Program-made: the position numbers and the translations under genes | Assembly (NCBI GenBank): GCA_033762915.1 | Contig: JANRLD010000025.1 | Coordinates: forward strand, 12,488-76,487 | DNA length: 64,000 nt | Source of the DNA: Meiothermus sp. | GTDB taxonomy: Bacteria; Deinococcota; Deinococci; Deinococcales; Thermaceae | Reading direction: 5' to 3' | The notes under the pieces: generated by a model | Told to the model about the DNA's origin: nothing | Seen by the model: only the letters and a program-made list of their open reading frames with translations | Database searches by the model: none | In this document: piece by piece, positions 1 to 64,000 of the stretch | How positions within the stretch are numbered: position 1 is the stretch's first letter | Layout: every line of letters begins with the position of its first letter

Positions 1-1471
1 CGGAGGAGGACAGCAGTTGCAGCGCCTCGAGGGCCTCCGGGTGGGCGTACTGGCCCAGCACCGCCCGGTAGCGGACCACCGCCATCGCCAGCTGTTCGCG
101 CTCACCGCGCCCCCAGCCGGCCGAGGCCGCCCACAGCCCCGGCAGCAGCGAAAGGCGGCTGGGGTCCTGGGCCAGCAGTCGCAGCAGGGTCTCGAGCTTG
201 TGTGCACCCAGCGCGTGGTGGAGCTGCCGAAACAGGTCGTCGCGGAAATACTCGAGGGCCAGGCTGTGCAGGATGCGGGCCTCCTTGGCGGGCACCTGAG
301 GCAGCAGCGAGCGTAGCGAGGGACGCACCCTACTTTCCCCTACCGGGGTGAGCAGGGCACGCTCGGCCTGGGAAAGCTGCTCCAGACTCTTGCCCAGCAC
401 CTGCTCCAGCAGCGGGGTGGGGATGGCGGGGTCGGCCTCCGGCGAGAGCACCGCCAGGGCCTGCAACAGCGGGCGCAGGGTGGTGTCCTGGGCCAGCGCA
501 TCGCTGACCTGGGCTGGGGCGTTCTGACGCTCGCCGCGCTCGCTGCTGTAGGTCTCGAGCAGCACCAGCCGCGACAGCTCAGCGAAATTGCGCCCGGCCT
601 GGTTCACCAGCGCCTCTACCCGCTCGGGCGGCAGGTCGGGCACCCGGTCTTTGACGTAGCGGCGGGCCTCCGCCCGGCTAGGCGCGGAAAGCGGACTCCA
701 GGCCAGGCTGGGGGGCGGCTCGGACAGCCCGACCAGGTAAGGGACGGTGAGGCGGCGCAGCAACGGCTCGAGCCAGGCCGCCAGCCCCACCGGGTTGCCG
801 TCGGGGTCGCGCAGGCTGAGGCCCCCGATCTGCCCTTCGCGCTCGGCCCGCAGCAAGAGGGGCCTGCCGTGGGCATTGAGGGCCTTGGCCAGCTCGGCCC
901 GCAGTTCGTCCTGCAAGGCCGCCTGCAGCGCGTAGGGCTGGGTCGGGCTGAGCTGGGCCAGGGTGGTCTCCAGCTCCACCCCTATCTTTTCGGCCAGGGG
1001 GTAGAGGTGCTGCCCCAGTTCGCCCCCCAGGTTCACCATCAGGGTCTCGCCGCTGGCCCGCTCCACCGCCGAGAGCAGCACCCCCTTGCCGGTCACCGCC
1101 CCGCCGACCACCACCATCTGGGGCTTTTCGCCCTGCTCGAGACCCCGCACGAACTTTCGGAACAAGCGCCGCTTATCGCGCCCCAGCGCCCGCCGGGCCG
1201 ACTCGAGGGTCAGTTCGCTGGGCAGCTCAGGCGCCTCAAGGCCAGACTCGGTGTACAAATCGGCGATCACCTCGAACAGCCGCAGCTTCTCCTCGGGACT
1301 GCCCAGGTCTTTATACAGAATGTTCCGCACCGTCCCGGCCCGCCCGCCCCTCTCGGCGACGGCGGCCTCGAGCCATCTCAAGCTGCCTTTCTTGCCCCGA
1401 TGGTCGCGCCCGGTAAGGGTAGGGCGGAGGGTCTCAAGATGGGTTTGCCAGAGTGTACTAACATCGCTCAC
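1..1471 (-). CDS. Large hypothetical protein, N-terminal part (runs off window start); P-loop-like motif
   Basis: Read manually at both ends on the minus strand, in one frame from GTG at 1471 (MSDVSTLWQTHLETLRP...GTVRNILYKDLGSPEEKLRLF...MVVVGGAVTGKGVLL...EALQLLSSS at position 2). Absent from the ORF track, consistent with no stop in the window. Confidence 0.8.
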   Translation of the reverse strand, partial: MSDVSTLWQTHLETLRPTLTGRDHRGKKGSLRWLEAAVAERGGRAGTVRNILYKDLGSPEEKLRLFEVIADLYTESGLEAPELPSELTLESARRALGRDKRRLFRKFVRGLEQGEKPQMVVVGGAVTGKGVLLSAVERASGETLMVNLGGELGQHLYPLAEKIGVELETTLAQLSPTQPYALQAALQDELRAELAKALNAHGRPLLLRAEREGQIGGLSLRDPDGNPVGLAAWLEPLLRRLTVPYLVGLSEPPPSLAWSPLSAPSRAEARRYVKDRVPDLPPERVEALVNQAGRNFAELSRLVLLETYSSERGERQNAPAQVSDALAQDTTLRPLLQALAVLSPEADPAIPTPLLEQVLGKSLEQLSQAERALLTPVGESRVRPSLRSLLPQVPAKEARILHSLALEYFRDDLFRQLHHALGAHKLETLLRLLAQDPSRLSLLPGLWAASAGWGRGEREQLAMAVVRYRAVLGQYAHPEALEALQLLSSS

Positions 1472-1701
1472 GATAATTACACTATATCAGAGCCAGCCCT
1501 ATCGGAGCGGCGGGCTCGGCGCTATCAACCCTACACACCTGGCTCGAGCCGGACGCGGGAACACCATCGGGTTCGTTGCTCGAGCCTCGAGGTCTGGCTT
1601 GCCGACCGGCCCGTACCGCAGATTAACCCTCCATTGCGTTCCTCAAGCCCGACCTCCCGTCCATCAGCCCCGGCTCATCATTGCCCTGATATGATTGAGG
1701 C

Positions 1702-2238
1702 ATGAGACGCCTTCTCGCGCTCCTCACGCTGGTGACGGGCCTGGCCTTCGCCCAGGTGCCGGCCTACAACGAAAACACCGTGGGTCTGGGTTTTGGGATC
1801 AGCCCGCTGAACAGCGGGCGGCCCAACATGCTGATCGTGCAGGGCAGCTTCGGTCTGCCCTTCAGCCCGCTGGGGATCGACACCGGCCTAGAGGTCGAGG
1901 GGCTGGTCCCCACCAGCTTCGACGGCATAGAGATCTGGGCCATGGTTAAGGCCAATCTGCTGCCCGCCCTGGTGGTGGCCGACCTGCCGCTGTCGGTGGG
2001 CCTGGGGCTGGACTTGAGCTTCGACACCCGCGCCTCGGTCTTCGGCACCCACCTCGGCCCCATCGCCACCTTGGAAATCCCCGGCGGGGCCCTGTCGGGC
2101 TACCTGGGGCTCGGCCTCGAGGGCGGCTTCAACCTGGCCTATGGCCTGGCCGGGCGCCTCTACCTCGACCCGGTAGCGCTCGAGCTAGGCCTCTCCGACC
2201 GCTACGCGCTCAAGATCGCCGTGCTGTATCTGTACTGA
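1702..2238 (+). CDS. Secreted protein, probable small outer-membrane beta-barrel
   Basis: Signal peptide MRRLLALLTLVTGLAFA/Q, alternating Gly/hydrophobic strands, aromatic C-terminus (AVLYLY); TATGAT 6 nt before ATG. Confidence 0.65.
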   Translation: MRRLLALLTLVTGLAFAQVPAYNENTVGLGFGISPLNSGRPNMLIVQGSFGLPFSPLGIDTGLEVEGLVPTSFDGIEIWAMVKANLLPALVVADLPLSVGLGLDLSFDTRASVFGTHLGPIATLEIPGGALSGYLGLGLEGGFNLAYGLAGRLYLDPVALELGLSDRYALKIAVLYLY

Positions 2239-2350
2239 AGTCGTACATCGTACGCGAAACGTTGAAAGCCAGGCACGGCGGGCTCGAGACGGGGTGATGG
2301 TGCCCCCTCGAGCCCGCCTTGAGTTTTCGACGACCTACAACGGAAGAAGC

Positions 2351-2833
2351 CTAGCGAAAAATCATGCAGGTCGTGGTGGAGTGGGCATAGACCTTGCCCG
2401 CCCCATCTTTGATGTAACCCTCGGCGGTGGCCTGCCGTCCGCCCAGGTAGATCACGCGTCCCTCGCAAAAAACCTCGCCAGTCTGAGCAGTCATGGGCCG
2501 GAGGTAGTTCACCTTCAGCTCGAGAGTGGTGTAGCCCACCCCTTTGGGCAGTTGGGAGTGGACCGCGCAGCCCATGACCGAGTCCAGCAGAGTACACGCC
2601 ACGCCCCCATGGACGCTGCCGATGGGGTTGTAGTGGTACTCGGCGGGCGTGAACCTAAAGACCACCCGCCCTGCCTCCACCTCGTGCGGCTGGAAGTTCA
2701 TCAGCTGGCCGATGGGGGGCCAGGGCAGCTCGCCGCGCTGCATGGCCTGTAGGTACTCGAGGCCGCTCAGGTCGCGGGCGGCACTCGCGCCGATCATGGG
2801 GTCTTGCCAGGTGAAGCTACGCTCGCGGGTCAT
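2351..2833 (-). CDS. PaaI-family hotdog thioesterase
   Basis: NPIGSVHGGVACTLLDS and TLELKVNYLRP motifs; start overlaps the TetR stop. Confidence 0.9.
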   Translation of the reverse strand: MTRERSFTWQDPMIGASAARDLSGLEYLQAMQRGELPWPPIGQLMNFQPHEVEAGRVVFRFTPAEYHYNPIGSVHGGVACTLLDSVMGCAVHSQLPKGVGYTTLELKVNYLRPMTAQTGEVFCEGRVIYLGGRQATAEGYIKDGAGKVYAHSTTTCMIFR

Positions 2834-3405
2834 GGTTGCTCCTTGAGGTGCCGGCGGTTGAGCCGGAGGATTTCGTCGCTGAGGCCGGGATCGGAGGCGG
2901 CTCGAGCCAGCACCATTGCCCCGACCATGCTCGAGAGCATCAGCACCGCCTGGTGCCGACGCTCGGCCTCGTCTTCTCCGGGCATCCAGACACTCAGCCG
3001 GCTAAGGACATCGCCCACTGCCTCTCCCAGTGCGGCCCGGACCTCCGGGCCGTGCCGCACCAGTTCGGGCGAGAGGATGGGCAGGGCACAGCCGGTCTCG
3101 GGGTTGTCGCGGTGCGAGCGGCTCAGGTACTGGTTGACCAGCAGGGACAGGCGTTCAGGCAGCGGGAGCGCCTCGAGCTTTTCGGCGAAGTCGTCCCAAA
3201 TCTCCCGCAAGCCCTGCCGCACCGACTCTGCCAGCAGTTGCTCCTTGCTCTCGAAGTGGGCGTAGAACCCCCCGTGGGTCAACCCTACCGCCCGCATCAC
3301 CTCCGGTACACTGACCCCCCCCGCCCCCTTCTGGCGAAAAGCCCGTGTCGCTGCCGAGAGGATTCTCTGTCGGACGGCGGGCTTGTGGGTCTTGGGGTAG
3401 GGCAT
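2830..3405 (-). CDS. TetR/AcrR-family regulator
   Basis: N-terminal HTH ILSAATRAFRQKG...VMRAVGLTHGGFYAHFESKEQL. Confidence 0.92.
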   Translation of the reverse strand: MPYPKTHKPAVRQRILSAATRAFRQKGAGGVSVPEVMRAVGLTHGGFYAHFESKEQLLAESVRQGLREIWDDFAEKLEALPLPERLSLLVNQYLSRSHRDNPETGCALPILSPELVRHGPEVRAALGEAVGDVLSRLSVWMPGEDEAERRHQAVLMLSSMVGAMVLARAASDPGLSDEILRLNRRHLKEQP

Positions 3406-3425
3406 AATATGATTATTATCATATT
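3406..3425. promoter_or_regulatory. Probable TetR autoregulatory operator
   Basis: Perfect palindrome AATATGAT-TATT-ATCATATT abutting the tetR start codon and overlapping a minus-strand TTGACT-N18-TATGAT promoter. Confidence 0.65.
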
Positions 3426-3520
3426 TTCAAACATCGGGCAGAGTCAAGCAGTGCGGCCAGGGCGCAGGGAAAGCCGGACGAGTCGGGGAACAGTCACACC
3501 GGGTGAGCGCATCCCTCTGA

Positions 3521-3670
3521 GCGGTTCCCACCCATACTCCCTACGGCGCTAAAGCGGGCGGTTTTTGCTGTAGAGCGGTTGCCACGAACACTAACAGAAT
3601 CTCCGCTTTAGCGCACGCTTTAGCGCACGCTTTAGCGCAGCACTGTGGGCGGAGTATGGGTGGGAAACGC
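3521..3670. repeat. REP/MITE-like element copy 1 with internal 12-bp tandem repeat
   Basis: Arms GCGGTTCCCACCCATACTCC and GGAGTATGGGTGGGAAACGC (19/20 complementary); internal GCTTTAGCGCA(C/G) x3 at ~3605-3640. Confidence 0.75.
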
Positions 3671-3731
3671 GGTCTGTACCCCAAACAGCCCATTCTCATC
3701 AGGTGAACCCGTTATAGTAGCCCTTCGAGAT

Positions 3732-4580
3732 ATGCGACGCTCGAACGCCCAGTGGTTCGCCCTTCCAGCCGTCGGCCTGCTGGGGCTTTTTCTGTTGTAT
3801 CCATTTCTGGATGTGATTCGCTTCTCGACCTGGGACTGGTCCGGGCTTTCCGACCCCCGACCGATCGGGCTCGAGAATTACGCCACCATCTGGCGCGATC
3901 CCGACTTCTGGGGCAGCCTGCGCATCACCCTAATCTTCGGGGTGATGACCCTGATCCCCTTCGTGATTCTTTCGGTGCTGCTGGCTCTGGCGCTAGACGG
4001 GCAACCCTACGAGCGGGGGGTTAAGGCCCTGCTCTTCCTGCCGGGGCTGGTCACGCTGGGCGGGGCCACGGTGGCCTGGTACACCCTGTTCAGCCCAGAA
4101 TACGGGGCCCTGGCCTCGATCCTCCCGGTGCCCCGGTGGGACCAGAGCCAAGTCTGGGCCCTGATCCTGATCATGCTCTTCACCATCTGGCGGCACCTGG
4201 GCTACGGGGTGCTGGTGGTCTCGGCACGGCTTAAGGCCATCCCCAGGGCGCTGCTCGAGGCTGCCGCCGTGGACGGGGCCACCGCCTCCCAGGCCTTTCG
4301 CTTCATCACCCTGCCGCTGCTGCGCCCTGCCCTGACCTTTCTAGTGGTGATTGGAACGGTGCTCTCGCTGCAATCTTATACGGCCGTCTTCCTGCTAACC
4401 CGGGGCGGCCCCTTCGGCGGGACGGAGGTGTTGGGCTACTTCCTCTACAAGACCGGCTTCGAGTCTAGCCGCCTAGGCTACGCCGCCGCCCTCACGGTCG
4501 TGATTCTGATCCTCACCCTCAGCTTCGCGCTGGCCCAGGCCCGGCTGCTGCGCGGCAACGACGACCGGGAGAACGCATGA
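3732..4580 (+). CDS. Carbohydrate ABC transporter permease (UgpA/MalF-like)
   Basis: Multiple TM segments, EAA loop LLEAAAVDGATASQAFRFITLPLL; ATG 3732 preferred over 3645, which lies in the repeat. Confidence 0.9.
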   Translation: MRRSNAQWFALPAVGLLGLFLLYPFLDVIRFSTWDWSGLSDPRPIGLENYATIWRDPDFWGSLRITLIFGVMTLIPFVILSVLLALALDGQPYERGVKALLFLPGLVTLGGATVAWYTLFSPEYGALASILPVPRWDQSQVWALILIMLFTIWRHLGYGVLVVSARLKAIPRALLEAAAVDGATASQAFRFITLPLLRPALTFLVVIGTVLSLQSYTAVFLLTRGGPFGGTEVLGYFLYKTGFESSRLGYAAALTVVILILTLSFALAQARLLRGNDDRENA

Positions 4581-5371
4581 ACGCCCTCCGCCATGCCTTC
4601 GTCTTCGTGGTGGCCTTCCTGGTCGCGCTGCCCTTCATCTGGATGGCCTACGCGGCCTTCATCCCGCCCGAGCTGATCTTTTCGGGGAACATTCTGGGGC
4701 AGTTCGGGTTCAGCCTCGAGAACTTCGCGGTGCTGTCGCAGGGCGGGTTCTGGGAGGGCTTTTGGGGCCGCCTGCTCTACTCGGTGCTGCTGACTGGCGG
4801 CGTAACCTTACTGCAGCTGTTGACCGCCTTCCTGGCCGCCTACGCAATCCGCGAGGGGGCCAAGGTGCTGCCACTGTTCTTGATCATGATGGCCATTCCG
4901 GTGGAGCTGCTGCTGGTTCCGCTGTACGGGCTGCTGCAGAACCTGCGCCTGCTGGACAGCATCTGGGCCCTGATCCTGCCCTTCGCGGCCAGCCCCTTCA
5001 TCGTCTACCTGATGTTCCAGGGGATGCGCACGGTGCCCGAGGAGTTGCTCGAGGCGGCCCGCCTGGACGGTGCGGACCACCGCGTCCTGCTCAGCCAAAT
5101 CCTCTTCCCCCTCCTGCGCCCGCAGCTCATCGCCGCCGGAGTGCTGGCCTTCGCGGCCCACTGGAACCTGGTGCTCTACCCCCGCATCGTGGCGGGTTCG
5201 GACGACCTTAAGACGGTGCAGACCTGGATCACCGACCTTCAGCGCCAGAACCCCGCCGATTGGGGGCCGCTCTCGGCGGCGGCTCTGGCCGCGACGCTGC
5301 CCCTGGTAATCATCTACCTGATCTACGAGCGGCGTATTGTGGAGACGTTCGAAGAGGGCCTGAAGGGGTAG
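4577..5371 (+). CDS. Carbohydrate ABC transporter permease (UgpE/MalG-like)
   Basis: EAA loop VPEELLEAARLDGA; ATGA overlap with the upstream gene. Confidence 0.9.
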   Translation: MNALRHAFVFVVAFLVALPFIWMAYAAFIPPELIFSGNILGQFGFSLENFAVLSQGGFWEGFWGRLLYSVLLTGGVTLLQLLTAFLAAYAIREGAKVLPLFLIMMAIPVELLLVPLYGLLQNLRLLDSIWALILPFAASPFIVYLMFQGMRTVPEELLEAARLDGADHRVLLSQILFPLLRPQLIAAGVLAFAAHWNLVLYPRIVAGSDDLKTVQTWITDLQRQNPADWGPLSAAALAATLPLVIIYLIYERRIVETFEEGLKG

Positions 5372-5740
5372 GGCGCTGGAAACGGCAGCCAACGTCGCGC
5401 GACCCCCAAGGCTGCCGCGCGGCCAGAGATTGTGTGGTCGCCATTGGGTCTTCAAGGGCCGCGCGCAGAGGAGCGCTGTAAAGATCCCGTTATCCAAGCA
5501 CCGTCGGCATCACCGCATCGGGAAGTGCCTTCGACTTGGCCACAAGGGTCACTAGCCACGACTTCGCGGCGACCTGTCCCCCGTTGAGCGTTATCTGGCC
5601 TTGCTCTTGCTTTCCAAAACCTTGTCTTTTCCCTGGTTTGTGGCAGACTAAAGGGCGGCTCGAGGAGTTACCTCAACCCCCGAAGTCAATCCCTGACTCA
5701 AAACTTAGGTTCTTAATCCGGCGAATGGGATACTTGGAGT

Positions 5741-6949
5741 GTGAAGATGCGTCTAGCGGTGGTGGCGTTCATGGCGGGTTCGCTGGGTTTTGTGACGGCC
5801 CAGCGCACCGAGATTCAGTTCTGGCACACCTCCGGGCCGCCCGCCCAGGAGGTCCTCGAGGCGCAGATCAACGAGTTCAACAGCCGCCAGAGCGAGTACC
5901 GCATCGCGGCCCGATATGTCGGCGACTTCCGCGAGGGCGGGCTGCGGTTGCTGGCCTCGCTGCGCTCTGGTGGCGCGCCCGACCTCTTCCAGTCAGAAAT
6001 TTCCTTCCTGGGCCGGATGGTGCAGGACAACGTGGCGCTGCCCTTGGACGAGTACCTTGGCGGCATTCCCACCGACTTCTTCCCCGGCTTTCTGGGAACC
6101 GGCAGGTTCAACGGCAAGAGCTACGGGATGCCGCTGGGCCTCTCGGTCCCGGTATTCTTCTACAACGCCGACCAATTCAACGCCAGGGGCCTTGCCGCGC
6201 CCAAGAACTGGCACGACGTGTCCAACGCCGCCCACCGCCTGACCACCAGGGCTGCCAAGGGCTACACCATCTCCTCCGACATCTACAGCTTCAATGTGCT
6301 GGTGATGGCCAGGGGTGGGAGCATCATCAACGCCCAGGGCCGCCCGGACTTCACCAACGCCAAGGTAGTCGAGGCGCTGGAGTACCTGCAGAACATGGTA
6401 CGGCGCAACATCGCCCAGAGCCGCAACATCGCCGAGGCCCAGTTTAGCGTGGCGGACTTCCTGCGCACCCGCACCTTCATGGGCATCGCGCCCATCACCA
6501 CCTGGCCCCTGATCGAAGACCGCGCCCCAATTCCCTTTAAACTCGGCGTGGCCGCCGTGCCCCGCAGCGCCGACGGCAAGGTCCCGCTCGCCGGGGCCAC
6601 CCTGGTGGTACTGCGCGGGGCCAGCGAGGCCCAGACCAAAGGTTCGGTGGCCTTCTGGCGCTACTTGATGGAGCCGGCCCAGATCGCCCGATGGGTGCGG
6701 GCCACGTACTACCTGCCCATGCGCCGCGCGGCGATGCCCGCCCTCGAGACCTTCTTCGCCGAGGATCCGCGCCGCCGTCTGGCGTTCAGCCAGATCGAGC
6801 ACGCCGACGTGTGGATCCAAGACCCCGAGTTTACGGTCTGGTACACCTACCTCGAGGATGCCCTCGAGCGAGCCCTCAAGGGCGGCCAGGACGCCAGACA
6901 AGTGCTCGAGGACGCCCAGAAACGGGCCAACAGCGTTGAGCGCCGCTGA
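5741..6949 (+). CDS. Carbohydrate ABC solute-binding protein (UgpB-like)
   Basis: Signal peptide, TEIQFWH, GGAPDL and YGMP...FFYN motifs of family 1 SBPs. Confidence 0.88.
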   Translation: MKMRLAVVAFMAGSLGFVTAQRTEIQFWHTSGPPAQEVLEAQINEFNSRQSEYRIAARYVGDFREGGLRLLASLRSGGAPDLFQSEISFLGRMVQDNVALPLDEYLGGIPTDFFPGFLGTGRFNGKSYGMPLGLSVPVFFYNADQFNARGLAAPKNWHDVSNAAHRLTTRAAKGYTISSDIYSFNVLVMARGGSIINAQGRPDFTNAKVVEALEYLQNMVRRNIAQSRNIAEAQFSVADFLRTRTFMGIAPITTWPLIEDRAPIPFKLGVAAVPRSADGKVPLAGATLVVLRGASEAQTKGSVAFWRYLMEPAQIARWVRATYYLPMRRAAMPALETFFAEDPRRRLAFSQIEHADVWIQDPEFTVWYTYLEDALERALKGGQDARQVLEDAQKRANSVERR

Positions 6950-7015
6950 TCGAACTGGGCGGTTAGTGGTTGGCAACTGGGTTATGCTAAGCGCCAGTCG
7001 TTCACCGTCCGCCGC

Positions 7016-8062
7016 ATGAACACCGACGCCCCCGCCCCAACCCGCCCCGGCGAAGAACTCGATCGCTCGCGCCTCGAGCCCTACCTCCAGGCCAGCCTGG
7101 GGCTGGCGGGGGAGCTGGAGGTGGAGCAGTTTCCCAGGGGCTTCTCCAACCTGACCTACCTGATCCGGCTGGGCCACACCGAGATGGTGCTGCGCCGCCC
7201 GCCCTTCGGGACCACCGTCAAGACCGCGCACGACATGGGCCGCGAGTACCGCATCCTCTCAGCGCTCAAGCCGGTCTACCCCAAGGTGCCCAGACCGCTC
7301 CTCTACTGCCAGGACGAGACCATCCTGGGCGCCCCCTTCTACGTGATGGAGCGGCTGCACGGAGTGATCCTGCGGAATAAGCCCAGCCAGGACCTCACCC
7401 CCGAGCGGATGCACGGGCTGTCCGAGGCTCTGCTCGACGCACTGGTGGAGCTGCACCAGTTCGACTACCGGGCGGCAGGACTCTCCGACCTTGGTAGGCC
7501 CGAGGGGTACGTGGAGCGCCAGGTTTCGGGCTGGGCCAAGCGCTACGAGGCCGCCCGCACCGACGAGGTGCCCGGCATGGAGCGGGCCGTGCGCTGGCTG
7601 GCCGAGCACCAGCCCCGGACCTACGGGGCGGCCCTGATCCACAACGACTTCAAGTACGACAATCTCATGCTCGAGCCGCACCAGCCGACCAGGGTGGTCG
7701 CAGTGCTGGACTGGGAGATGGCCACCCTGGGCGACCCGCTAATGGACCTGGGAACCACCCTGGGCTACTGGGCGCAGGCCGACAGCCCGCCGGGGCTCAG
7801 GGGCTTCGGGCTGACCCACCTTCCGGGCAACCTGACCCGGGCCGAGCTGGCCCAGCGCTATGCCGAAAAGACCGGGGCCGATCTGAGCCACATCGTCTTC
7901 TACTACGTCTTCGGGCTGTTCAAGGTTGGCGTTATCATGCAGCAGATCTACGCCCGATACAAGGCCGGCAAGACCCAGGACGCCCGCTTCGGGGCGCTGA
8001 TTGGGCTGATCCACGAGACCGGCGGGATGCTCGAGGCGGCCATGGGGTCGAAGTCGCTGTGA
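7016..8062 (+). CDS. APH/choline-kinase-like phosphotransferase (ACAD10/11 N-terminal-like)
   Basis: [32 protein letters not shown] and [17 protein letters not shown] motifs. Confidence 0.88.
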
Positions 8063-8293
8063 GACGAAGCGCAGAGGGCAGCGAGCCCAGGGGCCACCCC
8101 GCCGAGGCCGGTGTCGTTGCGGAATTACCAAGCGCGGCCCCGTCGCAGTTCGGTGGCTTTTGCCGAAGCGGGGGCTTTCGACCGCGCACATCACAACGGT
8201 CATAGATCGCTTACAGCAGGCTGAATCCGCGCAGAACAAACAAGGTTGAGTTCAACGGGAATCAGGACTCTAGCACAGTACCAGGGAGATCAC

Positions 8294-9142
8294 ATGGACT
8301 TTAGCGGCAAGGTAGCAGTCATTACGGGCGGGGCGGGCGGGATCGGGCGGGCGCTGGTAGAGCGCTGCCTCGAGCTGGGGATGAAGGTCGTTATCTCCGA
8401 TGTCAACGCGGGCGACCTGGCCAAGGCGGCGGGCGAACTCGAGGGCCGGGGCGAAATCCTGACCGCGCAGACCGACGTTTCCAAGCCCGAGCAGGTCGCG
8501 GCCCTGGCCGACGCGGCATACGCCAGGTTCGGGGCGGTACACCTGCTGTTCAACAACGCCGGGGTGTCTGACGGACGGCCCCTCTGGGAGAGCACGCCCG
8601 CAGACGTGGACTGGGTGCTGGGGGTCAACGTCAAGGGCATTCTGTACGGAATCCAGAGCTTCGTGCCCCGGATGATGGCTCAGGACGAGCCTTGCTGGGT
8701 GGTCAACACTGCCTCACTGGCTGGGCTGGTGGGCGGCTCCGGCTTCGGGATATACCGGGCCTCCAAGCACGCGGCGGTCTCGCTCTCCGAGACCCTGTAC
8801 CACGACCTGCGGCTGGCAAACACCAAGGTCGGGGTAGCGGTGCTCTGCCCGGCCTGGGTCAAAACCAACATCGTCCTCTCGAGCCGCAACCGGCCCGCCG
8901 GGGTTGCCGAGCCCAAGCTGGACGAGTACGGCCAGAAGATGGGCACAGTGATGGCGGGGGTGGTCAATGGCGGCATCAGCCCCCGGCAGGTCGCGCAGCG
9001 GGTGTTCGAGGCCCTCGAGCAGGGCCGGTTCTACATCCTCACCCACCCCGAGATGAACGGTGCGATCTACGTTCGGGGCAAGCAAATCCTCGAGGGCAGC
9101 CAGCCCACAGACACCTTCGCCAGCGCCTACCTGAGCCGCTAA
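8294..9142 (+). CDS. Short-chain dehydrogenase/reductase
   Basis: TGGAGGIG, NNAG and YRASK motifs; GGAG RBS before ATG 8294. Confidence 0.92.
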   Translation: MDFSGKVAVITGGAGGIGRALVERCLELGMKVVISDVNAGDLAKAAGELEGRGEILTAQTDVSKPEQVAALADAAYARFGAVHLLFNNAGVSDGRPLWESTPADVDWVLGVNVKGILYGIQSFVPRMMAQDEPCWVVNTASLAGLVGGSGFGIYRASKHAAVSLSETLYHDLRLANTKVGVAVLCPAWVKTNIVLSSRNRPAGVAEPKLDEYGQKMGTVMAGVVNGGISPRQVAQRVFEALEQGRFYILTHPEMNGAIYVRGKQILEGSQPTDTFASAYLSR

Positions 9143-9265
9143 GCACTTCAAGGGTTGACCTGCGGCGTACCGTCCCGAGAAGTCCGTTAAGGAGTTGTAC
9201 CCCTGCTGGCACCCCGGCACGTTTCCGCGGCGTTCGTTGGCCTCACGAATCTATGCTGGCGCACC

Positions 9266-10009
9266 TTAGTGCTGCGTCAGGTAGTAGTGGCTTAGCTCGC
9301 CCTCGAGCTGGTGCAACGCGCGCTGAACCGTGCTGCCGTGCAGGGGGAGCACCGCGTAGGCGCGGATCAGCATGTTCTGGCGGATGCGCCGGAAGACGAT
9401 CTGTGCGCCCTCGGTAGAGCTGCCCTGGAGAGCAATCAGGAACTGATCATCGCGCAGTTGGAATATTAGGTCGGGGGAGCGGACGTGCTGCAGCAGGTCT
9501 TCGCCCAGTTGCTCGGGGCGGGTGTGCAGCAGCAGCAGGGTGACGGGGCGCACCAAGGCCATGGCCTCGAGACTGGGCGCCAGCGAGTCGAGGGCCGAGG
9601 CGGTCAGGATCTGGCGCGGCTGCCTCCGCCGTTCCACAAAAGATTTTGGGGCTTCTTCCCCATCCTGGGTCTTGGGCTCCTTGAGGTTGAAGTACAGCCC
9701 GGCCAGGAAAAGCCCGCTGGCCAGCATACTGGCCAGCGCGGCGGCGGTGGCGATCTCCTCGGGCAGGTGGGCCAGGTCGCGGGCGGCCTCCACGGCCAGC
9801 ACCATGCCGATCAGGCTCAGCCCCAAGACCCACGAGAAGTTGGTTCGGGGGTTGGCACTTACCCGGGCAAAGATGCTGGCGGTGGCGGTGAAGAGCAACG
9901 CGGACAGCAGGAATATCACCCCAGGGTAGAGATTTTCTTGGCGTTGAAACATCCATAGCGGGGATAGACCCAAAATCAGAAATCCCCAGGGCAGTACCGA
10001 TAGCCACAT
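9266..10009 (-). CDS. Membrane protein with degenerate GGDEF-like C-terminal domain
   Basis: About 4 TM helices, then VRSPDLIFQLRDDQFLIAL resembling LRxxDxxxRxGGDEFxxxL. Confidence 0.6.
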   Translation of the reverse strand: MWLSVLPWGFLILGLSPLWMFQRQENLYPGVIFLLSALLFTATASIFARVSANPRTNFSWVLGLSLIGMVLAVEAARDLAHLPEEIATAAALASMLASGLFLAGLYFNLKEPKTQDGEEAPKSFVERRRQPRQILTASALDSLAPSLEAMALVRPVTLLLLHTRPEQLGEDLLQHVRSPDLIFQLRDDQFLIALQGSSTEGAQIVFRRIRQNMLIRAYAVLPLHGSTVQRALHQLEGELSHYYLTQH

Positions 10010-10175
10010 ACCCTCCCAGCATAGGTGAGGCCGGGATTAAGAGGGGCGCAAATGAACATATTCCGGCTGTTCTCAAGGGCATCGAAGTAACGGCTAGCGC
10101 TGGGCAGACCGGTCGTTTGCGGGCCGTCCGCAGGCTGCCGGGGGAGTCCGCAGCGCCTGCGGCAAAGGTCACGAC

Positions 10176-11348
10176 TTATTGGGGTACCCTAAAGGCTTCT
10201 CGCAGTGCCGCCAGGCCTTCTTCCAGCTCTTCGGTGGGCCCGGCAAAGCACAGGCGGAACCAGTCACCAAAGTCACGGCCAAACACCCCGCCGGGAACAA
10301 AGCCCAGGCCGTGCTCCCGCAACATGCGCTCGCAGAAGGCCTCGCCCCCCTCGGCGGTGGGCACCCGGCCGAACACATAGAAGGCCCCCTCGGGTTGTAC
10401 AAACTCGATCCCGCAGCGACGCAGGGTCTCCACCACCCGGTCGCGGCGGGCCTGGTAGGTCTGGCGCATCGCCTCCACCTCGGCCTCGGCTGAGAGGGCC
10501 TCGAGGGCCCCCCACTGGGCGAAGGCGGTGGCGCTGGTAACCAGATACTGGTGCAGCTTGAGGAACTGTGCGCTGTGCTCCGGGCTGGCGACCAGGTAGC
10601 CCAGCCGCCAGCCGGTCATGGCGTAACTCTTGGAGAACCCCCCCACCAGGATGGCGGGGTCGTCCGGGGCACTCAGCTCGAGCACCCCGATGTGACGGGA
10701 GGGGCCGAAGGTGATGTCCTGGTATATCTCGTCGCAGATCAGCCACAGCCCTCGCCGCCGGGCTAGCCCCAGCAGACCGTCCAGATCATCGCGCCGGAGC
10801 ATGGCCCCGGTGGGGTTGTTGGGGGTATTGACCACGATGGCCCGGGTGTGCGGGGTGATGGAACGCTCGAGCTCGACGAGGTCGGGCCGGAAGCCGTCCT
10901 GGGGGCGGGCCGGCAGCTCCACCGCCTCAGCCCCCAGCAGCCGGGGCAGGTGCAGGTAGTTGGGCCAGCAGGGCGTGGGCACCAGCACCTGGTCGCCGGG
11001 CTCGAGGACGGCCATCAGGGCCAGGGTCAGGGCCTCGCAGGCCCCCACCGTGACCACTACCGACTCGGCAGGCAGGCTGGTGCCGTAGCGCCGGCTGAGG
11101 TCGGCGGCGATGGCCTGCCGAAGTTCGGGAATCCCCGCGTTGGGGGCGTAGTGGGTGCGGCCTTCCATCAAGGCCCTGGCGGCGGCCTCGCGCACCGCCA
11201 GGGGTGTGTCGAAGCTGGGCTCGCCCAGGTGGAACGGGTAGACCGGCAGCCCGGCAGCCTGCCGTGCTTGCGCGGCGCTCACGATCCGCCGAATCCCCGA
11301 GGCGGGAGCCTGAGTGAGCGCCCGGCTGAACCTGGGAAGTCCCCTCAT
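10176..11348 (-). CDS. PLP-dependent aminotransferase class I/II
   Basis: GEPSF, NTPNNPTG, DEIY and SKSYAMTGWRLG motifs. Confidence 0.93.
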   Translation of the reverse strand: MRGLPRFSRALTQAPASGIRRIVSAAQARQAAGLPVYPFHLGEPSFDTPLAVREAAARALMEGRTHYAPNAGIPELRQAIAADLSRRYGTSLPAESVVVTVGACEALTLALMAVLEPGDQVLVPTPCWPNYLHLPRLLGAEAVELPARPQDGFRPDLVELERSITPHTRAIVVNTPNNPTGAMLRRDDLDGLLGLARRRGLWLICDEIYQDITFGPSRHIGVLELSAPDDPAILVGGFSKSYAMTGWRLGYLVASPEHSAQFLKLHQYLVTSATAFAQWGALEALSAEAEVEAMRQTYQARRDRVVETLRRCGIEFVQPEGAFYVFGRVPTAEGGEAFCERMLREHGLGFVPGGVFGRDFGDWFRLCFAGPTEELEEGLAALREAFRVPQ

Positions 11349-11364
11349 GGTGCGCCCCGTACAG

Positions 11365-12882
11365 CTACTGCCTGGGGGCCAGCCAGCCGCCCTCCATCAA
11401 CAGGCGGTTGGTGTAAATGCGCAGCCCCCGTGCCTCGGGCCGGGCCACGAAGACCGCCGGGAGGTGCCCCACGGTCAGGAACAGGCTCTCGCGCTGGACG
11501 ATCTCGAAGTACTGGTCGTAGAGGCGCTGCCGCTGCTGGCGGTTGAGGGTCACCAGCGCCCGGTCGAGCAAGGCGTCGAGGCGCGGGTCGTTGGACTGGG
11601 CCACGTTGAAGGCGTATTTGGAGTTAAGGCCGCCGTCGTAGGGCCAGGGGTCGAGGCTGCTGCCCGCCCACTGGAACCAGCAGATGTCGTAGTTGCCGCC
11701 CCGGGTGGTGTTGGAGAAGGCGGTGGGGTCCATGGGGCGGATGCGGGTCTGGATGCCGATCTCGCGCAGCATGGCGCTCACAATCTCGGCGGCCCGCAGC
11801 CGGGTGGGGATGGTCTCGGCGGGCATGTCCCAGACCAGCCGGGTGTCGCCCTTCTGCCGCACCCCGTCGGCCCCCCTGGCCCAGCCCGCCTCGTCGAGGA
11901 TGCGGTTGGCCCGTGCCACGTCGTAGTCGTACTTAAGGGTGTTGGGGTTGTGGGTCCAGATGGCCTGGGGCATGGAGTAGAAGGAGACCGCAGCGAGGTT
12001 GTTGGTCACGGCATTGACCAGGGCCGGCCGGTTGATGGCGTGGTTGACCGCCCGCCGCACGTTGGGGTCGGTGATGCGCTTGAGGTTCATGTAGATGTTG
12101 AGCTGGCCCAGCGGCTTGCCCACGTTGACGATCAGGCCGGCCCGGCGGGCGCGCTCGAGATCTGCCGAGGCCATGTCCACTGCGAAGTGCACGGTACCGG
12201 CCTCGAGCTCGATCAGCCGGGTGCTGGCGTCGGGAATGATGCGGAAGATCAACCGGTCGACGTAAGGCCGGCCGGCCCGCCAGTAGCGGGGGTTGCGCTC
12301 GAGCACGATCCGCTCGCCCTTCACGTACTGCGTCAGGCGGAACGGCCCGGAGGCCACCGGGTTGGCCCGGAAGCCGGCGGTACCCAGGCGCTGCACGGCC
12401 GCCGGCGAGACCACCACAAGGTTAATCATCCGCTCCATGAACTCGGGGTCGTAGCTCTGGTTGGTGATGCGCAGGGTGAAGTCGTCCACCACCTCTATGC
12501 TGCGGGTGCGGGCGAAGTAGGAGCCGTAACGCAGCCCGTTTTCGGGGTTGCGGTAGCGCTCGATCGTGAACTTGACCGCCTCGGCGTTAAGGGGTGTGCC
12601 GTCCTGGAAGTTCACGCCCCGGCGAATCTTCCAGGTGTAGACCCCCTGAGCGTTCACACTCCAGCTCTCGATGATCCAGGGGGCCACGCCATCTTCGCCC
12701 AGGATCACGAACGGGTCGCCGACCGCGTTGTTGTAGATGGTGGCGTCAATGGTACCGCCCACCATCGGGTCAGTGGACTCGACGTCCCTGGCCAGGGCGA
12801 TGACCAGAGTGCCCCCGCGCTGCTGGGCCAGGCCCACCGACAGCATCGACAAGATGAAAACCGCCATCAAGAATCTGTACAT
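11365..12882 (-). CDS. ABC solute-binding protein family 5 (peptide/opine/nickel type)
   Basis: Signal peptide, GGTLVIA, FQDGTPLNAEAVKFT, SGPFRL and VRRAVNHAINR motifs. Confidence 0.92.
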   Translation of the reverse strand: MYRFLMAVFILSMLSVGLAQQRGGTLVIALARDVESTDPMVGGTIDATIYNNAVGDPFVILGEDGVAPWIIESWSVNAQGVYTWKIRRGVNFQDGTPLNAEAVKFTIERYRNPENGLRYGSYFARTRSIEVVDDFTLRITNQSYDPEFMERMINLVVVSPAAVQRLGTAGFRANPVASGPFRLTQYVKGERIVLERNPRYWRAGRPYVDRLIFRIIPDASTRLIELEAGTVHFAVDMASADLERARRAGLIVNVGKPLGQLNIYMNLKRITDPNVRRAVNHAINRPALVNAVTNNLAAVSFYSMPQAIWTHNPNTLKYDYDVARANRILDEAGWARGADGVRQKGDTRLVWDMPAETIPTRLRAAEIVSAMLREIGIQTRIRPMDPTAFSNTTRGGNYDICWFQWAGSSLDPWPYDGGLNSKYAFNVAQSNDPRLDALLDRALVTLNRQQRQRLYDQYFEIVQRESLFLTVGHLPAVFVARPEARGLRIYTNRLLMEGGWLAPRQ

Positions 12883-12903
12883 ACCTGCCTCCTCCTCATT
12901 CCT

Positions 12904-13995
12904 CTAAACACCCAACGTGCCGTGGTGTCGCTCGAGCGCGGTAAAAAGCCCGCCACCCTCGGCCTCGATCATCGCGGCCAGGTCGGCGAAGTTTTGGTCC
13001 GAGAGGCCGCGCTTCCCCTCCTCGATCTCCGAGATCACCCGCAGCAGGGCGCGGTTGTAGGGGACCGCCACCCCAGCCTTGTCGGCGAAGCGGATCAGGG
13101 CCTCCATCATCGCGGCAGTCTCGGTCTTGCGCTTGCGGTACATCAGGTCCCAGCGCATCCCGCTGCCGGTCTTGACGAAGCGGTGGAAGCTGTGCGAGCG
13201 GAAGACCTCATGGCGCGGCCAGGCGTGGTCAATCCAGAAGAACAGCGCCTCGTCGTCGCCCCGGTAGGGGCCGGGGTCGAAGAAGTCGAAGCCCACCAGC
13301 CGGATGCCCAGCGCATCAGCCACCCGGATGGCCTCGCGCACCAGCGCCCCCGCCACCAGCTTGTGCAACGGCTTGTCCAGGGCCTCGCCAGAGCGCCGGT
13401 CGGTGATGGCGGTGCAGACGATCTGCGAGCCGTAGACGAACTTGGTCCAAACCGTGCCCACGATGTTGTCGGTGATGAGGGTGGGGGTCCAGTGCAGCAG
13501 GGCCTGCTGGAGGCTTTGCAGCCGGGGCGTGAGCCGCCCGTCGAGTTCGCCAATCCAGATGTAGTTGGGAAAGCCCGCTTCCAAGTGTCCGGGGTTCACC
13601 AGGGCGGCCCCGTAGTTGGGGTCGGCCCCGATGGTGCGCTCGGCCCCCACAATCTCCTCGAACAAGTAGATGTTCTCGCCGGCCTGGAGCGAGACGAAGG
13701 CGGTGTCGGGGGTGCTGTAAGGAAGGAGCTGTTCCAAGGCGCCGCGGGTGTCGTGCGACTTCACCGCCACAATCACCGTCTCCAGCGGGCCCAGCTCCGC
13801 CAGCCGGTCGGGGGTGACCGCCCGCACCGGTATACGGTGCTTGCCACGCACTCCGTCCACATACACCCCGTCCCGATTGAGCGCGTCCACGTGCTCCTGC
13901 CAGCGCTCCACAAAGGTCACGTCCAGCCCGGCCCGGCTCATCCAGGTGCCCGCCAGACCGCCGATCCCGCCTGCCCCAACCACCGTGATCTTCAT
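12904..13995 (-). CDS. Ketopantoate reductase (PanE/ApbA)-family oxidoreductase
   Basis: GAGGIG, AVKS, WTK and SGMRWDL...KTE motifs. Confidence 0.85.
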   Translation of the reverse strand: MKITVVGAGGIGGLAGTWMSRAGLDVTFVERWQEHVDALNRDGVYVDGVRGKHRIPVRAVTPDRLAELGPLETVIVAVKSHDTRGALEQLLPYSTPDTAFVSLQAGENIYLFEEIVGAERTIGADPNYGAALVNPGHLEAGFPNYIWIGELDGRLTPRLQSLQQALLHWTPTLITDNIVGTVWTKFVYGSQIVCTAITDRRSGEALDKPLHKLVAGALVREAIRVADALGIRLVGFDFFDPGPYRGDDEALFFWIDHAWPRHEVFRSHSFHRFVKTGSGMRWDLMYRKRKTETAAMMEALIRFADKAGVAVPYNRALLRVISEIEEGKRGLSDQNFADLAAMIEAEGGGLFTALERHHGTLGV

Positions 13996-13996
13996 C

Positions 13997-14950
13997 TCAT
14001 GCCTCCACCGCCAGCGTCACCAGCGACTCCCCCGGATGCACCCGCACGCCGGTGCGCATCACCGCCACCACGCCGGGCGAAGAGGCCTCCACCACCTGCA
14101 GCACCTCGCCCAGCAGGTTGCGTACCTCGCCTAGCCTCTGGCCTGCCTTCACCTGCTCCCCCAGCGCCACGAACGCGGCAAACACTCCCCCGACCCTTGC
14201 CGGGTTGGAGGCGGTGCGCCGAACCGGGAGCTGGCCCGGCTGGGCGCGGCCGGGAATCATCTGAAGATGGCGCAGTGCCGCCCGTACGATCTCCACCCAC
14301 TCCGACGCGTTCTCCCTGGCGTGGCGGTGGGCCGACCCGGCCTCGATGGCCAGTTGCGGCACCCCAATCTCCGGGGTGGCGCTGCTCCACATGCCGGGCA
14401 GGTTGCGGCTCGAGGGGTCCAGGAGGAACTCCAGCGGCAGGGCCTGGGCCAGCGGCAGCAGCGAGGGCTTGCCGGGCGCGTCGGTGAAGCGCCCGAAAGC
14501 GATATCACCCACCTCCGGGCTGCCGCCGTGGAGGTCGATGAGCAGATCGGCGCCGGGAAGAACATGGTGATGCAGGGCCGCCGCGATTTGCTGGGTGACG
14601 GTGCCCGAGTCTGAACCGGGGTGAACACGGTTCATGTCCTGCTGGTCGAAGGGGCTGTTGCGCCTGCCGTGGGTGTAGCCGTGGACGTTGAGGCAGGGCA
14701 GAATCCAGAGCTGTCCTGCGAGTTCTCCGGGCTTGACGGCCTCGGCCACCTCGAGCGCCCCCAGGGTGGCGTAGCCCTCGTCGCCATGCTGGGCGGCGGC
14801 CACCACCACCTTGGGGCCGGGCCGCACGCCGCAGACCACGATTAAGGGCAGCAGGGTGGGGCCGGTCCAGCTCTCCCCCACCCCCAGCCAGGTGCGCGTC
14901 ACGCTGCCAGGGGCGGGCTCGAGCCCGTGCAGGTCCTTGGCCCGGATCAC
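13997..14950 (-). CDS. Succinylglutamate desuccinylase/aspartoacylase (M14) family deacylase
   Basis: QHGDE, DMNRVHPG, DLHGG and IEAG motifs; C-terminal biotinyl-like domain. Confidence 0.9.
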   Translation of the reverse strand: MIRAKDLHGLEPAPGSVTRTWLGVGESWTGPTLLPLIVVCGVRPGPKVVVAAAQHGDEGYATLGALEVAEAVKPGELAGQLWILPCLNVHGYTHGRRNSPFDQQDMNRVHPGSDSGTVTQQIAAALHHHVLPGADLLIDLHGGSPEVGDIAFGRFTDAPGKPSLLPLAQALPLEFLLDPSSRNLPGMWSSATPEIGVPQLAIEAGSAHRHARENASEWVEIVRAALRHLQMIPGRAQPGQLPVRRTASNPARVGGVFAAFVALGEQVKAGQRLGEVRNLLGEVLQVVEASSPGVVAVMRTGVRVHPGESLVTLAVEA

Positions 14951-15981
14951 GCCACCTCCCTGGCCGAGCGGCGGGCACCCAGGAGTCCCTCGAGGGCCGC
15001 CTTTTCGCCGGTTTTGGCCGCCTGGAACAGCGTTTCGTAGGCTTGAATCGCTAGGACACCCACCCCCACCGCCGAGGCCGCCTGGCGCAGCTGGGCGAAG
15101 AGGCTCGAGAGTTCCTCGCCGGGGTTGGCGGGCGAGAGGCTGTGACCCAGACCGCAGGTGGTGGGGAAGGCGTAGGCCGAGCCCACCCGGTACTGCTCGT
15201 GGCGGACCCAGGCGTTTTTCACCCAGGTGTCCAGCGTGAAGGATTGGCCGGGGCCTTGGGCGCGGTAGAGCGGCGGGTCGAAGAAGTCGCCGCCCATCAG
15301 CGCCACCCCGAAACGCTCTGCCACCGCCTGAACCTCGCGCACCAGCCGCACGGCAGCGGCGCGGGCGCGGGGGTGGGCGTAGAACTCGGTCGGGTGCTGC
15401 CCGAAGAGCGCCGGGAGGCCGGCCTCGAGGCTAAAGGCCACCTTGGCCCAGACCATGCCAACAATAGCGCGGGTGGTGAGCGAGGGCGCAGCCCAGCTCA
15501 GGTCACGCTGCACCTCTTCCATCAGCGGCGTAAGGGTACCCGCCACGTTACCCAGCCAGATGAAGTTGGCGAAGGCAGTCTCCACATTCCCATCGGGCAA
15601 CTGGCGCATCTCGCTCTGCACCACCGCCTGGATCACCTCTGCCCCCCACTCTCGCCCCAGCCGAAGCCCGTCCAGACCGCCGATAGCCACGACCAGGGGC
15701 AGGGCCGGGAACTGCGAAGCCAGTTGGCCCAGTGCCTCCTCCGCCTCGGCAGGCCTCACCGCCAGGATCGCGGCGTCGAACTCCCCGCTTAGGCCCTCCC
15801 AGCCCACCGCCCTTAGCTGCAGCGGCTCACCCATTCGGTGGCCCACCAGCCCGACCGGCCGCCCCAGCCGCTCCCTGCGCCCAGCGTCGGTCTCCACCAG
15901 CGTCACGCCCCGTCCGGCCCGCACCAGCGCGTGGCCCAGCCAACTGCCCAGCGCCCCGCCGCCGACGATCAAGTAGTTCAT
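14947..15981 (-). CDS. Second, degenerate PanE/ApbA-like protein
   Basis: GGGALG Rossmann motif, WAK; shares FFDP..Y and AW.RHE..R with 12904..13995. Confidence 0.75.
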   Translation of the reverse strand: MNYLIVGGGALGSWLGHALVRAGRGVTLVETDAGRRERLGRPVGLVGHRMGEPLQLRAVGWEGLSGEFDAAILAVRPAEAEEALGQLASQFPALPLVVAIGGLDGLRLGREWGAEVIQAVVQSEMRQLPDGNVETAFANFIWLGNVAGTLTPLMEEVQRDLSWAAPSLTTRAIVGMVWAKVAFSLEAGLPALFGQHPTEFYAHPRARAAAVRLVREVQAVAERFGVALMGGDFFDPPLYRAQGPGQSFTLDTWVKNAWVRHEQYRVGSAYAFPTTCGLGHSLSPANPGEELSSLFAQLRQAASAVGVGVLAIQAYETLFQAAKTGEKAALEGLLGARRSAREVA

Positions 15982-16000
15982 ACCCTCCTGCCTCCTTGGC

Positions 16001-17155
16001 TCAGACGATCAGGGCGACCGACTCGAGCGAGTGCATCCTTCCGTAGAGCTTCTGGGCCAAGGCTCGAGGGGGCCGCGGCGCGACCAGAGAACGCAGCCGG
16101 CGCTCACCGAGCCAGTACGACCAAACGTGTGCCCCGCGGCCCTTGGGGGCGATATAGCCCAGCCGGTTGTCCACCCAGCCCGCCCCTCCCGACAGCGAGT
16201 TGCGGTGCAGGTAGTCGGCCGCTTGGTCGCGGCTCCAGCCCAGCTTGTGCAGCCCCCAGGCCGCCACTGTGCCCAGCCCAGCGCGGTAGTTGGTGAGCAG
16301 GGCCTGCACCTTGTCGTCTGCGTCTTCCCAGTCCAGCAGGTGCCCGCCCGAGTCGGCCACGCCTTCGAACAGGGGGCTCCCGGCGCTCTTGACCAGCGAG
16401 AGCAGGCCGTCGGCGTAGCCCCAGCCCTCGAGGTAAGCCCTCCGACGGGTCTCAAACTGGAGGCAGTGGCCGGGGAAGATCTCGTGGATCACCAGGTGCT
16501 TGAGGCTCTGGCGGGTGAGGACGGGGTCGCGGTTGACCTCCACGGTCAGGCGGGCGTAGTCGCAGCGGGCGTTGAAGGCCGCACCAGAGACGATCTTGAT
16601 CTGCGGGTCGGGGCATTCGATGGGCCAGAAGACCGCCTCACTGCGGCCCCTGGCCTCGTCGGTCAGCATCAGCATGGTCTGCTCAATCTGCTCAGGCTCG
16701 ACCCGGTGCCGGGCTTCCCAGGCGGTTGCCCGCTGGGCCAGGTCGCCGGCATAGCCCATCCCGCCCAGCAGCCCATGCAACTTGCCCCGGATTTCCTCGA
16801 GCTCGGCCTCGCTGGCGGGCCGGGGCGGGGCGGCCAGAAAGCCCTCGATCTGGGCCTCGAGGCCCAGTCCCTGTGTGTTCCACTCGATCACCGCCAGAGC
16901 CGAGCCGCACAGGGCCAGGTAGTAGGTGCGGCGGTCGGGTTCCAGGAGGCTACGGGCTTGCCCCCGCAACTCGTTAAAGCGCACCTTAGCCGCTGCGAAG
17001 TCGGGGAAGGGCTCGGGCTCCAGCCGCTCCAGCTCGAGTACCACCAGCCCCCAGGGGTCTTCGGGGTTGGCGGCGCGGTGCAGCTGATCCAGGCCCAGGT
17101 AGGCTCTCGCCAGGGCCAGGGCGTAGCGGCGGGTGGCCTCCGGCGCCTCAACCAT
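16001..17155 (-). CDS. DUF885-like putative metallopeptidase
   Basis: HEIFPGH motif with downstream EGVA. Confidence 0.6.
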   Translation of the reverse strand: MVEAPEATRRYALALARAYLGLDQLHRAANPEDPWGLVVLELERLEPEPFPDFAAAKVRFNELRGQARSLLEPDRRTYYLALCGSALAVIEWNTQGLGLEAQIEGFLAAPPRPASEAELEEIRGKLHGLLGGMGYAGDLAQRATAWEARHRVEPEQIEQTMLMLTDEARGRSEAVFWPIECPDPQIKIVSGAAFNARCDYARLTVEVNRDPVLTRQSLKHLVIHEIFPGHCLQFETRRRAYLEGWGYADGLLSLVKSAGSPLFEGVADSGGHLLDWEDADDKVQALLTNYRAGLGTVAAWGLHKLGWSRDQAADYLHRNSLSGGAGWVDNRLGYIAPKGRGAHVWSYWLGERRLRSLVAPRPPRALAQKLYGRMHSLESVALIV

Positions 17156-18275
17156 AGAAGCGCTCCACTCCGTCCACCACCGCCTGAATGTCCTCTGGGT
17201 TCACGTCGGGGTGGTTGGGCAGGCTCAGCACCTCGCGGGTCAACCGCTCGGACACTGGGAAGTCGCCCTCCCGGTGCCCACACAGGGCTTGGTAGGGCGG
17301 CAAGAGGTGCAGGTCTTGGGGGTAGAGCACGGTGGACTCGACGCCAGCGTCGGCCAGGAACTTCTGCAGCGCATCGCGGCGACCTTCGGGCACCCGCAGG
17401 GTGTAGTGCAGGAAGGCGTGGGTGCAGCCGGGCAGGGTCTGCGGGGTGACCACCGGCAGCCCCCTCTCGGCGAAAAGGCGGTTGTACAGTGCGGCGTTCT
17501 CGCGGCGGCGTTGGTTCCACTCTTCTATTCGGCGCAACTGCACCCGCCCCACGGCGGCATGGAGCTCGGAGAGGCGCAGGTTGTAGCCGACGCGGTGAAT
17601 CTCGTAGAAGCGCTGGCCTTTGGCCCGTGGCCGGCCGTGGTCGCGCAGCAGCCGCACCTCTTGGGCCAGGTCGTCGTTGTTGGTGGTCACCATCCCGCCC
17701 AGCCCGCAAACCGAGATGGTCTTGCCCGCAAAGCTCACAAAGCCTGCAGCGCCGATGCCCCCGACGTATTGCCCCTGATGCTGCGCACCCAGCGCGTGGC
17801 AGAAGTCCTCGAGCAGGTACACCCCGTGCCGCTCGGCCAGCGCCTTCAACCGGCCCATCTCGGCAGGGTGGCCGTACTTGTGCGCCGGGACGATGGCCCT
17901 GGTTTTCTCGCTGATGGCCGCAGCGGCCTGATCGGGCTCGAGGTTAAAGGTCTGTTCCTCCACGTCGGCGAAGCGCGGGGTGGCCCCCACCACCGCCACC
18001 GCCTCGGCCAGCGTCACGAAGCCCATCGCAGGCACGATTACCTCGTCGCCCGGCCCGATGCCCAGCGCCCTCAAGATCAGCATCATGGCCGAGGTGCCAG
18101 AGTTTACCGCCACCGCGTGGCGCACCCCGATGGAGTTGGCCAGCTCGGCCTCGAAGGCCTCGTTCTCCGGCCCCAGGTAGTAGTTGCGGCTCTCGAGGGC
18201 GCCCAGCAAGGCCTCGCGCATGGCCTCGTCGACATGGTTAAAGCCCTTGCGAACCCGGCGCGTGGCGGTACTCAT
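17148..18275 (-). CDS. DegT/DnrJ/EryC1/StrS-family PLP aminotransferase
   Basis: NSGTSAM, GPGDEVIVP, LLEDFCHALG, GGMVTTN, GYNLRL and LSLPNHP motifs; probable start ATG 18275 overlaps the upstream stop. Confidence 0.9.
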   Translation of the reverse strand: MSTATRRVRKGFNHVDEAMREALLGALESRNYYLGPENEAFEAELANSIGVRHAVAVNSGTSAMMLILRALGIGPGDEVIVPAMGFVTLAEAVAVVGATPRFADVEEQTFNLEPDQAAAAISEKTRAIVPAHKYGHPAEMGRLKALAERHGVYLLEDFCHALGAQHQGQYVGGIGAAGFVSFAGKTISVCGLGGMVTTNNDDLAQEVRLLRDHGRPRAKGQRFYEIHRVGYNLRLSELHAAVGRVQLRRIEEWNQRRRENAALYNRLFAERGLPVVTPQTLPGCTHAFLHYTLRVPEGRRDALQKFLADAGVESTVLYPQDLHLLPPYQALCGHREGDFPVSERLTREVLSLPNHPDVNPEDIQAVVDGVERFYG

Positions 18276-19096
18276 GGCTTGTGGGGGTAGAACGCGTTGT
18301 CGATCTTCATGTCCAGCGGCAGGGTCTGGAACTGGGTCGCGAAGCGGGCCAGGTAGTCGCTCACCACCTCCAAGATGCGCTCGCCGTGCGCTTCCGAGGC
18401 CTCGGTGGCGGGCTTGGAAGTGTCCCAGTAGCCCAGCGGCCAGCGCTCTTTCATCAACAGCGGTAGCTCCACCCCGCCGGCTTCGAAGCCGATGTCGTAC
18501 TTGCCGGTGGAGTCGAAGCCGTGGCCGATGTCGGTGATGGCGCAGCCGCCCTCGGCCTTGCTCAAGTCGACGTTGCCGGGGCGGCAGGCCATCGCCACCG
18601 AAGTCTCGGTGAAGCCGCCGTGGTCTGGCCCCAGCTTCAGCTCGGGCAGCAGCGCGATGGCCAGCCGGTACCACAGCGGGATGGCTGAGAGGATGCCCAG
18701 TTCGCGGCGCAGCTTGAGCGAGACCTGCTTCATAACGGGAGCGTTGGGGCCGTGGCCGGTGATCCAGATGATGCGGCGGATGCCCCAGCCGTGCAGCGAG
18801 CGAGCGATGTCCTCCAGCACGTAGGTCGAGGTCTGCGGGCTGAAGCTGATCGTGCCGGGGAAGTCCATGGTGGAGTCGCAGTAGCCGTAGGGGATTCCAG
18901 GCAGCGCGATGGCGTTGCACTTGGCGGCAGAGCGGATGGCCACCTGCTCGGCGGCGAAGTGGTCGGTACCGATGATGCCGTGCGGGCCGTGGGCCTCCAC
19001 CGCGCCCATCGGGACGAAAGCGGTGTCGGTCTGGCGGAAAGCCTCTTCAGCTTCCAGAAAGGTCATGTCGGCTAGGTAGTGGGTTCGCATACGCAC
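18272..19096 (-). CDS. Creatininase-family cyclic amide hydrolase
   Basis: PMGAVEAHGPH..GTD, TGHGPN and DHGGFTETS metal-binding motifs; start may be ATG 19090. Confidence 0.9.
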   Translation of the reverse strand: MRMRTHYLADMTFLEAEEAFRQTDTAFVPMGAVEAHGPHGIIGTDHFAAEQVAIRSAAKCNAIALPGIPYGYCDSTMDFPGTISFSPQTSTYVLEDIARSLHGWGIRRIIWITGHGPNAPVMKQVSLKLRRELGILSAIPLWYRLAIALLPELKLGPDHGGFTETSVAMACRPGNVDLSKAEGGCAITDIGHGFDSTGKYDIGFEAGGVELPLLMKERWPLGYWDTSKPATEASEAHGERILEVVSDYLARFATQFQTLPLDMKIDNAFYPHKP

Positions 19097-19170
19097 CTCG
19101 CTGGCTCGGCCTGGCGCGGCCCCGCGCCCTGGCCCCTGGTTGTCTTCTTACGGCGTTGAGTATAAGATGC

Positions 19171-19202
19171 TAAGTAGACTTAATCAACTGGTCCGTCCAA
19201 TC
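19171..19202. promoter_or_regulatory. Putative FadR/GntR operator(s) in the divergent promoter
   Basis: AACTGGTCCGTCCAATC (19186-19202) resembles the FadR-type TGGTCnGACCA palindrome; adjacent TAAGT-AG-ACTTA palindrome at 19171-19182. Confidence 0.55.
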
Positions 19203-19274
19203 TACTATGCCTACTCCGCTATCACCCCCGCCGCCCGCAGTGAAGTATGCTCTTGCCCTGGATACGGAGGCCAG

Positions 19275-19976
19275 ATGAAATTCGGACGGGTTCAACAGAT
19301 CAGGCTGTATGAGCAGATTGTCGAACGGATGGAGGAACTGGCCGAGGTCGGGCAGCTCACCCCGGGGGAGAAGTTCCCCCCCGAGCGGGAGCTGATGAAG
19401 CAACTGGGGGTAAGCCGCCAGGTGCTGCGCGAGGCCTTCAGCGTGATGGAGTCTCAGGGCTGGGTATCCACCACCCCCGGCGGAGGGCGGGTGTATCTGG
19501 GCAAGACCGGCTCCAACCCGGCGGTGCTGCTCAAGGCGCTGCAGGGCTCGGCGCTGCTCGAGCTGCTCGACGCCAGGGAAGCAGTGGAGTGCAAGATCGC
19601 CGAGCTGGCCGCACAGAACGCCACCCCCGAGGACATCCGGGGCCTGGTGGAGCGCATCGAAAAACTCGACCAGAGCGGCTACACCTTCGAGTGGAACTAC
19701 GACTTCCACCTGGCCATCGCCGAGACCGCACGCAACAACGTGCTGTACAGCCTGCTCCAGCTCTTGCTGCAGATCCGCCGCGAGGTCTACGCCAGGGACT
19801 ACCTTTCCAAAGCCCAGCTAAAGCGGCTGTTCCAGGATCATCTTTCCATTGTCGAGGCCATCGAGACCGGCGAGGGGGCGCGGGCCAGGGAGGTCATGCG
19901 CAAGCACATCCTCGATACCCGCCGGGCCTACCAGGAGCGCATCGCCAAGCTGGGCACCGAGGTCGGTCAGGAGTAG
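19275..19976 (+). CDS. FadR/GntR-family transcriptional regulator
   Basis: PGEKFPPERELMKQLGVSRQVLREA wHTH and FCD domain (FHLAIA, H...I.AI); GGAGG RBS before ATG 19275. Confidence 0.92.
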   Translation: MKFGRVQQIRLYEQIVERMEELAEVGQLTPGEKFPPERELMKQLGVSRQVLREAFSVMESQGWVSTTPGGGRVYLGKTGSNPAVLLKALQGSALLELLDAREAVECKIAELAAQNATPEDIRGLVERIEKLDQSGYTFEWNYDFHLAIAETARNNVLYSLLQLLLQIRREVYARDYLSKAQLKRLFQDHLSIVEAIETGEGARAREVMRKHILDTRRAYQERIAKLGTEVGQE

Positions 19977-19980
19977 ACCT

Positions 19981-20937
19981 ATGGCCGTATACCTTCTGCG
20001 CCGCCTGATCACCGCCGTCCCGGTGATGCTGGTGGTGGTGCTGCTGGTATTCCTTTCGCTGCAGTTGGTGCCCGGCGACCCGGTGGACTTCATCATCGGG
20101 CCGGACACCCCCTACAACATTGACCGCGAGGCCTACGAGGCCCAAATCCGCCAGCAACTGGGGCTGGACAGGCCGCTCTACGAGCAGTTCCTGCGCTACG
20201 TCTGGGGGCTGGTACAGTTCGACTTCGGCACCTCCATCCGCAGCAAGCTGCCGGTCATCGAGGAGCTGATCCCGCGCTACCAGGCCACCCTCGAGCTGGC
20301 CGTCTTCGCCCTGCTGATCGCCGTGGCGGTGGGTATCCCGGCAGGGGTGATCGCCGCGATCCGCCCGAACTCCTGGCTCGACTCGTTGGTGACCACCCTG
20401 GCGCTGATGGGCATCTCGCTGCCCTCGTTCTGGTTCGGGCTGCTGCTGATGCTGCTGTTCGCCCTCCAGCTGGGCTGGCTGCCCCCCTCGGGCCGACCCA
20501 CCTCGGCCTTCACCGCCGAGGGCTTCGCCTACGTAATCATGCCCGCCGTCACCCTGGGGCTGGGCTCCGCCGGGTTGATCATGCGCCTGACCCGCTCGCA
20601 GCTCCTGGAGGTGCTGGGCGAGGACTATGTGCGCACCGCCAGGGCCAAGGGCCTGCCGCCCTCGGCGGTGGTGCTCAAGCACGCCCTGCGCAACGCCCTG
20701 CTGCCAGTGGTCACGGTGGTGGGGCTGCAGTTTGGCGAGTTGCTGGCCGGGGCGGTGATCGTGGAGACGGTCTTCTCCTACCCCGGCGTGGGAAGCTACC
20801 TGATCCAGTCGGTCTCCAACCGCGACTTCCCAGCGGTGCAGTCGGGGGTGCTGTTCGTCTCCCTCACCTTCGTGCTGGTCAACCTGCTGGTGGACGCGCT
20901 CTACTCGCTGGTCGATCCCAGGATTCGCTACGACTGA
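19981..20937 (+). CDS. Peptide/nickel ABC permease (DppB-like)
   Basis: PGDPV, LGLDRPL, DYVRTARAKGL and HALRNA motifs. Confidence 0.93.
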   Translation: MAVYLLRRLITAVPVMLVVVLLVFLSLQLVPGDPVDFIIGPDTPYNIDREAYEAQIRQQLGLDRPLYEQFLRYVWGLVQFDFGTSIRSKLPVIEELIPRYQATLELAVFALLIAVAVGIPAGVIAAIRPNSWLDSLVTTLALMGISLPSFWFGLLLMLLFALQLGWLPPSGRPTSAFTAEGFAYVIMPAVTLGLGSAGLIMRLTRSQLLEVLGEDYVRTARAKGLPPSAVVLKHALRNALLPVVTVVGLQFGELLAGAVIVETVFSYPGVGSYLIQSVSNRDFPAVQSGVLFVSLTFVLVNLLVDALYSLVDPRIRYD

Positions 20938-20947
20938 GGGGAGGCGC

Positions 20948-21796
20948 ATGAACCGGAGCAGTTTTTGGAAGAGGTTCTGGCGGCGCTGCCGCGCCAACCC
21001 CATCACCCTGGCGTCGCTGGTGGTGCTCGCACTCATCCTGCTGACCGCCGTCGTGGGTCCGCTGCTGGCCCCCTACGACCCCCTCAAGCCCGACTTCCTG
21101 GCCCTGTCCCAAGGCCCAAGCGCAAAACACTGGTTCGGCACCGACCAGCTGGGGCGAGACGTGTTCAGCCGGGTGCTGCACGGGGCTGGTTACTCCATCT
21201 CCATCGGGCTGCTCTCGGTGGCGCTGGGGCTGGTGCTGGGGGCGGTGATGGGGCTGGTGGCGGGCTTCGTGGGGGGGCGCGTGGACGCCTGGCTGATGCG
21301 GGTGGTGGACGTGCTGCTGGCCTTCCCCGGGATTTTGCTGGCCATCCTGATCGTGAGCATCTTCGGCAGCAGCTACGTCAATGTGGTGGTGGCGCTGGCC
21401 TTCTTCTCGGTGCCCACCTTTGCCCGCATCGCCCGTGCCTCCACCCTCTCGATCCGCAACCTCGACTACGTACAGGCCGCCGAAGCCCTGGGGGTCCACC
21501 CGCTGCGCATCATGTTCCGGCACATCCTGCCCAACGCCACCGCCCCGCTGGTGGTCTACTCGACGCTTCGCTGCGCCTCGGCGATCCTGGGCGGAGCCGC
21601 GCTGAGCTTCCTCGGGCTAGGGGTGGCCCCGCCCACCCCGGAGTGGGGGCTGATGATTGCCCAGGCCCGGGAGGCCCTGCGTTCCGCGCCGCACATCATG
21701 CTCTTCCCCGGCCTGGCTATCTTCCTCACCGTGCTGGCCGTCAACATCCTGGGCGACGCGCTGCGCGACGTGCTCGACCCCAAGCTAAAGACCTGA
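20948..21796 (+). CDS. Peptide/nickel ABC permease (DppC-like)
   Basis: HWFGTDQLGRD, HILPN, LSFLGLG...PEWG and GDALRD.LDP motifs. Confidence 0.93.
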   Translation: MNRSSFWKRFWRRCRANPITLASLVVLALILLTAVVGPLLAPYDPLKPDFLALSQGPSAKHWFGTDQLGRDVFSRVLHGAGYSISIGLLSVALGLVLGAVMGLVAGFVGGRVDAWLMRVVDVLLAFPGILLAILIVSIFGSSYVNVVVALAFFSVPTFARIARASTLSIRNLDYVQAAEALGVHPLRIMFRHILPNATAPLVVYSTLRCASAILGGAALSFLGLGVAPPTPEWGLMIAQAREALRSAPHIMLFPGLAIFLTVLAVNILGDALRDVLDPKLKT

Positions 21797-21871
21797 GCTT
21801 TGTTGTCGAATGTCGGACATCTAGCGCTGTGTCTGGGGCGCGGTGTTGAGGGACGTGGACGGACTGCTAGA

Positions 21872-21949
21872 GCGGTTCCCACACATACTCCTTACAGCAA
21901 AAACCGCTGTAGGGAATACATTACCTGCCGAGGTAATGGTGGAAAACGC
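21872..21949. repeat. REP/MITE-like element copy 2
   Basis: GCGGTTCCCAC...GTGGAAAACGC ends; internal ACAGCAAAAACCGCTG module. Confidence 0.7.
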
Positions 21950-22201
21950 GATCAGATGGAACGCAGGAGTGTTGGCATTGTTCTGCGTGCGGGCAATCCC
22001 TTGGGGTCGCCCGAAATCCGCGCCGTGATCGCCTTGGTATGGGGGGTACAAGGCTATGCCCGTTCGAGAGAACATCATCAACCGGGTTTTTGTGCGGGTT
22101 TTTCGTAATGCTCGAGTGAACGACTACCCACCATGGTCAGACGTATGGATGTACGTCCCTACAGGGAGCGCACACTGGTTTTTCTCTCTACGCTCTACCC
22201 T

Positions 22202-22597
22202 CTACCTCTTCGTGATCCGCTCGATCACGGCCCGCACCTTGTCGCCCGGCGCGGCGGGGCCTAAGGCCTTGGTGACGGCGCCGATGGCGGCCATTGGCGC
22301 TTTAAACTGGGCGAAGTCTATGTTGGCTTTGACCCAATCCTCTATGGCCGCCTCGTCCATCTCGGTGGGCAGGTAGCCGTTCAGAAACTCGACCTCAAAC
22401 CCGTTCTTGTTCTCCTCCGCGGTGACCTTAAGGGCCTTGAGGATTTTCACCGCGTCGGCGTCGGGTAGCGGCCTGCCGTCGCCCTTGCGGTCCATCTCGG
22501 CTTTGACTACCCTGGCGAAGTCGCGGGTAGGCACGTCACCCGCCTTCATGGCCTCGATGATGGTCTTCTTGATGCGGTCGTAGATCTCGGTGCCCAT
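22202..22597 (-). CDS. GatB/YqeY-domain protein
   Basis: IKKTIIEAMKAGD, E.EFL..YLP and MAAIG pattern; leaderless TACACT-N6-ATG. Confidence 0.8.
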   Translation of the reverse strand: MGTEIYDRIKKTIIEAMKAGDVPTRDFARVVKAEMDRKGDGRPLPDADAVKILKALKVTAEENKNGFEVEFLNGYLPTEMDEAAIEDWVKANIDFAQFKAPMAAIGAVTKALGPAAPGDKVRAVIERITKR

Positions 22598-23012
22598 GAG
22601 GACAGTGTATAAGAGTCGGGGAGTTATGGAGCAGGGCGGCGGGCAACGTGCCGCCAGCAGCCAGTATCCCTAGCCGTTGCCACTCCGAGGTCTGCGGGTT
22701 GCGCCGGGCACCGCGACGCCCTCTTCGCCCCAGAGTCCCCTGCGCTGGAGTGCGCCCGGGTCGTCTGGGCGAGGCCCGGGGACCGCCGACCTGGGCGTGA
22801 AGGACTCCTCAGCGCGTCCTGCGGCCACGCGGTATCCGGAACCTCCGCATGACCAGCCATCGGTGCGGCGAACAGCCGAGCCGGCTGTGGCCGTTGACTT
22901 CCACCTGTTAACATTCCCCCTCTCCCTGCACCCCGCCCCGGAACCGTTCCACCCCGTCGTGTCCCCTAGGCGGTATACTCTCGAGGCGATTTATGCAGAC
23001 ACGGAGGTTTAA

Positions 23013-24287
23013 ATGCCGCTAAGGAACGCCTACCGTCCGCCGGGTGAGTCGGGCATGTGGGAGAGCTTTTTGCGCCGGCTCGAGGCCAGCCTCAGGCTGG
23101 CCAAGATTCACCCGGCCACGGTTCAGTACCTGATCCACCCCAAACGCATCGTGGGTCTGTCGATCCCCATCTTGATGGACGACGGGCGGGTGCAGCACTT
23201 CCCCGGCTTCCGGGTGATCCATAACATCGGTCGCGGCCCCGCGCTGGGTGGAGTGCGCTACCACCCCGACGTGACGCTGGGCCAGACCTGCGGGATGGCA
23301 GCCTGGATGACGCTCAAGGCGGCGGTCTACGGGCTCCCCTTCGGGGGCTCGGCGGGCGGGGTGGAGGTTGACCCGGCCAAGCTCTCTCGGCGCGAACTCG
23401 AGCGGCTCTCGCGGCGCTACATCACCGAACTGATCGAGCTGATAGGCCCCGACGAAGACATTCTGGCCCCCGACGTGGGCACCACCGAGCAGGTCATGGC
23501 CTGGTTTCAGGACACCTTCACCATGTCCAAGGGCGAGACCTCGCTGAGCGCGGTGACCGGCAAGCCCGACCCTGTGGGCGGCCTGGCCGGGCCGGACGAG
23601 GGCGGCGGGCAGGGCGCGATTTACGTGCTGGCCGACCTGGCCAAGCGCAATGGGTGGAGTCTCGAGGGCGCCTCGGTCGCCATCCAGGGTTTCGGGATGG
23701 TGGGCAGCGCCGCCGCCCGCTACGCCTCGAAAGAGGGGCTGAAGGTGGTGGCGGTGTCGACCAGCCGCAGCGGCGTGTACAACCCCAGCGGCCTGGACAT
23801 CCCCGCCCTCGAGGCCCATTACGCCCAACACAAGCACCTCGAGGGATTCGAAGGGGCCAGGCCCATTGGCAACTCCGAACTCCTGACCCTGGACGTGGAC
23901 TACCTGATCCCGGCGGCAGTCGAAGCCGTGGTTACTGTGGCCAACGCCGACGCCATTAAGGCCAGGGTGATCGTGGAGGGGGCCAACGGGGCAGTCATGC
24001 CCGAGGCCGAGGAGCGCCTCAAGCTGCGCGGCGTCGAGGTGATCCCCGACGTGCTGGCCAACGGCGGCGGGCTGGTCCTGAGCTACCTCGAGTGGGTGCA
24101 AGACCTCTCGATGCTCTTTTTCGACGAGCACGAGGTGCAAAACCGCCTGCGCGGCTTCATCCACCAGACCCTCGAGGCCGTCATCGAGCGCTCCAAGACC
24201 CTGGAGAACGACCTGCGGGCCGGGGCCTATGTGCTGGCGCTCGAGCGCATCAACGAGGCCAGCCGACTGCGGGGCGTGTACCCCTGA
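23013..24287 (+). CDS. gdhA: Glutamate dehydrogenase-like regulatory subunit (Thermus GdhA type)
   Basis: GDH fold, but GPALGG and GGSAGG replace the Lys-containing GPAKGG/GGGKGG of the downstream gene; ends RGVYP. Confidence 0.85.
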   Translation: MPLRNAYRPPGESGMWESFLRRLEASLRLAKIHPATVQYLIHPKRIVGLSIPILMDDGRVQHFPGFRVIHNIGRGPALGGVRYHPDVTLGQTCGMAAWMTLKAAVYGLPFGGSAGGVEVDPAKLSRRELERLSRRYITELIELIGPDEDILAPDVGTTEQVMAWFQDTFTMSKGETSLSAVTGKPDPVGGLAGPDEGGGQGAIYVLADLAKRNGWSLEGASVAIQGFGMVGSAAARYASKEGLKVVAVSTSRSGVYNPSGLDIPALEAHYAQHKHLEGFEGARPIGNSELLTLDVDYLIPAAVEAVVTVANADAIKARVIVEGANGAVMPEAEERLKLRGVEVIPDVLANGGGLVLSYLEWVQDLSMLFFDEHEVQNRLRGFIHQTLEAVIERSKTLENDLRAGAYVLALERINEASRLRGVYP

Positions 24288-24455
24288 CGGGACCAGGAAC
24301 GGGGATCAGCGAACCAGCGATCAGCAATGCGCATCTGTTGCCCTCTTCTCCTTCTGATCCGCTGGCCCGTTCCGTTTTCACCGGTCACCCATCCGACTTC
24401 CCGTCTTAAGTTCTGTGTTGCCTGAATCCTGTTCCCCATTTCGCGGAGCGAAACC

Positions 24456-25733
24456 ATGAAATCCGAACCCCTTTCCTACCTCAGCACCGAGAACATCGGC
24501 CCCTGGGAGATTTACCTGGCCCAAGTGGACCGGGTGACGCCCTACCTGGGCAAGCTGGCCTTCTGGGTCGAAGACCTCAAGCGGCCCAAGCGCATCCTGG
24601 TGGTGGATGTGCCCATCGCCCTGGACGACGGATCGGTGGCCCACTTCGAGGGCTACCGGGTGCACCACAACACCTTTCGCGGCCCGGCCAAGGGCGGCAT
24701 CCGCTACCACCAGGACGTGACCATGTCCGAGGTGATGGCGCTGTCGGCCTGGATGACCATCAAGAACGCCGCCGTGGGGCTCCCGTACGGCGGGGGCAAG
24801 GGCGGTATCCGGGTGAACCCGTCCAAGCTCAGCCCCGGCGAAGTAGAGCGCCTCACGCGGCGCTACACCTCCGAGATCGGGCTGATCATCGGCCCAGACA
24901 AGGACATCCCCGCGCCGGATATGGGCACCGGGCCAAGGGAAATGGCCTGGATGATGGACACCTACTCCATGAACGTGGGGCGCACCGCCTCGGGCGTGGT
25001 GACCGGAAAGCCGATTGCGGTGGGGGGCTCGCTGGGCCGCCAGGACGCCACCGGGCGGGGGGTCTTTGTGACCGCCGTGGCGGCCGCCGAAAAGATCGGG
25101 CTGCCGGTAGCCGGTAGCCGGGTGGTGGTGCAGGGGTTCGGCAATGTGGGCAACGCCTCGGCCCGCATTTTCCACGACGCCGGGGCCAGGGTGGTGGCCG
25201 TATCCGACGTGAGCGGAGCCATCCGCAACGACGGCGGGATAGACCCCTACAAGCTGGTTGATTATGTCCGGCAGATGGGCGGGGTGAAAGGCTACCCCGA
25301 GGCCGAGGCCATCCCAGCTAGTGAGTTGCTCATGGTGCCGTGCGAGTTCCTGGTTCCGGCGGCCCTCGAGAAGCAAATCACCGAGAAAAACGCCTGGAAA
25401 ATCGAGGCCAGGATCATTGCCGAGGGGGCCAACGGCCCTACCACCCCCGCCGCAGACGACATCTTCGCCGAGCGCGGCATCGTGGTGATCCCCGACGTGC
25501 TGGCCAACGCGGGCGGCGTCACGGTGAGCTACTTCGAGTGGGTGCAGGACTTTAATTCCTTCTTCTGGACCGAGCAAGAGATCAACGCCCGCCTCGAGCG
25601 GCTGATGCGCCAGAGCTTCGAGGCCATCTGGCAGGTGGCCCAGGACAAGAAGGTCTCGCTGCGAACCGCCGCCTACATCGTGGCAGCCACCCGGGTGCTG
25701 GAGGCGCGGGCCCTGCGAGGCCTTTACCCCTGA
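24456..25733 (+). CDS. gdhB: Glutamate dehydrogenase catalytic subunit
   Basis: GPAKGG, GGGKGG, PAPD, QGFGNVG, EGAN and SYFEW motifs; Thermus-like N-terminus MKSEPLSYL. Confidence 0.93.
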
Positions 25734-25830
25734 GCCGCGCCCACATTATGATTGGGGTCCGTGGCTTTGGTGCACTAAAGTACGCAGTGCATTTAGACTG
25801 GCCTCGTACTGGCCTGCGGGGCAGAGATTT

Positions 25831-26514
25831 ATGGAACGATTGCTGGTAGTCGAAGACGACCCCCAACTGGCCCGCCTTATGACCTCGGTCCTCGAGCGGG
25901 AGGGTTACCGTGTTCAGTTGGCCACCAACGGGCTGGACGCCGTAGCGATGGGCCCACAGTCCGACCTGATGCTGCTGGACCTTGGCCTCCCGGGGCTTTC
26001 GGGCCTCGAGGTCATCCGCGACATGCGCTCAGGCGGCTGGAATATGCCCATCCTGGTGGTCAGCGCCCAGGGCTCGGAGGACATGCGGGTGCGGGCCCTG
26101 GAACTGGGGGCCGACGACTACTTGACCAAGCCGATGGGGATGCGCGAGATGGTGGCCCGGGTGCGGGCCCTAATCCGCCGTACCCGCCCGGCCCCCGAGA
26201 TTCAGGTGGGCGACCTCAAGATTCTGCTCAACCGCCGCCAGGTGTACAAGGGCCAGCAACTGCTGGACTTCTCGGCCACCGAGCTCGACCTGCTGATCAC
26301 CCTTGCGGCAAACCCCGGCGAGGTCTGGAGCCGCGAACGGCTCTTGAGCCGGGTCTGGGGCTCGGAGCGGGGAAGCGCGGTGGACGAGCGGGTGGTGGAC
26401 AGCTACGTGGCCCTGTTGCGGCGCAAGCTGGGCGACGACCCCAAGGCCCCCCGTTACGTGGAGACAGTCTTTGGGCAGGGCTACCGAATGGTCATCAGCC
26501 TGGGCGAGCTGTGA
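25831..26514 (+). CDS. OmpR/PhoB-family response regulator (no kinase in window)
   Basis: VVEDD, LLDLGLP, GADDYLTKP and C-terminal wHTH ETVFGQGY. Confidence 0.92.
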   Translation: MERLLVVEDDPQLARLMTSVLEREGYRVQLATNGLDAVAMGPQSDLMLLDLGLPGLSGLEVIRDMRSGGWNMPILVVSAQGSEDMRVRALELGADDYLTKPMGMREMVARVRALIRRTRPAPEIQVGDLKILLNRRQVYKGQQLLDFSATELDLLITLAANPGEVWSRERLLSRVWGSERGSAVDERVVDSYVALLRRKLGDDPKAPRYVETVFGQGYRMVISLGEL

Positions 26515-26572
26515 GGCGGGTCTGGCTCCACTCTTGGCTCGTCACCCCATACAACCTCGAGACAACTATTGA

Positions 26573-26718
26573 AGAGTTATGATAACTCTACGTCGTGCGT
26601 TACGTGTCCTTTTTACGTCCAGCGCAACTTTCTTTGCAGGTTATTACTGTAAGTGGTGCGTATAGCCGTATTTGACAAGGTAATTTAGACGACCCGTTAC
26701 GTGGTCGGTTGCTACACT
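26573..26718 (+). promoter_or_regulatory. AT-rich promoter region of the DUF11 locus
   Basis: Palindrome AGAGTTAT-G-ATAACTCT (26573-26589), TTGACA at 26672, extended -10 TG-C-TACACT at 26710-26718. Confidence 0.5.
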
Positions 26719-26779
26719 CCTCAATCGTAGAGGCGTGAGTTTCGGCATGCTGTGCCGCTACGCCCGAGGAGGAGTGGGA

Positions 26780-27292
26780 ATGAAGTGGAGACAGCTTTGG
26801 ATCATTGGTCTCAGCCTGGTGCTGGCCCTGGCATTTGCGCAGACCAGGGGGGCAGTGAAGCTCGACCTTCAGGCCTACCGGGTGCTGAGCGTGCAGGAAA
26901 ACGGCAGGTCCGTTGAGAAGCTGGAGGAGGCCCTCGAGGTACGCCCCGGCCAACTCATCGAGTACCGCCTGGCCGCCCAGAACACCAGCCAGACCGCCCT
27001 GCGCCAGGTCAGCCTGGTCATCCCGATTCCCCGCACCACCGCCTACCAGGCCCTGAGTGCGGCTCCCCTGCGGCTTGGCCAGAGCCTGGTCGCGCCTCAG
27101 TTTAGTTTTGACGGTGGAAGCGTCTACGGCTTCCCGCCGCTAAAGCGCAAAGTAACTGTGATGGAAAACGGCAAGGAGGTTCAGCGCGAGGTTGAGGTGA
27201 AGCCCGAAGAGTACACCCATGTTCGCTGGGTTCTGCCGCAGATGGCCACCCAGGAAAACGTCGTCTTGACGCTGCGGGCCACGGTTCGCTAA
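26780..27292 (+). CDS. Small secreted single DUF11-like domain protein (putative chaperone)
   Basis: Signal peptide; VRPGQLIEYRLAAQN...YTHVRW...LTLRATVR*; GAGGAGG RBS. Confidence 0.8.
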   Translation: MKWRQLWIIGLSLVLALAFAQTRGAVKLDLQAYRVLSVQENGRSVEKLEEALEVRPGQLIEYRLAAQNTSQTALRQVSLVIPIPRTTAYQALSAAPLRLGQSLVAPQFSFDGGSVYGFPPLKRKVTVMENGKEVQREVEVKPEEYTHVRWVLPQMATQENVVLTLRATVR

Positions 27293-27343
27293 ACGAACCG
27301 CATTAGGCCCTAAGCCAACGCTGTCATTGGAGGAAATTCAACC

Positions 27344-30115
27344 ATGAAAAGAACCCTAAGTCTGTTGGTCGGCGCGGTGGCGCTTCTGGGCGTAGCCTTC
27401 GCCCAGCAAACCCCCGCCGGAACCAACATCTCCAACCAGGCCTCGGCCACCTATATCGACTCGGCCGGTCAGAACCAGAGCACCACTTCCAACCAAGTGT
27501 TGACCGTGGTGCAGCAGGTTTACAGCTTCACCATCACCCCCAACTCGGCCAGCACCAGCGAGCCCACCGGCGCCGCCGGCTTCGCCCAGAGCCGCAGCGC
27601 CCTTCCCGGTGCGCGCGTCTACTTCCCCTACACGGTCAACAATACAGGCAACGGCCCTGATACCATCAACCTGACCAGTGTACTCGGTACCGCCGGCGGC
27701 ACCACCCCCGTTCGCTTCGTGCTCCAGACCCCCACCATCTACCGCGACACCAACTGTAACGGCTCGGTGGACGCCGGTGAGTCGGTGATCTCCTCGGTGG
27801 CCCTCACCCAAAACGTCGGGGCACTGGCCGCAACCTCCTTGGCCTGCGTGATCATCGAGACCACCATCCCCAGCAGCGCCAATAACAACGAGGTCGGCAA
27901 CATCAACCTCTCGGGGATCTCGGCCGGCAACAACTCGGTGACCGACACCAACAACTGGTCGCGGGCCATCGCCACCACCTCCGCCGCGCTGGACATCAAC
28001 AAGAGCGCCAGCCCCAGCAACACGGCTTCGGCGGGCGGCACCATCTCCTACACCATCACCGGCCAGAATCGCGGCGGCAGCGCGGCCTCCGGCCTGACCA
28101 CCATCCCCACCGGCCTGGGCAGCATCCCGGTTGCCAGCAGCACCGGCATCCTGATCTGGGACATCGTGCCCACTGGCCTGACCCTGACCGGCGCCCCCAG
28201 CGGCTCCTCGGGCGCGGGCACCGTCAACATCGTCTACTCGAGCGACGGCACCACCTGGACCTCGACCGCCCCGACCTTCGCCACCTGGGCCGGCGACGGC
28301 ACCCGCCGCGTGGGCATGTGGATCACCGGCTCGGGCGCTTTCTTCCCCCAGGGGGCCTCGTACACCTTTAGCTTCACCACCAACGTGCCCGCAGGCGCGG
28401 CCTCGGGTACCACGTACACCAACACTGCCAACCTGCAGTTCAACAACGGCGCCGACGTCGGTCCGGTCGCCTCGAACAGCACCTCCAACACCGTCGGCAC
28501 CACCTTCGGCGTGGCCCTTGGCCCCAACGGTACCGCCACCGCTGCGGGCAACGGCGCGGTCGGCTCGGCCGACTCCCAGACCATCGCCTCGGCTTTCAGT
28601 GGCCAGACGGTGACCTTCACCCAGACCCTGCAGAACACCGGCAATGCCTCTGACAGCTTCAACCTGTCCCTGGGCACCGGCGCGACCGCCCCCAACCTGG
28701 CCCCGCCCAGCGGCTGGTCCTGCCAGATCACCCAGATTGACGGCACCCCCATCAACACCGCCGTCGGGCCTTTTGCTGCCAACGCCACCTTCAACTTCCA
28801 GGTGCGCTGCGCCATCCCCGCCAGCTACACCACCGCCACCGCGGTTAGCTTGAACGTGATCGCCACTTCGGTCGGCAACTCTGGCACCAGCGACCCCACC
28901 GCCGACACGGTCAGCGCGGTCAGCCTGGGCTACGCAGTCGACCTCGCCACCCGCGGCAACACCTCCAGGCCCGAGACCGCGGCCAACGACAACCCCGCCG
29001 GCCAGACCACCAACCCCGCAACCACCGTCAGCTTCCCGCTGGACGTGCGCAACAACGGCGAGAACACTGACACCTACCAGCTCTCGGCCACCATCCCCTC
29101 TGGCTGGTCGGTGCAGTTCATCAACGATGCCAACAACAACGGCGTAGCCGACTCCGGCGAGGCCGTGGTCAACAACACCGGCCTGATGGCCAAGGACGCT
29201 GTCCGTAGCGTGATCGCGGTGGTCACGGTGCCGGCCGGCACCAGCCCCGGCAGCAACAGCCTGACCTTTACCACCACCAGCGCCACCCTGGGCACGGTGA
29301 GCAACGCCGTCTCTACCACCATCACCGTCAACGAGGTCCGGGCCTTCGTATTCGACCCCGACCGCAGCGGTACCGTGACCAGCCCCGGCACCATCGTCTA
29401 CACCCATAACCTGCGCAACAACGGCAACGCCAGCGCAACCGTGGCGATCCCCGCGCCCACCTTCCTCAACACCTCCCGCGGCTGGACCTACCAGTACTCC
29501 ACCGACGGCGGCACCACCTGGACCAGCACCGTCTCGGGCTTGGTCCTGGCCGCCAACGCCTCGGCCACCCTGCAGGTGCGGGTGATCGTGCCCGCCGGCG
29601 AGGCCATCGGGGTGAGCGAGACCGCCCAGATCACCGCCACCGCCACCTACGCCAGCAGTGCCACCGCAGCCCAGACCGTCAACGACACCACCACCATCGT
29701 GGCCGGCGACCTGACCCTGGCCAAGACCGGCATCAGCTACGTGGGCAGCTCCGCCACCGTGCGCTCCGCCACCGCCGCCACCGCACTGCCCGGCGACCAG
29801 ATCCTCTACACGGTGGTCGCGACCAACAACGGCGTGGGCAATCTGACCACCGTCAAGATCGCCGACCCGCTGCCCAGCTTCACCGACTTCGTCTCGGTTA
29901 GCGCCACTACCACCATCTCGGGCGGTACCGTGGTCTACTCCACCGACGGCAACAACTGGACCACCACTGCCCCGACTACCCTCTCGGCAGGTCAGTCCAT
30001 CTACGTAGCCGTCAACACCGCCGGCACCGCTGGCGGCGCGGGCAGCATCGACGCCAGCGACCTGATGGCTCCTGGCCGCACCATCACCATCACCTTCCGA
30101 GTGCAAGTCCGCTAA
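27344..30115 (+). CDS. Secreted multi-Ig/DUF11 protein (putative major fibre subunit)
   Basis: Signal peptide; Thr/Ser/Asn-rich tandem beta-sandwich repeats (N.GN..D motifs); GGAGG RBS; followed by hairpins. Confidence 0.85.
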   Translation: MKRTLSLLVGAVALLGVAFAQQTPAGTNISNQASATYIDSAGQNQSTTSNQVLTVVQQVYSFTITPNSASTSEPTGAAGFAQSRSALPGARVYFPYTVNNTGNGPDTINLTSVLGTAGGTTPVRFVLQTPTIYRDTNCNGSVDAGESVISSVALTQNVGALAATSLACVIIETTIPSSANNNEVGNINLSGISAGNNSVTDTNNWSRAIATTSAALDINKSASPSNTASAGGTISYTITGQNRGGSAASGLTTIPTGLGSIPVASSTGILIWDIVPTGLTLTGAPSGSSGAGTVNIVYSSDGTTWTSTAPTFATWAGDGTRRVGMWITGSGAFFPQGASYTFSFTTNVPAGAASGTTYTNTANLQFNNGADVGPVASNSTSNTVGTTFGVALGPNGTATAAGNGAVGSADSQTIASAFSGQTVTFTQTLQNTGNASDSFNLSLGTGATAPNLAPPSGWSCQITQIDGTPINTAVGPFAANATFNFQVRCAIPASYTTATAVSLNVIATSVGNSGTSDPTADTVSAVSLGYAVDLATRGNTSRPETAANDNPAGQTTNPATTVSFPLDVRNNGENTDTYQLSATIPSGWSVQFINDANNNGVADSGEAVVNNTGLMAKDAVRSVIAVVTVPAGTSPGSNSLTFTTTSATLGTVSNAVSTTITVNEVRAFVFDPDRSGTVTSPGTIVYTHNLRNNGNASATVAIPAPTFLNTSRGWTYQYSTDGGTTWTSTVSGLVLAANASATLQVRVIVPAGEAIGVSETAQITATATYASSATAAQTVNDTTTIVAGDLTLAKTGISYVGSSATVRSATAATALPGDQILYTVVATNNGVGNLTTVKIADPLPSFTDFVSVSATTTISGGTVVYSTDGNNWTTTAPTTLSAGQSIYVAVNTAGTAGGAGSIDASDLMAPGRTITITFRVQVR

Positions 30116-30124
30116 GCCCCATTT

Positions 30125-30263
30125 GTCCCCCTGGGCCTGTGCCCAGGGGGACCCAAAAGTTCAACTGAGTTAGCTTGACTTCAGGATTCAACAGTTCAGC
30201 CACCCCTCGAGCCGAACTCAGTTAGTGGGACCCCCACCTAACCGCGTCGGCTCGAGTTTTTTT
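30125..30263 (+). terminator. Stabilising hairpin plus intrinsic terminator after the putative major subunit
   Basis: GTCCCCCTGGGC-CTGT-GCCCAGGGGGAC (30125-30152); CTCGAGCCGA...TCGGCTCGAG followed by T7 (30206-30263). Confidence 0.7.
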
Positions 30264-30277
30264 ACCCTGAGAAGGAG

Positions 30278-33022
30278 GTGAGCGTTTTGACACCCGACAA
30301 CCCCAATGCGCCCACTTCCCTCGGGGCCCGCGCACAACATCGGACTTTCCTTTTCCCGCTGGCCCTTTTGCTGAGCTTCCTGGCCTGTTTTTGGCCCTCG
30401 GCCCTAGCCCAGAGCGCCCTGGCCGGCACCATCATCTCCAACCAGGCCCAAGTCTCCTTCGCCGAGTCTACCCAGCCCTACTTCTCCAACGTGGTGGAGA
30501 CCCTGGTTCAGGCGGTCTGCGCGCCGACCATCACCCCCAACGGAACCCAGGGCAGCCCGGCCCAGCGGGCGGTGGTTTCGGCGGGCGGTTTCGCCTACTT
30601 CCCCTACCTGCTGCGCAATGCCGGCAACCAGCGCAGCACTTTCGCGCTGAGCTCGGCCCAGAACGCCGCCACCTGGGCCCCCCGTTGGGTCCGGTTGTAC
30701 CTAGATCAAAACGAAGACTCGAGGCTCGACCCGGGGGAGCCCCAGGTCGCGAGCCTGTCCCTTGATGTGGGGGAGCAGCGCCGGCTGGTGATGGAGGTTG
30801 CCCTACCCGCCAACGCCACCGGCGACCTGCTGGTCACCCCCACTGCCAGCTGCGTGACCGGCGAGCGCGACGACGACAACTTCAGCCAGATCAGCGTGGG
30901 AACCGGGCCCTCGCTCAACCTCACCAAGTCCACCAGCCGGACCACCCTCGACACCAACCAGGAAACCACCTTCGGGCTCCTGGTGGCCAACCTGGGCAGC
31001 ACGCGGACGGGCGGGCCGGTCTCCGTCACCGACTGGCTCAACACCCCCGAACTGGCCGGGCTAAGCATTGTGCCCGGCTCGGCCGAGGCCACCAAGGGAC
31101 GCCTGGAGTACAGCGCCGACGGGACCACCTGGAGTAGCCTCGAAGGCACCCAGGTCCTCGGGGTGCGCCTGGTGCTCGATGGCCTGGAGGCCGGCGAGCA
31201 GGCAGTCTTCAGCTTCCGCATGCGCCTGGGCGAGGGTAGCTCGAACGGCCTCCGGCGTAACCTGGCCACCGCCGAGGGTCCGGGCGGGCCAGCGGTGGCC
31301 GCCGTCGAGCTGACGGTGGCCCCACGCTTCGCCCACCGGTTGGGGCCGCTGGGCCGGCCCGAGGCCAGCGGTGCCCAGGACCGCCAGAGCGGAACCGCCC
31401 GTGTCGGGCAGAGCTACTGCTTCTCACACAGCCTGATTAACCTGGGCAACGCCCCCGACCGCTACACCCTCGAGCTCGGCGTGCTGCCCCCAGGGATAAC
31501 CGCCAGCTTCCGCCAGGGCAGCGGCCCGCTGGCCCAACCGATCCTGCTGGGCCAGGGCGAACGCAGTGACTTCCAACTCTGCCTAGGCGGCCTCGATCAG
31601 CAGACTCCCAGCTTCGAGGTCACCCTCAACGCGGTCTCCCAGACCACCGGGGCGGTCGACCCCACCTACGACATACTGGGTGTCACCTACGACCCGGCCA
31701 GCGTGCGGCTGCTCAAGAGCACCGACCGGGCCTCGGCGATGCCGGGAGAGTCGGTCAACTACACCCTGCAAATCAGCAACCCCTTCCCGGTCGCGATGAC
31801 CAACCTGCGTGTCAGGGACCAGCTCGACGAGAGGCTGGAGTTCGTCGAAGCCTCTTCAGGCGGCAGCTTCGAACCGGCCAGCCGCGAGGTGGTCTGGACG
31901 GTGGGCAGCCTGGGGGTCGGCCAGACCCTCACCCTGAGCCTGCGGGTGCGGGTGGCCTCCACCACGAACGACGGCCAGATCCCCAACCGCTTCAGTCTCC
32001 GGGCCGATCAGTTCGACGACACCGCCACCTCCAACACGGTCAGTCTGCCTATCCTCACCAGCAGCATCCAGCTGCTCAAGAGGGTAACCCCTGCTCAGGC
32101 AGTGGTGGGCGACACCCTCACCTTCACGCTGACCCTACAGAACACCGGCAAGACCGACCTGGTCATCGAGGTGGTTGACACCCCCGGCAAAGGCCTGCGC
32201 TACGTGGAGCAGAGCGCCCAGCCCGCCGCCTCAGCCCAGCGCGGAGAGGGCCTGGTGTGGTCGGGCCTCGAGCTACCCGCCGGGGCCACCCGCAGCCTGA
32301 GCTACAAGATGCGGGTGTTGGCAGGGGCCCCGGAGCTGCTGGAGAACCGCGCGGTGGCCACTGGGGTCAACACCCAGGGGGTGGCGGTGGCGGCGGCCTC
32401 GGCGGCGGCCTCGGTCAAGCTGGACCGGGCGGTGTTCACGCCCATCAACATTCTGAGCGGCAGGGTCTTCCTCGATTCCGACCGCGATGGGCGCTATACG
32501 GCTGGTCTGGACATCCCGCTACCAGGAGCCAGGCTGGTGCTGTCCAACGGGATGCAAACCCTCAGCGACAAGGACGGGCGCTACGCCTTTCGGGAGCTGC
32601 GGGGCGGGGCCTGGGAGATCTTCCTCGACCCGGCCTCAGCCCCCTTCAAGCCGCTCCCGCACCCCGAGCAGTTAGGTGAAGGCTACCGCCACAGGGTCAC
32701 GGTCAACGGCCTGACCAACTCCGACTTCCCCCTCGAGCGCCCCCTGGGCCAGGCGGTGGTGCAGCGCGAGACCACCCTCGAGTTCGGCCCGCTTAAGGTC
32801 TACAAGCGCCTGATCGCCCTGCCGGCCGGGTTGCGGGTGGTCTTGGAGGTCAACAGCAGCGAGCCCATGAACGACCTCACCGTCTCCGACCCGGTGCCCG
32901 GCGGTGGGCTTCGGGAGTTCAAATTTGACAAGCTGGAAGGCCCACAGACCGTAACCTACGACTTGCCCATAACGCCCGGGTTCTACCTAACCGACCCGCA
33001 GGCCAGGTGGCGATACCCATGA
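30278..33022 (+). CDS. Secreted DUF11 + SdrD-B-like protein (putative base/adaptor subunit)
   Basis: N-terminal half paralogous to 27344..30115; DUF11 repeats; LSGRVFLDSDRDG...LPGARL..SDKDGRYAF (SdrD-B-like). Confidence 0.8.
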   Translation: MSVLTPDNPNAPTSLGARAQHRTFLFPLALLLSFLACFWPSALAQSALAGTIISNQAQVSFAESTQPYFSNVVETLVQAVCAPTITPNGTQGSPAQRAVVSAGGFAYFPYLLRNAGNQRSTFALSSAQNAATWAPRWVRLYLDQNEDSRLDPGEPQVASLSLDVGEQRRLVMEVALPANATGDLLVTPTASCVTGERDDDNFSQISVGTGPSLNLTKSTSRTTLDTNQETTFGLLVANLGSTRTGGPVSVTDWLNTPELAGLSIVPGSAEATKGRLEYSADGTTWSSLEGTQVLGVRLVLDGLEAGEQAVFSFRMRLGEGSSNGLRRNLATAEGPGGPAVAAVELTVAPRFAHRLGPLGRPEASGAQDRQSGTARVGQSYCFSHSLINLGNAPDRYTLELGVLPPGITASFRQGSGPLAQPILLGQGERSDFQLCLGGLDQQTPSFEVTLNAVSQTTGAVDPTYDILGVTYDPASVRLLKSTDRASAMPGESVNYTLQISNPFPVAMTNLRVRDQLDERLEFVEASSGGSFEPASREVVWTVGSLGVGQTLTLSLRVRVASTTNDGQIPNRFSLRADQFDDTATSNTVSLPILTSSIQLLKRVTPAQAVVGDTLTFTLTLQNTGKTDLVIEVVDTPGKGLRYVEQSAQPAASAQRGEGLVWSGLELPAGATRSLSYKMRVLAGAPELLENRAVATGVNTQGVAVAAASAAASVKLDRAVFTPINILSGRVFLDSDRDGRYTAGLDIPLPGARLVLSNGMQTLSDKDGRYAFRELRGGAWEIFLDPASAPFKPLPHPEQLGEGYRHRVTVNGLTNSDFPLERPLGQAVVQRETTLEFGPLKVYKRLIALPAGLRVVLEVNSSEPMNDLTVSDPVPGGGLREFKFDKLEGPQTVTYDLPITPGFYLTDPQARWRYP

Positions 33023-36000
33023 AACCAGGAACAGGGAACAGGGAACAGGGAACAGGGAGGAGAAGCTCTCGCGGTCTCTCTCTCCTGGTTCCTCTCCTTT
33101 CTTTCCTCGCCCTCCTGATGTTCGGCAGCGCGCTCGCGCAAGTCCGTACCGAACTCAAGGGGATCGTGCCCGGCAGTGAGCTGCGCTGGGAGATCACCGA
33201 ACTGCGGGCCAGCATCGTGGTCACCAAGCCGACCATTCTGAACCTGCAGATCTACTCCCCGGGCTTCGACCCCAAGGACTACCGCAGCGCCTTACAGGGC
33301 AAAAGCGAACTGGGCGATGAGCGCTACGATAAGGGCAAGGGGCCGATGCGCGCCAGCTTCGCCCTCAGCCGCGACGGGCGGGTGCTCGAGAACCGGGGCT
33401 ACGGGGTGGAGCCGCACCGCTGGGTGCTGTTCTTCCGGGGACGGGTGGAACCGGGGGTGTACACGATTGCCAGCAGCCTCAAGGGGCTGGGCAAGAACGC
33501 CTTCCTCTACCGCATCCAGACCAGCGTCCCCGAATCCGCCGAGCTGCTTGTGGATCCCACCCTTCAGCTCTACGACGTGCGCCGGAGCAGCGCGGTCTCG
33601 ATCGGCACCATCCGTGGGCCGAACTGGGTGGAGCCCTTCACCCTCGAGGTGCTGCCGGGGGTGGGGCCGTTTAGGGTGGGCATCTACGACGAGGACGGCC
33701 CAAGCGAGATGCTGGGGCGGGTGCGGCTGCCCGGCCAGCAGGTGGTGCCGCGCCAGGTTGCCGGCGACCGACAGTGGAGCTACTTCAATGTAGCGACGCC
33801 CGGCATCTACCGCTTCGGCTTCGCGCAGGCCCCCACCTCCAGGCAGTACTCCAACACCATCGGGTTCCAGGTGAATGCCTGCATGCAGGTGCGCGGCGAC
33901 CGCTTCGCGGTGCTTCCACCCAAGCCGGTTACGGCCAGTGTGGTGAACCAAGCGGGGCAGCGGCTCGAGTTCGCCCCCACGATCACCGGCGAGCAGATCC
34001 GCGAGGTCACGCTGCCCCCGCTGCCCGACGGCTACACCCTGCTGCGCATCGAGACCGAGGGCGGCGAGCCGCTGGCGGCCAACAAAGCCCGGCTGGGCTG
34101 CGCGGGCGGAAGCGTGCGCTTCGTGGTCGCGCTGCCCAAGGTGGCCGAGACGCCGGTCTCGCCGGAGCCCAGAGAGCCCGCCCTCACCGACCCCACGCCC
34201 GAGCCCGGCCAGCCCGAGATGGTGGCCCCCCCGGCCCCGGAGCCCATCGCGGTGGCTCCGCTCGAGCCGCTGGCTCCGCAGCCTGAGCCACAACCACAAC
34301 CCCAGCCTGAGCCACAACCACAACCCCAGCCTGAGCCACAACCACAACCCCAGCCTGAGCCACAACCACAACCCCAACCACAACCCCAGCCCCAGCCTGA
34401 ACCCCAGCCCCAGCCCGAGCCGCAACCACAACCCCAACCGCAACCCCAGGTCGAGGTGGTCGCCCCCCCGGTCAAGAAAGGTCGCCTCGAGCTGACGGCC
34501 CGCCTGGTGCTTCCCACGGGTGAGCAGAGCGCCGAGATTGGGGTGCAGGTGGGCGACCAGACCGTCCGGCTCGAGGGCGGGGCGGCCTCGCTCGAGCTGA
34601 CCCCCGGCAGCCTGACCCTGACTCCCCAAGTGCAGGGCGCGACAGTGGTCGGCCCCAGCACCGCCGAGGTGCTGGCAGACCAGACCGCCAGGGCCGAGTT
34701 TAGGGTCTACCCCAGCGTCCAGCTGACCCTGCACGCCGACAAAACCGTGCTGAAGATCGGCGAAGAGGCGGTACTGACCGCAACCGCCACAACCGCCTAC
34801 GCTCGCCTGCTGCCCGCCAACCTCCAACTTGCCCTGCCTGCCTGCCTGGAGCCGCTCGAGACCCCCCGCCTAACCACCCCGATCTCCGCCGCCCGGCAGG
34901 GGGTGCTGCGTGTCCCGGTCCGTGCGGTCTGCCGGGGTGAGTTTCCTGTCCCGGCGACACTAACCCCCTGGGGCCAAGGGGCCAGTGTGAGCCTTAAGGT
35001 GCTGCAGCCACTGAGGTTTAGCCTGACCAAACAGGCCCTGACCCCCGCAGTCGCGGTAGGGGGCCAGGCAGTCTACCGGCTGACGGTCCAGAACATCAGC
35101 GACGAGGCCGGGCCGGTGACCCTGCGCGACCCCCTGGCCGTGGGCCTGCTGGGTGAGCCTCTCGAGCAAAGCCTGGTCCTCGAGCCGGGCCAGGAGCGCA
35201 GCATCGAGCTCAGCGCCCTGGTCGGCCCCGAGGCCCCGGCCCGCATCCAAAACCGGGCCCAGTTGGTGAACGCTGCCGGCGAGGTGCTGGCTGAGTCTGA
35301 GGCCGGGGTCGAGGTGCTGCGACCGGCGGCCGTGCTGGGCCGCACACTGGACAAGCGCGTGGTGGTCCCCGGCGAGACGGTGGAGGTCGGGCTGACCGTG
35401 GGCAACGACGGGCAGGCCAACCTCGAGTACAGCCTGAGCGACACCATACCCGAGTGGCTCGAAGTCTCGAACCCCCCCAGCTTCAGCGGGCAGCTGGCCC
35501 CGGGCCAGCGCGTGACCCACCGCTACACTGCCACGGTGCGCTTCGGCTCGGGGGCCGAGGGACAGTTTGAGGCCCAACTGCGCTCCAACGGCGGCGACCC
35601 CACCGCCACCGACACCCTGCGGCGGGTGCTGGTACCCCTAAGCAAGCGGGCCACGCCCGAGCGGGTGGTGTTGGGGAACGACGCGGCCTTTGAAATCGAG
35701 TTCACCAACCCCACCGACCACCCTTTGAGCCTGGAGTTGATGGAAGCACCCGACCCCGATCTGGGGATGGATATCCCTGGGGAACTTCGGTACGAGCTGG
35801 CCCCCGGAGAGACACAGCGCTTGACCCTTCCGGCTAAGCCCAAGCGGGTGGGGCCCCTGGAGAACCAGGTCACGGCCTTCGTGGGCGGCGCCCCGGCCTC
35901 CTTTCCCACCAAGGCCACCCTCATGGTAATGCCGGTACTGGAGGTGCAGCGCTACTCCCTGGTAACCCTCGAGTTCAGCGCACAGGGGCAGGGCGAGCGA

Positions 36001-38925
36001 CTTCTTCTGACCCACCGGCCGCCCGAGACCGCCGGTTACGAGGCTGGCTCGGCCCGCCTGGACGGCCAGCCCATCCCCGACCCCCGGGCCGACGAGCAGG
36101 GCCGGCTCTACTTCGAGTTCGCGTTCCAGCCCAGGGGAGTCCTTACCTACAGCCTGCGCCACCGCGAGTCACTGCCAGCCCTCCAGCCGCCCACCCTGAC
36201 CCTGCGCGCCGGCGACCGCGAGGTGATGCTGCAGGGACAGGTCGGGTTCGGCGACCTGAACCGGGCCAAGCCGCTGGAAGTCAGCCGCCGCGACGGCTAC
36301 ATCCAGTCCCCCCTCCCCGGCACTATCTTCAGCGTGGATAAGGCCTCGGTCACAGTGGAGGCTCCCTTCGGCCTCGAGGTGCAGCTCCGCCTCAACGGAG
36401 AGCTGGTGGACAGCCGCAACCTGGGCCAGGGCATCTTCGACTCGACCAAGAACCTCCAGCGCCTGGAGTACTTCGGCCTGCCCCTGCGCCGCGGCCGCAA
36501 CCTGATCGAGGTCCAGACGGGCGCGGGATCCGACCGCGTGGAGGTCTTCCTGCCCGACCGACCGGTGCGCCTTGAGGCCCGCCCGGTGAGGGTACAGGCC
36601 GACGGGCGCACCCCGCTGGAGCTGGAATTGCGGGCGGTCGACGACAGCGGCCTGCCCTCGGGCTTCGGGCCGCTGACCCTTCAGAGCTCCCTCGAGCCCC
36701 TGGCTACCGACGCCTTCCCAGGCGAGTCGGGCTATCAGGTGCTGCTGCGCGACGGGCGGGCCACCCTCCTGCTCAGGCCCACCGCCACCCCCACCACCCT
36801 GCGCCTGCGCATGAGCTTCAACGACCTCAGCGCTACCCAGGAGTTCTTCGTGGGTGGCCGCCAGAGCAGCATCGGCCAGATTCAGGGCAGCGTGGGGCTG
36901 CAGTTGAGCGACGGCTGGCAGGGCTTCGGCTCCCTGCGCGGCTACCTCGAGACCCCCCTGGCCGGCGGAACCCTGCGGGCCGCCACTGACACCTCGGTGC
37001 GCTTCGAGAGCGGCCAGGCGGTGGTGGAAAACGGCCTGTCAGGCCAGACAACCCCCACCGGGCGTTTCCCGCTGACCGGCGCGGGCAATGAGGCCACCCA
37101 GCCCTTGACCTCGGCCGACCCCCTGGCCGTGCGCTACGACCAGGAGGCGTTCGGCATCGGCTATTACTCCGGGGCGCTGGCCCTGCCGGGGGTCAGCGAA
37201 CTCCCCCAGGTCACTGCATTGCGCGCAGAGAGCCGTGGCGAGCTCCAGTTGCTCGGCTTCGCTGGGGCCCTGCCGGTGACCAGTATCCGTCAGGAGATCG
37301 TGCCCGACGGCACCCGCCACTACCGCCTGGGCCAGCCCGCCCTGCCCGAGAGCGAGACCGTGATCGTGCGCACAGGGGCCTCCGAGCGGCAGCTCGAGCG
37401 CCTGCGCGACTACGTCCTGGACGCGCCCACCGGCATCCTCACGCTCTCCAGCCCGCTGTGGCCCAGCGGCCCGGACTTCCAGAATGTCCGGCTGATCATC
37501 ACCTACGCGCCGGAGAGCGCCAGCCGGGCCCCGGGCTACGGCATCGGGGTGCGCTACCGGGCCGGCGGGTTTAGCCTGGGGGCAGGCCTGGCACAGCTGC
37601 CCCTGGACAATCAGAGCCGCGACCTGCGCTACGGCCTCGAGGCCGCCTACCAGAGCCAGGACCTGAGCATCCGCCTTACCTACAGCCATGTCGCGCCAGG
37701 CACGCCGGGCAAGATGGGCTTAGATCTTGGCGGCAACTCCGACACCCTCGAGGGCAGCGCTAACCTGACCCTACAGAACCAGGTCCAAGGACAGGCCCGG
37801 GTGGCGGTCAGGCTCAGCCCCGACGATAAGCTCTCCCTCGAGCACCAGGCCTCGGACATTAACCAGAGCGGCCTGATCTACACCCGCCGGCTGAGCCCAG
37901 CGTTTAGCCTCGGCGGTGGCCTGGGGTACATCTGGGAGAGCGGCAACCTGGCCGCCCTGGCCCGCCTGGCCGCAACCGGGACCCCGCTCAACACCGAGCT
38001 GACCCACAGCCAGCCCTTGAGCCTCCAGGCTCCTGCCCAGACCCGCCTACGCAGCAACTATGCCCTCGACACCAACTTGAGCCTCGAGGCCGAGGCGGTG
38101 ACCACCTGGGGCATAGGAGTCAGCGGCGTGGTGGGGCTCAAGCAGAAGTTCGACGCCGCCAACCTCTCGCTTTCTTACCAGCTGCCTGGGGCTTCGGGCG
38201 AGGGCAACCGAGCCCGGTTCGGCCTCGAGACGCCCTTCAGCCTGAGCGACAGGCTGAGCCTTAATCTCAACGCCGGCTACGAGCAAAGCCTCAGCAGCGG
38301 CGATGCCCAGTCTGCCGCCGGGGCTGCTCTGCGCTACAAAGCCGACGACTTCAGCGCAACCCTCGGGGCCGAGGCCGCGATGGCCAGCGGGCGGCCCAAG
38401 GTGGTGCTGCGGGCGGGCGCGACTGGCCAGATCGACGACCAGCAGACCCTCTCGCTCGATACGACCTACCAGATCGTCCCCACTGCCGAGGGTCGGTTCA
38501 CCCTGTCGTACGCACTGCGCGGGCGGGACGTGAGCCTGCTTTCCTACCACCGCCTGCTGAGCGGCGGTGAGCCGGTGCTCGAGGGGGCGGTGGCCGCCAG
38601 CCTCCACCCCGACCCTCGCTTCCAGCTGCGCCCCACCGCGGCCTACCGCTTCAAGCCGCTGGACCAGGTGGGCAACACCTACCAGCTTGGCCTGGGGGCC
38701 AACTACTACCTCACCGACTGGCTGGGCCTGGGCGCGGGAGCCCACTACCAGTTCCAGCCCGGCCTCGGCCAAAGCGCCACAGCCTGGGGTCTCGAGGGCA
38801 GCCTTCGGGTGGCGGATGGGCTGTGGTTCAACGCCGGCTACACCTTCGGCGGCTTCGAGGGCCTGACCGGCGAGACCCGCGGCGGCTTCTACATCCGCCT
38901 AGACTTCTTCGGCGCGACCCGCTAG
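33019..38925 (+). CDS. Giant exported protein: Pro-rich linker, DUF11/Ig domains, C-terminal predicted outer-membrane beta-barrel
   Basis: ATGA overlap at 33019; signal peptide; PQ/PE tract; last ~500 aa are alternating G/aromatic strands ending GGFYIRLDFF. Confidence 0.8.
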   Translation: MKPGTGNREQGTGRRSSRGLSLLVPLLSFLALLMFGSALAQVRTELKGIVPGSELRWEITELRASIVVTKPTILNLQIYSPGFDPKDYRSALQGKSELGDERYDKGKGPMRASFALSRDGRVLENRGYGVEPHRWVLFFRGRVEPGVYTIASSLKGLGKNAFLYRIQTSVPESAELLVDPTLQLYDVRRSSAVSIGTIRGPNWVEPFTLEVLPGVGPFRVGIYDEDGPSEMLGRVRLPGQQVVPRQVAGDRQWSYFNVATPGIYRFGFAQAPTSRQYSNTIGFQVNACMQVRGDRFAVLPPKPVTASVVNQAGQRLEFAPTITGEQIREVTLPPLPDGYTLLRIETEGGEPLAANKARLGCAGGSVRFVVALPKVAETPVSPEPREPALTDPTPEPGQPEMVAPPAPEPIAVAPLEPLAPQPEPQPQPQPEPQPQPQPEPQPQPQPEPQPQPQPQPQPQPEPQPQPEPQPQPQPQPQVEVVAPPVKKGRLELTARLVLPTGEQSAEIGVQVGDQTVRLEGGAASLELTPGSLTLTPQVQGATVVGPSTAEVLADQTARAEFRVYPSVQLTLHADKTVLKIGEEAVLTATATTAYARLLPANLQLALPACLEPLETPRLTTPISAARQGVLRVPVRAVCRGEFPVPATLTPWGQGASVSLKVLQPLRFSLTKQALTPAVAVGGQAVYRLTVQNISDEAGPVTLRDPLAVGLLGEPLEQSLVLEPGQERSIELSALVGPEAPARIQNRAQLVNAAGEVLAESEAGVEVLRPAAVLGRTLDKRVVVPGETVEVGLTVGNDGQANLEYSLSDTIPEWLEVSNPPSFSGQLAPGQRVTHRYTATVRFGSGAEGQFEAQLRSNGGDPTATDTLRRVLVPLSKRATPERVVLGNDAAFEIEFTNPTDHPLSLELMEAPDPDLGMDIPGELRYELAPGETQRLTLPAKPKRVGPLENQVTAFVGGAPASFPTKATLMVMPVLEVQRYSLVTLEFSAQGQGERLLLTHRPPETAGYEAGSARLDGQPIPDPRADEQGRLYFEFAFQPRGVLTYSLRHRESLPALQPPTLTLRAGDREVMLQGQVGFGDLNRAKPLEVSRRDGYIQSPLPGTIFSVDKASVTVEAPFGLEVQLRLNGELVDSRNLGQGIFDSTKNLQRLEYFGLPLRRGRNLIEVQTGAGSDRVEVFLPDRPVRLEARPVRVQADGRTPLELELRAVDDSGLPSGFGPLTLQSSLEPLATDAFPGESGYQVLLRDGRATLLLRPTATPTTLRLRMSFNDLSATQEFFVGGRQSSIGQIQGSVGLQLSDGWQGFGSLRGYLETPLAGGTLRAATDTSVRFESGQAVVENGLSGQTTPTGRFPLTGAGNEATQPLTSADPLAVRYDQEAFGIGYYSGALALPGVSELPQVTALRAESRGELQLLGFAGALPVTSIRQEIVPDGTRHYRLGQPALPESETVIVRTGASERQLERLRDYVLDAPTGILTLSSPLWPSGPDFQNVRLIITYAPESASRAPGYGIGVRYRAGGFSLGAGLAQLPLDNQSRDLRYGLEAAYQSQDLSIRLTYSHVAPGTPGKMGLDLGGNSDTLEGSANLTLQNQVQGQARVAVRLSPDDKLSLEHQASDINQSGLIYTRRLSPAFSLGGGLGYIWESGNLAALARLAATGTPLNTELTHSQPLSLQAPAQTRLRSNYALDTNLSLEAEAVTTWGIGVSGVVGLKQKFDAANLSLSYQLPGASGEGNRARFGLETPFSLSDRLSLNLNAGYEQSLSSGDAQSAAGAALRYKADDFSATLGAEAAMASGRPKVVLRAGATGQIDDQQTLSLDTTYQIVPTAEGRFTLSYALRGRDVSLLSYHRLLSGGEPVLEGAVAASLHPDPRFQLRPTAAYRFKPLDQVGNTYQLGLGANYYLTDWLGLGAGAHYQFQPGLGQSATAWGLEGSLRVADGLWFNAGYTFGGFEGLTGETRGGFYIRLDFFGATR
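33028..33055 (+). repeat. Heptamer tandem repeat (GGAACAG)x4 inside the 5' end of the beta-barrel gene
   Basis: Read directly, 9 nt after the start of the ATG at 33019. Confidence 0.9.
34277..34449 (+). repeat. Coding tandem repeat encoding (PQ/PE)n
   Basis: CAGCCTGAGCCACAACCACAACCC units repeated. Confidence 0.9.
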
Positions 38926-38970
38926 ACCCCAAGCACTCCCATTGCCTCGCGAATTCAACCGCAGAAACCT

Positions 38971-41841
38971 ATGTACACACCCCTCACAAGGCAGGACTCA
39001 GGCCGGGCCCGCGCTCCCCTGGGCCTTCTCGTCATGGCGCTGCCCGCCCCCCTGACCAGAGTCTTCGCCCTCGCGTTGCTCCTCTGCAGCTTCGCTCAGG
39101 CCCAGCTCAGCTTCACCAACAGCACCACCGCCCAGACCCTAGCCAATGCCCTGGCCGGGCCTGGCGTCACAGTAGTGGCCAACTCCGCCACCCTCACCCG
39201 CGCCACCACCAACCAGAACAACACGGGCACCTTCAGCGGGGGCACCACCGGAGGCGCCGGCCCGGTGGTCGGGATCGGCTCAGGGGTGCTCCTCAACACC
39301 GGCAGCTTCGCCACCTCAGTGGCGGGGCCCAACAACCGCAAAGGCTCTTCGGCGGGCGGCAGCCAGCTCACCGACGCTGACCTGACCAGCTTGGCCGGGG
39401 CCACGGCCAACTACGACACCGTGTTGCTGACCTTCAGCGTAGTACCCAGCGGGCGCAGCCTCAACTTCCAGTACGTCTTCGGCAGCGAAGAGTACCCCGA
39501 GTATGTCTGCACCTCGTTCAACGACGCGATGGGGATCTTCGTGCGGGGCCCGGGCATCTCCGGGCCCTACGCCAACGGCGCGGTCAATGTGGCCACCCTG
39601 CCCAGCGGGGACCGGATTAGCATCAACAACATCAACGGCGGGCAGATCGGCTACCAGGGCGGGGCCACCGGGACCGGCTGTGTCCTGGGCAACAACGCCT
39701 ACTACGTCGACAACGGCGATCCCAACAACGCCACCCTGCCCAACTCGGCCCTGTTCACCAATACCCAGCTCGACGGCTTCACCCGGCCCCTGCGCAGCCG
39801 GGTCAGCGTGACCCCCGGCCAGACCTACGTCGTGAAGATCGCCATTGCCGACACCGGCGACGCGCAGTACGACTCCGCGCTGTTCATCGGGCTGATCTCG
39901 AGCCAGTCCGACTGGGGCGATGCCCCCTCCACCTACGGCACCAGCACCGCCACCAATGGCCCCCTGCACGACATCGACAGCCGGATCTTCATCGGCCCGA
40001 CCCAGCCCGACGTGGAGAACGACGGCCAACCCGGGGCGGGGGCCGACGGTGACAACCTCAACGGGACCAACGACGAGAACACCCTCACCACCTTCCCAAC
40101 CCTTACCTCGAGCACCCCCACCTACACCCTTAGCGCAATACCGTTGACCAACACCACTGGCCTACCCGCGACCCTGGCAGGATGGATCGACTTCAACCGC
40201 AACGGCCTGTTCGACGCCTCGGAGCGGGCCACCGTATCGGTGGCCAGCGGCGCCACCAGCGCCACTCTGACCTGGAGCGGGCTGAGCGGGCTTTCGATCG
40301 GGACCACCTACCTGCGCCTGCGCCTCTCCTCGGCGCTCGACTTCGTGGCCAACCCCCTCCCGACCGGCGGCTACGACGACGGCGAGGTGGAGGACTATGC
40401 ACTGAGTATCGTGTTCGGGGCGGTGGTCTCGGGCACCGTCTACAGCGACCTACAGCCCAACGGAACCCGCGACAGCGGCGAGAGCTGGAGTGGGGGCCCG
40501 ACCGTCTTCGTCAACCTGATCCAGGCCGGGACGGTGGTGCAGTCGGCCCAGGTGGCCAGCGGCGGCGGGGCCTACAGCTTCAGCGCGGTGCTACCCGGCA
40601 GCTATAGCCTGGTGCTGGGCGGCTCCATCGGCGCCACCACGCCCGCCTCGCCCGCTGGCTGGATGGCCATCAACCCCAGCCCTGCCCTCCTCAGCGTTAC
40701 GGTCACCGCAAGCAACATGCCCAACCAGAACTTCGGCCTGTTTAACGGCTATCGCCTCGCGGGCCTGGTTTTCCGAGACGACGGGCGGGGCGGCGGGACC
40801 GCCAACAACGCCCTGCAAGACGGCGGCGAGCCGGGCTTGGGGGGCGTCACCTTGACCGCCACCGCAGGCCCCAGCACCCGCTCGGCCGCGACCGACGCCA
40901 CCGGGGCCTACGACCTCTACATCCCCGCCAGCTTCTCCAGCGTAACCCTGGGCCACGCTCAGACCCCGGCCACCGGCCACAACAACGCCGGATCGGCCGT
41001 CACGCTGGCCTCGAGCTTCTCCGACCCCGCCGCGAGGCAGCGCAGCCTGGGCACCCTGGCCAACGGCTCGAGCTACTCCTACAACTTCGGGGTGGTATGG
41101 GCCTCGGAGCTCCGCCCCGACCAGAGCGGCCAGGCCACCAGCCCCGGCATCGCCACCTACCGCCACACCTTCCGCCCCGGCACCCTTGGCAGTCTCTCGC
41201 TCGCCGCCACCGGCGCACTGACCTACCGCATCCGCCGTGCCGCCGGCTGCACCGCCCTGGCCCCCTCCGACACCCTGCAGCCGCTGCCCCTCTCTGTGGT
41301 CGTCGACGCCGCCTGGCCCCGCGACCCCAATGGCCGTCTCAGCGCCTGCGAACTCGAGCTGCTGGTCCTGGTGCCCGCCGGACGGCCCAGCGGCGCGGTG
41401 GACATCGCCCAACTTACCAGCAGCCTGACCTGGGCCGGCAACGCGAGCGTGACGGAACAGCGCAACGTCATCGACACCACCACCGTCGTGGCCCAGGGCG
41501 CTCTCCGCCTTGAAAAGGCCGTCCGCAACGTCACCCAGAACGTCCCCGCCGCCGGCGCCTATACCACCAACGTTGCCGGGCGCCCCGGCGACACCCTCGA
41601 GTACTGCATCGCCTTTCGCAACCCCGGCGCCGCCGCCGTCAGCAGCGCCGTCCTCACCGACCCCATCCCCTTCTTCACCAACTACACCGCTTCCTCCCTC
41701 CGCCTCGGCGCCACCGCCCTCTCCGACGCCGCCGACGCCGACGCCGGCGAGCTGGTGAGCGGCCTCTACGTCCTGGTTCGCCTCGGCAACCTTACGGCAG
41801 GCCAGACCGGACAGGTCTGCTACCGCGTGACAGTGCGCTGA
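38971..41841 (+). CDS. Adhesin-like protein: choice-of-anchor-L-like + GEVED + SdrD-B + shared C-terminal module
   Basis: YVFGSEEYPEY..FND, IADTGD..YDSALF, DWGDAP..Y, WIDFNRNG and GEVEDY motifs; start may be ATG 39034. Confidence 0.8.
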   Translation: MYTPLTRQDSGRARAPLGLLVMALPAPLTRVFALALLLCSFAQAQLSFTNSTTAQTLANALAGPGVTVVANSATLTRATTNQNNTGTFSGGTTGGAGPVVGIGSGVLLNTGSFATSVAGPNNRKGSSAGGSQLTDADLTSLAGATANYDTVLLTFSVVPSGRSLNFQYVFGSEEYPEYVCTSFNDAMGIFVRGPGISGPYANGAVNVATLPSGDRISINNINGGQIGYQGGATGTGCVLGNNAYYVDNGDPNNATLPNSALFTNTQLDGFTRPLRSRVSVTPGQTYVVKIAIADTGDAQYDSALFIGLISSQSDWGDAPSTYGTSTATNGPLHDIDSRIFIGPTQPDVENDGQPGAGADGDNLNGTNDENTLTTFPTLTSSTPTYTLSAIPLTNTTGLPATLAGWIDFNRNGLFDASERATVSVASGATSATLTWSGLSGLSIGTTYLRLRLSSALDFVANPLPTGGYDDGEVEDYALSIVFGAVVSGTVYSDLQPNGTRDSGESWSGGPTVFVNLIQAGTVVQSAQVASGGGAYSFSAVLPGSYSLVLGGSIGATTPASPAGWMAINPSPALLSVTVTASNMPNQNFGLFNGYRLAGLVFRDDGRGGGTANNALQDGGEPGLGGVTLTATAGPSTRSAATDATGAYDLYIPASFSSVTLGHAQTPATGHNNAGSAVTLASSFSDPAARQRSLGTLANGSSYSYNFGVVWASELRPDQSGQATSPGIATYRHTFRPGTLGSLSLAATGALTYRIRRAAGCTALAPSDTLQPLPLSVVVDAAWPRDPNGRLSACELELLVLVPAGRPSGAVDIAQLTSSLTWAGNASVTEQRNVIDTTTVVAQGALRLEKAVRNVTQNVPAAGAYTTNVAGRPGDTLEYCIAFRNPGAAAVSSAVLTDPIPFFTNYTASSLRLGATALSDAADADAGELVSGLYVLVRLGNLTAGQTGQVCYRVTVR

Positions 41842-42062
41842 CCCACGCCCTCTCGAGGCCCAACCCCATGGCCTGAAGCGCGTTATCTGGCTTTGTGATC
41901 AACCTACTATTGAGCGGTCCAAATAACCACGACCAAGCCCGTCTAGCACGTAAATTTAGTGTGGATGTCGACGATTTCGACCACACGTACGGCTCTTTCA
42001 GCTTCAACATTACCTCAAGTGCCGTCTGGTAGCCGGCTCGAGCCCGGAGGAGCGCCGCCACG

Positions 42063-45000
42063 ATGATGCCTAAAACCGCCGGCGGATGGCCCGGGCTGGC
42101 GGTCGGGCTGGTGCTTATCGCCCTGACAGGGCTGTCCGGGCCAGCCTCGGCCCAGGCCACCAATTTCTGCGCCAACGCCGGGGGCACCCGCAGCGCCAAC
42201 CTCTTCGCCCTCGACGGAACCTTCGGCACCGCCCCGGCCGGCACCCAGGCCCCCACCCTAACCAGTTCCACCAACCCCACCCCCACCGTCACCCCCCTGA
42301 GGTACGCGATGAGCACAGTGCCGGGCGTGACCGGGGGTTTGGACGCCCAGGGACGCCCCATCGGCACCACCACCTACGCCCTCAACAACCGGTCCACGGT
42401 AAACTTCCCCGGCAACTATAGCCCCGAGGACGGTGAGTACGAGATCACCAACAGCTCCTACAGCCGCCAGGACGGAGCCTGGCACCGTTTCATCGGCGGG
42501 CGTAACACCGGCAACGAGCGCGACCTGTTCATGTTCATCAACGCGGCCGTGGCGGCGGGGGTCTTCTACGAGCAGACCCTCACCGTCACCCCCAACACCA
42601 ACTTCGAGTTCAGCATCTCGATCATCAACCTGATCGCCAACAACTCCTCCATCGTGCCCAACGTAAACCTCGAGATCGACCGACTGGGGGTGGACGACAA
42701 CAACAACGGCACCGTCGACGAGAGCGGCGAAGCCCAGACCATCGTCCTTACCGGCAACATCCCCAACAGCAACACGCCCATCTGGCGCGACTACGGCGGG
42801 GTCATCAACTCGGGCGCCTCCAACCGCATCACAGTGCGCTTCCGCAATAACGCCCCCGGCGGCGGCGGCAACGACCTGGCCATCGACAACCTGCAGTTCA
42901 CCAGCTGCACCGGGCTGAGTACCGGCAACATCTCAGGCCGGGTCTATCTCGACCAGAACGCCAACAACACCTCCGACGCCGGCGAGCCCGGCTACGGCCC
43001 CAACGTGGCGGTCTCGCTGATCGGCAAGGATCAAAACCTGAACGACTTCATCGTGGCCACCGCCCAGACCGCAGCCGACGGCAGCTACAGCTTTGTCAAC
43101 GTCCCCGCCGGGACCTACACCGTGGCGGTCCCCCAGAACGAGCCCCAGCTCAACCAGGCCAACCCCCGCAACCCCAGCACCACCGCCGTCATCAACTCCG
43201 TCACCTATGTAACCCGCCCCAGCACGGTGGTGGGCCTGGGGACCAGCCTGACCAACCAGAACTTCGGCTTTGGCCCGGCCCCCATCTCGCTCCAGAAGAC
43301 CGCCAACGCCAACTCCAGCACCGACGCCATCGGCAGCGTGATCACCGCCGCCGCCGTGGGGAACACCTTCCAGTACACCCTGCGGGTCACCAACAACACT
43401 GGCACCAACCTCAGCAGCACCTCGCTTCGCCTGATGGACGCCCTGCCCGCGGGGTTGACCTACGTCACCGGCTCGCTACAGATGGCTCTGGTGACCACCG
43501 GCAGCCCCACTTTCAGCAGCGTCAACGACGGCGGCAGCTACCCCTTCACCGAGCCCAGCGGGCGTCTTTTGGGGCGCAACGTGGGCACCAGCACCAGCAG
43601 CTTCAACAATGGCAACCTCAACAGCGGCGAGACCCTGATCGTACGCTTCAGGGTCACCGTGGCCAGCGGCCCGCCGCCACAAATCTCCAACCAGGGCCGC
43701 ATCACCTACACCATCAGTTCGGTCTCGCGGAACGTCCTTAGCGACGATCCCAACGTGGCCGGTTTTGCCGACCCAGCGGTGGTTGTGGTGGGGGCCAACC
43801 TAACCGTCTCCAAGGTCGCCGATCTGGCCTCGGTCAGCCCCGGCTCGACCCTGCGCTACACCATCACTCTGGTCAACAACGGCGCGCTCCCAACCACCGC
43901 CCTGACCCTCCAAGACCCTCTGCCCGCCGGCCTGACCTACGTACCCAACAGCGCCGAAGCGGCCATCGGGAGCACCCCAGCCAGTTTCACCCCGCTGAAC
44001 GCCTCGAGCTACCCCTTCGCGACGGCACGAACCATGGGCAACAACGTCTCCTCGGGCGGCTTCAACAACAACACCCTGGCGGTGGGCGAGACCCTCACCG
44101 TGCGCTTCAGGGTCACAGTCGCGGACACCGCCACCGGGCTGGGCCAGGCCACCAGCCTGTCCAACCAGGCCTCGACCGTGTTCAACTACACCGGCGGCAG
44201 CCCGACCACCGTACCCTCCGACGACCCCGCCTTCGGCGGCCCCAGCGACCCCACCATCACGCCAGTCCAGTACCCTGACTTGACCATCCAGAAGACCGCC
44301 GCCGCCACCTTCTGGCAGGGCAACAACTCAAGCTACACCCTTACCGTCTCCAACACCGCCGGTTCACCGGCCAGCCTGGGGACCGTAAGCGTGACCGACG
44401 TGCTTGACGCTAGTCTCAACTACGTCTCGGCGGGCGGCAGCGGCTGGAGTTGTGCCTATACTGCGGCCACCCGCACCGTGGCCTGCACCCGCTCGGACGC
44501 CCTGAGCGGGGGTAGCGCCTACCCCGGCATCACCTTGACCGTGGTGCCCACCGCAGCCGGGCCGGTACCCAACACCGCCGGCGTAGCCAACGGAGCCGAC
44601 AACAACAGCGCCAACAACACCTCCACCCTCTCCCTGAGCGTCCAGGCCACCTACACCCTCTCCGGCAATGTGTTCGCTGACGCCAACGCCAACGGCCTGC
44701 GCGAGGGCGGCGAGGCTGGGCTGGCCGGCGTGACCGTCGCGCTGGGCGGGGCGGCTGCGCGCACCGCACTCACCGACAGCTCGGGCAACTACGCCTTCAC
44801 CTTCCTGATCCCCGGGAGCTACACCCTCACCCAGACCGACCTGCCCGGATACATCTCCATCACCCCCAACCTGCTGGGCGTGAGCCTGGGCAACGCCGAC
44901 CTGGGCAACCAGAACTTCGCCGACTTCCTGGGCTACCGGCTGAGCGGCACCGTCTTCCGCGACGACGGGCGCGGCGGTGGAACGGCCAACAACGCTCTGC

Positions 45001-46025
45001 AGGACGGCGGCGAACCCGGCATCGGCGGGGTGACCGTCTCGGCGGTGGGGGCCACCACCCGCACCGCCAGCACCGACGCCAGCGGCGGTTTTAGCCTGCT
45101 GATCCCCAGCGGCTTTGGCAATTTCACCCTCTCCCAGCCCCAGGGTCCTGCCACCGGCTCTAACGTCGGCGGCACCGCGGTTCAGCTGGCCGCCGGCTAC
45201 AACAGCGCGGTGGCCCGTCAGCGAGCCGTAACCGCCCTACCCAACGGCTCGAGCAACTCGGGCTACAACTTCGGGGTGGTATGGGCCTCGGAGCTCCGCC
45301 CCGACCAGAGCGGCCAGGCCACCAGCCCCGGTGTCGCCGCCTATCGCCACACCTTCCGCCCCGGCACGCTCGGCAGTGCAAGCCTGACCGTCAGCGGCGC
45401 CTTCACTTACCAGATCCGCCGCGCCGCTGGATGCACCGCCCTGGCACCCTCCGACGCCCTGCGGCCCGTGCCCCTCTCCCTGGTCGTCGACTCCACCTGG
45501 CCCCGCGACCCCGACGGCCGCCTCAGCGCCTGCGAGCTCGAGCTGCTGGTCCTGGTCCCCGCCGGCCGGCCCGGCGGCTCCGTCGACATCGCCCAGCTTT
45601 CGGCGTCCCTAACCTGGGCCGGCAACGCAAGCGTGACCGACCAGCGCACCGCGACCGACACCACCACCGTCGCCGCGACGGGCGCTCTGCGCTTGAGCAA
45701 GGTGGTGCGCAACGTCACCCAGAACATTCCCGCTGCTGGCGCATATGCCACCAACGTCGCTGGCCGCCCCGGCGACACCCTCGAGTACTGCATCGCCTTC
45801 CGCAACTCCGGCGCCGCTGCCGTCAGCAGCGCCGTCCTCACTGACCCCATCCCCTTCTTCACCAACTACGCCCCGGGCACCCTCCGCCTCGACTCCGCAC
45901 CGCTCACCGATACCGCCGACGCCGACACCGGCGAGCTGGTGGGCACCCTCTACGTTCTGGTTCGCCTCGGCACCCTGACCGCAGGCCAGACCGGACAGGT
46001 CTGCTACCGCGTCACCATCCGCTGA
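42063..46025 (+). CDS. Adhesin-like protein: jelly-roll head + SdrD-B + DUF11 repeats + shared C-terminal module
   Basis: Signal peptide; PGGGGNDLAIDNLQF; SGRVYLDQNAN; several K..YT...N..D.LP repeats; GGAGG RBS. Confidence 0.8.
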   Translation: MMPKTAGGWPGLAVGLVLIALTGLSGPASAQATNFCANAGGTRSANLFALDGTFGTAPAGTQAPTLTSSTNPTPTVTPLRYAMSTVPGVTGGLDAQGRPIGTTTYALNNRSTVNFPGNYSPEDGEYEITNSSYSRQDGAWHRFIGGRNTGNERDLFMFINAAVAAGVFYEQTLTVTPNTNFEFSISIINLIANNSSIVPNVNLEIDRLGVDDNNNGTVDESGEAQTIVLTGNIPNSNTPIWRDYGGVINSGASNRITVRFRNNAPGGGGNDLAIDNLQFTSCTGLSTGNISGRVYLDQNANNTSDAGEPGYGPNVAVSLIGKDQNLNDFIVATAQTAADGSYSFVNVPAGTYTVAVPQNEPQLNQANPRNPSTTAVINSVTYVTRPSTVVGLGTSLTNQNFGFGPAPISLQKTANANSSTDAIGSVITAAAVGNTFQYTLRVTNNTGTNLSSTSLRLMDALPAGLTYVTGSLQMALVTTGSPTFSSVNDGGSYPFTEPSGRLLGRNVGTSTSSFNNGNLNSGETLIVRFRVTVASGPPPQISNQGRITYTISSVSRNVLSDDPNVAGFADPAVVVVGANLTVSKVADLASVSPGSTLRYTITLVNNGALPTTALTLQDPLPAGLTYVPNSAEAAIGSTPASFTPLNASSYPFATARTMGNNVSSGGFNNNTLAVGETLTVRFRVTVADTATGLGQATSLSNQASTVFNYTGGSPTTVPSDDPAFGGPSDPTITPVQYPDLTIQKTAAATFWQGNNSSYTLTVSNTAGSPASLGTVSVTDVLDASLNYVSAGGSGWSCAYTAATRTVACTRSDALSGGSAYPGITLTVVPTAAGPVPNTAGVANGADNNSANNTSTLSLSVQATYTLSGNVFADANANGLREGGEAGLAGVTVALGGAAARTALTDSSGNYAFTFLIPGSYTLTQTDLPGYISITPNLLGVSLGNADLGNQNFADFLGYRLSGTVFRDDGRGGGTANNALQDGGEPGIGGVTVSAVGATTRTASTDASGGFSLLIPSGFGNFTLSQPQGPATGSNVGGTAVQLAAGYNSAVARQRAVTALPNGSSNSGYNFGVVWASELRPDQSGQATSPGVAAYRHTFRPGTLGSASLTVSGAFTYQIRRAAGCTALAPSDALRPVPLSLVVDSTWPRDPDGRLSACELELLVLVPAGRPGGSVDIAQLSASLTWAGNASVTDQRTATDTTTVAATGALRLSKVVRNVTQNIPAAGAYATNVAGRPGDTLEYCIAFRNSGAAAVSSAVLTDPIPFFTNYAPGTLRLDSAPLTDTADADTGELVGTLYVLVRLGTLTAGQTGQVCYRVTIR

Positions 46026-46039
46026 GTTGCGCGACAGTG

Positions 46040-46106
46040 ACAGCGGTTCCCACCATTACCCCGCACATCCGAGTCTCTGCGTGCGGGGTATTCGTGGGAC
46101 CGCTGT
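46040..46106. repeat. REP/MITE-like element copy 3
   Basis: ACAGCGGTTCCCAC...GTGGGACCGCTGT; nearly the reverse complement of copy 4. Confidence 0.75.
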
Positions 46107-46294
46107 GAGTTTGCGAAACCCTCCACGCGACCTCGGCAGCGAGCAGCCTGCAGGCGCAATTCTCTATAGGCTACCGGCCGAGATTTCGCATCTCGACCAT
46201 GGAGACACTTATACACCCTCGAGCAAGACTCACAGCCCGAGACACCGGCGTTAAGGATCGGAATCCCAGCAAGCCACAAATAACCAATAATTGA

Positions 46295-46359
46295 AATGTA
46301 TCCCAGTTACATTAGGCTCAATGTTTTACTTTGTAGATCAGTCACATTTTAGCTACCAT
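46295..46359 (+). promoter_or_regulatory. Putative separate promoter/operator for the last adhesin gene
   Basis: AT-rich island; two TGTA-NNN-CAGT-Y-ACATT boxes (46297, 46332); TTGTAG-N17-TACCAT. Confidence 0.45.
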
Positions 46360-46490
46360 AATACTTTGGAAACGGATTCCGTAGGCCCAAGGCTCAAGTC
46401 CAATTCGCCGGCCCGTGCTGAGGGTCGCAGAGCGCACGCACCAGCCCGGTTAGAACGGAGCCTCCGGCGCGCCAAACGGGTAGGGCATCC

Positions 46491-49400
46491 GTGATACCAA
46501 GCGACTTCTTGAAGAAGCTAGGGGTCGCCCTGTGTACCTTACTGTGTGCCCTGCTGGGCTCGGAGGCCCTCGCACTCAGCCCGGGCAGCATCACGGCCGT
46601 CATGACCACCGACAACCTGCTCACCTCGGACTCCAACAACTGTTCCGGAGGGGCTGGGCCTCGAGCGGCCTACGTGGGCTTCCGCTTCACTAACACCTCC
46701 GGCTCCGCCCTGCGCGACGTCCGGGTCACGCTGGGCGCGTTCGCCGCCGGCTTCGGACTCAACAACGGGCAGGCCGCCACCCTGACCATCGGTAGCCTGG
46801 CGGCCGGGGCCAGCGACGTGCTGTACTGGCACATCTTCTACCCGTGCCACACCGCCTCCCCCAACAGCAACACCCTAACCCTGACCCTCAGCGACTCCAA
46901 CCCCGGAACCGTGACCATCAACACCGGCACCACCATAACCTCGACCAGTAGCCTCAGCGCCAACGCTGGCGGCCAGATCAACACCACCACCCTGGGGCCG
47001 GGAGCAGTGTTGGGCCAGGTCATCACCTACGATGTCACCTATAACTTCGGCCAAACCTCCGTCGGCGACCGCTTCAATCTCCAACCCGCAGGGAACACGT
47101 CTTACAACGCGGGCTGCTTTCAGTTGGTCAACTCGAGGATCACCTCCTCCAACGTGCCCGCCATCACGACAGGCACAGCCGATCAACTGCTATTCGTGGC
47201 AGGCGCGGGGCAGAACACCGGCGGCGGGCAGACCAACCTGGTTACCGTGCGCTACTTCATCAAGTACCTCTGCGCCAACACTTCCACCACCTCCGCACCC
47301 TACGCGTCGCAGACCAGCGGCGGCCAGCTCAAGTACAGCGGCAACTTCGGCGGCGCCGCAACCCTGATGAACTTCCCCGGAGCGACCAACTCGGTGAGCA
47401 TCTCCAAGAGCGCCGACTTCTCGGTGGTCCCCGCCGGCGCCGCCGTCACCTACACCGTCACCCTCACCAACTCCTCGGCCAGCTTCCCAACCTACGTCGA
47501 CCAGATCACCGATGTTTTGCCCAGCGGGGCCACCTTCGGCAGCATCCAGAGCAGCAGCGACGTGACCGCCGCCAACTCCAATCAAGTCCCGCAGACTGGG
47601 AGCAGCGGCACCCTGAGCTTCATCGGCCAGCCCTTCACCGTCAGCGCGGGTGGCACAGTGAGCGGGTCGTACCTGATCCCGCCAACCAGCTCGATCCGGC
47701 TGATCTACACCGTCAACCTCTCCACCACTCCCGGCACTTACGCCAACTCCGCCACCGCCACCATAGGCACCGTCACCACGCCGCCCGCCAGCATCAGCGT
47801 TCAGGTGGTGACGATGGCCCTGACATTGACCAAGACCGCAGTGACCCGGGCCTACATTGGCGACACGGTCACCTACACCTACACCCTCACCAACACCACC
47901 ACCAGCGGCGCCCCCAACCTCACCCTGTCTTCCATCACCGACCCACTGCTGGGCACCCTGAGCCCGCCCGCCAGTTGCACCACCCTGGCCCCCGGCGCCT
48001 CCTGCAGCTTCACCCAGACCTACCCGGTGACCTCTTCCACCCCCGACCCCTTCACCACCACGGCCACCGCCACCTACACCTTCACCCCCACCGGCACCCC
48101 CAGCAGCGCCAGCGCCAGCGCCACCCACGTCCTCGACGTGCTAAAGCCCGACCTCACCATCTCCAACGTGGCTAGCGGCTCCTTCGCCCGGGGCTCCACC
48201 GGCACCTACACCCTCACCGCCACCAACCTCTCGGCCGACCCCACCACCGGCACGGTCACGGTGAGCGGCACCCTGCCCGCCGGCCTCACCCCCACCTCGG
48301 CCACCGGCACTGGCTGGAGTTGCACCATCTCCGGCCAGACCGTGACCTGCACCCGCTCCGACGCCCTATCCGGCGCGGCCTATCCGCCCATCACCGTGAA
48401 CGTGAACGTAGCCCAGTCGGCGGCCACACCGCTCTCCTTCACCGCCACGGTCTCCGGTGGGGCTGACACCAACAGCACCAACAACAGCGCCACGGTGAAC
48501 AGCACCATCTCCACCGTGGCCGACCTGTCCGTGACCAAGACCGACGGAGTGAGCGTGGTGGCGGCGGGCAGCACGGTCAGCTACACCATCACAGCAGCCA
48601 ACAACGGCCCTTCCAACCTCATTGGGGCGACCCTCACTGACACCCTGCCCGCCAGCCTGACCGGGGCCACCTGGACCTGCGCGGCCTCGAGCGGCTCCTC
48701 CTGCCCCGCCTCTGGGTCGGGCAACATCGTCGCCAGCCTCAGCCTACTCTCTGGCGGCACCGCCACCTTCACCCTCAACGCCACCCTCTCGGCCTCGGCC
48801 ACCGGCAGCGTGGCTAACACCGCCACCGTGGCCGTACCCGGCGGGGCCACCGACCCCAACTCCTCTAACAACTCCTCCACCGACACCAACTCCATCGTCC
48901 CCGCGGTGGACCTGGCCATCACCAAGACCGCGGGCGCTTCCACGGCCGTCCCCGGCTCCACCCTGACCTACACCCTGGTGGCCCGCAATAACGGCCCCAA
49001 CCCGGTCACCGGGGCCACCCTCACCGACACCCTGCCGTCCGGTGTCACCGGCGGGAGCTGGACCTGCGCGGCCTCGAGCGGCTCCTCCTGCCCCGCCTCC
49101 GGGTCGGGCAACATCGCCGCCAACGTCAGCCTGCTCTCCGGCGGCACCGCAACCTTCAGCCTGGTGGTCACTGTCTCGCCCGCCGCCACCGGCACCCTCA
49201 GCAACACCGCCGGCATCAGCGCCCCCCTCACGGTCGCCGACACCAACCTCTCCAACAACTCCTCCACCGTCACCACCACCCTCACCCCCAGCGTCAACCT
49301 GAGCCTCAGCAAAACCGACGGCAAGACCACCACCCTGCGCGGCGACCTCAACACCTACACCATCACCGTGAGCAACAGCGGCCCCTCCAACCTGGTCGGG

Positions 49401-52400
49401 GCCACCGTCACAGACGCCCTGCCGTCCGGCCTGACCGGCGGGAGCTGGACCTGCACCGCCCCCAGCGGCGGCTCTTGCACCGCCTCGGGGAGCGGCAACA
49501 TCTCCGACACGGTGAACATCCCGGCCGGCGGCAGCCTCACCTACAGCCTGAGCGCGACCGTGGGCGCGGGCGCGAGCGGCACCCTGAGCAACACCGTAAG
49601 CGTGTCGGTGCCCTTGAGCACCACCAATACCGGTGCCTCGAGCGCCACCGACACCACCAGCGTCCTGACCTACACCGTGACCAAGGCGGTCAGCTCGACC
49701 ACCCCGGTCCTGCCGGGCACCACCCTCACCTACACCATTCAGATCACCAACACCAGCCTGGTCGCGATCAGCGGGGCCGCCTTTACCGACGCCCTGCCCG
49801 CCGGGACGGCCTACTACCCCCTCAGCGCCAGCCTCAACGGCGGCAGCGCCTTCGGGACCACCTACCCCTTCGCCAGCGCCTACCCGGTCAACAGCGCGGG
49901 CCAGAGCAGCGGCGTCATCGCGGCGGGCGCCACCACGACGATCAGCTTCAAGGTGGTGGTGAACAGCAGCAGCCCGCCGGCCTCGGTCTCCAACCAGGGC
50001 TATTTCACCTTCACCGGCGGGCCCTCCGGCGGTGCCCCCACCGACGACCCCACCACCCCCGCCGCCAACGACCCCACCCTGAGCACCGTGACGGCCCCCC
50101 CGGGCTACTTCATCAACTATGAGGACGGCACGGTCGGAAGCTACAACTGCACCACCAACGTCGGCATGGACGTGGGGGGCTTGACCAGCACCGGGGCCGC
50201 CTTCGGGCGCTCCCAGGCCAACCCGCCGCTCAACGGGCTGTACCACTTGGTCAGCGACGACCTGAGCAGCGCCTCGCTCAACGCCTACACCGAGACCCCC
50301 TGGCTCCTGTTCGGCGGGGGCAACCTGATCGAGTTCAGGCACAAGATCAGCAACCTCTCCACCACAAACGCCCGGATAGTGATTTCCCTAGTCGAGGCGG
50401 GCACCGGCCTCGAGACGGTCCTGCTGACCTACACCTACGTCGCCGGGGACGCCAACGTCTCGAGGTTCGTCTCGCAGAACACCAGCGTGACCGGGGTCTA
50501 CAAGGTCCGCATCCGCTTCCTGGGGACCCCAGGCTCGGGCAGCGCCAGGGGCGCGGTGGACGACATCAACACCGACGCCACCCAGGCCACCGCCGGCGTG
50601 GGAACCGCCGCCTCGCCCGCCTCCGGCTCGGCCTGTAACTACCGCCTCGACCCCCGGGTTGTGAAGACCGGCCCCGCCACCGCCACCACCACCCAGACCG
50701 TCACCTACACCATCACCGCCACCAACGGCGGCCCCGCCACCTTCCAGGGAACCCTCACCGACGCCGTCCCCGCCGGCTTCACGGCCGTAACCTGGGTCTG
50801 CACCGCCGCCGGAGACGCCGACTGCGACACCGCCGCCGCTGGGACCGGGGCCTCCGGCTCGGGCAACAGCATCAGCCTGACGGCGGTACGCATCCGGCCG
50901 GGGTCGGGCAACTCGGTCACCCTCACCGTGACCGCCACCGCCGCCACCGCCGGGACCGTCGTCAATACCGCCCTTCTGACTCTGCCGGGCGGGGCCACCG
51001 ACGACCTCAACCCCGCCGACAACACCTCCTCGGTCACCACGGTCATCTCCCTGCTGGGGGTGACGGTCTCGGGACGGGTCTACGCGGACCTCCAACCCAA
51101 CGGCACGCTCGACGGCGGCGAGGACTGGAGCAGCGGGGTCGCAGTGCGGGTCAACCTGGTCCAAGGCACGACCGTGGTGCAGAGTGTCGCGGTGGGGGCA
51201 GGGGGCGGCAACTTCTCCTTCAGCGCGGTGGTGGCAGGATCCTACCAGCTCATCGTCACCACGGGCGCGGGCGCCACAACTGCCGCCGCGCCCGCCGGCT
51301 GGATCTTCATCCAACCCCAGTCCGGCAGCCTGAGCCTGAGCGTGGCCACGGCCGACCTGAGCGGCCAGAACCTGGGGCTCTACAACGGCTCGAGGCTCAC
51401 CGGCACCGTCTTCCGCGACGACGCCCTGGGCGGGGGTACGGCTAACAACTCGCTGCAAGACGGGGGCGAGGTGGGAATGGGGGGCGTCACGGTCACCGCC
51501 AGCGACGGCACCAGCAGCCTGAGCACCCTCACTGAAGCCGGCGGGAGCTACACCCTCTACATTCCGGCCACCTACGGCTCGAGCCTGACCCTCTCCCATG
51601 CCCAGGCCGCGCCCACCGGCACCAACGTCGCGGGCGCCGCGATACAGCTAGCCTCGAGCTATAACGCGGCGGCGGCACGGCGCCGGGTCATCAGCAGCTT
51701 CTCCGGCGGCCAGACTTACACCGGCTACAACTTCGGGGTGGTCTGGGCCTCGGAGCTGCGCCCCAACAACAGCGGCCAAGCCTCCAGCCCTGGCGTCGCC
51801 ACCTACCGCCACACCTTCCGCCCCGGCACCCTGGGCAGCACGATCTTGAGTATGACCGGGGGGCTCGCCTACCAGGTGCGCTGGGCCGCCGGCTGCAGCG
51901 CGGTCACGGCCTCCGACCCCCTGCAGCCCTTCCCCCTCTCCCTAATCGTCGACTCCACCTGGCCCCGAGACCCCGACGGCCGCCTCAGCGCCTGCGAGCT
52001 CGAGTTGCTGGTCCTGGTTCCCGCCGGCCGACCCTCCGGCTCCGTCGACATCGCCCAGCTCTCCGCCGCCCTGGCCTGGGCCAACAACCCCGCCTTGACC
52101 GACCCCCGCTCGGCCATCGACACCACCACGGTGCTGGCCCCCGGCGGCCTGAGGCTCGAAAAGCAGGTGCGCAACGTCACCCAGAACAACCCCGCCGGCG
52201 CCTACGCCACCAACATCGGCGGACGGCCCGGCGACACCCTCGAGTACTGCATCGCCTTCCGTAACTCCGGCACCACCGCCGTCAGCAGCGCCGTCCTCAC
52301 CGACCCCATCCCCTTCTTCACCAACTACGCCCCGGGCACCCTCCGCCTCGACTCCGCACCGCTTACCGACGCCGCCGACGCCGACACCGGCGAGCTGGTG

Positions 52401-52484
52401 GGCACCCTCTACGTTCTGGTTCGCCTCGGCACCCTGACCGCAGGCCAGACCGGACAGGTCTGCTACCGCGTCACCATCCGCTAA
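46491..52484 (+). CDS. Giant adhesin-like protein (1997 aa): many DUF11 repeats + SdrD-B + shared C-terminal module
   Basis: Signal peptide; repeated DL..TKT..YTI...NNGP..TDTLP...NTA..DP..NNS repeats; C-terminus paralogous to the two previous genes. Confidence 0.85.
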
Positions 52485-53467
52485 GCGGACGCCAGGGGCT
52501 CGAGGATCGCCCGCAGCTCCCCCAGGGTGTCTACCCGCTTAAGGGCGGGGTGCAGCTCGGGGTGCGCCGGAAAGTACCTGTACACCACCTTGCGGAGCTG
52601 GCGAACGCCGCTGCGCTCGCCATACCACTGCGCGTTCAGCTCGGCGTGACGCAATGCAGTCCGGGCGCGCTCCTGCGCGTCAGGCCCTGAGAACGCCTGC
52701 CGGGTGGGTTCGGGAACTCCGCCGGCAGGATTTTCCGCGATCTTCCGGAAGAGCCAGGGGTTCCCCACCGCCCCCCGCCCGATCATCACCCCCGCCACAC
52801 CAGTCTTGAGGCGCTCCCGATACTGCTCGAGGCTCGCCACGTCCCCGCAACCCAGCACCGGCACCCGGACAGCCTCCGCCACCTTGGCGATGGCCTCCCA
52901 GTCTGCCTCGCCCGTGTAGCGCTGGGCGCTGGTGCGCCCGTGGACCGTGATCAGCGCGGCCCCCGCAGCCTCGAGCCCCTGGGCCACCTCGAGGCTGCGG
53001 TCGGTGTCCCAGCCCAGCCGGATTTTCGCGCTGACCTCCAGCTGCGTTCCCTGCCGCATGGCCCGCACCAAATCGAAAGCCCTTTCCGGCGTCTGCAGCA
53101 AGCAGGCCCCGCCGCGCCCGGCCATCTTAGGAGCCGGACAGCCCATATTGAGGTCAACCGCCACCGGCCCGAAATCCCGCTCAGCCTTGGCGGCCGCGTC
53201 GCTCAAAACCCCGGGGTCGTCGCCAAACAACTGCAGCACCAGCCTCTGCTCACCGGGGTAGGGCGCACCCAGCTCGGTAGACTTGCGCTCGCCCGCCAGG
53301 AAGCCTCGCGCCAGCACCATCTCCGAGACCGTCCAGGCCGCGCCCTGCTCGAGGGCCAGCTGCCGGAACGGCGCGTCGGTGTATCCCGCCATCGGGGCCA
53401 GCACTGCCCTCGGCTTCTCCAGCATCTCGGCGTAAAACTTAGGCTTGGTCAGCGGCGCAGCGGTCAC
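52481..53467 (-). CDS. tRNA-dihydrouridine synthase (Dus family)
   Basis: [30 protein letters not shown] and VMIGRGA.GNPWLF motifs. Confidence 0.93.
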
Positions 53468-53523
53468 AGCCCATGGTAGCAGAGGACATGGAACAGTGTT
53501 AGCTTGTGGGGATTGAGGCCCAC

Positions 53524-53988
53524 ATGAAGATCAAGAGCTATCAGGTCATCGAACTCGAGTACATCCTGAGCATAGATGGCGCCGTCGTCGAGCGCACCCC
53601 GGAAGGCAAGACCCAACACATCCTCACCCACTTTGCCCCAGACCTGCCCAGGGGCCTCGAGGCCGCCCTGATCGGCAAATCGCCGGGCACCTACCGGAGC
53701 GCAGTCCCTCCCGAGCAAGCCTACGGCCTCCACCACCCCGGTCTGCGCATCACCGCAAAAGTCGCTGACCTTCCCGAAGAGCCCCGCGTCGGCGGAGGCT
53801 TCGCGGCCGAGAACGACCTCCTCTACCGCGTGGTCGAAGTCGGCGGCGGCGAGGCTGTGCTGGACGCCAACCACGAGTGGGCGGGCAAGACCCTCGAGTA
53901 CACCTTCACCATCCACCGTGTCCGCCCTGCGGAGCGCGAGGAGATCGAGCACGGTCACGTCCACGGCAAGGGTGGCGTGGAACACTGA
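53524..53988 (+). CDS. slyD: FKBP-type peptidyl-prolyl isomerase SlyD
   Basis: [26 protein letters not shown] and His-rich tail [10 protein letters not shown]. Confidence 0.88.
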
Positions 53989-53990
53989 CA

Positions 53991-54090
53991 GCGGTTCCCA
54001 CGAATACCCCGCACGCAGAGACTCGGATGTGTGGGGTACATTACACCCGCTTCAGCTCATCACCGCGTGAGGCGCAATGGTGGGAACCGC
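53991..54090. repeat. REP/MITE-like element copy 4
   Basis: GCGGTTCCCAC...GTGGGAACCGC perfect 11-bp ends; reverse complement of copy 3 plus an internal insertion. Confidence 0.75.
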
Positions 54091-54165
54091 AGTGACAGCG
54101 GCCCGCCCGGGTAGGATCGGGCGGCCCGGCTCCCCTCCTCGCGTGCTCATTGCTAAACTATCGGG

Positions 54166-54927
54166 GTGAATGTCTTCCGCCTCAAGGGCGACTTCGAGAC
54201 CCTGGACGCCTACTCCGCGCTGCTCTTTGACCTGGGGGCCAGGGGCCTGGAGGAGAAGCCCGGCGAGGTCTGGGCCTACTTCCCCGAGCGCCTCGAGCTG
54301 CCCCTGCCCGGCCAGTGGGAGGAGCTGCCAGACACCGACTGGCTCGAGGCCTATAAGCGCGACCTCAAACCCGCCAAGGCCGACCCCTTCGTGGTGCTGG
54401 CCCCCTGGCACACCTGGGAAGGCGGAGAGATCCGAATCGTCATCGAGCCGGGGATGGCCTTCGGCACCGGCCACCACGAGACCACCCGGATGGCCCTCGA
54501 GGCCCTGGGCAAGCGCCTCGAGCCCGAGATGAAGCTGCTCGACCTCGGCACCGGCTCGGGCATCCTGGCCATCGCCGCCGCTAAGCTGGACGCCGAGGCG
54601 GTAGGGGTGGACATCGACGAGACAGTGATCCCGACCGCCGCCGAGAACGCCCGCCTCAACGGCGTGGAGGTGCGCCTCGAGGTCGGCAGCCTCGGTGACG
54701 TAGACCCGCCCTTCGACCTGCTGGTGGCCAACCTCTACGCCGAACTCCACGCCTTCTTCGCCAATCAGTACCCCCGGGCCTTCGGCCTGTGTGGCACGCT
54801 GATCCTCACCGGCATTCTCGAGCAGCGCGAGCCCATCGTGCGCGACGCAGTAGAGAAGGCGGGGTTCAGACTGCTCGAGCGCCGCCAGGAGGGCGAGTGG
54901 GTGTGCCTGACCTACGTCAAACAGTGA
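54166..54927 (+). CDS. prmA: Ribosomal protein L11 methyltransferase
   Basis: IEPGMAFGTGHHETT, LDLGTGSGILAI and VANLYAELH motifs. Confidence 0.95.
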   Translation: MNVFRLKGDFETLDAYSALLFDLGARGLEEKPGEVWAYFPERLELPLPGQWEELPDTDWLEAYKRDLKPAKADPFVVLAPWHTWEGGEIRIVIEPGMAFGTGHHETTRMALEALGKRLEPEMKLLDLGTGSGILAIAAAKLDAEAVGVDIDETVIPTAAENARLNGVEVRLEVGSLGDVDPPFDLLVANLYAELHAFFANQYPRAFGLCGTLILTGILEQREPIVRDAVEKAGFRLLERRQEGEWVCLTYVKQ

Positions 54928-55012
54928 GCCCGTCGCGACCCCCTCGGCCCCTCATGCAGGGGGCGTTGGGCAAAAGATGCGGCGGACAGAGCTACTGGCC
55001 GGCGGTGTCACC

Positions 55013-55074
55013 GCGGTTCCCACGCATACTCCAAAACAGCAAAAACCGCTGCTGGGAGTGTGCATGGGAACCGC
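55013..55074. repeat. REP/MITE-like element copy 5
   Basis: GCGGTTCCCACGCATACTCC...ACAGCAAAAACCGCTG...TGGGAACCGC, between convergent genes. Confidence 0.75.
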
Positions 55075-55098
55075 TCTCAGGAGATCGCTTTCCGAGCC

Positions 55099-56034
55099 TC
55101 ACCGCACCTGCAACGCCCGGAACGCCTCCTCGTACTCGAACTGGTTGATGTTACGCCCAATCACCACCAGACGACTGCTGAGGTCTACCGGCTGGTCGGA
55201 CATGTCCAGGCTGAAGATTTCTCGCACCGACTGGTAGAGCACCTTTCTGTCGAAGCCCTTCACGCTCAAGAAGCCCTTGGCGCGGAAGATGGCGTCGGGG
55301 CGGGAGATCAGATAGTTGTCGATGAACTCGTTGACCTTCTGGCGCTCCAAGGGCCTGTCCGTACTGAGGGTGAAGGTCTGGACGTTGGGGGCGTGCAAGT
55401 GCTCGTGGCCCACCGGCTTCCAGTCGAGATTGAAGGACCTGAGGCCCAGCAGTCGGGCGGTGTCGGCCTTGGACTGGCTGGTGCGCTGAATGCTGACCAG
55501 CGGGTTGATCTGCCGGATAACCCGCTCCGCCGCATCGGTCTGCTCGGGACTGGCGAGGTCGGTCTTGTTGAGCACCACCGCAGAGGCGTAGGCCAGCTGG
55601 ACCGCACCCTCGGGGCCGTCGCGCAGGGTCTGCTCGAGGTTGCGGGCGTCCGCCACCCCGATGATGCCGTCGAGCTCGAACTTGGTCTTGGCGAAGGGGT
55701 CCATAACGGTCTGGGCCACCGGCACCGGGTCGGCTAGGCCAGACAGCTCGATCAGGATGTACTCCGGGCGGTCCTTGCGCCCCATGATCTTGAACATCGC
55801 GCTCACCAGATCGTCGCGCCCCACGCAGCACAAGCAGCCGTTGGACAGCTCTGCGATGCCGTCGGTGTCAACGTTCTCGATCAGGCTACCGTCAATGCCG
55901 GTCTCGCCGAACTCGTTGACGATGACTCCGAACTTCTTGCCGCCGTTCAGGATCAAGTGGTTCACCAGGGTGGTCTTGCCCGCGCCCAGGAAACCGCCGA
56001 TCACGCTCACGGGGGTACGCTTTTGGAATTGCAT
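55099..56034 (-). CDS. COG0523/CobW-family metallochaperone GTPase
   Basis: GFLGAGKT, VNEFGE, NGCLCC, IELSGLADP, NKTD and RAKG motifs. Confidence 0.93.
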   Translation of the reverse strand: MQFQKRTPVSVIGGFLGAGKTTLVNHLILNGGKKFGVIVNEFGETGIDGSLIENVDTDGIAELSNGCLCCVGRDDLVSAMFKIMGRKDRPEYILIELSGLADPVPVAQTVMDPFAKTKFELDGIIGVADARNLEQTLRDGPEGAVQLAYASAVVLNKTDLASPEQTDAAERVIRQINPLVSIQRTSQSKADTARLLGLRSFNLDWKPVGHEHLHAPNVQTFTLSTDRPLERQKVNEFIDNYLISRPDAIFRAKGFLSVKGFDRKVLYQSVREIFSLDMSDQPVDLSSRLVVIGRNINQFEYEEAFRALQVR

Positions 56035-56131
56035 GGCGGTAGGTTACAGCGCCCCGGGTGTGGGTATGGTGAGGCAGGGAACAGGGGCTTGGAGCGTAGC
56101 GCATGAAAAAACACCGCAAGGTTTTACCCTC

Positions 56132-56261
56132 CGTCTAAGTTGCGCCATAGTGAGATTGCAGGATTTCAGCACAGCCGCATCTGCGAGCGGCTTGTGGGCG
56201 CAATTGCCCGATCTATCGGTGAGTGCGGATGCTGCAATTCCACTATGGAGATACTTAGACG
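56132..56261. repeat. Long imperfect inverted repeat (130 bp)
   Basis: Left CGTCTAAGT-tgcg-CCATAGTG-ag-ATTGCAG pairs with right CTGCAAT-tc-CACTATGG-agat-ACTTAGACG. Confidence 0.7.
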
Positions 56262-56293
56262 CTACGCCCTTCAACCTATGCTCCGGGCTCCAC

Positions 56294-56323
56294 AAAACAG
56301 CCCCCGCCTGTTCAGCGGGGGCT
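56294..56323 (-). terminator. Intrinsic terminator of malK
   Basis: AGCCCCCGC/GCGGGGGCT stem followed by GTTTTG on the minus strand. Confidence 0.7.
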
Positions 56324-56339
56324 ACGGCAAACGGGTACG

Positions 56340-57485
<1,146 letters not shown>

Positions 57486-58015
57486 ATTGGCCTCCGTACC
57501 CTTGCCCACGCTGTGAGACCTTGGCCCTTGGGCCAACCCCATCGGGGAACACACTGCGGGTACCCGGCCAGTCTACCCAGTTTGTGGGCTGAGAAGCAAT
57601 AGGCCAAGCCCGGTTGTCTGGAGATTTTTCAGTCTGAACCAAGTTAAGAAATTGTGCCGGCGGGTCGGCGCAGTGCCGCGTTCGCTCCACTCGGTTGGGG
57701 GCTTGTGCACGCGGGAACCTGGATCGGCGGCGGCGGGCCATGGTTTAGAACGTGGTCGAGCCGCTCGAGTACGGTTTAAGTGCCCCCGTAGTTGGAATGC
57801 GAATATTCACCGCCAGCTCCCAACGGTAATTGCGCCTCGGGTAGCCACTTCGCGGCAATGGCGCACGTAACTCCGCCCTGGCAGGTGTTTACCGCTTCCA
57901 CCGGTTCCGCACTTCTACCCTGGGGCAACTTATAGGAAGGTCCGGGCACCCCTCCCGGCTTGGCGCTGCGCAAACTCCGCGACGCGCTGCGGGGTCGGCC
58001 AGGCGGAAATGGCGA

Positions 58016-58044
58016 GGCCCCCTCGAGTCGGGCTCGAGGGGGCC
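58016..58044. terminator. Hairpin immediately downstream of tmRNA
   Basis: GGCCCCCTCGAG-TCGGG-CTCGAGGGGGCC 12-bp perfect stem. Confidence 0.65.
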
Positions 58045-58048
58045 GTTT

Positions 58049-58425
58049 TGGTGGAGACGAGGGGAGTCGAACCCCTGTCCAAAGACCCATCCAACAGGCT
58101 TCTACGTGTGTAGTGGGTGCTTAATCGTCATTCAGCGGTTCGCCACCCACGGCGGCGCTGAACCAATCTCCGTAGCGGCCTTTCGGGCCGTTCGCCCCGG
58201 GCTACGGAACCTTGCCCTGGGCTAGCCGACTTTAGGTCGTTCGTTCAGCACGCCATCGGCTGGGCTTCTGAGGAACGTCGCTGACTTAAGCAGCGAGGGC
58301 GAGCCCACGAGGGGCCACAGTGTTTTTGGCAGTTAAGCCTTTGGTGGAGTGTTTTACGAGGCCAACCACCATCCTCGACACGCGGCCATGTTTTCAAGAA
58401 TCCCTGTCGAAACCGGAACGTCCCC
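58049..58425 (-). ncRNA. ssrA: tmRNA; encoded tag AKNTVAPRGLALAA*
   Basis: 5' GGGGACG...TTCGAC; 3' T-arm GGGGTTCGACTCCCC then CGTCTCCACCA; tag reading frame 58330-58286 ending ALAA-TAA. Confidence 0.95.
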
Positions 58426-58680
58426 GACAGTCGCAGCCTCGGATTTGGCCCGGTCTGCAAAGTAAAACTATAGCAGGTTTTGGCGGGCAATTCTAGGGGT
58501 CTAGGCCCGGTCAGCCGAGAAAAACACCGCTCGAGAGCCCCTCGGCAGCAGTCTGGTTTGGGCTCGCTGGTCGGCGGGTCCTCACCCGGCGCGCGCAGGG
58601 AAATCCCGTGGGTGGGCCCCACCCTCAGCGCAACGCCTTGACGCCCTCGAGGCCCGGCCCTAAAATACCCTTTGCCCTGT

Positions 58681-58758
58681 GGTGGGCGTAGCTCAGTTGG
58701 TTAGAGCGTCGGTCTGTGGCTCCGAAGGTCGTGGGTTCAAATCCCATCGTCCACCCCA
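58681..58758 (+). tRNA. tRNA-His (GUG) with G-1
   Basis: Acceptor G-GTGGGCG/CGTCCAC-C-CCA, D-arm AGCTCAGTTGGTTAGAGC, anticodon loop CTGTGGC, T-loop GTTCAAATC. Confidence 0.97.
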
Positions 58759-58761
58759 AAC

Positions 58762-58784
58762 AAACCGCCCTTCGGGGCGGTTTT
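58762..58784 (+). terminator. Intrinsic terminator after tRNA-His
   Basis: AAACCGCCC-TTCGG-GGCGGTTTT hairpin with T tail. Confidence 0.8.
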
Positions 58785-58874
58785 CTCTTGGGCCTCGAGG
58801 CCGGTGGAGGAACGCCCCGGGGCCACCCGCAGCCCAACCTTGATTCGCCGGTGGAAAAACATAAGAATGCCCTC

Positions 58875-59483
58875 ATGCACAAATTGATGGTTATTGGACT
58901 GTCCGCCGTATTGACCCCCCTGGCCCTGGCCCAGCTCGGCGAGATGCCGCCGTTCGCCAGCGGCGGCCCGCCCCACCTCACCATCGCCCAGCGGAACTTC
59001 GTCCAGTACAAGACCTCCGGCCTCCTGAACGCCCCCAACGTGCGGGCCAGGCTCTACGCCGACGACCTGAGCAAGCTTCAGGTCTGCTCGCTCGAGGATG
59101 CTATCCACAGCGGCGACGCCTTCGAGCCGTTGGGCTATGGGGAGGCGTTCGGCTTCGCAGTCGCCCGCGGGCAACTGCTGTCCGGGCGGCTGGGCGGAAC
59201 TGGGTGCGGCGGTCTGGCCCTATACAACGTTTTCATGTTCAGCCGGGAGGCCCTCGCTGTGTGGAAACAACGGTTCGAGCAGCCGCTCTACCAGGATCTC
59301 CTCACCAAGCGCGGCTTCGCCGTGGACCTCAGCGTGGAAGTCCTGGAGTACCACCCCAGGGGGCTGATCCTCGAGCTGCGGGTTAAGCTGGTCGTGTACA
59401 ACAAGGGTTTCCGTAAAATCCGCCAATCCACCGGCCTGCTAAGCACCGACCTGCGCACCGGAGCCGCGGTCTACCTGGAATAA
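58875..59483 (+). CDS. Hypothetical secreted protein
   Basis: Signal peptide MHKLMVIGLSAVLTPLALA/Q from ATG 58875; the longer ORF start overlaps the tRNA. Confidence 0.65.
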   Translation: MHKLMVIGLSAVLTPLALAQLGEMPPFASGGPPHLTIAQRNFVQYKTSGLLNAPNVRARLYADDLSKLQVCSLEDAIHSGDAFEPLGYGEAFGFAVARGQLLSGRLGGTGCGGLALYNVFMFSREALAVWKQRFEQPLYQDLLTKRGFAVDLSVEVLEYHPRGLILELRVKLVVYNKGFRKIRQSTGLLSTDLRTGAAVYLE

Positions 59484-59500
59484 CGGCTGCAGATCTCATA

Positions 59501-59588
59501 GCGGCTCCCACCCTTTCGCCTCACGCACGGATGCGCTAAAGCACCCGGCACATCCGGGTTTGGGCATTCAGAGAATCCGTGGGAACAC
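59501..59588. repeat. REP/MITE-like element copy 6 (degenerate)
   Basis: GCGGCTCCCAC...GCGCTAAAGC...GTGGGAAC. Confidence 0.5.
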
Positions 59589-59733
59589 CGTCCCGGCTGG
59601 GAACAGACCTTTTGGCCGAAGTCCGGCCCCAAATTCGCTGGGGGGATCAGCTCGAGAACTGTCACAGGTATCGCCACAGCGTTGGAGCGCAGTGCGCCCA
59701 GGGCTGGACTTGGCGAACTGATCCAGCCAGCGC

Positions 59734-60141
59734 TCAGCCCACCAGTAGCCGGTGCGAGACCGCCAGGCAGGCGTCTTGCACCACCGGTATTCCGGCCGCC
59801 TCGAGCGCTTTGCCGAAGTGCTCGTTGCGGATGCCCGACTGGAGCCAGACCAGCCGGGGCCTGAGGGCCAGAACTTCCTCGAGGTGCCCCCCCAGGGTCT
59901 CGGAGCGGCGAAAGACGTTGAGAATGTCCACGGGCTCGTCAACCTCGCCCAGGCTGGCCCGCACCCGTTCACCCCACAGGGTCTGGCCCGCGTAGGTGGG
60001 GTTGACCGGGACGATGCGGTAGCCCTTGGCGTGCATCCGCTGGGGGATGTAGAAGCCCGCCTTGTCCGGGTTGGGGGTAGCGCCCAGCACCGCGATGGTG
60101 CGGCTGCCGGTCAGGAACTCGCGGGTGTCCTCGGGTTGCAT
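59734..60141 (-). CDS. CoA-binding domain protein (YccU-like)
   Basis: TIAVLGA, GYRIVPVNP, VDILNVFRRS, VWLQSGI and VVQDAC motifs. Confidence 0.9.
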   Translation of the reverse strand: MQPEDTREFLTGSRTIAVLGATPNPDKAGFYIPQRMHAKGYRIVPVNPTYAGQTLWGERVRASLGEVDEPVDILNVFRRSETLGGHLEEVLALRPRLVWLQSGIRNEHFGKALEAAGIPVVQDACLAVSHRLLVG

Positions 60142-60701
60142 TAGCCCTTATGCTGCGTCAAGAGTCGCTGGATTTCCGTGTTGCCCGTCTCCATTGCCTG
60201 CTCGAGGGGGGTCTTGCCCTGGAAGTTTTTCCAGTCCAGGTCGGGCCGGGTGTGCCCCAGGAGCCAGGCCACGACGTCGGTATGGCCCTTCGCGACTGCC
60301 AGGCTCAGCGCGAGGTTCTCGGCCCCCAGCGCCCCCTGGGACGCCAGCAGCTCGAGCAACTCCACCTCACCCGAGAGCGCTGCGTGCGGCAGCATGGGGA
60401 TGCCGTGGGCACTGATGGCCTGGGCCAGGGCAGGGTCGAGGGCCAGCATGGCCCGCACCTCATGGGCGCGGCCCAGCATCAGCGCCGTCCAGATTTCCAG
60501 CGGCGCGCCCGCCTCGAGCAAGAACTCGGCAATGGCTCGGTTGCCCACGTGCGCCGCCGCCTGGATGGCGGTCTCGCTGTCTCCTGGCCGCCAGGGGTGG
60601 GCCTGGTTCAGAAGTTCAGGGGACTCAGCCAGCATGGCCTTTACCTTGTCGAGGTCGCCGTGGCCGGCGATCACAAACTCGCGGACTTGTTCGGGGTTCA
60701 T
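60141..60701 (-). CDS. Ankyrin-repeat protein
   Basis: GDLDKVKAML, ETAIQAAAHVGNRAIAEFLLEAGA and GKTPLEQA motifs. Confidence 0.85.
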   Translation of the reverse strand: MNPEQVREFVIAGHGDLDKVKAMLAESPELLNQAHPWRPGDSETAIQAAAHVGNRAIAEFLLEAGAPLEIWTALMLGRAHEVRAMLALDPALAQAISAHGIPMLPHAALSGEVELLELLASQGALGAENLALSLAVAKGHTDVVAWLLGHTRPDLDWKNFQGKTPLEQAMETGNTEIQRLLTQHKG

Positions 60702-60705
60702 GGCT

Positions 60706-61554
60706 TCAGGTTACACCCACGAAGCGCTCGGGGTTCTCGAGCCGGAACCTCGCCCAGGCCTCGGCGTCGCGGGGCAGGTTGTGCTCCACCGCCCAGAGGA
60801 AGAAGGGGGTTAGGAAGGAGCGGGCGGTCCGTAGCTCGAGATAGAACAGCTCCGCGCCCAGGCCCCCTGCCTCCAGCAGGCCCGAGGTCTTGAAGTCGTC
60901 CAAGGCCCGCTCCAGGTCGTAGGGAACTGCGCGGAACTCGGTCCGGACCTCGCCGCCCTCCAGCTCGAGCACCAAGTATTGCGCCCGCGTGTCGCGGTTG
61001 AAGGGCGAGCCCACCGCGCCGGAGTTGAGCACCCAGACCCCATGCCGCAGCATGTGGTAGGGACGGTGGGTGTGCGAACCCAGCAGGACGCGGGCCGGGT
61101 ACTGCTCGATGATCTCGCCCAGCGCAGCGTCGGTCAGCCACTCGTCGAGGCCCTCGCGGTAGTGGCGCGGTGAGCCGTGGGTGGCGCGCAGACCGAACTC
61201 CTCGAGGTGGATCTGTGTGGGCAGGCCCGCGATCCAGTCGAGGTGCACCTCGCCGAGCTGTTCGGTGGCCCAGGCCGCCGGTAGAAAGAGGGGGTCGGAG
61301 CGCAGGTGGTCAATCTCGAGATCGTGGTTGGCCCACTTGAGCAGCAGGTCGTCATGGTTGCCCAGGGTGAACAACACTTTGCGACCGTTGGCGTAGTCCC
61401 ACAGCCGCTCGATCACCGCCGCGTTGGAGGGCCCCCGGTTGACGTGGTCGCCATTTACGATCGCCAGGTCGGGGCCCACGCCCTCGAGGTCGGCGAGCAC
61501 CGCCTCGAGGGCGGGCAGGTTGGCATGGATGTCGGCGAGTACGGCGAGGCGCAC
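60706..61554 (-). CDS. Metallophosphoesterase (calcineurin-like)
   Basis: DIHAN, GDHV, GNHD, HGSP and SHTH motifs; AAGGA RBS before GTG 61554. Confidence 0.9.
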   Translation of the reverse strand: MRLAVLADIHANLPALEAVLADLEGVGPDLAIVNGDHVNRGPSNAAVIERLWDYANGRKVLFTLGNHDDLLLKWANHDLEIDHLRSDPLFLPAAWATEQLGEVHLDWIAGLPTQIHLEEFGLRATHGSPRHYREGLDEWLTDAALGEIIEQYPARVLLGSHTHRPYHMLRHGVWVLNSGAVGSPFNRDTRAQYLVLELEGGEVRTEFRAVPYDLERALDDFKTSGLLEAGGLGAELFYLELRTARSFLTPFFLWAVEHNLPRDAEAWARFRLENPERFVGVT

Positions 61555-61729
61555 GGGGTTCCTTGACTGAAAAGCCCCCCTTGTAAGGAGCTGCTGACTT
61601 AGCCGACCAGTGGAGGGGGTACGGGGTTGGGTACGCGGAACAACAGGAAGCAGACTTTTTTGAGCCGTCCCTGGCCGGTGGCGTGGGTCTCTTCGGGCCC
61701 TGGCGTTTGGCGTTCGACGCAGGACGATC

Positions 61730-61954
61730 CTACGGCCGTGTCGAGGAGCCGAAGGGGTTCTCCGCAATCTCGATTAGGCCGGTCAGCACGCCGATGAAGG
61801 CCAGCAGACCGATCACGCTGGTGGCCAGCATGAACATCCAGGCAAAGTCGCGCAGCCCCCACAGCGGCGAACCCTTGGGTACGCGGTAGAGGGCCGCGAA
61901 GCCCGCGATGGACAGCACCCAGAGGGCAAACAGGAGAATCAACGCCCGTACCAT
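61730..61954 (-). CDS. Small two-TM membrane protein
   Basis: MVRALILLFALWVLSIAGFAALY...FAWMFMLATSVIGLLAFIGVLTG; TATCTT 7 nt before ATG. Confidence 0.6.
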   Translation of the reverse strand: MVRALILLFALWVLSIAGFAALYRVPKGSPLWGLRDFAWMFMLATSVIGLLAFIGVLTGLIEIAENPFGSSTRP

Positions 61955-62044
61955 CCCCCCCAAGATAGCCGATTTCGGGGCAAAACCCAACTGCCCGGAC
62001 TGAGATGCCCTATACTTCTAACGAACACTCGTTAGGAGACAGGG

Positions 62045-64000
62045 ATGAAACTCTCGAGCTACCTTTACGGCGGTTGGGTCGAAGGCGATGGCGACGGGGC
62101 CTTGCTGCTGGACGCGGCCTACGGACGTCCGGTGGCGGCCATCAGCAGTGCCGGGCTGGACCTGGGCCGGGCCGCCCACTTCGCCCGCACCGTGGGCAAC
62201 CCCAACCTGCAAAAGCTGACCTTTCACCAGCGGGCCAACCTGCTCAAGGCGCTGGCCCAGTACCTGATGGATCGCAAGGAAGAGTTCTACGCGCTGTCCT
62301 ACAAGACCGGGGCCACCCGGCGCGACAGCTGGGTGGACATCGAGGGGGGCATCGGCACCCTCTTCAGCTACGCCTCGCTGAGCCGTCGCGGGCTCCCCAA
62401 CGAGACCTTCGTGGTCGAGGACGAGCCGACCCCGCTCTCCAAGAGCGGCAGCTTTGTGGCCCGGCACCTGCTCACCTCGAGGCGCGGCGTGGCCGTCCAC
62501 ATCAACGCCTACAACTTCCCGGTCTGGGGGATGCTGGAGAAGCTGGCCCCCAGCCTGATCGCGGGGGTGCCCTCGATCGTCAAGCCCGCGCCGCAGACGG
62601 TCTACCTGGCCGAACGGGTGGTGCGGGCCATGGACGAGTCGGGGCTGCTGCCCGAAGGCGCGGTGCAGCTGTTGGTGGGCGAGCCAGGGAACCTGCTGGA
62701 GGTGCTCGACGAGACCGACACGGTGACCTTCACCGGCTCGGCAGCGACCGGGCGCCGGCTTAAGGTCCACCCCAACCTGATTGGCCACAACGTCCCCTTC
62801 CAGATGGAGGCCGACAGCCTCAACGCCACCGTGCTGGGCATGAGCGTGCAGCCCTCCGACCCCGAGTTTGAGCTGTTCGTCAAAGAAGTTGGCAACGAGA
62901 TGGTCTCCAAGGCGGGCCAGAAGTGCACCGCCATTCGCCGGGTGATCGTGCCGAGGGGCATGGAGGAGCCGGTGATCGAGGCGCTTAAGCAGCGCCTGGC
63001 CAGGACCACCATCGGCGACCCCAGCCTCGAGGCCGTACGCATGGGCGCGCTGGTAGACCGCACCCAGCTCCAGCGCCTCTCGGACAACGTCGCCCAGATT
63101 GCCCGCTCGGCCGAGACCGTGCTGGACGGTTCCAAGGGCTTCGAACTGATCGGCGGCGACCCCGAGCGGGGCAGCTTCATGGGCCCCACCCTGCTCTACT
63201 GCGACCGGCCCCTGCACGCCGCCGAGCCCCACGAGGTGGAGGCTTTCGGGCCGGTGGCCACGGTGATGCCCTACCAGGGCCTCGAGGAGGCCACCGAACT
63301 AACCCGGCGAGGCCGGGGCAGCCTGGCCGGCTCCATAGTGACCTACGACAAAGCCGAAGCCAGGGCCCTCTTCTTCGGGATGGCCAGCGCCCACGGGCGG
63401 GTGCTGATCCTCAACCGTGACAACGCCAAGGAGTCCACCGGGCACGGCTCTCCCCTGCCCCAGTTGGTGCACGGCGGGCCGGGCCGCGCGGGCGGCGGCG
63501 AGGAGTTGGGCGGGCTGCGCTCGGTGCGCCACTACATGCAGCGCACAGCGCTGCAGGCCGACCCCTCCACGCTGGCCTTCCTGGGCAACGAGTGGGTTCG
63601 GGGTGCCGCGGTGAAGGAAGACCCGGTGCACCCCTTCCGCAAATACTTCGAGGACTTGGAGGTGGGCGACAGCCTGCTCACCCATCGCCGCACGGTGAGC
63701 GAGGCCGACATCGTGAACTTCGCAGGCGTCTCCGGCGACTACTTCTACGCCCACGTCGACGAGCTGGCCGCCAAGGACTCCCTCTTCGGCAAGCGGGTGG
63801 CCCACGGCTACTTCCTGGTCTCGGCGGCGGCGGGGCTGTTTGTCTGGCCGGGGGTGGGGCCGGTGCTGGCCAACTACGGCCTCGAGAACCTCCGCTTCGT
63901 CGAGCCGGTGGGGATCGGCGACACCATCCAGGCCCGCCTCACGGTGAAGAAGAAGACCGCCAAAGACCCCAAGCCGGGGGAAAAGGCCACCGGCGTGGTG
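62045..64000 (+). CDS. paaZ: Bifunctional oxepin-CoA hydrolase/aldehyde dehydrogenase PaaZ (runs off window end)
   Basis: Read manually: [65 protein letters not shown] and C-terminal Mao[11 protein letters not shown]...RVAHGYF. Confidence 0.93.

Follow-up and report, generated by a model that had tools for sequence, protein, structure and literature searches.

In a 64,000-nucleotide stretch of DNA from a Meiothermus-like bacterium (the window), seven neighbouring open reading frames for exported proteins, all on the + strand at 26780..52484, appear to encode a surface fibre that assembles itself from modules, with one split CLIPPER (DUF11) domain as its basis, a reading drawn from sequence and structural models to which we assign a probability of about 0.6. 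At the sequence level, the C-termini of P0002 and of the three tip proteins are acceptors and comprise the initial seven or so strands of the domain, in which the isopeptide Lys and catalytic Asp lie. The donors are the opening ~35 residues of mature P0002 and P0003 and contain the two remaining strands and a conserved Asn. With one self-crosslinking adhesin domain thus cut in two, head-to-tail joining of the proteins is probable, perhaps by covalent bonds.

The seven co-oriented exported proteins of a preliminary description of this DNA are all present as + strand open reading frames (Table 1); that of P0001 opens at a GTG at 26735, and its database form begins at ATG. All seven proteins carry ordinary signal peptides without a lipobox Cys, those of P0001-P0003 ending in AFA|Q or ALA|Q. 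The synteny across Deinococcota that the preliminary description had put forward as a check is borne out, as the order P0001-P0002-P0003-barrel-tip is kept in 23 of 24 fetched regions and a barrel profile retrieves 79 loci, of which all those with a taxon name belong to Deinococcota. Its bookkeeping likewise proved to be conserved across the phylum: a single protein has both ends, another only the donor and three only the acceptor, and a small lone acceptor and a barrel complete the set. A P0001-like gene is the first of the cluster in 19 fetched loci, in nine of which (the window included, and all of the same genus) a homologue of the OmpR-type response regulator lies 48-494 nt upstream; this protein is a possible regulator of the operon. 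Open reading frames flanking the cluster, judged by eye from their translations, look like a response regulator, glutamate dehydrogenases and a dihydrouridine synthase-like protein.

Table 1. Features of the cluster, in window coordinates
Feature	Position	Strand	Description
OmpR-type response regulator	25831..26514	+	Just upstream of P0001; from translation
P0001	26780..27292	+	Small exported lone acceptor domain, truncated DUF11-like fold; from translation and weak profile matches
P0002	27344..30115	+	Proposed major (shaft) subunit; N-terminal donor hairpin, C-terminal acceptor domain
P0002 donor hairpin	27413..27520	+	Residues 24-59, PAGTNISNQASATY...TTSNQVLTVVQQV; invariant Asn31 and Asn50
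P0002 acceptor	29696..30112	+	C-terminal CLIPPER/DUF11 domain without the last two strands; Lys794, Asp841
Hairpin after P0002	30125..30152	+	12-bp, G+C-rich; 10 nt past the P0002 stop codon
P0003	30278..33022	+	Donor-only subunit; proposed base or terminator
P0003 donor hairpin	30422..30517	+	Residues 49-80, AGTIISNQAQVSF...FSNVVETLVQAV; carries Asn55
P0004	33007..38925	+	1972-aa outer-membrane protein; proposed platform, anchor and possibly export pore
P0004 beta-barrel	37483..38922	+	Residues ~1493-1972; about 28-30 predicted strands
P0005	38971..41841	+	Tip 1
P0005 acceptor	about 41497-41838	+	HMM positions 16-102, ending at residue 955/956
P0006	42063..46025	+	Tip 2
P0006 acceptor	about 45681-46022	+	HMM positions 15-102, ending at residue 1319/1320
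P0007	46491..52484	+	Tip 3
P0007 acceptor	about 52143-52481	+	HMM positions 16-102, ending at residue 1996/1997

To map the division of the domain, nine complete internal repeats from proteins of the window were made into an HMM of 140 positions. Twelve of the 13 internal repeats of the window (i-E <0.01) extend to positions 133-140 and the 13th is a partial match (positions 3-74); the C-terminal domains of P0002, P0005, P0006 and P0007 end at position 102 on their last or next-to-last residue, that of P0002 covering positions 7-102 up to residue 922/923. Among homologues, 22 of 23 good matches to P0002-like C-termini stop at positions 100-103 with at most three residues left, as do 10 of 18 good matches to tip C-termini at the same positions, the other eight being partial local alignments. 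The end motifs of P0001, P0002, P0005, P0006 and P0007, namely ATVR, VQVR, VTVR, VTIR and VTIR directly before the stop codon, agree with the proposal that five proteins stop before the last two strands, and the acceptor proteins share a conserved phi-x-phi-x-phi-x end. Pfam DUF11 (cut-off 24.6 bits) scores 32.9 in P0002, 122 in P0003, 94.9 in P0006 and 266 in P0007, the match in the P0002 acceptor spanning residues 808-891 or profile positions 7-81 of 114, while TIGR01451 (cut-off 24) scores 26.5 in P0005 and only 17.2 in P0001. The terminal domains, ending at 102 of 140, do not amount to the complete one-chain CLIPPER domain of 7-9 strands, whereas the internal repeats are complete.

Directly after their signal peptides, P0002 begins with AGTNISNQA...SNQV and P0003 with AGTIISNQA...SNVV, segments already taken for the missing strands in the preliminary description. 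The N-termini of 18 of 24 P0002-like proteins map to HMM positions 103/104-132/137 (i-E <=0.1), those of P0003-like proteins map to the same positions weakly (0/25 at i-E 0.1, 13/25 at i-E 10), and the donor hairpin of the window's own P0002 maps to positions 85-134. None of the control N-termini matched the donor region of the HMM (P0001 0/19, P0004 0/27, tips 0/22). A strict pattern for the donor motif is found in 37/38 P0002-like and 44/50 P0003-like proteins (46/50 of the latter by a loose pattern), in 1/34 P0001-like proteins and in neither tips (0/49) nor P0004-like proteins (0/51). In the internal repeats of P0006, acceptor end and donor start are joined in one chain as TVRFRVTVA, a linker and SLSNQASTVFNY.

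According to the available part of its published description, DUF11/CLIPPER is an autocatalytic isopeptide domain of fibrillar adhesins in which an Asp-catalysed Lys-Asn bond links the first to the penultimate strand, as in crystal structure 9IFR with Lys715/Asp748/Asn806 (PMC12617251). In the complete internal repeats of the window the Lys-to-Asn spacing is +93 versus +91 in 9IFR. The triad is also complete at the termini, spread over two chains: Lys is kept in 49/51 P0002-like and 56/61 tip acceptors, Asp in 47/51 P0002-like (plus four with Glu) and 61/61 tip acceptors, and donor Asn31 and Asn50 are both invariant in 23/23 P0002-like sequences. P0001 lacks both Lys and Asp, as the Lys column of P0001-like proteins holds Leu in 44/45 and the Asp column L, I, V or G in 45/45, and in a separate count Asp is absent from 19/19. 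Proteins without the phi-x-phi-x-phi-x end (3/28 P0001-like, 5/47 P0002-like, 3/49 tips) were left out of the Lys and Asp column counts. With Lys and Asp in the acceptors, Asn in the donors and both acceptor residues lost in P0001, a covalent 'plug and lock' is suggested, and since the terminal copy is divided between two polypeptides, the bond would be intermolecular. We lean towards a covalent Lys-Asn lock at the junctions as the predicted state. The isopeptide nature of DUF11 and the splitting of its triad constitute the main mechanistic point absent from the preliminary description, and suggest covalent locking.

Modelling of a C-terminal domain together with an N-terminal peptide, proposed beforehand as a check, was carried out for P0002 (residues 780-923 with residues 21-62, and controls) and came out in favour of pairing. 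The hairpin was placed in the C-terminal domain with ipSAE values of 0.88, 0.87 and 0.87, the best control reaching 0.02, on a scale where the mark is attained by 116 of 157 solved complexes and 2 of 215 mismatched pairs; the partner pLDDT is 87 and at least 98% of contacts are common between runs. Donor residues 29-40 and 47-59 touch the acceptor, the former pairing with strand 834-841, which contains Asp841, and the latter lying against the first strand, 788-796, which contains Lys794. In the donor, residues 33, 49 and 52 are listed as low-error contacts of Lys794, Asn31 not being explicitly among them, and because Asn50 is equally invariant, Asn31 is the putative reactive Asn by homology only. 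The model speaks for complementarity and may merely rebuild the known domain fold from two pieces rather than report binding in the cell. Taken with the profile mapping, trans strand complementation between donors and acceptors is in our judgement highly probable.

P0002 is the sole protein of the cluster with both donor and acceptor ends, a multi-domain rod of ~900 aa with ~720 residues of Ig-like domains between the two. The 141-nt stretch containing the hairpin after its gene has z = -4.6, and a stem of 9 bp or more without interruption lies behind the stop codon of 23/24 P0002-like genes, compared with 0/19, 4/25, 8/27 and 5/22 for the other genes. This conserved hairpin, likely an attenuator or mRNA stabiliser marking the major subunit gene, supports the shaft role assigned to P0002 in the preliminary description. 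P0001, only ~150 residues long in its mature form, ends in LRATVR at the stop codon with weak DUF11/TIGR01451 matches; because the isopeptide Lys and Asp are both lost, it is probably a non-covalent donor-strand cap or chaperone.

The donor hairpin of P0003 is followed by DUF11/DUF7507 repeats, a CarboxypepD_reg/SdrD-B-like domain and a conserved C-terminal module ending in TDPxxRWRYP. Its stop codon overlaps the start of P0004, a 4-nt overlap being found in most homologous loci of the same genus. P0004 consists of a conserved N-terminal domain, a Pro/Gln linker, Ig-like domains and a giant C-terminal beta-barrel; the earlier assignment of a barrel end stands, with a Porin_4 match at that end and, when the final 640 aa are modelled with AF2, 30 strands from model residue 161 onward (mean pLDDT 74.1). 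A fold search with the barrel gave only generic matches to LptD, FimD/PapC, TamA and PelB (TM 0.2-0.33, tied at Z ~12) and pointed to no specific transporter family. The P0004 family counts 1348 representatives at E <=1e-3, and two of 24 distant barrel homologues inspected bear the donor motif at their own N-terminus. One of these two, P0319, matches P0003 with E 4e-27 and residues 1101-1966 of P0004 with E 6e-15; natural fusions of P0003 with the barrel exist. Together with the 4-nt gene overlaps, these fusions lend support to P0003 as the base at an outer-membrane platform, as had been suggested. P0004 is perhaps the export pore.

The three tips have in common a 337-aa C-terminal module (69-75% identity), of which the genome contains no further copy, and the acceptor domain. 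P0005 carries choice-of-anchor L, GEVED and SdrD_B domains, P0006 a head, three complete DUF11 repeats and SdrD_B domains, and P0007 a head and at least seven complete DUF11 repeats. The choice-of-anchor L family is named for its position in front of varied surface-anchoring signals. If the fibre reading is true, the three tips would be exchangeable and suggest a cassette system for switching the adhesion target.

In the proposed assembly, after Sec export the acceptor of a tip, below its head domains, would take the N-terminal hairpin of a P0002, the C-terminal acceptor of which would take the next P0002, and so forth, until P0003, with a donor and no acceptor, terminates the chain and ties the fibre to the giant barrel P0004 as anchor and perhaps pore. 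Each junction would restore a complete CnaA-like domain and probably lock itself by an autocatalytic Lys-Asn bond between Lys794, assisted by Asp841, and Asn31 of the next subunit, so that assembly would require no sortase, usher or ATP. In the periplasm, the acceptor look-alike P0001 probably binds donor hairpins and releases them again. We favour a true polymer that has its anchor at P0004. More tentatively, and with somewhat less than an even chance, the cluster may represent a new class of self-ligating diderm pilus, with a natural SpyTag/SpyCatcher-like split of the CnaA type, a ~30-strand barrel and P0001 as a dead 'catcher' chaperone; irreversible bond chemistry, rather than ATP, sortase or an usher-chaperone cycle, would then drive tip-first assembly in the periplasm, the catalytically dead P0001 handing over donor hairpins.

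The same strand-complemented fibre could be held together non-covalently, as in chaperone-usher and type V pili, with Lys, Asp and Asn as structural relics of DUF11. The complex model is silent on chemistry, some DUF11 domains are without isopeptide bonds according to the available part of PMC12617251, and the BsaA N35A polymer, in the accessible portion of that report, holds without its bond until boiled (bioRxiv 10.1101/2024.11.04.621531). However, nearly all acceptors and donors retain their share of the triad, and the loss falls exactly on P0001, the family that would need release, which is unexpected for relics and renders this reading unlikely. We also consider it rather unlikely that the split serves head exchange and not polymerisation, one tip, one P0002 and one P0003 forming a one-to-one adhesin on P0004. 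Three alternative tips with a common C-terminal module and the length of the P0002 rod would suit such an adhesin, but P0002 possesses both donor and acceptor, the model supports its self-pairing, and the conserved hairpin after its gene suggests an excess of P0002 over the downstream products.

Two further readings dispense with pairing between chains. The truncated domain might be a secretion or sorting signal for the P0004 barrel, comparable to the T9SS C-terminal domain, and the N-terminal motif an unrelated tag for export or quality control, given that all acceptors end at one structural point with the conserved phi-x-phi-x-phi-x and that the barrel gene always adjoins acceptor genes. Yet donors and acceptors occupy neighbouring stretches of one profile without overlap, both stretches are joined within internal repeats, the modelled pair is far above its controls, and P0001 has nothing beyond itself to export, which makes a sorting signal very improbable. 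Scarcely credible is the closure of P0002 in cis, with its own hairpin filling its own C-terminal domain in a looped monomer: both halves do lie on one chain, but the Ig-like domains part the two ends, and acceptor-only tips, donor-only P0003 and donor-bearing barrels require pairing in trans.

With respect to known systems, the proposed split fibre would work like chaperone-usher pili without a claim to membership, as the strand-donation logic matches but a two-strand hairpin and a non-pilin fold are used. In Fim and Pap pili the tip adhesin is acceptor-only, the rod subunit has an N-terminal donor and an acceptor, a PapH-type terminator cannot accept, assembly proceeds at an outer-membrane barrel and a hairpin follows the major subunit gene in pap and fim. 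The cluster shares this bookkeeping, the barrel and the hairpin; on the other hand, its barrel has about 30 strands instead of 24 and generic fold matches only, its donor hairpin completes the CnaA-like C-terminal domain of a ~900-aa subunit, a covalent lock is probable, and the small accessory P0001 is an acceptor, whereas PapD is a strand donor. We know of no pilus chaperone that is an acceptor like P0001. In line with the preliminary description, which recognised no PapC/PapD, sortase or type IV pilin motifs, the cluster has no match to chaperone-usher or sortase families or to any known pilin family, and neither the seven proteins nor the 95.5%-complete genome matched usher (PF00577, found in the E. 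coli control), PapD-like chaperone (PF00345) or sortase (PF04203). A sortase-assembled Gram-positive pilus is likewise not supported, as the 95.5%-complete genome gave no sortase match; the acceptor proteins end in VR or IR at the stop codon, with neither a C-terminal LPXTG motif nor a membrane helix.

Type V subunits are lipoprotein precursors that are proteolytically activated and donate a C-terminal strand. The type V pili of Bacteroidota (FimA/Mfa1) resemble the proposed fibre in strand-exchange polymerisation at the outer membrane and in a fibre-ending anchor subunit, but the signal peptides here are ordinary ones, donation comes from the N-terminus and none of the seven proteins matched the FimA family. 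SpyTag/SpyCatcher is an engineered split CnaB2 domain, in which the piece with Lys and the catalytic acid and the peptide with the partner residue dock and ligate spontaneously. The cluster divides an isopeptide domain in the same manner; SpyTag/SpyCatcher, however, is man-made, of the CnaB and not the CnaA type, and forms a Lys-Asp bond with a one-strand tag, while the split here would be natural and serve polymerisation.

As far as the available parts of the two reports go, BsaA of the TasA family in Clostridium perfringens polymerises by 'donor-strand exchange and lock', in which an N-terminal strand enters the next subunit and an isopeptide bond between the two then forms autocatalytically (bioRxiv 10.1101/2024.11.04.621531), and Sulfolobus thread filaments place a donor strand in the next subunit before an isopeptide bond forms (PMC9715654). 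An N-terminal donor strand, isopeptide fixation (proposed here) and independence of sortase are common to all; differences are the TasA/camelysin-like or thread fold, the Asn-Glu-Lys triad of BsaA, single-domain subunits, and monoderm or archaeal hosts with no outer-membrane barrel. No Pfam family among the matches of the seven proteins is shared with TasA/BsaA or SipW-type systems. CLIPPER/DUF11 proteins (PF01345) themselves have the same family, the same Lys/Asp/Asn triad and exported repeat-rich surface proteins in common with the cluster, but the domain is published as a complete one-chain unit, and not, as in the terminal copy here, on two polypeptides; in the available part of that text CLIPPER is not the subject of the passages with 'intermolecular', and 'split' does not appear (PMC12617251). 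The literature search returned no prior description of this fibre system, and the proposed split fibre is perhaps, as far as that search extends, a pilus type not yet described in print.

If true, outer-membrane bacteria would have a further way to build surface fibres, from parts that have no homologues in chaperone-usher, type IV, type V, curli or sortase pili, and the cluster would contain the first natural split CnaA/CLIPPER isopeptide domain joining proteins, a principle at which the engineers of SpyTag/SpyCatcher arrived independently. It would offer a testable answer to ATP-free extracytoplasmic assembly, driven by bond formation, and a source of heat-stable self-ligating tag/catcher pairs from thermophiles. 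Large conserved operons annotated as 'DUF11 domain-containing' or 'hypothetical' in Meiothermus, Thermus (T. aquaticus included) and Deinococcus would thereby gain a function, as would a barrel family of 1348 representative clusters.

By translation of the window, its 26.7-52.5 kb interval is occupied by seven co-oriented ORFs, all starting with an ordinary signal peptide and most carrying DUF11/TIGR01451 repeats (Pfam, NCBIfam); their homologues bear merely the database names 'hypothetical', 'DUF11 domain-containing' or 'beta strand repeat-containing'. In the following, acceptor denotes a C-terminal DUF11 domain without its last two strands and donor an N-terminal hairpin holding the missing strands.

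Coordinates (window numbering) of the seven cluster genes and of the hairpin following the P0002 gene
Feature	Coordinates	Strand	Description
P0001, small lone acceptor	26780-27292	+	170 aa counted from ATG
P0002, donor and acceptor (proposed shaft)	27344-30115	+	923 aa
G+C-rich strong hairpin	30125-30152		directly after the P0002 stop codon; folding of the window
P0003, donor only (proposed base)	30278-33022	+	914 aa
P0004, giant barrel	33007-38925	+	1972 aa
P0005, tip	38971-41841	+	956 aa
P0006, tip	42063-46025	+	1320 aa
P0007, tip	46491-52484	+	1997 aa

The termini quoted in the preliminary description match the translations exactly, and its claim that the C-terminal domains stop at a common point was borne out by an HMM of 140 positions, for which nine complete repeats internal to proteins of the window served as input. 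Internal repeats of the window matched at i-E < 0.01 reach HMM positions 133-140 in 12 of 13 cases, the remaining one being partial (positions 3-74), and the final domain of P0002, P0005, P0006 and P0007 ends at position 102, on the last or next-to-last residue of the protein. Among homologues in other genomes, the P0002-like C-termini that match well stop at positions 100-103, no more than three residues before the protein end, in 22 of 23 cases; 10 of 18 well-matched tip C-termini do likewise, the other eight being partial alignments. A phi-x-phi-x-phi-x end closes 25/28 P0001-like, 42/47 P0002-like, 46/49 tip and 0/57 P0003-like proteins.

The missing part of the HMM is matched by P0002 in the ~35 residues that open the mature protein. 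That the absent strands reside at two N-termini holds well for P0002, the homologues of which match positions 103/104-132/137 in 18/24 cases at i-E <= 0.1 (controls: P0001-like 0/19, P0004-like 0/27, tips 0/22), and less firmly for P0003, where the same positions are matched weakly, by 13/25 N-termini at i-E <= 10. A strict donor pattern was found in 37/38 P0002-like and 44/50 P0003-like proteins, the exceptions being due to divergent motifs (VIRNQATA, for example) or to ORFs called too long, and elsewhere in one of 34 P0001-like proteins, 0/49 tips and 0/51 P0004-like proteins. In two of its internal repeats, P0006 has "...TVRFRVTVA - short linker - SLSNQASTVFNY", where, at the sequence level, the end of an acceptor and the start of a donor remain within one chain. 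On the combined strength of the HMM ends, the homologue counts and these joined repeats, the split domain is, as judged from sequence, confirmed and not explained by chance.

Whether the two halves fit was addressed in a single complex model, in which residues 780-923 and residues 21-62 of P0002 were paired, with an alignment supplied for each. For this pairing of the P0002 C-terminal domain with its own N-terminal peptide, a check proposed in the preliminary description, ipSAE values of 0.88, 0.87 and 0.87 were obtained (best control 0.02); by the tool's stated calibration, the ipSAE mark is reached in 116/157 solved complexes and 2/215 mismatched pairs. The partner pLDDT reached 87 and the runs had 98% or more of their contacts in common, with strand 834-841 paired by donor residues 29-40 and the first strand, 788-796, by residues 47-59. 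Such a model may rebuild a familiar fold from two pieces; what it predicts is that the P0002 pieces complement each other, which says nothing about their meeting in the cell.

The domain family itself would add to this complementation a chemical dimension that the preliminary description does not raise. According to a 2025 paper (PMC12617251), DUF11 has been renamed CLIPPER and a member structure, 9IFR, solved, in which an isopeptide bond joins Lys715 to Asn806 with Asp748 as the catalyst, the first and penultimate strands being those joined by the bond in CnaA-like folds. The corresponding triad was placed here via the residue numbers of the paper and this strand rule, without alignment to 9IFR; PDB sequence searches with P0007 and one internal repeat returned nothing useful, and phmmer missed 9IFR. 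Complete internal repeats hold the whole triad, with a Lys-to-Asn spacing of +93 versus +91 in 9IFR as numbered in that paper. At the split termini, the acceptor side contributes the Lys in LTLAK/LRLEK and the Asp in IADPLP/LTDPIP, and the donor side a conserved Asn in the penultimate-strand motif ISNQA. Counted over distinct sequences ending in the acceptor pattern, the Lys column is kept in 49/51 P0002-like proteins and 56/61 tips (the other five being alignment gaps) and the Asp column in 47/51 P0002-like proteins (plus four with Glu) and 61/61 tips. Asn31 and Asn50 are both invariant among 23 P0002-like proteins; by homology the reactive residue would be Asn31, with Asn50 as the alternative. 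In P0001-like proteins, the Lys column is Leu in 44/45 and the Asp column L/I/V/G in 45/45. The simplest reading of this pattern is that subunit junctions would lock covalently, with P0001 binding donors without locking.

P0002, having both ends, can by its sequence chain. A post-stop hairpin follows the P0002-like gene in 23/24 loci (L013-L039), G+C-rich and of 10-17 bp, conserved in position and not in sequence and without a clear U-tract; after the other cluster genes, hairpins were found in 0/19, 4/25, 8/27 and 5/22. The element probably acts as an attenuator or stabilises the mRNA, and such a pattern would be expected if P0002 were a major structural subunit, produced in excess. Another long near-perfect hairpin (46040-46106; z = -4.0 for a 141-nt stretch) lies just past the P0006 stop in the 466-nt gap before P0007 and may, as a terminator, leave P0007 as its own transcription unit. 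A promoter/terminator consensus scan of 45900-53600 yielded nothing meaningful.

The tips are acceptor-only and present different heads upon a common 337-aa C-terminal module (69-75% identity), no further copies of which were detected anywhere else in the genome. P0005 carries choice-of-anchor L, GEVED and SdrD_B domains (Pfam/NCBIfam). Three tip genes are consecutive at 38971-52484, the fetched regions of relatives showing at most one per locus, and the heads of P0006 and P0007 resemble single tips of other species (62-66% identity). A 387-bp tandem repeat at 48581-49506 (2.4 copies, matching at 74%) falls on successive complete DUF11 repeats of P0007 and points to a recent expansion in the tip stalk.

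P0003, on the other end, carries a donor only, and natural short forms of 374-517 aa consist of the donor and the C-terminal third and nothing else. Its last 225 residues (32345-33019), modelled with pLDDT 82.5, match generic Ig-like and SdrD-B-like folds; within the last ~85, three elements are invariant: a Lys, the Asp of an xxDPxP motif and the C-terminal TDP...WR(Y) tail, the last of which shows in the model only as a short strand of middling confidence. The C-terminal end may be a self-capped, perhaps Lys-Asp cross-linked, degenerate CLIPPER-like domain. The P0003 stop overlaps the P0004 start; in most loci of the genus the overlap is 4 nt.

The beta-barrel predicted earlier for the end of P0004 is recovered as a Porin_4-like match (Pfam/NCBIfam) and in a model of the last 640 residues (pLDDT 74), where about 30 strands come after an Ig-like domain. 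Assignment to a specific family failed on tied generic matches to LptD, FimD/PapC, TamA, PelB and porins (Foldseek, VIA-align; TM 0.2-0.33, Z about 12), and nothing usable came from ESM Atlas look-ups of the N-terminal domain of P0004 and of the P0007 head. The P0004 barrel as modelled is very large and assignable to no family; it would be the pore of the proposed fibre or just its anchor. A tandem DNA repeat at 34279-34449 (periods 6, 18, 24 and 60) codes for a ~60-residue (PEPQPQ)n linker that connects the N-terminal domain to the Ig-like region and probably differs in length between strains. The barrel profile retrieved 1348 representative proteins, 661 at E <= 1e-10. Of 24 distant homologues inspected, 18 have, by eye, a P0004-type N-terminal domain and two start in the donor motif. 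P0319, one of the two with the donor motif, aligns over residues 33-1144 to P0003 (E 4e-27) and also to P0004 residues 1101-1966 (E 6e-15), and by these alignments represents a naturally fused base and barrel. Among ten distant barrel homologues looked up by cluster, a taxon was given for one, Deinococcus koreensis.

As to conservation, P0003 has matches in 31/41 related genomes and, of 24 other members of the genus, in 21. Database homologues include ones from Thermus aquaticus and T. scotoductus. The synteny search suggested in the preliminary description found the order P0002-P0003-P0004 kept in 23/24 regions fetched from 22 genomes, with P0001 at the start and a tip at the end where contigs extend far enough, and unchanged among the 79 loci of the barrel profile search, in Meiothermus, Calidithermus, Thermus, Oceanithermus, Trueperaceae and many Deinococcus; all taxon-named loci are Deinococcota. 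Variant architectures are present (L018 in genome G027, L072-L075): in one variant family, the P0003-like protein is of 1416 aa with a called start without donor and the barrel gene is two ORFs, and in Trueperaceae a P0003-like gene of 2100-2400 aa precedes the barrel gene.

With respect to the surroundings, an orphan OmpR-type response regulator (25831-26514) lies directly upstream of the cluster, and no histidine kinase was found beside it in the window. Its homologue is similarly placed in 9/19 loci with a P0001-like gene (the window counted), all same-genus. Tandem glutamate dehydrogenase paralogues (23013-24287 and 24456-25733) directly precede the regulator, and a dihydrouridine-synthase-like gene follows the cluster on the opposite strand. 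GC skew is -0.08 to -0.28 over 28000-54000, the whole cluster, and near zero in the flanks, probably owing to a Thr/Ala/Pro/Ser-rich coding strand. The assembly, 95.5% complete with 0.5% contamination, totals 5.4 Mb over 119 contigs; genomes of other genus members have 2.4-3.9 Mb. A look-up of sequencing runs listed no RNA run as a holder and DNA runs with small shares.

Compared with known systems, the cluster resembles chaperone-usher pili in logic. As the tips are acceptor-only and P0003 is donor-only, the polarity mirrors that of these pili: the tip would come first, growth would take place at the base, and finally P0003 would act as a terminator, donating but unable to accept. Usher, PapD and sortase families are, in agreement with the earlier failure to recognise PapC/PapD or sortase, absent from the cluster proteins and from the 95.5% complete genome, and LPXTG, lipobox, TasA and FimA family features from the seven cluster proteins. 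The chemistry proposed for the cluster is similar to that of engineered SpyTag/SpyCatcher. This proposed chemistry is also like that of BsaA 'exchange and lock' (bioRxiv 10.1101/2024.11.04.621531) and archaeal threads (PMC9715654). The sole homology of the cluster is to the CLIPPER family, from whose defining single-chain completeness the terminal domains depart. A literature match to 'DUF11' and 'donor strand' concerned DUF1102 of archaeal Tat-fimbriae instead, two Deinococcus papers mention DUF11 as bare table or list entries, and no description of this system was found in the literature searched, the coverage of which leaves out most subscription journals.

Cumulatively, the strand-complementation fibre proposed at the outset is supported as far as computation goes and is sharpened by the probable covalent lock; we put the probability of the fibre model overall at roughly 0.6. 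The system has no homology to any described pilus pathway.

Follow-up and report, generated by a model that had tools for sequence, protein, structure and literature searches.

We find that protein B of Meiothermus sp. contains a circularly split DUF11 domain: the C-terminal domain of the protein lacks its last two strands, and two such strands stand at the mature N-terminus. Judging from profile comparisons and predicted structures, a surface fibre is probably formed with B as its repeating subunit, each joint being made by donor-hairpin complementation of this split CLIPPER (DUF11) domain. The window, i.e., the whole stretch of DNA analysed, comprises 64,000 nt of assembly GCA_033762915.1 (contig JANRLD010000025.1), and all coordinates are positions within it.

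Protein B carries the two parts of one domain at its opposite ends

The features used to define the split, including protein G with its canonical repeats, are the following:

27344..30115, plus strand: protein B, 923 aa; signal peptide, donor hairpin, five complete Ig-like domains, C-terminal acceptor; candidate fibre subunit
27404..27520, plus strand: donor hairpin of B (residues 21-59), corresponding to the last two CLIPPER strands; Asn31 at 27434-27436
27980..28498, plus strand: complete internal CLIPPER domain of B (residues 213-385) with triad Lys220/Asp273/Asn360; reference for the split
29705..30112, plus strand: acceptor domain of B (residues 788-923), ending after the strand that precedes the Asn strand; Lys794 at 29723-29725, Asp841 at 29864-29866
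46491..52484, plus strand: protein G, 1997 aa; at least seven canonical CLIPPER repeats; orphan C-terminal acceptor at 52107-52481; candidate tip adhesin

The signal peptide of B ends in AFA, giving Q21 (base 27404) as the mature N-terminus, and the cleavage site is followed by QQ with no lipobox Cys, as in an ordinary, non-lipoprotein signal peptide. At the other end, the protein terminates in FRVQVR without a membrane anchor or an LPXTG sorting signal. We examined the split by profile-profile comparison (hhalign) using 26 homologues of B. Residues 785-923 matched positions 18-139 of the internal domain (residues 210-392) with an E-value of 4.3e-15 and residues 21-62 matched positions 142-179 (E = 1.3e-4); the two halves thus meet at positions 139 and 142 of the internal domain, and no mutual match was found between the N-terminal and C-terminal pieces (E = 0.19). 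A circularly split DUF11 domain, with a donor at about 27404-27520 and an acceptor at about 29705-30112, had been proposed in a preliminary description of this DNA; the split and its coordinates are both borne out by these complementary halves, which are also predicted to fit together.

Compared to the canonical repeats of protein G, the acceptor covers positions 9-91 out of 129 (E = 9.5e-14), while the match of the donor is weak (E = 0.056) but keeps the register, Asn31 falling on the canonical Asn. The continuous, whole beta-sandwich that defines a CLIPPER/DUF11 domain is therefore not found at the C-terminus of B, where the domain ends at position 91 and the remaining strands lie at residues 21-59. 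Consistent with this, Pfam DUF11 (PF01345) matches residues 808-891 with 32.9 bits (cut-off 24.6) over profile positions 7-81/82 of 114 only; TIGR01451 matches B with 50.8 bits. Searched alone against Pfam, the 41-aa donor of B and the 38-aa donor of protein C (see below) each returned 0 families at E <= 10. The N-terminal piece belongs to the best-conserved regions of the family: 22 positions within residues 20-59 are invariant across the 26 homologues. A donor HMM run against the whole genome matched only B (84 bits) and C (14 bits, iE 0.054). Since B begins with exactly the two strands that its C-terminal domain lacks, head-to-tail plugging of copies is probable.

The split separates the residues of the CLIPPER isopeptide triad

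A five-row profile of G repeats aligns full length to the solved structure 9IFR (E = 0.0084, repeat positions 6-122 on chain positions 8-120). 9IFR was reached only with this five-row profile, and a single G repeat sequence searched against the PDB returned 0 matches. The canonical K, D and N of the G repeats fall on chain positions 10, 43 and 101, which correspond to the isopeptide triad Lys715/Asp748/Asn806 of 9IFR as given in the available text of PMC12617251. The internal domain of B aligns to the canonical repeats (hhalign, E = 1.5e-11) with K220/D273/N360 on K8/D42/N101, and all three residues are invariant in the 26 homologues. The donor residue Asn31 falls on the same canonical Asn column and is likewise invariant (26/26), and the positions of Lys794 and Asp841 are invariant in all 28 B-type and tip-type acceptors. 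For the split domain, Lys, Asp and Asn are therefore present at the triad columns only when counted across the split, i.e., Lys794 and Asp841 on the acceptor and Asn31 on the donor.

Because the split parts the Lys and Asp of the triad from its Asn, the joint is probably covalent: the alignment suggests that an isopeptide bond between Lys794 and Asn31, self-catalysed and independent of a sortase, probably seals it. Sortase (PF04203) had 0 matches in the host genome, which is 95.5% complete, and positive controls were obtained in three genomes. The separation of Lys and Asp from Asn had escaped the preliminary description.

Predicted structures of protein B

Structure prediction, which had been proposed earlier as a check, was applied to the acceptor (residues 785-923) and the donor (residues 21-62) of B and gave a median ipSAE of 0.90, against 0.00 for the best of three controls; because completing the fold should in itself let a split domain pass, and because a similar domain has been solved (9IFR), the value of 0.90 shows likeness and not trans binding. 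Of 157 solved complexes 116 attain the ipSAE mark used, as do 2 of 215 mismatched pairs. At least 93% of contacts agree between runs, and the partner pLDDT is 86 or higher. In the models, donor residues 33-38 contact acceptor residues 834-841 and donor residues 47-59 contact acceptor residues 788-796, the predicted interface taking in donor residues 27-59. Among the lowest-error pairs listed, Lys794 lies beside donor residues 49 and 52; Asn31 is absent from these pairs, though residues 29-40 are in the interface.

The donor had been described as a two-strand hairpin, and both the complex and the AF2 models arrive at the same form, AF2 placing strands in the hairpin at 28-31, 34-38, 44-48 and 52-56. 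The AF2 monomer of B is confident on the hairpin (pLDDT 87-94) and on the acceptor (pLDDT 93-96), and its domain arrangement is unreliable (pTM 0.41). No linker is seen between the hairpin and domain 1, nor between domain 5 and the acceptor. A Foldseek search with the full-length model was uninformative, returning generic tandem-Ig proteins only (ciliary central-pair proteins, titin, complement), and a PDB sequence search with the whole-protein profile returned chance-level matches only (antibody light chains, E = 0.046 and above).

Neighbouring genes encode orphan halves

Truncated acceptors and a second donor are found in the genes on either side of B:

26780..27292, plus strand: protein A, small, secreted; single truncated CLIPPER-like acceptor without the triad Lys and Asp
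30278..33022, plus strand: protein C, 914 aa; donor hairpin (about 30410-30511), DUF11 domains, distinct C-terminus with the invariant tail RWRYP
38971..41841, plus strand: protein E, 956 aa; choice-of-anchor L, GEVED and SdrD_B head; orphan C-terminal acceptor at 41464-41838; candidate tip adhesin
42063..46025, plus strand: protein F, 1320 aa; SdrD_B/DUF11 stalk; orphan C-terminal acceptor at 45648-46022; candidate tip adhesin

Proteins A, E, F and G all end in the same truncated domain as B, and the donor HMM found no donor in any of them in the search of the whole genome. E, F and G share a common 3' module of about 1.15 kb (66-94% nucleotide identity) beneath different heads; in G, Pfam DUF11 matches seven stretches (3.6e-80), with canonical triads at K683/D717/N776 and K812/D846/N905. 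Conversely, C has an orphan donor and a C-terminus unlike the other acceptors. Orphan acceptors (A, E, F, G) together with an orphan donor (C) favour pairing in trans. Complementation in trans rather than in cis had been thought more plausible from B alone and is now supported by the acceptor-only proteins, by the donor-bearing C and by the conservation of this pattern through the phylum; from this sequence pattern we infer polymerisation in trans.

Gene order was compared over 35 loci. A lies immediately 5' of B in 29 of them and C lies 3' of B in 30, with D (see below) following C in 28 of those 30; a tip-type gene is found 3' of D in 14 loci. Almost all missing neighbours are at contig ends. 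The order A-B-C-D is kept across the Thermaceae and is the same in three other families of the phylum, and B-like matches (E <= 1e-30) are present in 166 of 301 genomes of the phylum. All five acceptors of the operon are cut short at the identical strand, and so are their counterparts across the phylum. Current annotation calls the products of the cluster merely 'DUF11 domain-containing' or 'beta strand repeat-containing' proteins. An exhaustive representative search with the acceptor profile gave 31,639 matches at E <= 0.001, of which the best 150 are all giant multi-repeat DUF11 proteins, a ranking by summed score that says nothing on the spread of terminal truncated domains.

Other proteins in and beside the operon

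Two further genes belong to this region:

25831..26514, plus strand: OmpR-family response regulator (Pfam Response_reg 1.2e-27, Trans_reg_C 1.4e-23), immediately 5' of the operon
33007..38925, plus strand: protein D, 1972 aa; signal peptide, Ig-like domains, C-terminal beta-barrel at about 37537-38922 with about 30 strands

The response regulator is a possible regulator of the operon, and a homologue lies immediately 5' of A in five related loci (L004, L015, L017, L018, L027). A promoter and terminator scan of 25500-33200 gave weak signals, with one promoter-like site 5' of the response regulator and no plus-strand terminators within A-C.

The recorded form of protein A has 170 aa (start at 26780). 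The A family and the acceptor of B align over their full lengths (hhalign, E = 1.6e-8), and all 29 A homologues end in V(R/K) followed by the stop. Asp841 of B is replaced by Ile in A, and no conserved Lys follows the LDL strand of A. No match to the PapD-like chaperone family was found in A using Pfam. A may act as a chaperone that caps the donor, or as a cap.

In 26 of 31 C ORFs the donor motif follows the signal peptide (regex search); the five misses comprise four ORFs with a variant donor motif and one C-terminal fragment. C may be the subunit that terminates or anchors the fibre. Its C-terminal domain has a Lys and an Asp and shows weak likeness to DUF11 (E = 0.0016), so C may not be a pure terminator, and we have softened an initial assignment of C as a clear acceptor-less terminator for this reason.

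The stop of C overlaps the start of D. D is a candidate outer-membrane platform or anchor: Pfam Porin_4 matches residues 1491-1642 (2.2e-7), and the AF2 model of the last 540 aa has 31 strands (pLDDT 84.7). The solved folds nearest to the barrel are LptD and the FimD usher, with low TM of 0.27-0.33. We rejected D as an usher homologue, FimD being a generic large-barrel neighbour (TMq 0.33), and the Usher family (PF00577) had no Pfam match in D at E <= 0.01.

Alternatives to a polymer of protein B

The same proteins could form a defined modular adhesin rather than a polymer, a single copy each of a tip protein (E, F or G), B and C being linked end to end through these split domains as one long stalk seated on D, with no B-B joint in the cell. 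The two donor types and three acceptor types present would suit such an assembly, in which the B donor could serve the tip acceptors and the C donor the acceptor of B; the contact-bearing invariant residues are common to B and the tip acceptors. We consider this unlikely, as the donor and acceptor of B itself are predicted to fit with high confidence and some related loci (e.g., L010, L020) have no tip gene in the available sequence 3' of D. Moreover, a donor and a matching acceptor on one subunit, as carried by B, are the hallmark of chaperone-usher shaft subunits.

The hairpin could also complete the C-terminal domain of its own molecule; six or seven domains would then close covalently into a ring, and B would be a monomeric, hyper-stable surface protein. 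The confidence of the AF2 monomer on both hairpin and acceptor is as expected if the two were docked, and self-complemented 'closed' forms have been proposed for other donor-strand subunits, e.g., TafA (available text of PMC11821415). However, the acceptors of A, E, F and G and the donor of C cannot be completed in cis, yet have the same invariant residues, and with no linkers at either end of B a ring would require sharp bends at every joint; we regard closure in cis as quite improbable.

Finally, it is very improbable that there is no complementation at all, the C-terminal domain being a stable short fold variant and the hairpin part of the first domain, as relics of a tandem-repeat adhesin origin: some CLIPPER-type domains are compact and without isopeptide residues (available text of PMC12617251) and Pfam does not recognise the donor, but the hairpin has its 22 invariant positions, Lys and Asp are invariant in acceptors with no Asn of their own, the same-strand truncation recurs in the five operon proteins and across the phylum, and the donor and acceptor pass the complex prediction.

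A model for fibre assembly by donor-hairpin complementation

In the fibre that we favour, removal of the signal peptide would leave residues 21-59 of B as a two-strand hairpin that supplies the end which the C-terminal domain of another subunit lacks. Insertion of the hairpin would rebuild a normal stalk domain that continues directly into the first domain of the donor molecule, so that the polymer would be one unbroken string of Ig-like domains. The rebuilt domain would hold the full triad, two residues from the acceptor and Asn31 from the donor, and the joint would then probably be sealed by the Lys-Asn bond described above. E, F and G, having an acceptor only, would be alternative distal tips, B with both donor and acceptor the shaft, and C with a donor and its distinct RWRYP end the fibre terminator or anchor. 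D would provide the outer-membrane platform, and A, whose acceptor is without the reactive Lys and Asp, may be a reversible periplasmic holder of donor hairpins or a fibre cap. The split, its fit in silico, the pattern of residues and the conservation are computational results; that subunits polymerise in trans, that the joint is covalent, and what A, C and D do, we infer from them.

A bolder reading, which we hold as a tentative possibility, is that the system represents a new pilus class of two-membrane bacteria: a self-ligating pilus that would use a naturally split CLIPPER domain as its own Tag/Catcher pair and invert the chaperone-usher logic. Here A, an acceptor paralogue without Lys and Asp, would bind the Asn-bearing hairpin reversibly in the periplasm and pass it to a reactive acceptor at D; tips would come first, B subunits next and C last, the RWRYP tail anchoring the covalent chain.

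Comparison with known systems

The CLIPPER (DUF11) tandem-repeat fibrillar adhesins represented by 9IFR (PMC12617251) resemble B in domain family and in the Lys/Asp/Asn columns, and a stalk-building role is likely common to both. In the available text of that paper the domain is continuous and its bond intramolecular, whereas here the Asn-bearing last two strands stand apart from the rest of the domain, either at the opposite terminus or on a separate protein; that text uses neither the word 'split' nor the word 'donor'.

The closest known mechanism is that of BsaA of Clostridium perfringens, a member of the TasA family, termed 'donor-strand exchange and lock' (available text of PMC11580942, also for what follows on BsaA). 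Inter-subunit joints of BsaA are covalent and sortase-free, and alanine mutants abolish oligomers. Like BsaA, B has, by alignment, the Asn on an N-terminal donor and the Lys and a catalytic acid on the acceptor. BsaA differs in its fold and in having one disordered donor strand, a Glu and single-domain subunits, where B has a hairpin and an Asp, and in belonging to a monoderm host with SipW, whereas here there are two membranes, subunits of 900 to 2000 aa and a dedicated barrel protein. The TasA/camelysin family is absent among the Pfam matches of A to G.

Chaperone-usher pili (Fim, Pap) resemble the operon as we read it, with an acceptor-only tip, a shaft with donor and acceptor, a donor-only terminator and an operon-encoded outer-membrane barrel. 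In these pili an N-terminal donor supplies what is missing from the C-terminal end of an Ig fold, as is predicted in silico for B with two strands. The barrel of D has about 30 strands, compared to 24 in the usher (available text of PMC13721041). Unlike in chaperone-usher pili, the donor of B has two strands and its joint is probably covalent; and unlike the chaperone of that system, the accessory protein A mimics the acceptor and not the donor.

Type V pili of Bacteroidota (FimA, Mfa1) are like the proposed B fibre in being strand-exchange polymers of diderm bacteria without a classical usher system. Type V pilins are lipoprotein precursors, are activated by a protease and use a C-terminal donor. 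B is unlike them in its ordinary signal peptide ending in AFA, the absence of a lipobox Cys and the N-terminal position of its donor. Sortase-dependent pili differ from the B system, which has neither a sortase gene in the genome nor an LPXTG signal on B.

The archaeal thread Saci_0406 is also similar to what we propose: head-to-tail donor-strand complementation is combined with an inter-subunit isopeptide bond, between Asn57 and the N-terminal amine of subunit n+2, with no known sortase, and a donor-only cap candidate is encoded nearby (available text of PMC9715654). Saci_0406 has no sequence relation to B and belongs to a single-membrane archaeon. In engineered Tag/Catcher pairs (available text of PMC5487036 and PMC8878318), as in the B model, a strand with one reactive residue is separated from its domain and reacts spontaneously on docking. 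These pairs are man-made splits of CnaB-type domains, while in B a CnaA-like domain would have been split in nature and would serve polymerisation.

Our literature searches found no paper describing this system, and CLIPPER is unmentioned in the available text of a 2026 review (PMC13721041); this type of fibre has probably not yet been described for this bacterial phylum. If the model is true, the few known routes of pilus assembly would be joined by a sortase-free covalent fibre, from a deep-branching phylum about whose surface appendages little is known. The trick of splitting an isopeptide domain would then have been natural before its invention by protein engineers, and thermophiles would be a source of thermostable donor/acceptor pairs. 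It would also give a function to a gene cluster present in more than half of the sampled genomes of the phylum.

Complementary halves of one domain at the two ends of protein B

The analysis centres on the following gene:

27344-30115, plus strand: protein B, a secreted candidate fibre subunit of 923 residues

The signal peptide of B ends in AFA, and Q21 (base 27404) is the start of the mature protein. Three pieces of B were compared as profiles, using an alignment of 26 homologues. The C-terminal piece (residues 785-923) covers positions 18-139 of the protein's own complete internal domain (residues 210-392; E = 4.3e-15), and the N-terminal piece (residues 21-62) covers positions 142-179 of that domain (E = 1.3e-4); compared with each other, the two end pieces gave no match (E = 0.19). 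Because the internal domain is divided between them in this way, the ends of B are complementary halves of one domain, and these profile matches confirm the circular split of a DUF11 domain proposed in the preliminary description. All that Pfam reads in the C-terminal domain is positions 7-81 of the 114 in the DUF11 profile, and its match to the canonical, complete repeats of protein G, a member of the same operon, ends at position 91 of 129 (E = 9.5e-14). The N-terminal piece is too short to be detected in Pfam and matches the G repeats in register but weakly (E = 0.056). Residues 20-59, with 22 positions invariant across the 26 homologues, belong to the best-conserved parts of the family. 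On the minus strand, a 916-aa open frame (27356-30106) runs antisense to B and most likely represents a shadow ORF in this high-GC, repetitive coding region.

Predicted fit of the two halves and proposed completion in trans

The C-terminal acceptor (785-923), which lacks the last two strands of its domain, and the N-terminal donor hairpin (21-62) were modelled as a complex with an alignment for each. The median ipSAE was 0.90, whereas the best of three controls gave 0.00; 116 of 157 solved complexes and 2 of 215 mismatched pairs reach the ipSAE mark. Contacts agree between runs to at least 93%, with partner pLDDT of at least 86. In the model, donor residues 33-38 lie alongside acceptor residues 834-841, the strand ending in Asp841, and donor residues 47-59 lie alongside the first acceptor strand (788-796). 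Such a result is to be expected for the two parts of a single domain, and the structure of a similar domain has already been solved; we therefore take this prediction as evidence of fold completion and not of binding in a cell. It supports, in silico, the earlier proposal of a head-to-tail fibre subunit with a hairpin donor.

In the AF2 model of whole B (pLDDT 84.9, pTM 0.41), the hairpin and the acceptor reach pLDDT 87-94 and 93-96, values that would fit docking of the donor in cis, within the model, onto the acceptor of the same molecule. However, the composition of the operon points the other way:

25831 (response regulator) to 52484 (end of G): the cluster
A: about 170 aa, ends in a truncated domain
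C: 914 aa, donor at its start, RWRYP tail
D: 1972 aa, overlaps the end of C
E: 956 aa, ends in a truncated domain
F: 1320 aa, ends in a truncated domain
G: 1997 aa, ends in a truncated domain

The domain that closes A, E, F and G is truncated right after the same strand as in B, and no donor was found in these four proteins, including by a donor HMM run over the whole 5.4-Mb genome, which retrieved B (84 bits), the next protein C (14 bits) and no others. C starts with its own type of donor and has a different end, the invariant tail. Such orphan acceptors and an orphan donor could be completed only through another protein, an argument stronger than the AF2 monomer, and they favour complementation in trans, as had been suggested at the outset. 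In trans, the last strand of the donor would lead straight into the first domain of the donor molecule, and the joint would look no different from the domain boundaries inside a tandem stalk.

Isopeptide triad divided by the split

DUF11, recently renamed CLIPPER, carries an Asp-catalysed Lys-Asn isopeptide bond established by crystallography; in PDB 9IFR, where the domain runs from 708 to 828, the triad consists of Lys715, Asp748 and Asn806 (PMC12617251). The canonical repeats of G have the same spacing (K812, D846 and N905, then about 25 residues more). Almost the full length of their profile aligns with 9IFR (E = 0.0084), with K, D and N at chain positions 10, 43 and 101, i.e., residues 715, 748 and 806. 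K220, D273 and N360 of the internal domain of B sit on the triad columns (E = 1.5e-11), and N31 of the donor, aligned to the G repeats, falls on the triad Asn column. Acceptor residues Lys794 and Asp841 are both invariant in 28/28 aligned acceptors (20 B-type, one of them from a Deinococcus MAG, and 8 tip-type, from proteins like E, F and G), and N31 is invariant in 26/26 B homologues. The lysine and catalytic aspartate are thus on the acceptor and the asparagine on the donor, a distribution that the preliminary description had not noticed and that suggests that the joint is probably covalent. The lowest-error pairs listed for the complex model place Lys794 beside donor residues 49 and 52; Asn31 is not among them.

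Candidate roles of the other operon members

A and the B acceptor align over their entire lengths (E = 1.6e-8). With Ile at the column of Asp841 and no conserved Lys, A could be an acceptor able to bind a donor but not to ligate it, and we hypothesize that it keeps hold of donor hairpins in the periplasm or serves as a cap. The A protein of another family of the phylum (locus L044, 14053-14601) has an Asp one position before this column (IDLPIP), so A proteins may not all have lost the catalytic Asp.

C homologues close with a nearly invariant tail, ...LTDP(Q/E)(V/A)RWRYP (32980-33022), which directly overlaps the start of D and resembles a dedicated signal for sorting or docking. In two Meiothermus loci (L006, 12610-13863; L011, 12649-13848) C has only about 400 aa and keeps both donor hairpin and RWRYP tail; judged from these sequences, its middle domains are dispensable.

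The C-terminal end of D is a predicted barrel of about 30 strands (AF2 of the last 540 residues: pLDDT 84.7, 31 strands). Among solved folds, LptD and the FimD usher come closest to it, but with TM of just 0.27-0.33; we therefore rejected D as a recognisable usher and describe it as a large barrel. D homologues close with a conserved last barrel strand and short tail, (F/L)Y(L/V)RLD(F/I)(F/L)GG(S/G)R (38890-38925), which varies the usual C-terminal barrel signal by additional residues beyond the aromatic. The genome (95.5% complete) yielded no sortase, and A to G no Usher, PapD or TasA family matches.

The heads of E, F and G are of adhesin type (choice-of-anchor L, GEVED, SdrD_B and many CLIPPER repeats), and at their 3' ends the three genes share a module of about 1.15 kb whose copies are 66-94% identical in nucleotide sequence (40690-41842, 44874-46026 and 51330-52485). 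These features fit interchangeable tips with a common attachment end. Most relatives have one tip-type gene after D, which, set beside the three here, suggests that heads were duplicated or exchanged as cassettes on the common module. Strong, sustained negative GC skew (to -0.28) and positive AT skew extend over the adhesin genes (28001-54000), probably reflecting the codon composition of Thr/Ala/Asn/Gly-rich proteins and not a replication signal.

Conservation of the operon

A search for relatives of B returned 194 at E <= 0.001, the names given being Meiothermus, Calidithermus and Thermus. Gene neighbours were counted in 35 public loci.

Gene neighbours of B in public loci
A directly upstream of B: 29/35 loci; 5 of the remaining 6 begin at a contig end
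C downstream of B: 30/35 loci; the remaining 5 stop at a contig end
D after C: 28/30 loci; the remaining 2 stop inside C
Tip-type gene after D: 14 loci

The truncated ends are similarly uniform: A homologues end in ...V(R/K) (29/29), tip homologues in ...V/I-R (5/5) and B homologues in ...V(Q/K) (32/34, the exceptions being one unrelated tail and one fragment). Of 35 B ORFs, 33 have the donor motif after the signal peptide, and the other two are cut by contig ends; the motif is present in 26 of 31 C ORFs, the misses being four with a variant motif and one C-terminal fragment. B-like matches (E <= 1e-30) occur in 166 of the 301 genomes of the phylum (by family, leaving this genome out, 44/61, 93/112, 4/14, 20/103 and 4/10), and the A-B-C-D order, donors and truncated ends recur in four loci sampled from three other families. 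Here the cluster is bordered by two glutamate dehydrogenase genes on one side and a dihydrouridine synthase gene on the other; the former are tandem glutamate/leucine dehydrogenase paralogues (23013-24287 and 24456-25733) just upstream. The source assembly comprises 119 contigs and measures 5.38 Mb, against 2.4-3.9 Mb for the 17 listed matching genomes of its genus; its estimated contamination is only 0.51%.

Comparison with known systems

We found no description of this system in the literature, and the words 'split' and 'donor' are absent from the available text of the CLIPPER survey (PMC12617251). The closest mechanism is that of BsaA from Clostridium perfringens, of the TasA family, in which the N-terminal donor strand, bearing Asn35, enters the following monomer and Glu56 locks it to Lys74, oligomers being abolished in alanine mutants (PMC11580942). 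An archaeal thread is likewise described as combining donor-strand complementation with a covalent inter-subunit link (PMC9715654), and engineered Tag/Catcher pairs are man-made splits of isopeptide domains (PMC5487036). Chaperone-usher pili offer the closest operon logic. The present system differs from these in its CnaA-like CLIPPER fold, donor of two strands, very large multi-domain subunits, unreactive acceptor paralogue and a host that has two membranes and a giant barrel protein of its own.

In silico evidence supports reading B as a fibre subunit that would polymerise head to tail through its hairpin donor. A probable covalent lock at the joint and a seven-gene system extend this reading, in which A, C and D would have the candidate roles hypothesized here.

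Follow-up and report, generated by a model that had tools for sequence, protein, structure and literature searches.

The locus analysed here, which lies within a 64,000-nucleotide stretch of Meiothermus sp. DNA (the window), raises the question of whether neighbouring genes can share the two halves of one self-crosslinking domain, and what such a division would mean for the proteins that carry them. The domain in question is DUF11, now renamed CLIPPER, for which a Lys-Asp-Asn isopeptide has been resolved in PDB entry 9IFR, as described in the accessible part of PMC12617251. Because one self-crosslinking domain is split between neighbouring genes, the proteins probably plug into each other head to tail, so that a fibre would probably assemble in this way without an assembly enzyme and perhaps with covalent bonding. 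We consider it rather probable that the locus specifies a surface fibre made from a naturally split CLIPPER (DUF11, CnaA-like) isopeptide domain that is covalently locked. The proteins of the locus and their relevant segments are listed in Table 1; a scan of the locus for promoters and terminators yielded nothing above the level of shuffled sequence.

Table 1. Proteins of the locus and segments of the putative split domain (window coordinates).
Feature	Description	Position	Strand	Residues or codons	Evidence
p185	Small secreted single-domain protein, acceptor-like truncated DUF11	26780..27292	+		ORF and profile matches
p923	Shaft subunit; signal peptide, N-terminal donor, internal Ig-like domains, C-terminal acceptor	27344..30115	+		ORF
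p923 donor	Residues 21-62, corresponding to the last two CLIPPER strands	27404..27529	+	Asn31 codon 27434-27436	
p923 acceptor	Residues 774-923	29663..30115	+	Lys794 29723-29725; Asp841 29864-29866	Pfam, hhalign, AF2
p914	Donor-only subunit (putative terminator or base)	30278..33022	+	Asn55 30440-30442	Donor HMM 1.3e-6, synteny
p1972	Giant protein, C-terminal beta-barrel at ~37537-38904	33007..38925	+		Pfam, AF2, Foldseek
p956	Tip-type adhesin, acceptor-only C-terminus at ~41482-41838	38971..41841	+	K849, D897	
p1320	Tip-type adhesin, acceptor-only C-terminus at ~45666-46022	42063..46025	+	K1213, D1261	
p1997	Tip-type adhesin, acceptor-only C-terminus at ~52128-52481	46491..52484	+	K1891, D1938	

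Translation assigns positions 29705-30115 to residues 788-923 and the stop codon of the 923-aa open reading frame p923. The C-terminus of this protein scored 32.9 bits against Pfam DUF11 (PF01345; cut-off 24.6), with a match confined to positions 7-81 of the 114 in the profile, and 50.8 bits against TIGR01451; it closes with ...TFRVQVR directly before the stop codon. When a profile of 19 acceptors was aligned with one of the 10 intact domains of the window (hhalign, E 2.7e-14), acceptor residue 149 of 150 was placed opposite residue 93 of the 133 in the intact domain, and with this end point the acceptors do not make up a complete beta-sandwich in a single chain. A genome-wide HMM scan found DUF11 domains that break off at profile position 93/132, one residue before the stop codon, only in p956, p1320 and p1997. 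HMMER misplaces the end of the p923 domain because of an insertion; in the hhalign alignment this end coincides structurally with those of the tip acceptors. Both acceptor classes carry 13-15 additional residues after the Lys strand, which the intact domains lack.

The remaining architecture of these proteins differs. The tip-type protein p956 bears choice-of-anchor L and GEVED head domains and terminates with VCYRVTVR followed by the stop codon, p1320 contains three complete DUF11 repeats ahead of its truncated acceptor, and p1997 comprises seven DUF11 stretches according to Pfam or eight repeats according to NCBIfam, the truncated last domain being counted. Three complete DUF11 repeats are likewise present in p914, the C-terminal K/D domain of which closes with a conserved TDPxxRWRYP.

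The acceptor alone was modelled confidently by AF2 (pLDDT 90.2), and DUF11 proteins are rich in repeats, as would be expected if there were no complementation at all, the acceptors being stable seven-stranded Ig variants, the N-terminal motif being part of the first domain, and the gene borders merely falling inside repeat arrays. The position of the cut speaks against such a reading, since two divergent acceptor classes share exactly the same one, as do all examined families of the order; within the genus, 11 of the 11 orthologues examined end directly after the same strand.

The AF2 model superimposes on 9IFR over 91 residues with an rmsd of 2.1 Å and 29% identity (match range 18-109 in the numbering of that entry), at a Z of 7.6 that lies under the bar of 8 and ties with unrelated Ig-like folds. 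Searching the PDB with the acceptor profile returned no match at E<=0.1, and phmmer found none for one intact repeat; weak phmmer matches of the acceptor to XRCC4 (E>=0.14) were taken as noise. TTHA1873 (PDB 7WRK) is a structural neighbour of the acceptor, and no link between it and p185 was found.

The second half of the domain was located at the opposite end of the chain. The motif ISNQA lies 8-10 residues past the predicted signal-peptide cut in p923 (N31) and p914 (N55). When a donor profile was run against the 33,194 six-frame ORFs (>=80 aa) of the 5.38-Mb genome, only p923 and p914 were matched, with E values of 1.8e-25 and 1.3e-6 (p914). Aligned with the intact domain by hhalign (E 8.4e-4, probability only 23.8%), donor residues 6-33 cover residues 98-124, and N11 of the donor coincides with the invariant N103. 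According to these profile comparisons, acceptor and donor are adjoining, non-overlapping parts of the intact domain. Moreover, the mean pairwise identity of the donor amounts to 0.90 as compared to 0.64 for mature p923, which ranks it second among 861 windows of the protein. Neither this conservation nor the confinement of donors to one operon would be expected if the motif simply belonged to the first domain of p923.

Given this division, we followed the residues of the isopeptide triad. In the intact domains of the window K10, D44 and N103 are invariant (10/10), and their profile matches 9IFR_A (E 3.9e-8) in an alignment that brings the K, D and N columns into register; judged by sequence, these repeats are true CLIPPER domains. 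The Lys is found as LAKT in p923 (K794), LEKA in p956, LSKV in p1320 and LEKQ in p1997, and the Asp as ADPLP in p923 (D841) and TDPIP in the three tip-type proteins. Hence the CLIPPER triad is complete in trans only, with K794 and D841 on the acceptor and N31 or N55 on the donor. In 19 aligned acceptor-donor pairs from several genera, the donor Asn and the acceptor Asp were present in every case. Among the unique donors from all fetched loci the Asn occurs in 33/33 of the shaft type and 26/26 of the base type, two regex misses being register errors that were settled by eye, and the acceptors other than p185 retain the Asp in 44/44 and the Lys in 43/44 by regex, the last one being recognised by eye. 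The triad is kept in all examined relatives across the phylum. An Asn four residues after the Lys of the tip acceptors (K.VRN) was considered as bond partner and rejected, because a Lys and an Asn so near to each other on the same strand cannot reach CnaA geometry.

These results are in line with the original prediction in several respects. The Lys, Asp and ISNQA motifs that it named are all present in the translated ORFs at the places it gave, and its distribution of the residues, with Lys and Asp kept by the acceptor domains and Asn on the donor segments of the genes starting at 27344 and 30278, was confirmed by profiles and hhalign. Likewise, the K...D...N bond pattern that it ascribed to DUF11 repeats agrees with the isopeptide resolved in 9IFR.

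Complex prediction was performed with the acceptor (150 aa) and the donor (50 aa) as isolated pieces, from alignments that we compiled ourselves. The pair yielded ipSAE values of 0.86, 0.87 and 0.87, as compared to 0.00 for the best of three controls; the mark applied to this score is attained by 116 of 157 solved complexes and by 2 of 215 mismatched pairs. Repeat predictions had at least 92% of their contacts in common, with a partner pLDDT of at least 83. In the predicted complex, pairing takes place between residues 13-18 of the donor and residues 61-68 of the acceptor, and the interface includes the final residues of the acceptor together with the first three of the donor. Lys794 contacts Ala33, Ser49 and Val52 of the donor, and Asp841 contacts Ala33 and Ser34; the contacts of both residues with Ala33 are among the 25 of lowest error. 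Ala33 is located two residues past Asn31, which itself belongs to the predicted interface set. That the N-terminal extension of the following subunit completes the incomplete Ig fold was thus found at the level of prediction only (ipSAE 0.87 versus 0.00), and the prediction may simply reproduce the intact CLIPPER fold. That the complex surpasses its controls is a further argument against the reading without complementation, which we regard as very improbable.

Both halves of the domain reside in one chain in p923, and a prediction made from isolated pieces cannot separate cis from trans. The hairpin could accordingly insert into the C-terminal domain of its own chain, or two subunits could swap hairpins and form a closed particle. 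This is the least probable of the readings considered here, as the same conserved operon encodes three acceptor-only proteins and one donor-only protein, unpaired halves that are sensible only in trans. Taken together, the complementary halves, their conservation and the complex prediction render strand complementation in trans well supported.

On these grounds, we propose the following scheme for the covalently locked fibre. The acceptor would provide the first ~seven strands of the domain at the C-terminus of a subunit, including the first strand with its Lys, and the catalytic Asp; the donor would contribute the last two strands, bearing the Asn, at the mature N-terminus of the subunit that follows. 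The tip adhesins p956, p1320 and p1997, having an acceptor only, would receive a donor, and the shaft subunit p923, having both halves, could polymerise head to tail. Since p914 is equipped with a donor only, it would end the chain on the cell-proximal side, beside the barrel protein p1972. Insertion of the donor hairpin is envisaged to complete the beta-sandwich and to bring Lys794, Asp841 and Asn31 or Asn55 into one core, as in the intact domain, whereupon the Lys-Asn isopeptide would form autocatalytically with loss of NH3. The order of the subunits, as well as the roles of p185 and p1972, we infer.

The lock itself has to be weighed against donor-strand complementation that remains non-covalent, the Lys, Asp and Asn serving hydrogen bonds or folding. 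All of the evidence for complementation fits this reading equally well. In addition, according to the accessible part of 10.1101/2024.11.04.621531, oligomers of the matrix protein BsaA are SDS-stable even without the bond, and PMC12617251, as far as its accessible text goes, describes DUF11 domains from which the bond is absent. The pattern of conservation points in the other direction: the triad is maintained throughout the aligned pairs, the 44 true acceptors and the 59 donors. The one paralogue family to have lost the Asp is that of p185. This protein has LVIPIP, without an Asp, at the site of the Asp motif, and the motif is missing from 14/14 unique members of its family, in which the Lys position is variable. 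The joint loss of the Asp and relaxation of the Lys suggest that the triad is selected together for chemistry and not for folding. We therefore consider the non-covalent reading unlikely, though the most serious of the alternatives.

The intermolecular Lys-Asn bond put forward in the original prediction hence gains support from the split, the complementarity of the halves, their conservation and the predicted interface, while the covalent bond itself we infer, in a manner consistent with these models. The independence from sortase that it claimed agrees with the gene content: sortase (PF04203) was not found in the genome (95.5% complete; positive controls were detected in 3 of 14 genomes), and the proteins of the locus end at a domain strand with no LPXTG-type sorting signal at the C-terminus. 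The heat stability and the use as a ligation tool that it foresaw are plausible.

As for the two remaining proteins, p185 is matched by the DUF11 HMM of the window at positions 7-59 and by the acceptor profile at 6e-8, and its atlas clusters consist of DUF11-like proteins of small size from Deinococcota and Pseudomonadota; a comparison of p185 with the PDB gave no match. It is a candidate cap or chaperone that would act non-covalently. The giant protein p1972 combines DUF11-like domains with a signal peptide, a linker of Pro/Gln/Glu repeats and a C-terminal barrel of ~30 strands, with a Pfam match to Porin_4 (2.2e-7). AF2 modelled its last 520 aa with a pLDDT of 74 as a beta meander at residues 59-514. 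Foldseek related this barrel to generic large barrels (LptD, TonB-dependent receptors, FimD/PapC) at TM 0.2-0.4, the values for FimD and PapC being 0.27-0.30, and Pfam searches at E<=0.01 detected no PapD-like chaperone or usher family in p185 or p1972. We presume p1972 to be an outer-membrane platform.

The system extends beyond this strain. Of 24 genomes of the genus, 20 contain full-length p923 orthologues (55-61% identity), and synteny shows that shaft, base, barrel and tip genes follow one another in this sequence in other families of the order as well. Of the 151 genomes sampled from the phylum, 116 contained a p923 match at E<=1e-10, some of these matches being paralogues or partial; with this distribution, the system may rank among the major features of the envelope in Thermus, Meiothermus and Deinococcus. 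A more far-reaching reading, which we advance tentatively and with slightly less than even confidence, is that these loci represent an undescribed class of diderm pili present across most of Deinococcota, in which subunits click together via the split CLIPPER domain and lock autocatalytically, p185, as an acceptor paralogue without the Lys and Asp, holds donor strands reversibly in the role of chaperone or cap, the ~30-strand barrel serves as platform, and the pair provides a thermostable Tag/Catcher. Provided that the bond is formed, a covalent, enzyme-free path to long adhesive fibres would be open to diderm bacteria, one that differs from chaperone-usher, type IV, type V and sortase pili. 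A literature search, largely among open-access papers, retrieved no published description of a split DUF11 fibre.

The closest relative by family is the CLIPPER domain of 9IFR, in which, according to the accessible text, the triad and all strands belong to a single chain and the bond is thus intramolecular, whereas at this locus a separate polypeptide supplies the Asn together with the last two strands. In the accessible text of PMC12617251 the term 'split' is absent, and the uses of 'intermolecular' concern general background.

The arrangement of subunits is reminiscent of chaperone-usher pili (Fim, Pap), where an Ig-like subunit without its last strand is filled by the N-terminal extension of the next one, and which likewise comprise adhesins at the tip, a shaft that polymerises and a terminator lacking a free groove. 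In contrast, these pili are non-covalent and donate one strand instead of the two at this locus. The proposed chemistry resembles SpyTag/SpyCatcher, in which a peptide with one reactive residue restores a split isopeptide domain and locks covalently. That pair, as far as the available sources describe it, was engineered from CnaB2 and forms a Lys-Asp bond; its catalytic residue is a Glu. The locus differs in its natural split, presumed CnaA-like fold, and predicted Lys-Asn bond and catalytic Asp, and a naturally occurring Tag/Catcher pair of thermophilic origin would have practical value.

Another adhesive fibre of a thermophile, the Sulfolobus acidocaldarius thread filament, combines donor-strand complementation with proposed intermolecular isopeptide bonds (accessible part of PMC9715654). 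There, the N-terminal amine of Asp24 is linked to Asn57 of subunit n+2, and the protein is archaeal and without a Pfam domain. The proposed mechanism has a further precedent in Clostridium perfringens BsaA of the TasA family, for which 'donor-strand exchange and lock' is reported in the accessible part of 10.1101/2024.11.04.621531: the N-terminal strand, which bears the Asn, enters the next subunit, where the Lys and an acidic residue are located, and the lock is autocatalytic, independent of sortase and gives heat-resistant oligomers. The resemblance is one of mechanism, not of family. BsaA has a TasA-like fold, the residues N35-E56-K74, a Gram-positive host and a secretion route linked to SipW and a type IV pilus, as opposed to the presumably CnaA-like domain with Asp, the diderm host and the giant barrel protein of this locus, and no TasA-family Pfam hit was obtained for p185, p923, p914 or p1972. 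If our reading is true, 'donor-strand exchange and lock', shown for one Gram-positive matrix protein, would reach a very widespread adhesin domain.

In the shaft protein p923 (locus proteins are named by their length in amino acids), the DUF11/CLIPPER domain is divided between the two ends of the chain. The C-terminal acceptor (residues 774-923) carries the Lys and Asp of the triad and lacks the last two strands, while the N-terminal donor (residues 21-62) supplies two such strands together with the Asn. The interval 29705-30115 corresponds to residues 788-923 plus the stop codon. The original prediction had posited a Lys-Asn isopeptide bond across this subunit junction, and all of its motifs were found in the proteins, namely LAKT, LEKA, LSKV and LEKQ for the Lys, ADPLP and TDPIP for the Asp, and ISNQA for the Asn. 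The triad residues of p923 are K794, D841 and N31, and the corresponding Asn of the base protein p914, which has only a donor, is N55. The underlying premise, a Lys-Asp-Asn isopeptide bond in DUF11 domains, is experimentally backed by PDB 9IFR, in which this bond is resolved according to PMC12617251, where DUF11 is renamed CLIPPER and classed as CnaA-like. In line with this assignment, K10, D44 and N103 are invariant in 10 complete DUF11 repeats of the window, and the profile of these repeats matches 9IFR_A (E 3.9e-8) with the K, D and N columns aligned, as well as the pilin-like entries 4HSQ and 4HSS.

The position of the cut was followed by profile analysis. The p923 C-terminus covers just positions 7-81 of the 114 in the Pfam DUF11 profile. 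Twelve complete window repeats were used to build an HMM of 132 positions. On it, the tip-type adhesins with only an acceptor (p956, p1320 and p1997) align through their C-termini to positions 19-93, and the alignments finish one residue short of the stop codon. When the profile of 19 shaft acceptors was compared with that of the intact repeats (probability 98%, E 2.7e-14), acceptor residue 149 of 150 fell on residue 93 of the 133-residue intact domain. The donors map onto residues 98-124, where their Asn coincides with N103; this match is weaker (probability 24%, E 8.4e-4), as expected from 28 columns alone. Since the acceptor ends at 93 and the donor starts at 98, the pieces adjoin without overlap, leaving a loop of four residues between them. 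Scans of the whole genome returned donor profile matches in p923 and p914 only and domains cut at position 93 at this locus only.

Co-oriented genes of the locus, with positions in the window
Feature	Position	Strand	Remark
OmpR-type response regulator	25831-26514	+	first gene of the run
p185	26780-27292	+	small secreted protein, just 5' of the shaft gene
p923	27344-30115	+	shaft
p914	30278-33022	+	base
p1972	33007-38925	+	giant barrel protein; start overlaps the p914 end
p956	38971-41841	+	tip-type adhesin
p1320	42063-46025	+	tip-type adhesin
p1997	46491-52484	+	tip-type adhesin

The N-termini are signal-peptide-like throughout this run. Immediately before the response regulator comes a tandem pair of paralogous Glu/Leu/Phe/Val dehydrogenase genes (23013-25733; 424 and 425 aa). 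The window has a G+C content of ~67%, and its parent assembly comprises 5.38 Mb in 119 contigs, compared with 2.4-3.9 Mb for the 24 further genomes sampled in the genus; the contamination estimate is only 0.51%.

Complex prediction for the 150-aa acceptor (alignment of 19 rows) with the 50-aa donor yielded ipSAE values of 0.86, 0.87 and 0.87 versus 0.00 for the best of three controls. Of the solved complexes, 116 of 157 attain that mark, as do 2 of 215 mismatched pairs, counts that are rough given the custom alignments. The runs shared at least 92% of contacts, with a partner pLDDT of at least 83. Donor residues 13-18 are modelled as the antiparallel partner of acceptor residues 61-68 (LTTVKIAD), and the Lys strand of the acceptor faces the second donor strand; Lys794 contacts Ala33, Ser49 and Val52, and Asp841 contacts Ala33 and Ser34. 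The predicted interface set includes Asn31. It also lists acceptor residues 149-150 and the first three donor residues, as would be expected of one domain severed at this loop. The model may, however, merely recall the intact fold. The acceptor alone was predicted confidently (pLDDT 90.2) and superimposes on 9IFR over 91 residues (Z 7.6, rmsd 2.1 A). Unrelated Ig-like folds share this Z, as do Gram-positive pilins (e.g. BcpA, RrgB, Streptococcus sanguinis pilins); the identity to 9IFR, 29%, is the highest among the listed structural matches. Another structural neighbour of the acceptor (29663-30112, model m473a7973cf7a) is the hypothetical protein TTHA1873 of Thermus thermophilus (PDB 7WRK, 7WWN; Z 7.6-7.7, 100-103 residues), for which neither a detectable sequence link to p185 nor a paper was found.

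Of 24 genus genomes, 20 contain a full-length p923 orthologue (55-61% identity), and relatives are present in other families of the order. Across an even sample of the phylum, p923 was matched at E<=1e-10 in 116 of 151 genomes (38/48, 71/82, 3/8 and 3/12 in families f1, f3, f4 and f2, respectively), some matches being paralogues or partial. In all 11 genus orthologues examined, the stop codon directly follows the same strand (...F[RK]V.VQ), and the triad is retained, with Lys and Asp at their places and the Asn at the N-terminus. Across 19 shaft proteins representing several genera, neither the donor Asn nor the acceptor Asp varies. Among all fetched loci, the Asn is present in the 33 unique shaft and 26 unique base donors, where two regex misses proved to be register errors upon inspection by eye; the Asp motif is kept in 44/44 acceptors other than p185, and the Lys was matched by regex in 43 of these and recognized by eye in the 44th. 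Moreover, the donor shows a mean pairwise identity of 0.90 versus 0.64 for the mature protein in 12 Meiothermus orthologues and ranks second of 861 windows, the top eight of which all overlap it. The order shaft, base, giant barrel protein and acceptor-only adhesin is repeated in distant relatives.

In the most likely mode of assembly, an acceptor-only tip adhesin would take in the donor of p923, p923 would next polymerise head to tail, and the donor-only p914 would terminate the chain. The covalent step is suggested by homology, by conservation of the triad and by the fact that p185 has lost the Asp. The genome search, in which positive controls were detected, found no sortase, and the locus proteins lack a sorting signal. 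The p185 family, with members in 14 of the fetched loci, has an acceptor-type truncated DUF11 domain ending in ...LR..VR before the stop; the Asp is absent in 14/14 unique members (e.g. LVIPIP), and the Lys position varies (K, R or E). Such an acceptor would be unable to catalyse the bond and would hold the donor reversibly; we infer that p185 may be a cap or chaperone for donor strands. In the Atlas, p185 has small DUF11-like proteins as neighbours, which belong to Deinococcota and, judged by features as well as by structure (TM 0.7-0.79), also to Pseudomonadota.

A C-terminal stalk of ~500 aa is common to the three adhesins (38971-52484; 58-64% identity), and their N-terminal heads differ: p956 has choice-of-anchor L plus GEVED, and both p1320 and p1997 have DUF11 arrays. 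The adhesins thus look like modular, exchangeable tips. In tip-type acceptors (41500-41560, 45690-45750, 52150-52210; loci L019-L027), the Lys is followed by a conserved K.VRN[VIF][TS] that resembles an N-x-S/T sequon. The last domain of p914 (32700-33022) keeps the Lys strand and the DP.P Asp motif, and a conserved TDPxxRWRYP closes the protein in place of an Asn strand; a cis Lys-Asp bond or a barrel-docking signal is conceivable here. Depending on the start codon, the p914 gene shares 4-16 nt with the barrel gene. In p1972, a beta meander of ~30 strands is predicted for the final ~460 residues (pLDDT 74); it has only generic likeness to LptD, TonB-dependent receptors and ushers (TM 0.2-0.4). 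The p1972 gene also encodes a Pro/Gln/Glu-rich repeat linker (34279-34449; periods of 6, 18 and 24 nt, ~26 hexamer copies). Two further giant barrel proteins in this genome (contigs C88:35202-45337 and C39:94485-99221) end in LRLDWLFDER.FG.R, the former preceded by a base-like protein of 1293 aa with the end ITDPDLFWDEVTP. Shaft gene and N-terminal donor are absent at both loci, and therefore the base-plus-barrel pair may be an ancestral module.

In the literature searched, we found no description of a naturally split DUF11/CLIPPER domain or of a fibre built from one in diderm bacteria. The mechanism itself is not new in kind, as precedents exist. In BsaA of C. perfringens, donor-strand exchange is sealed by an Asn-Lys lock that uses a catalytic Glu, and mutants confirmed this (bioRxiv 10.1101/2024.11.04.621531). 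Likewise, PMC9715654 reports strand complementation plus a proposed isopeptide for archaeal threads, and a 2026 paper on sporesilk fibres reportedly describes auto-crosslinking in connection with intermolecular isopeptides.
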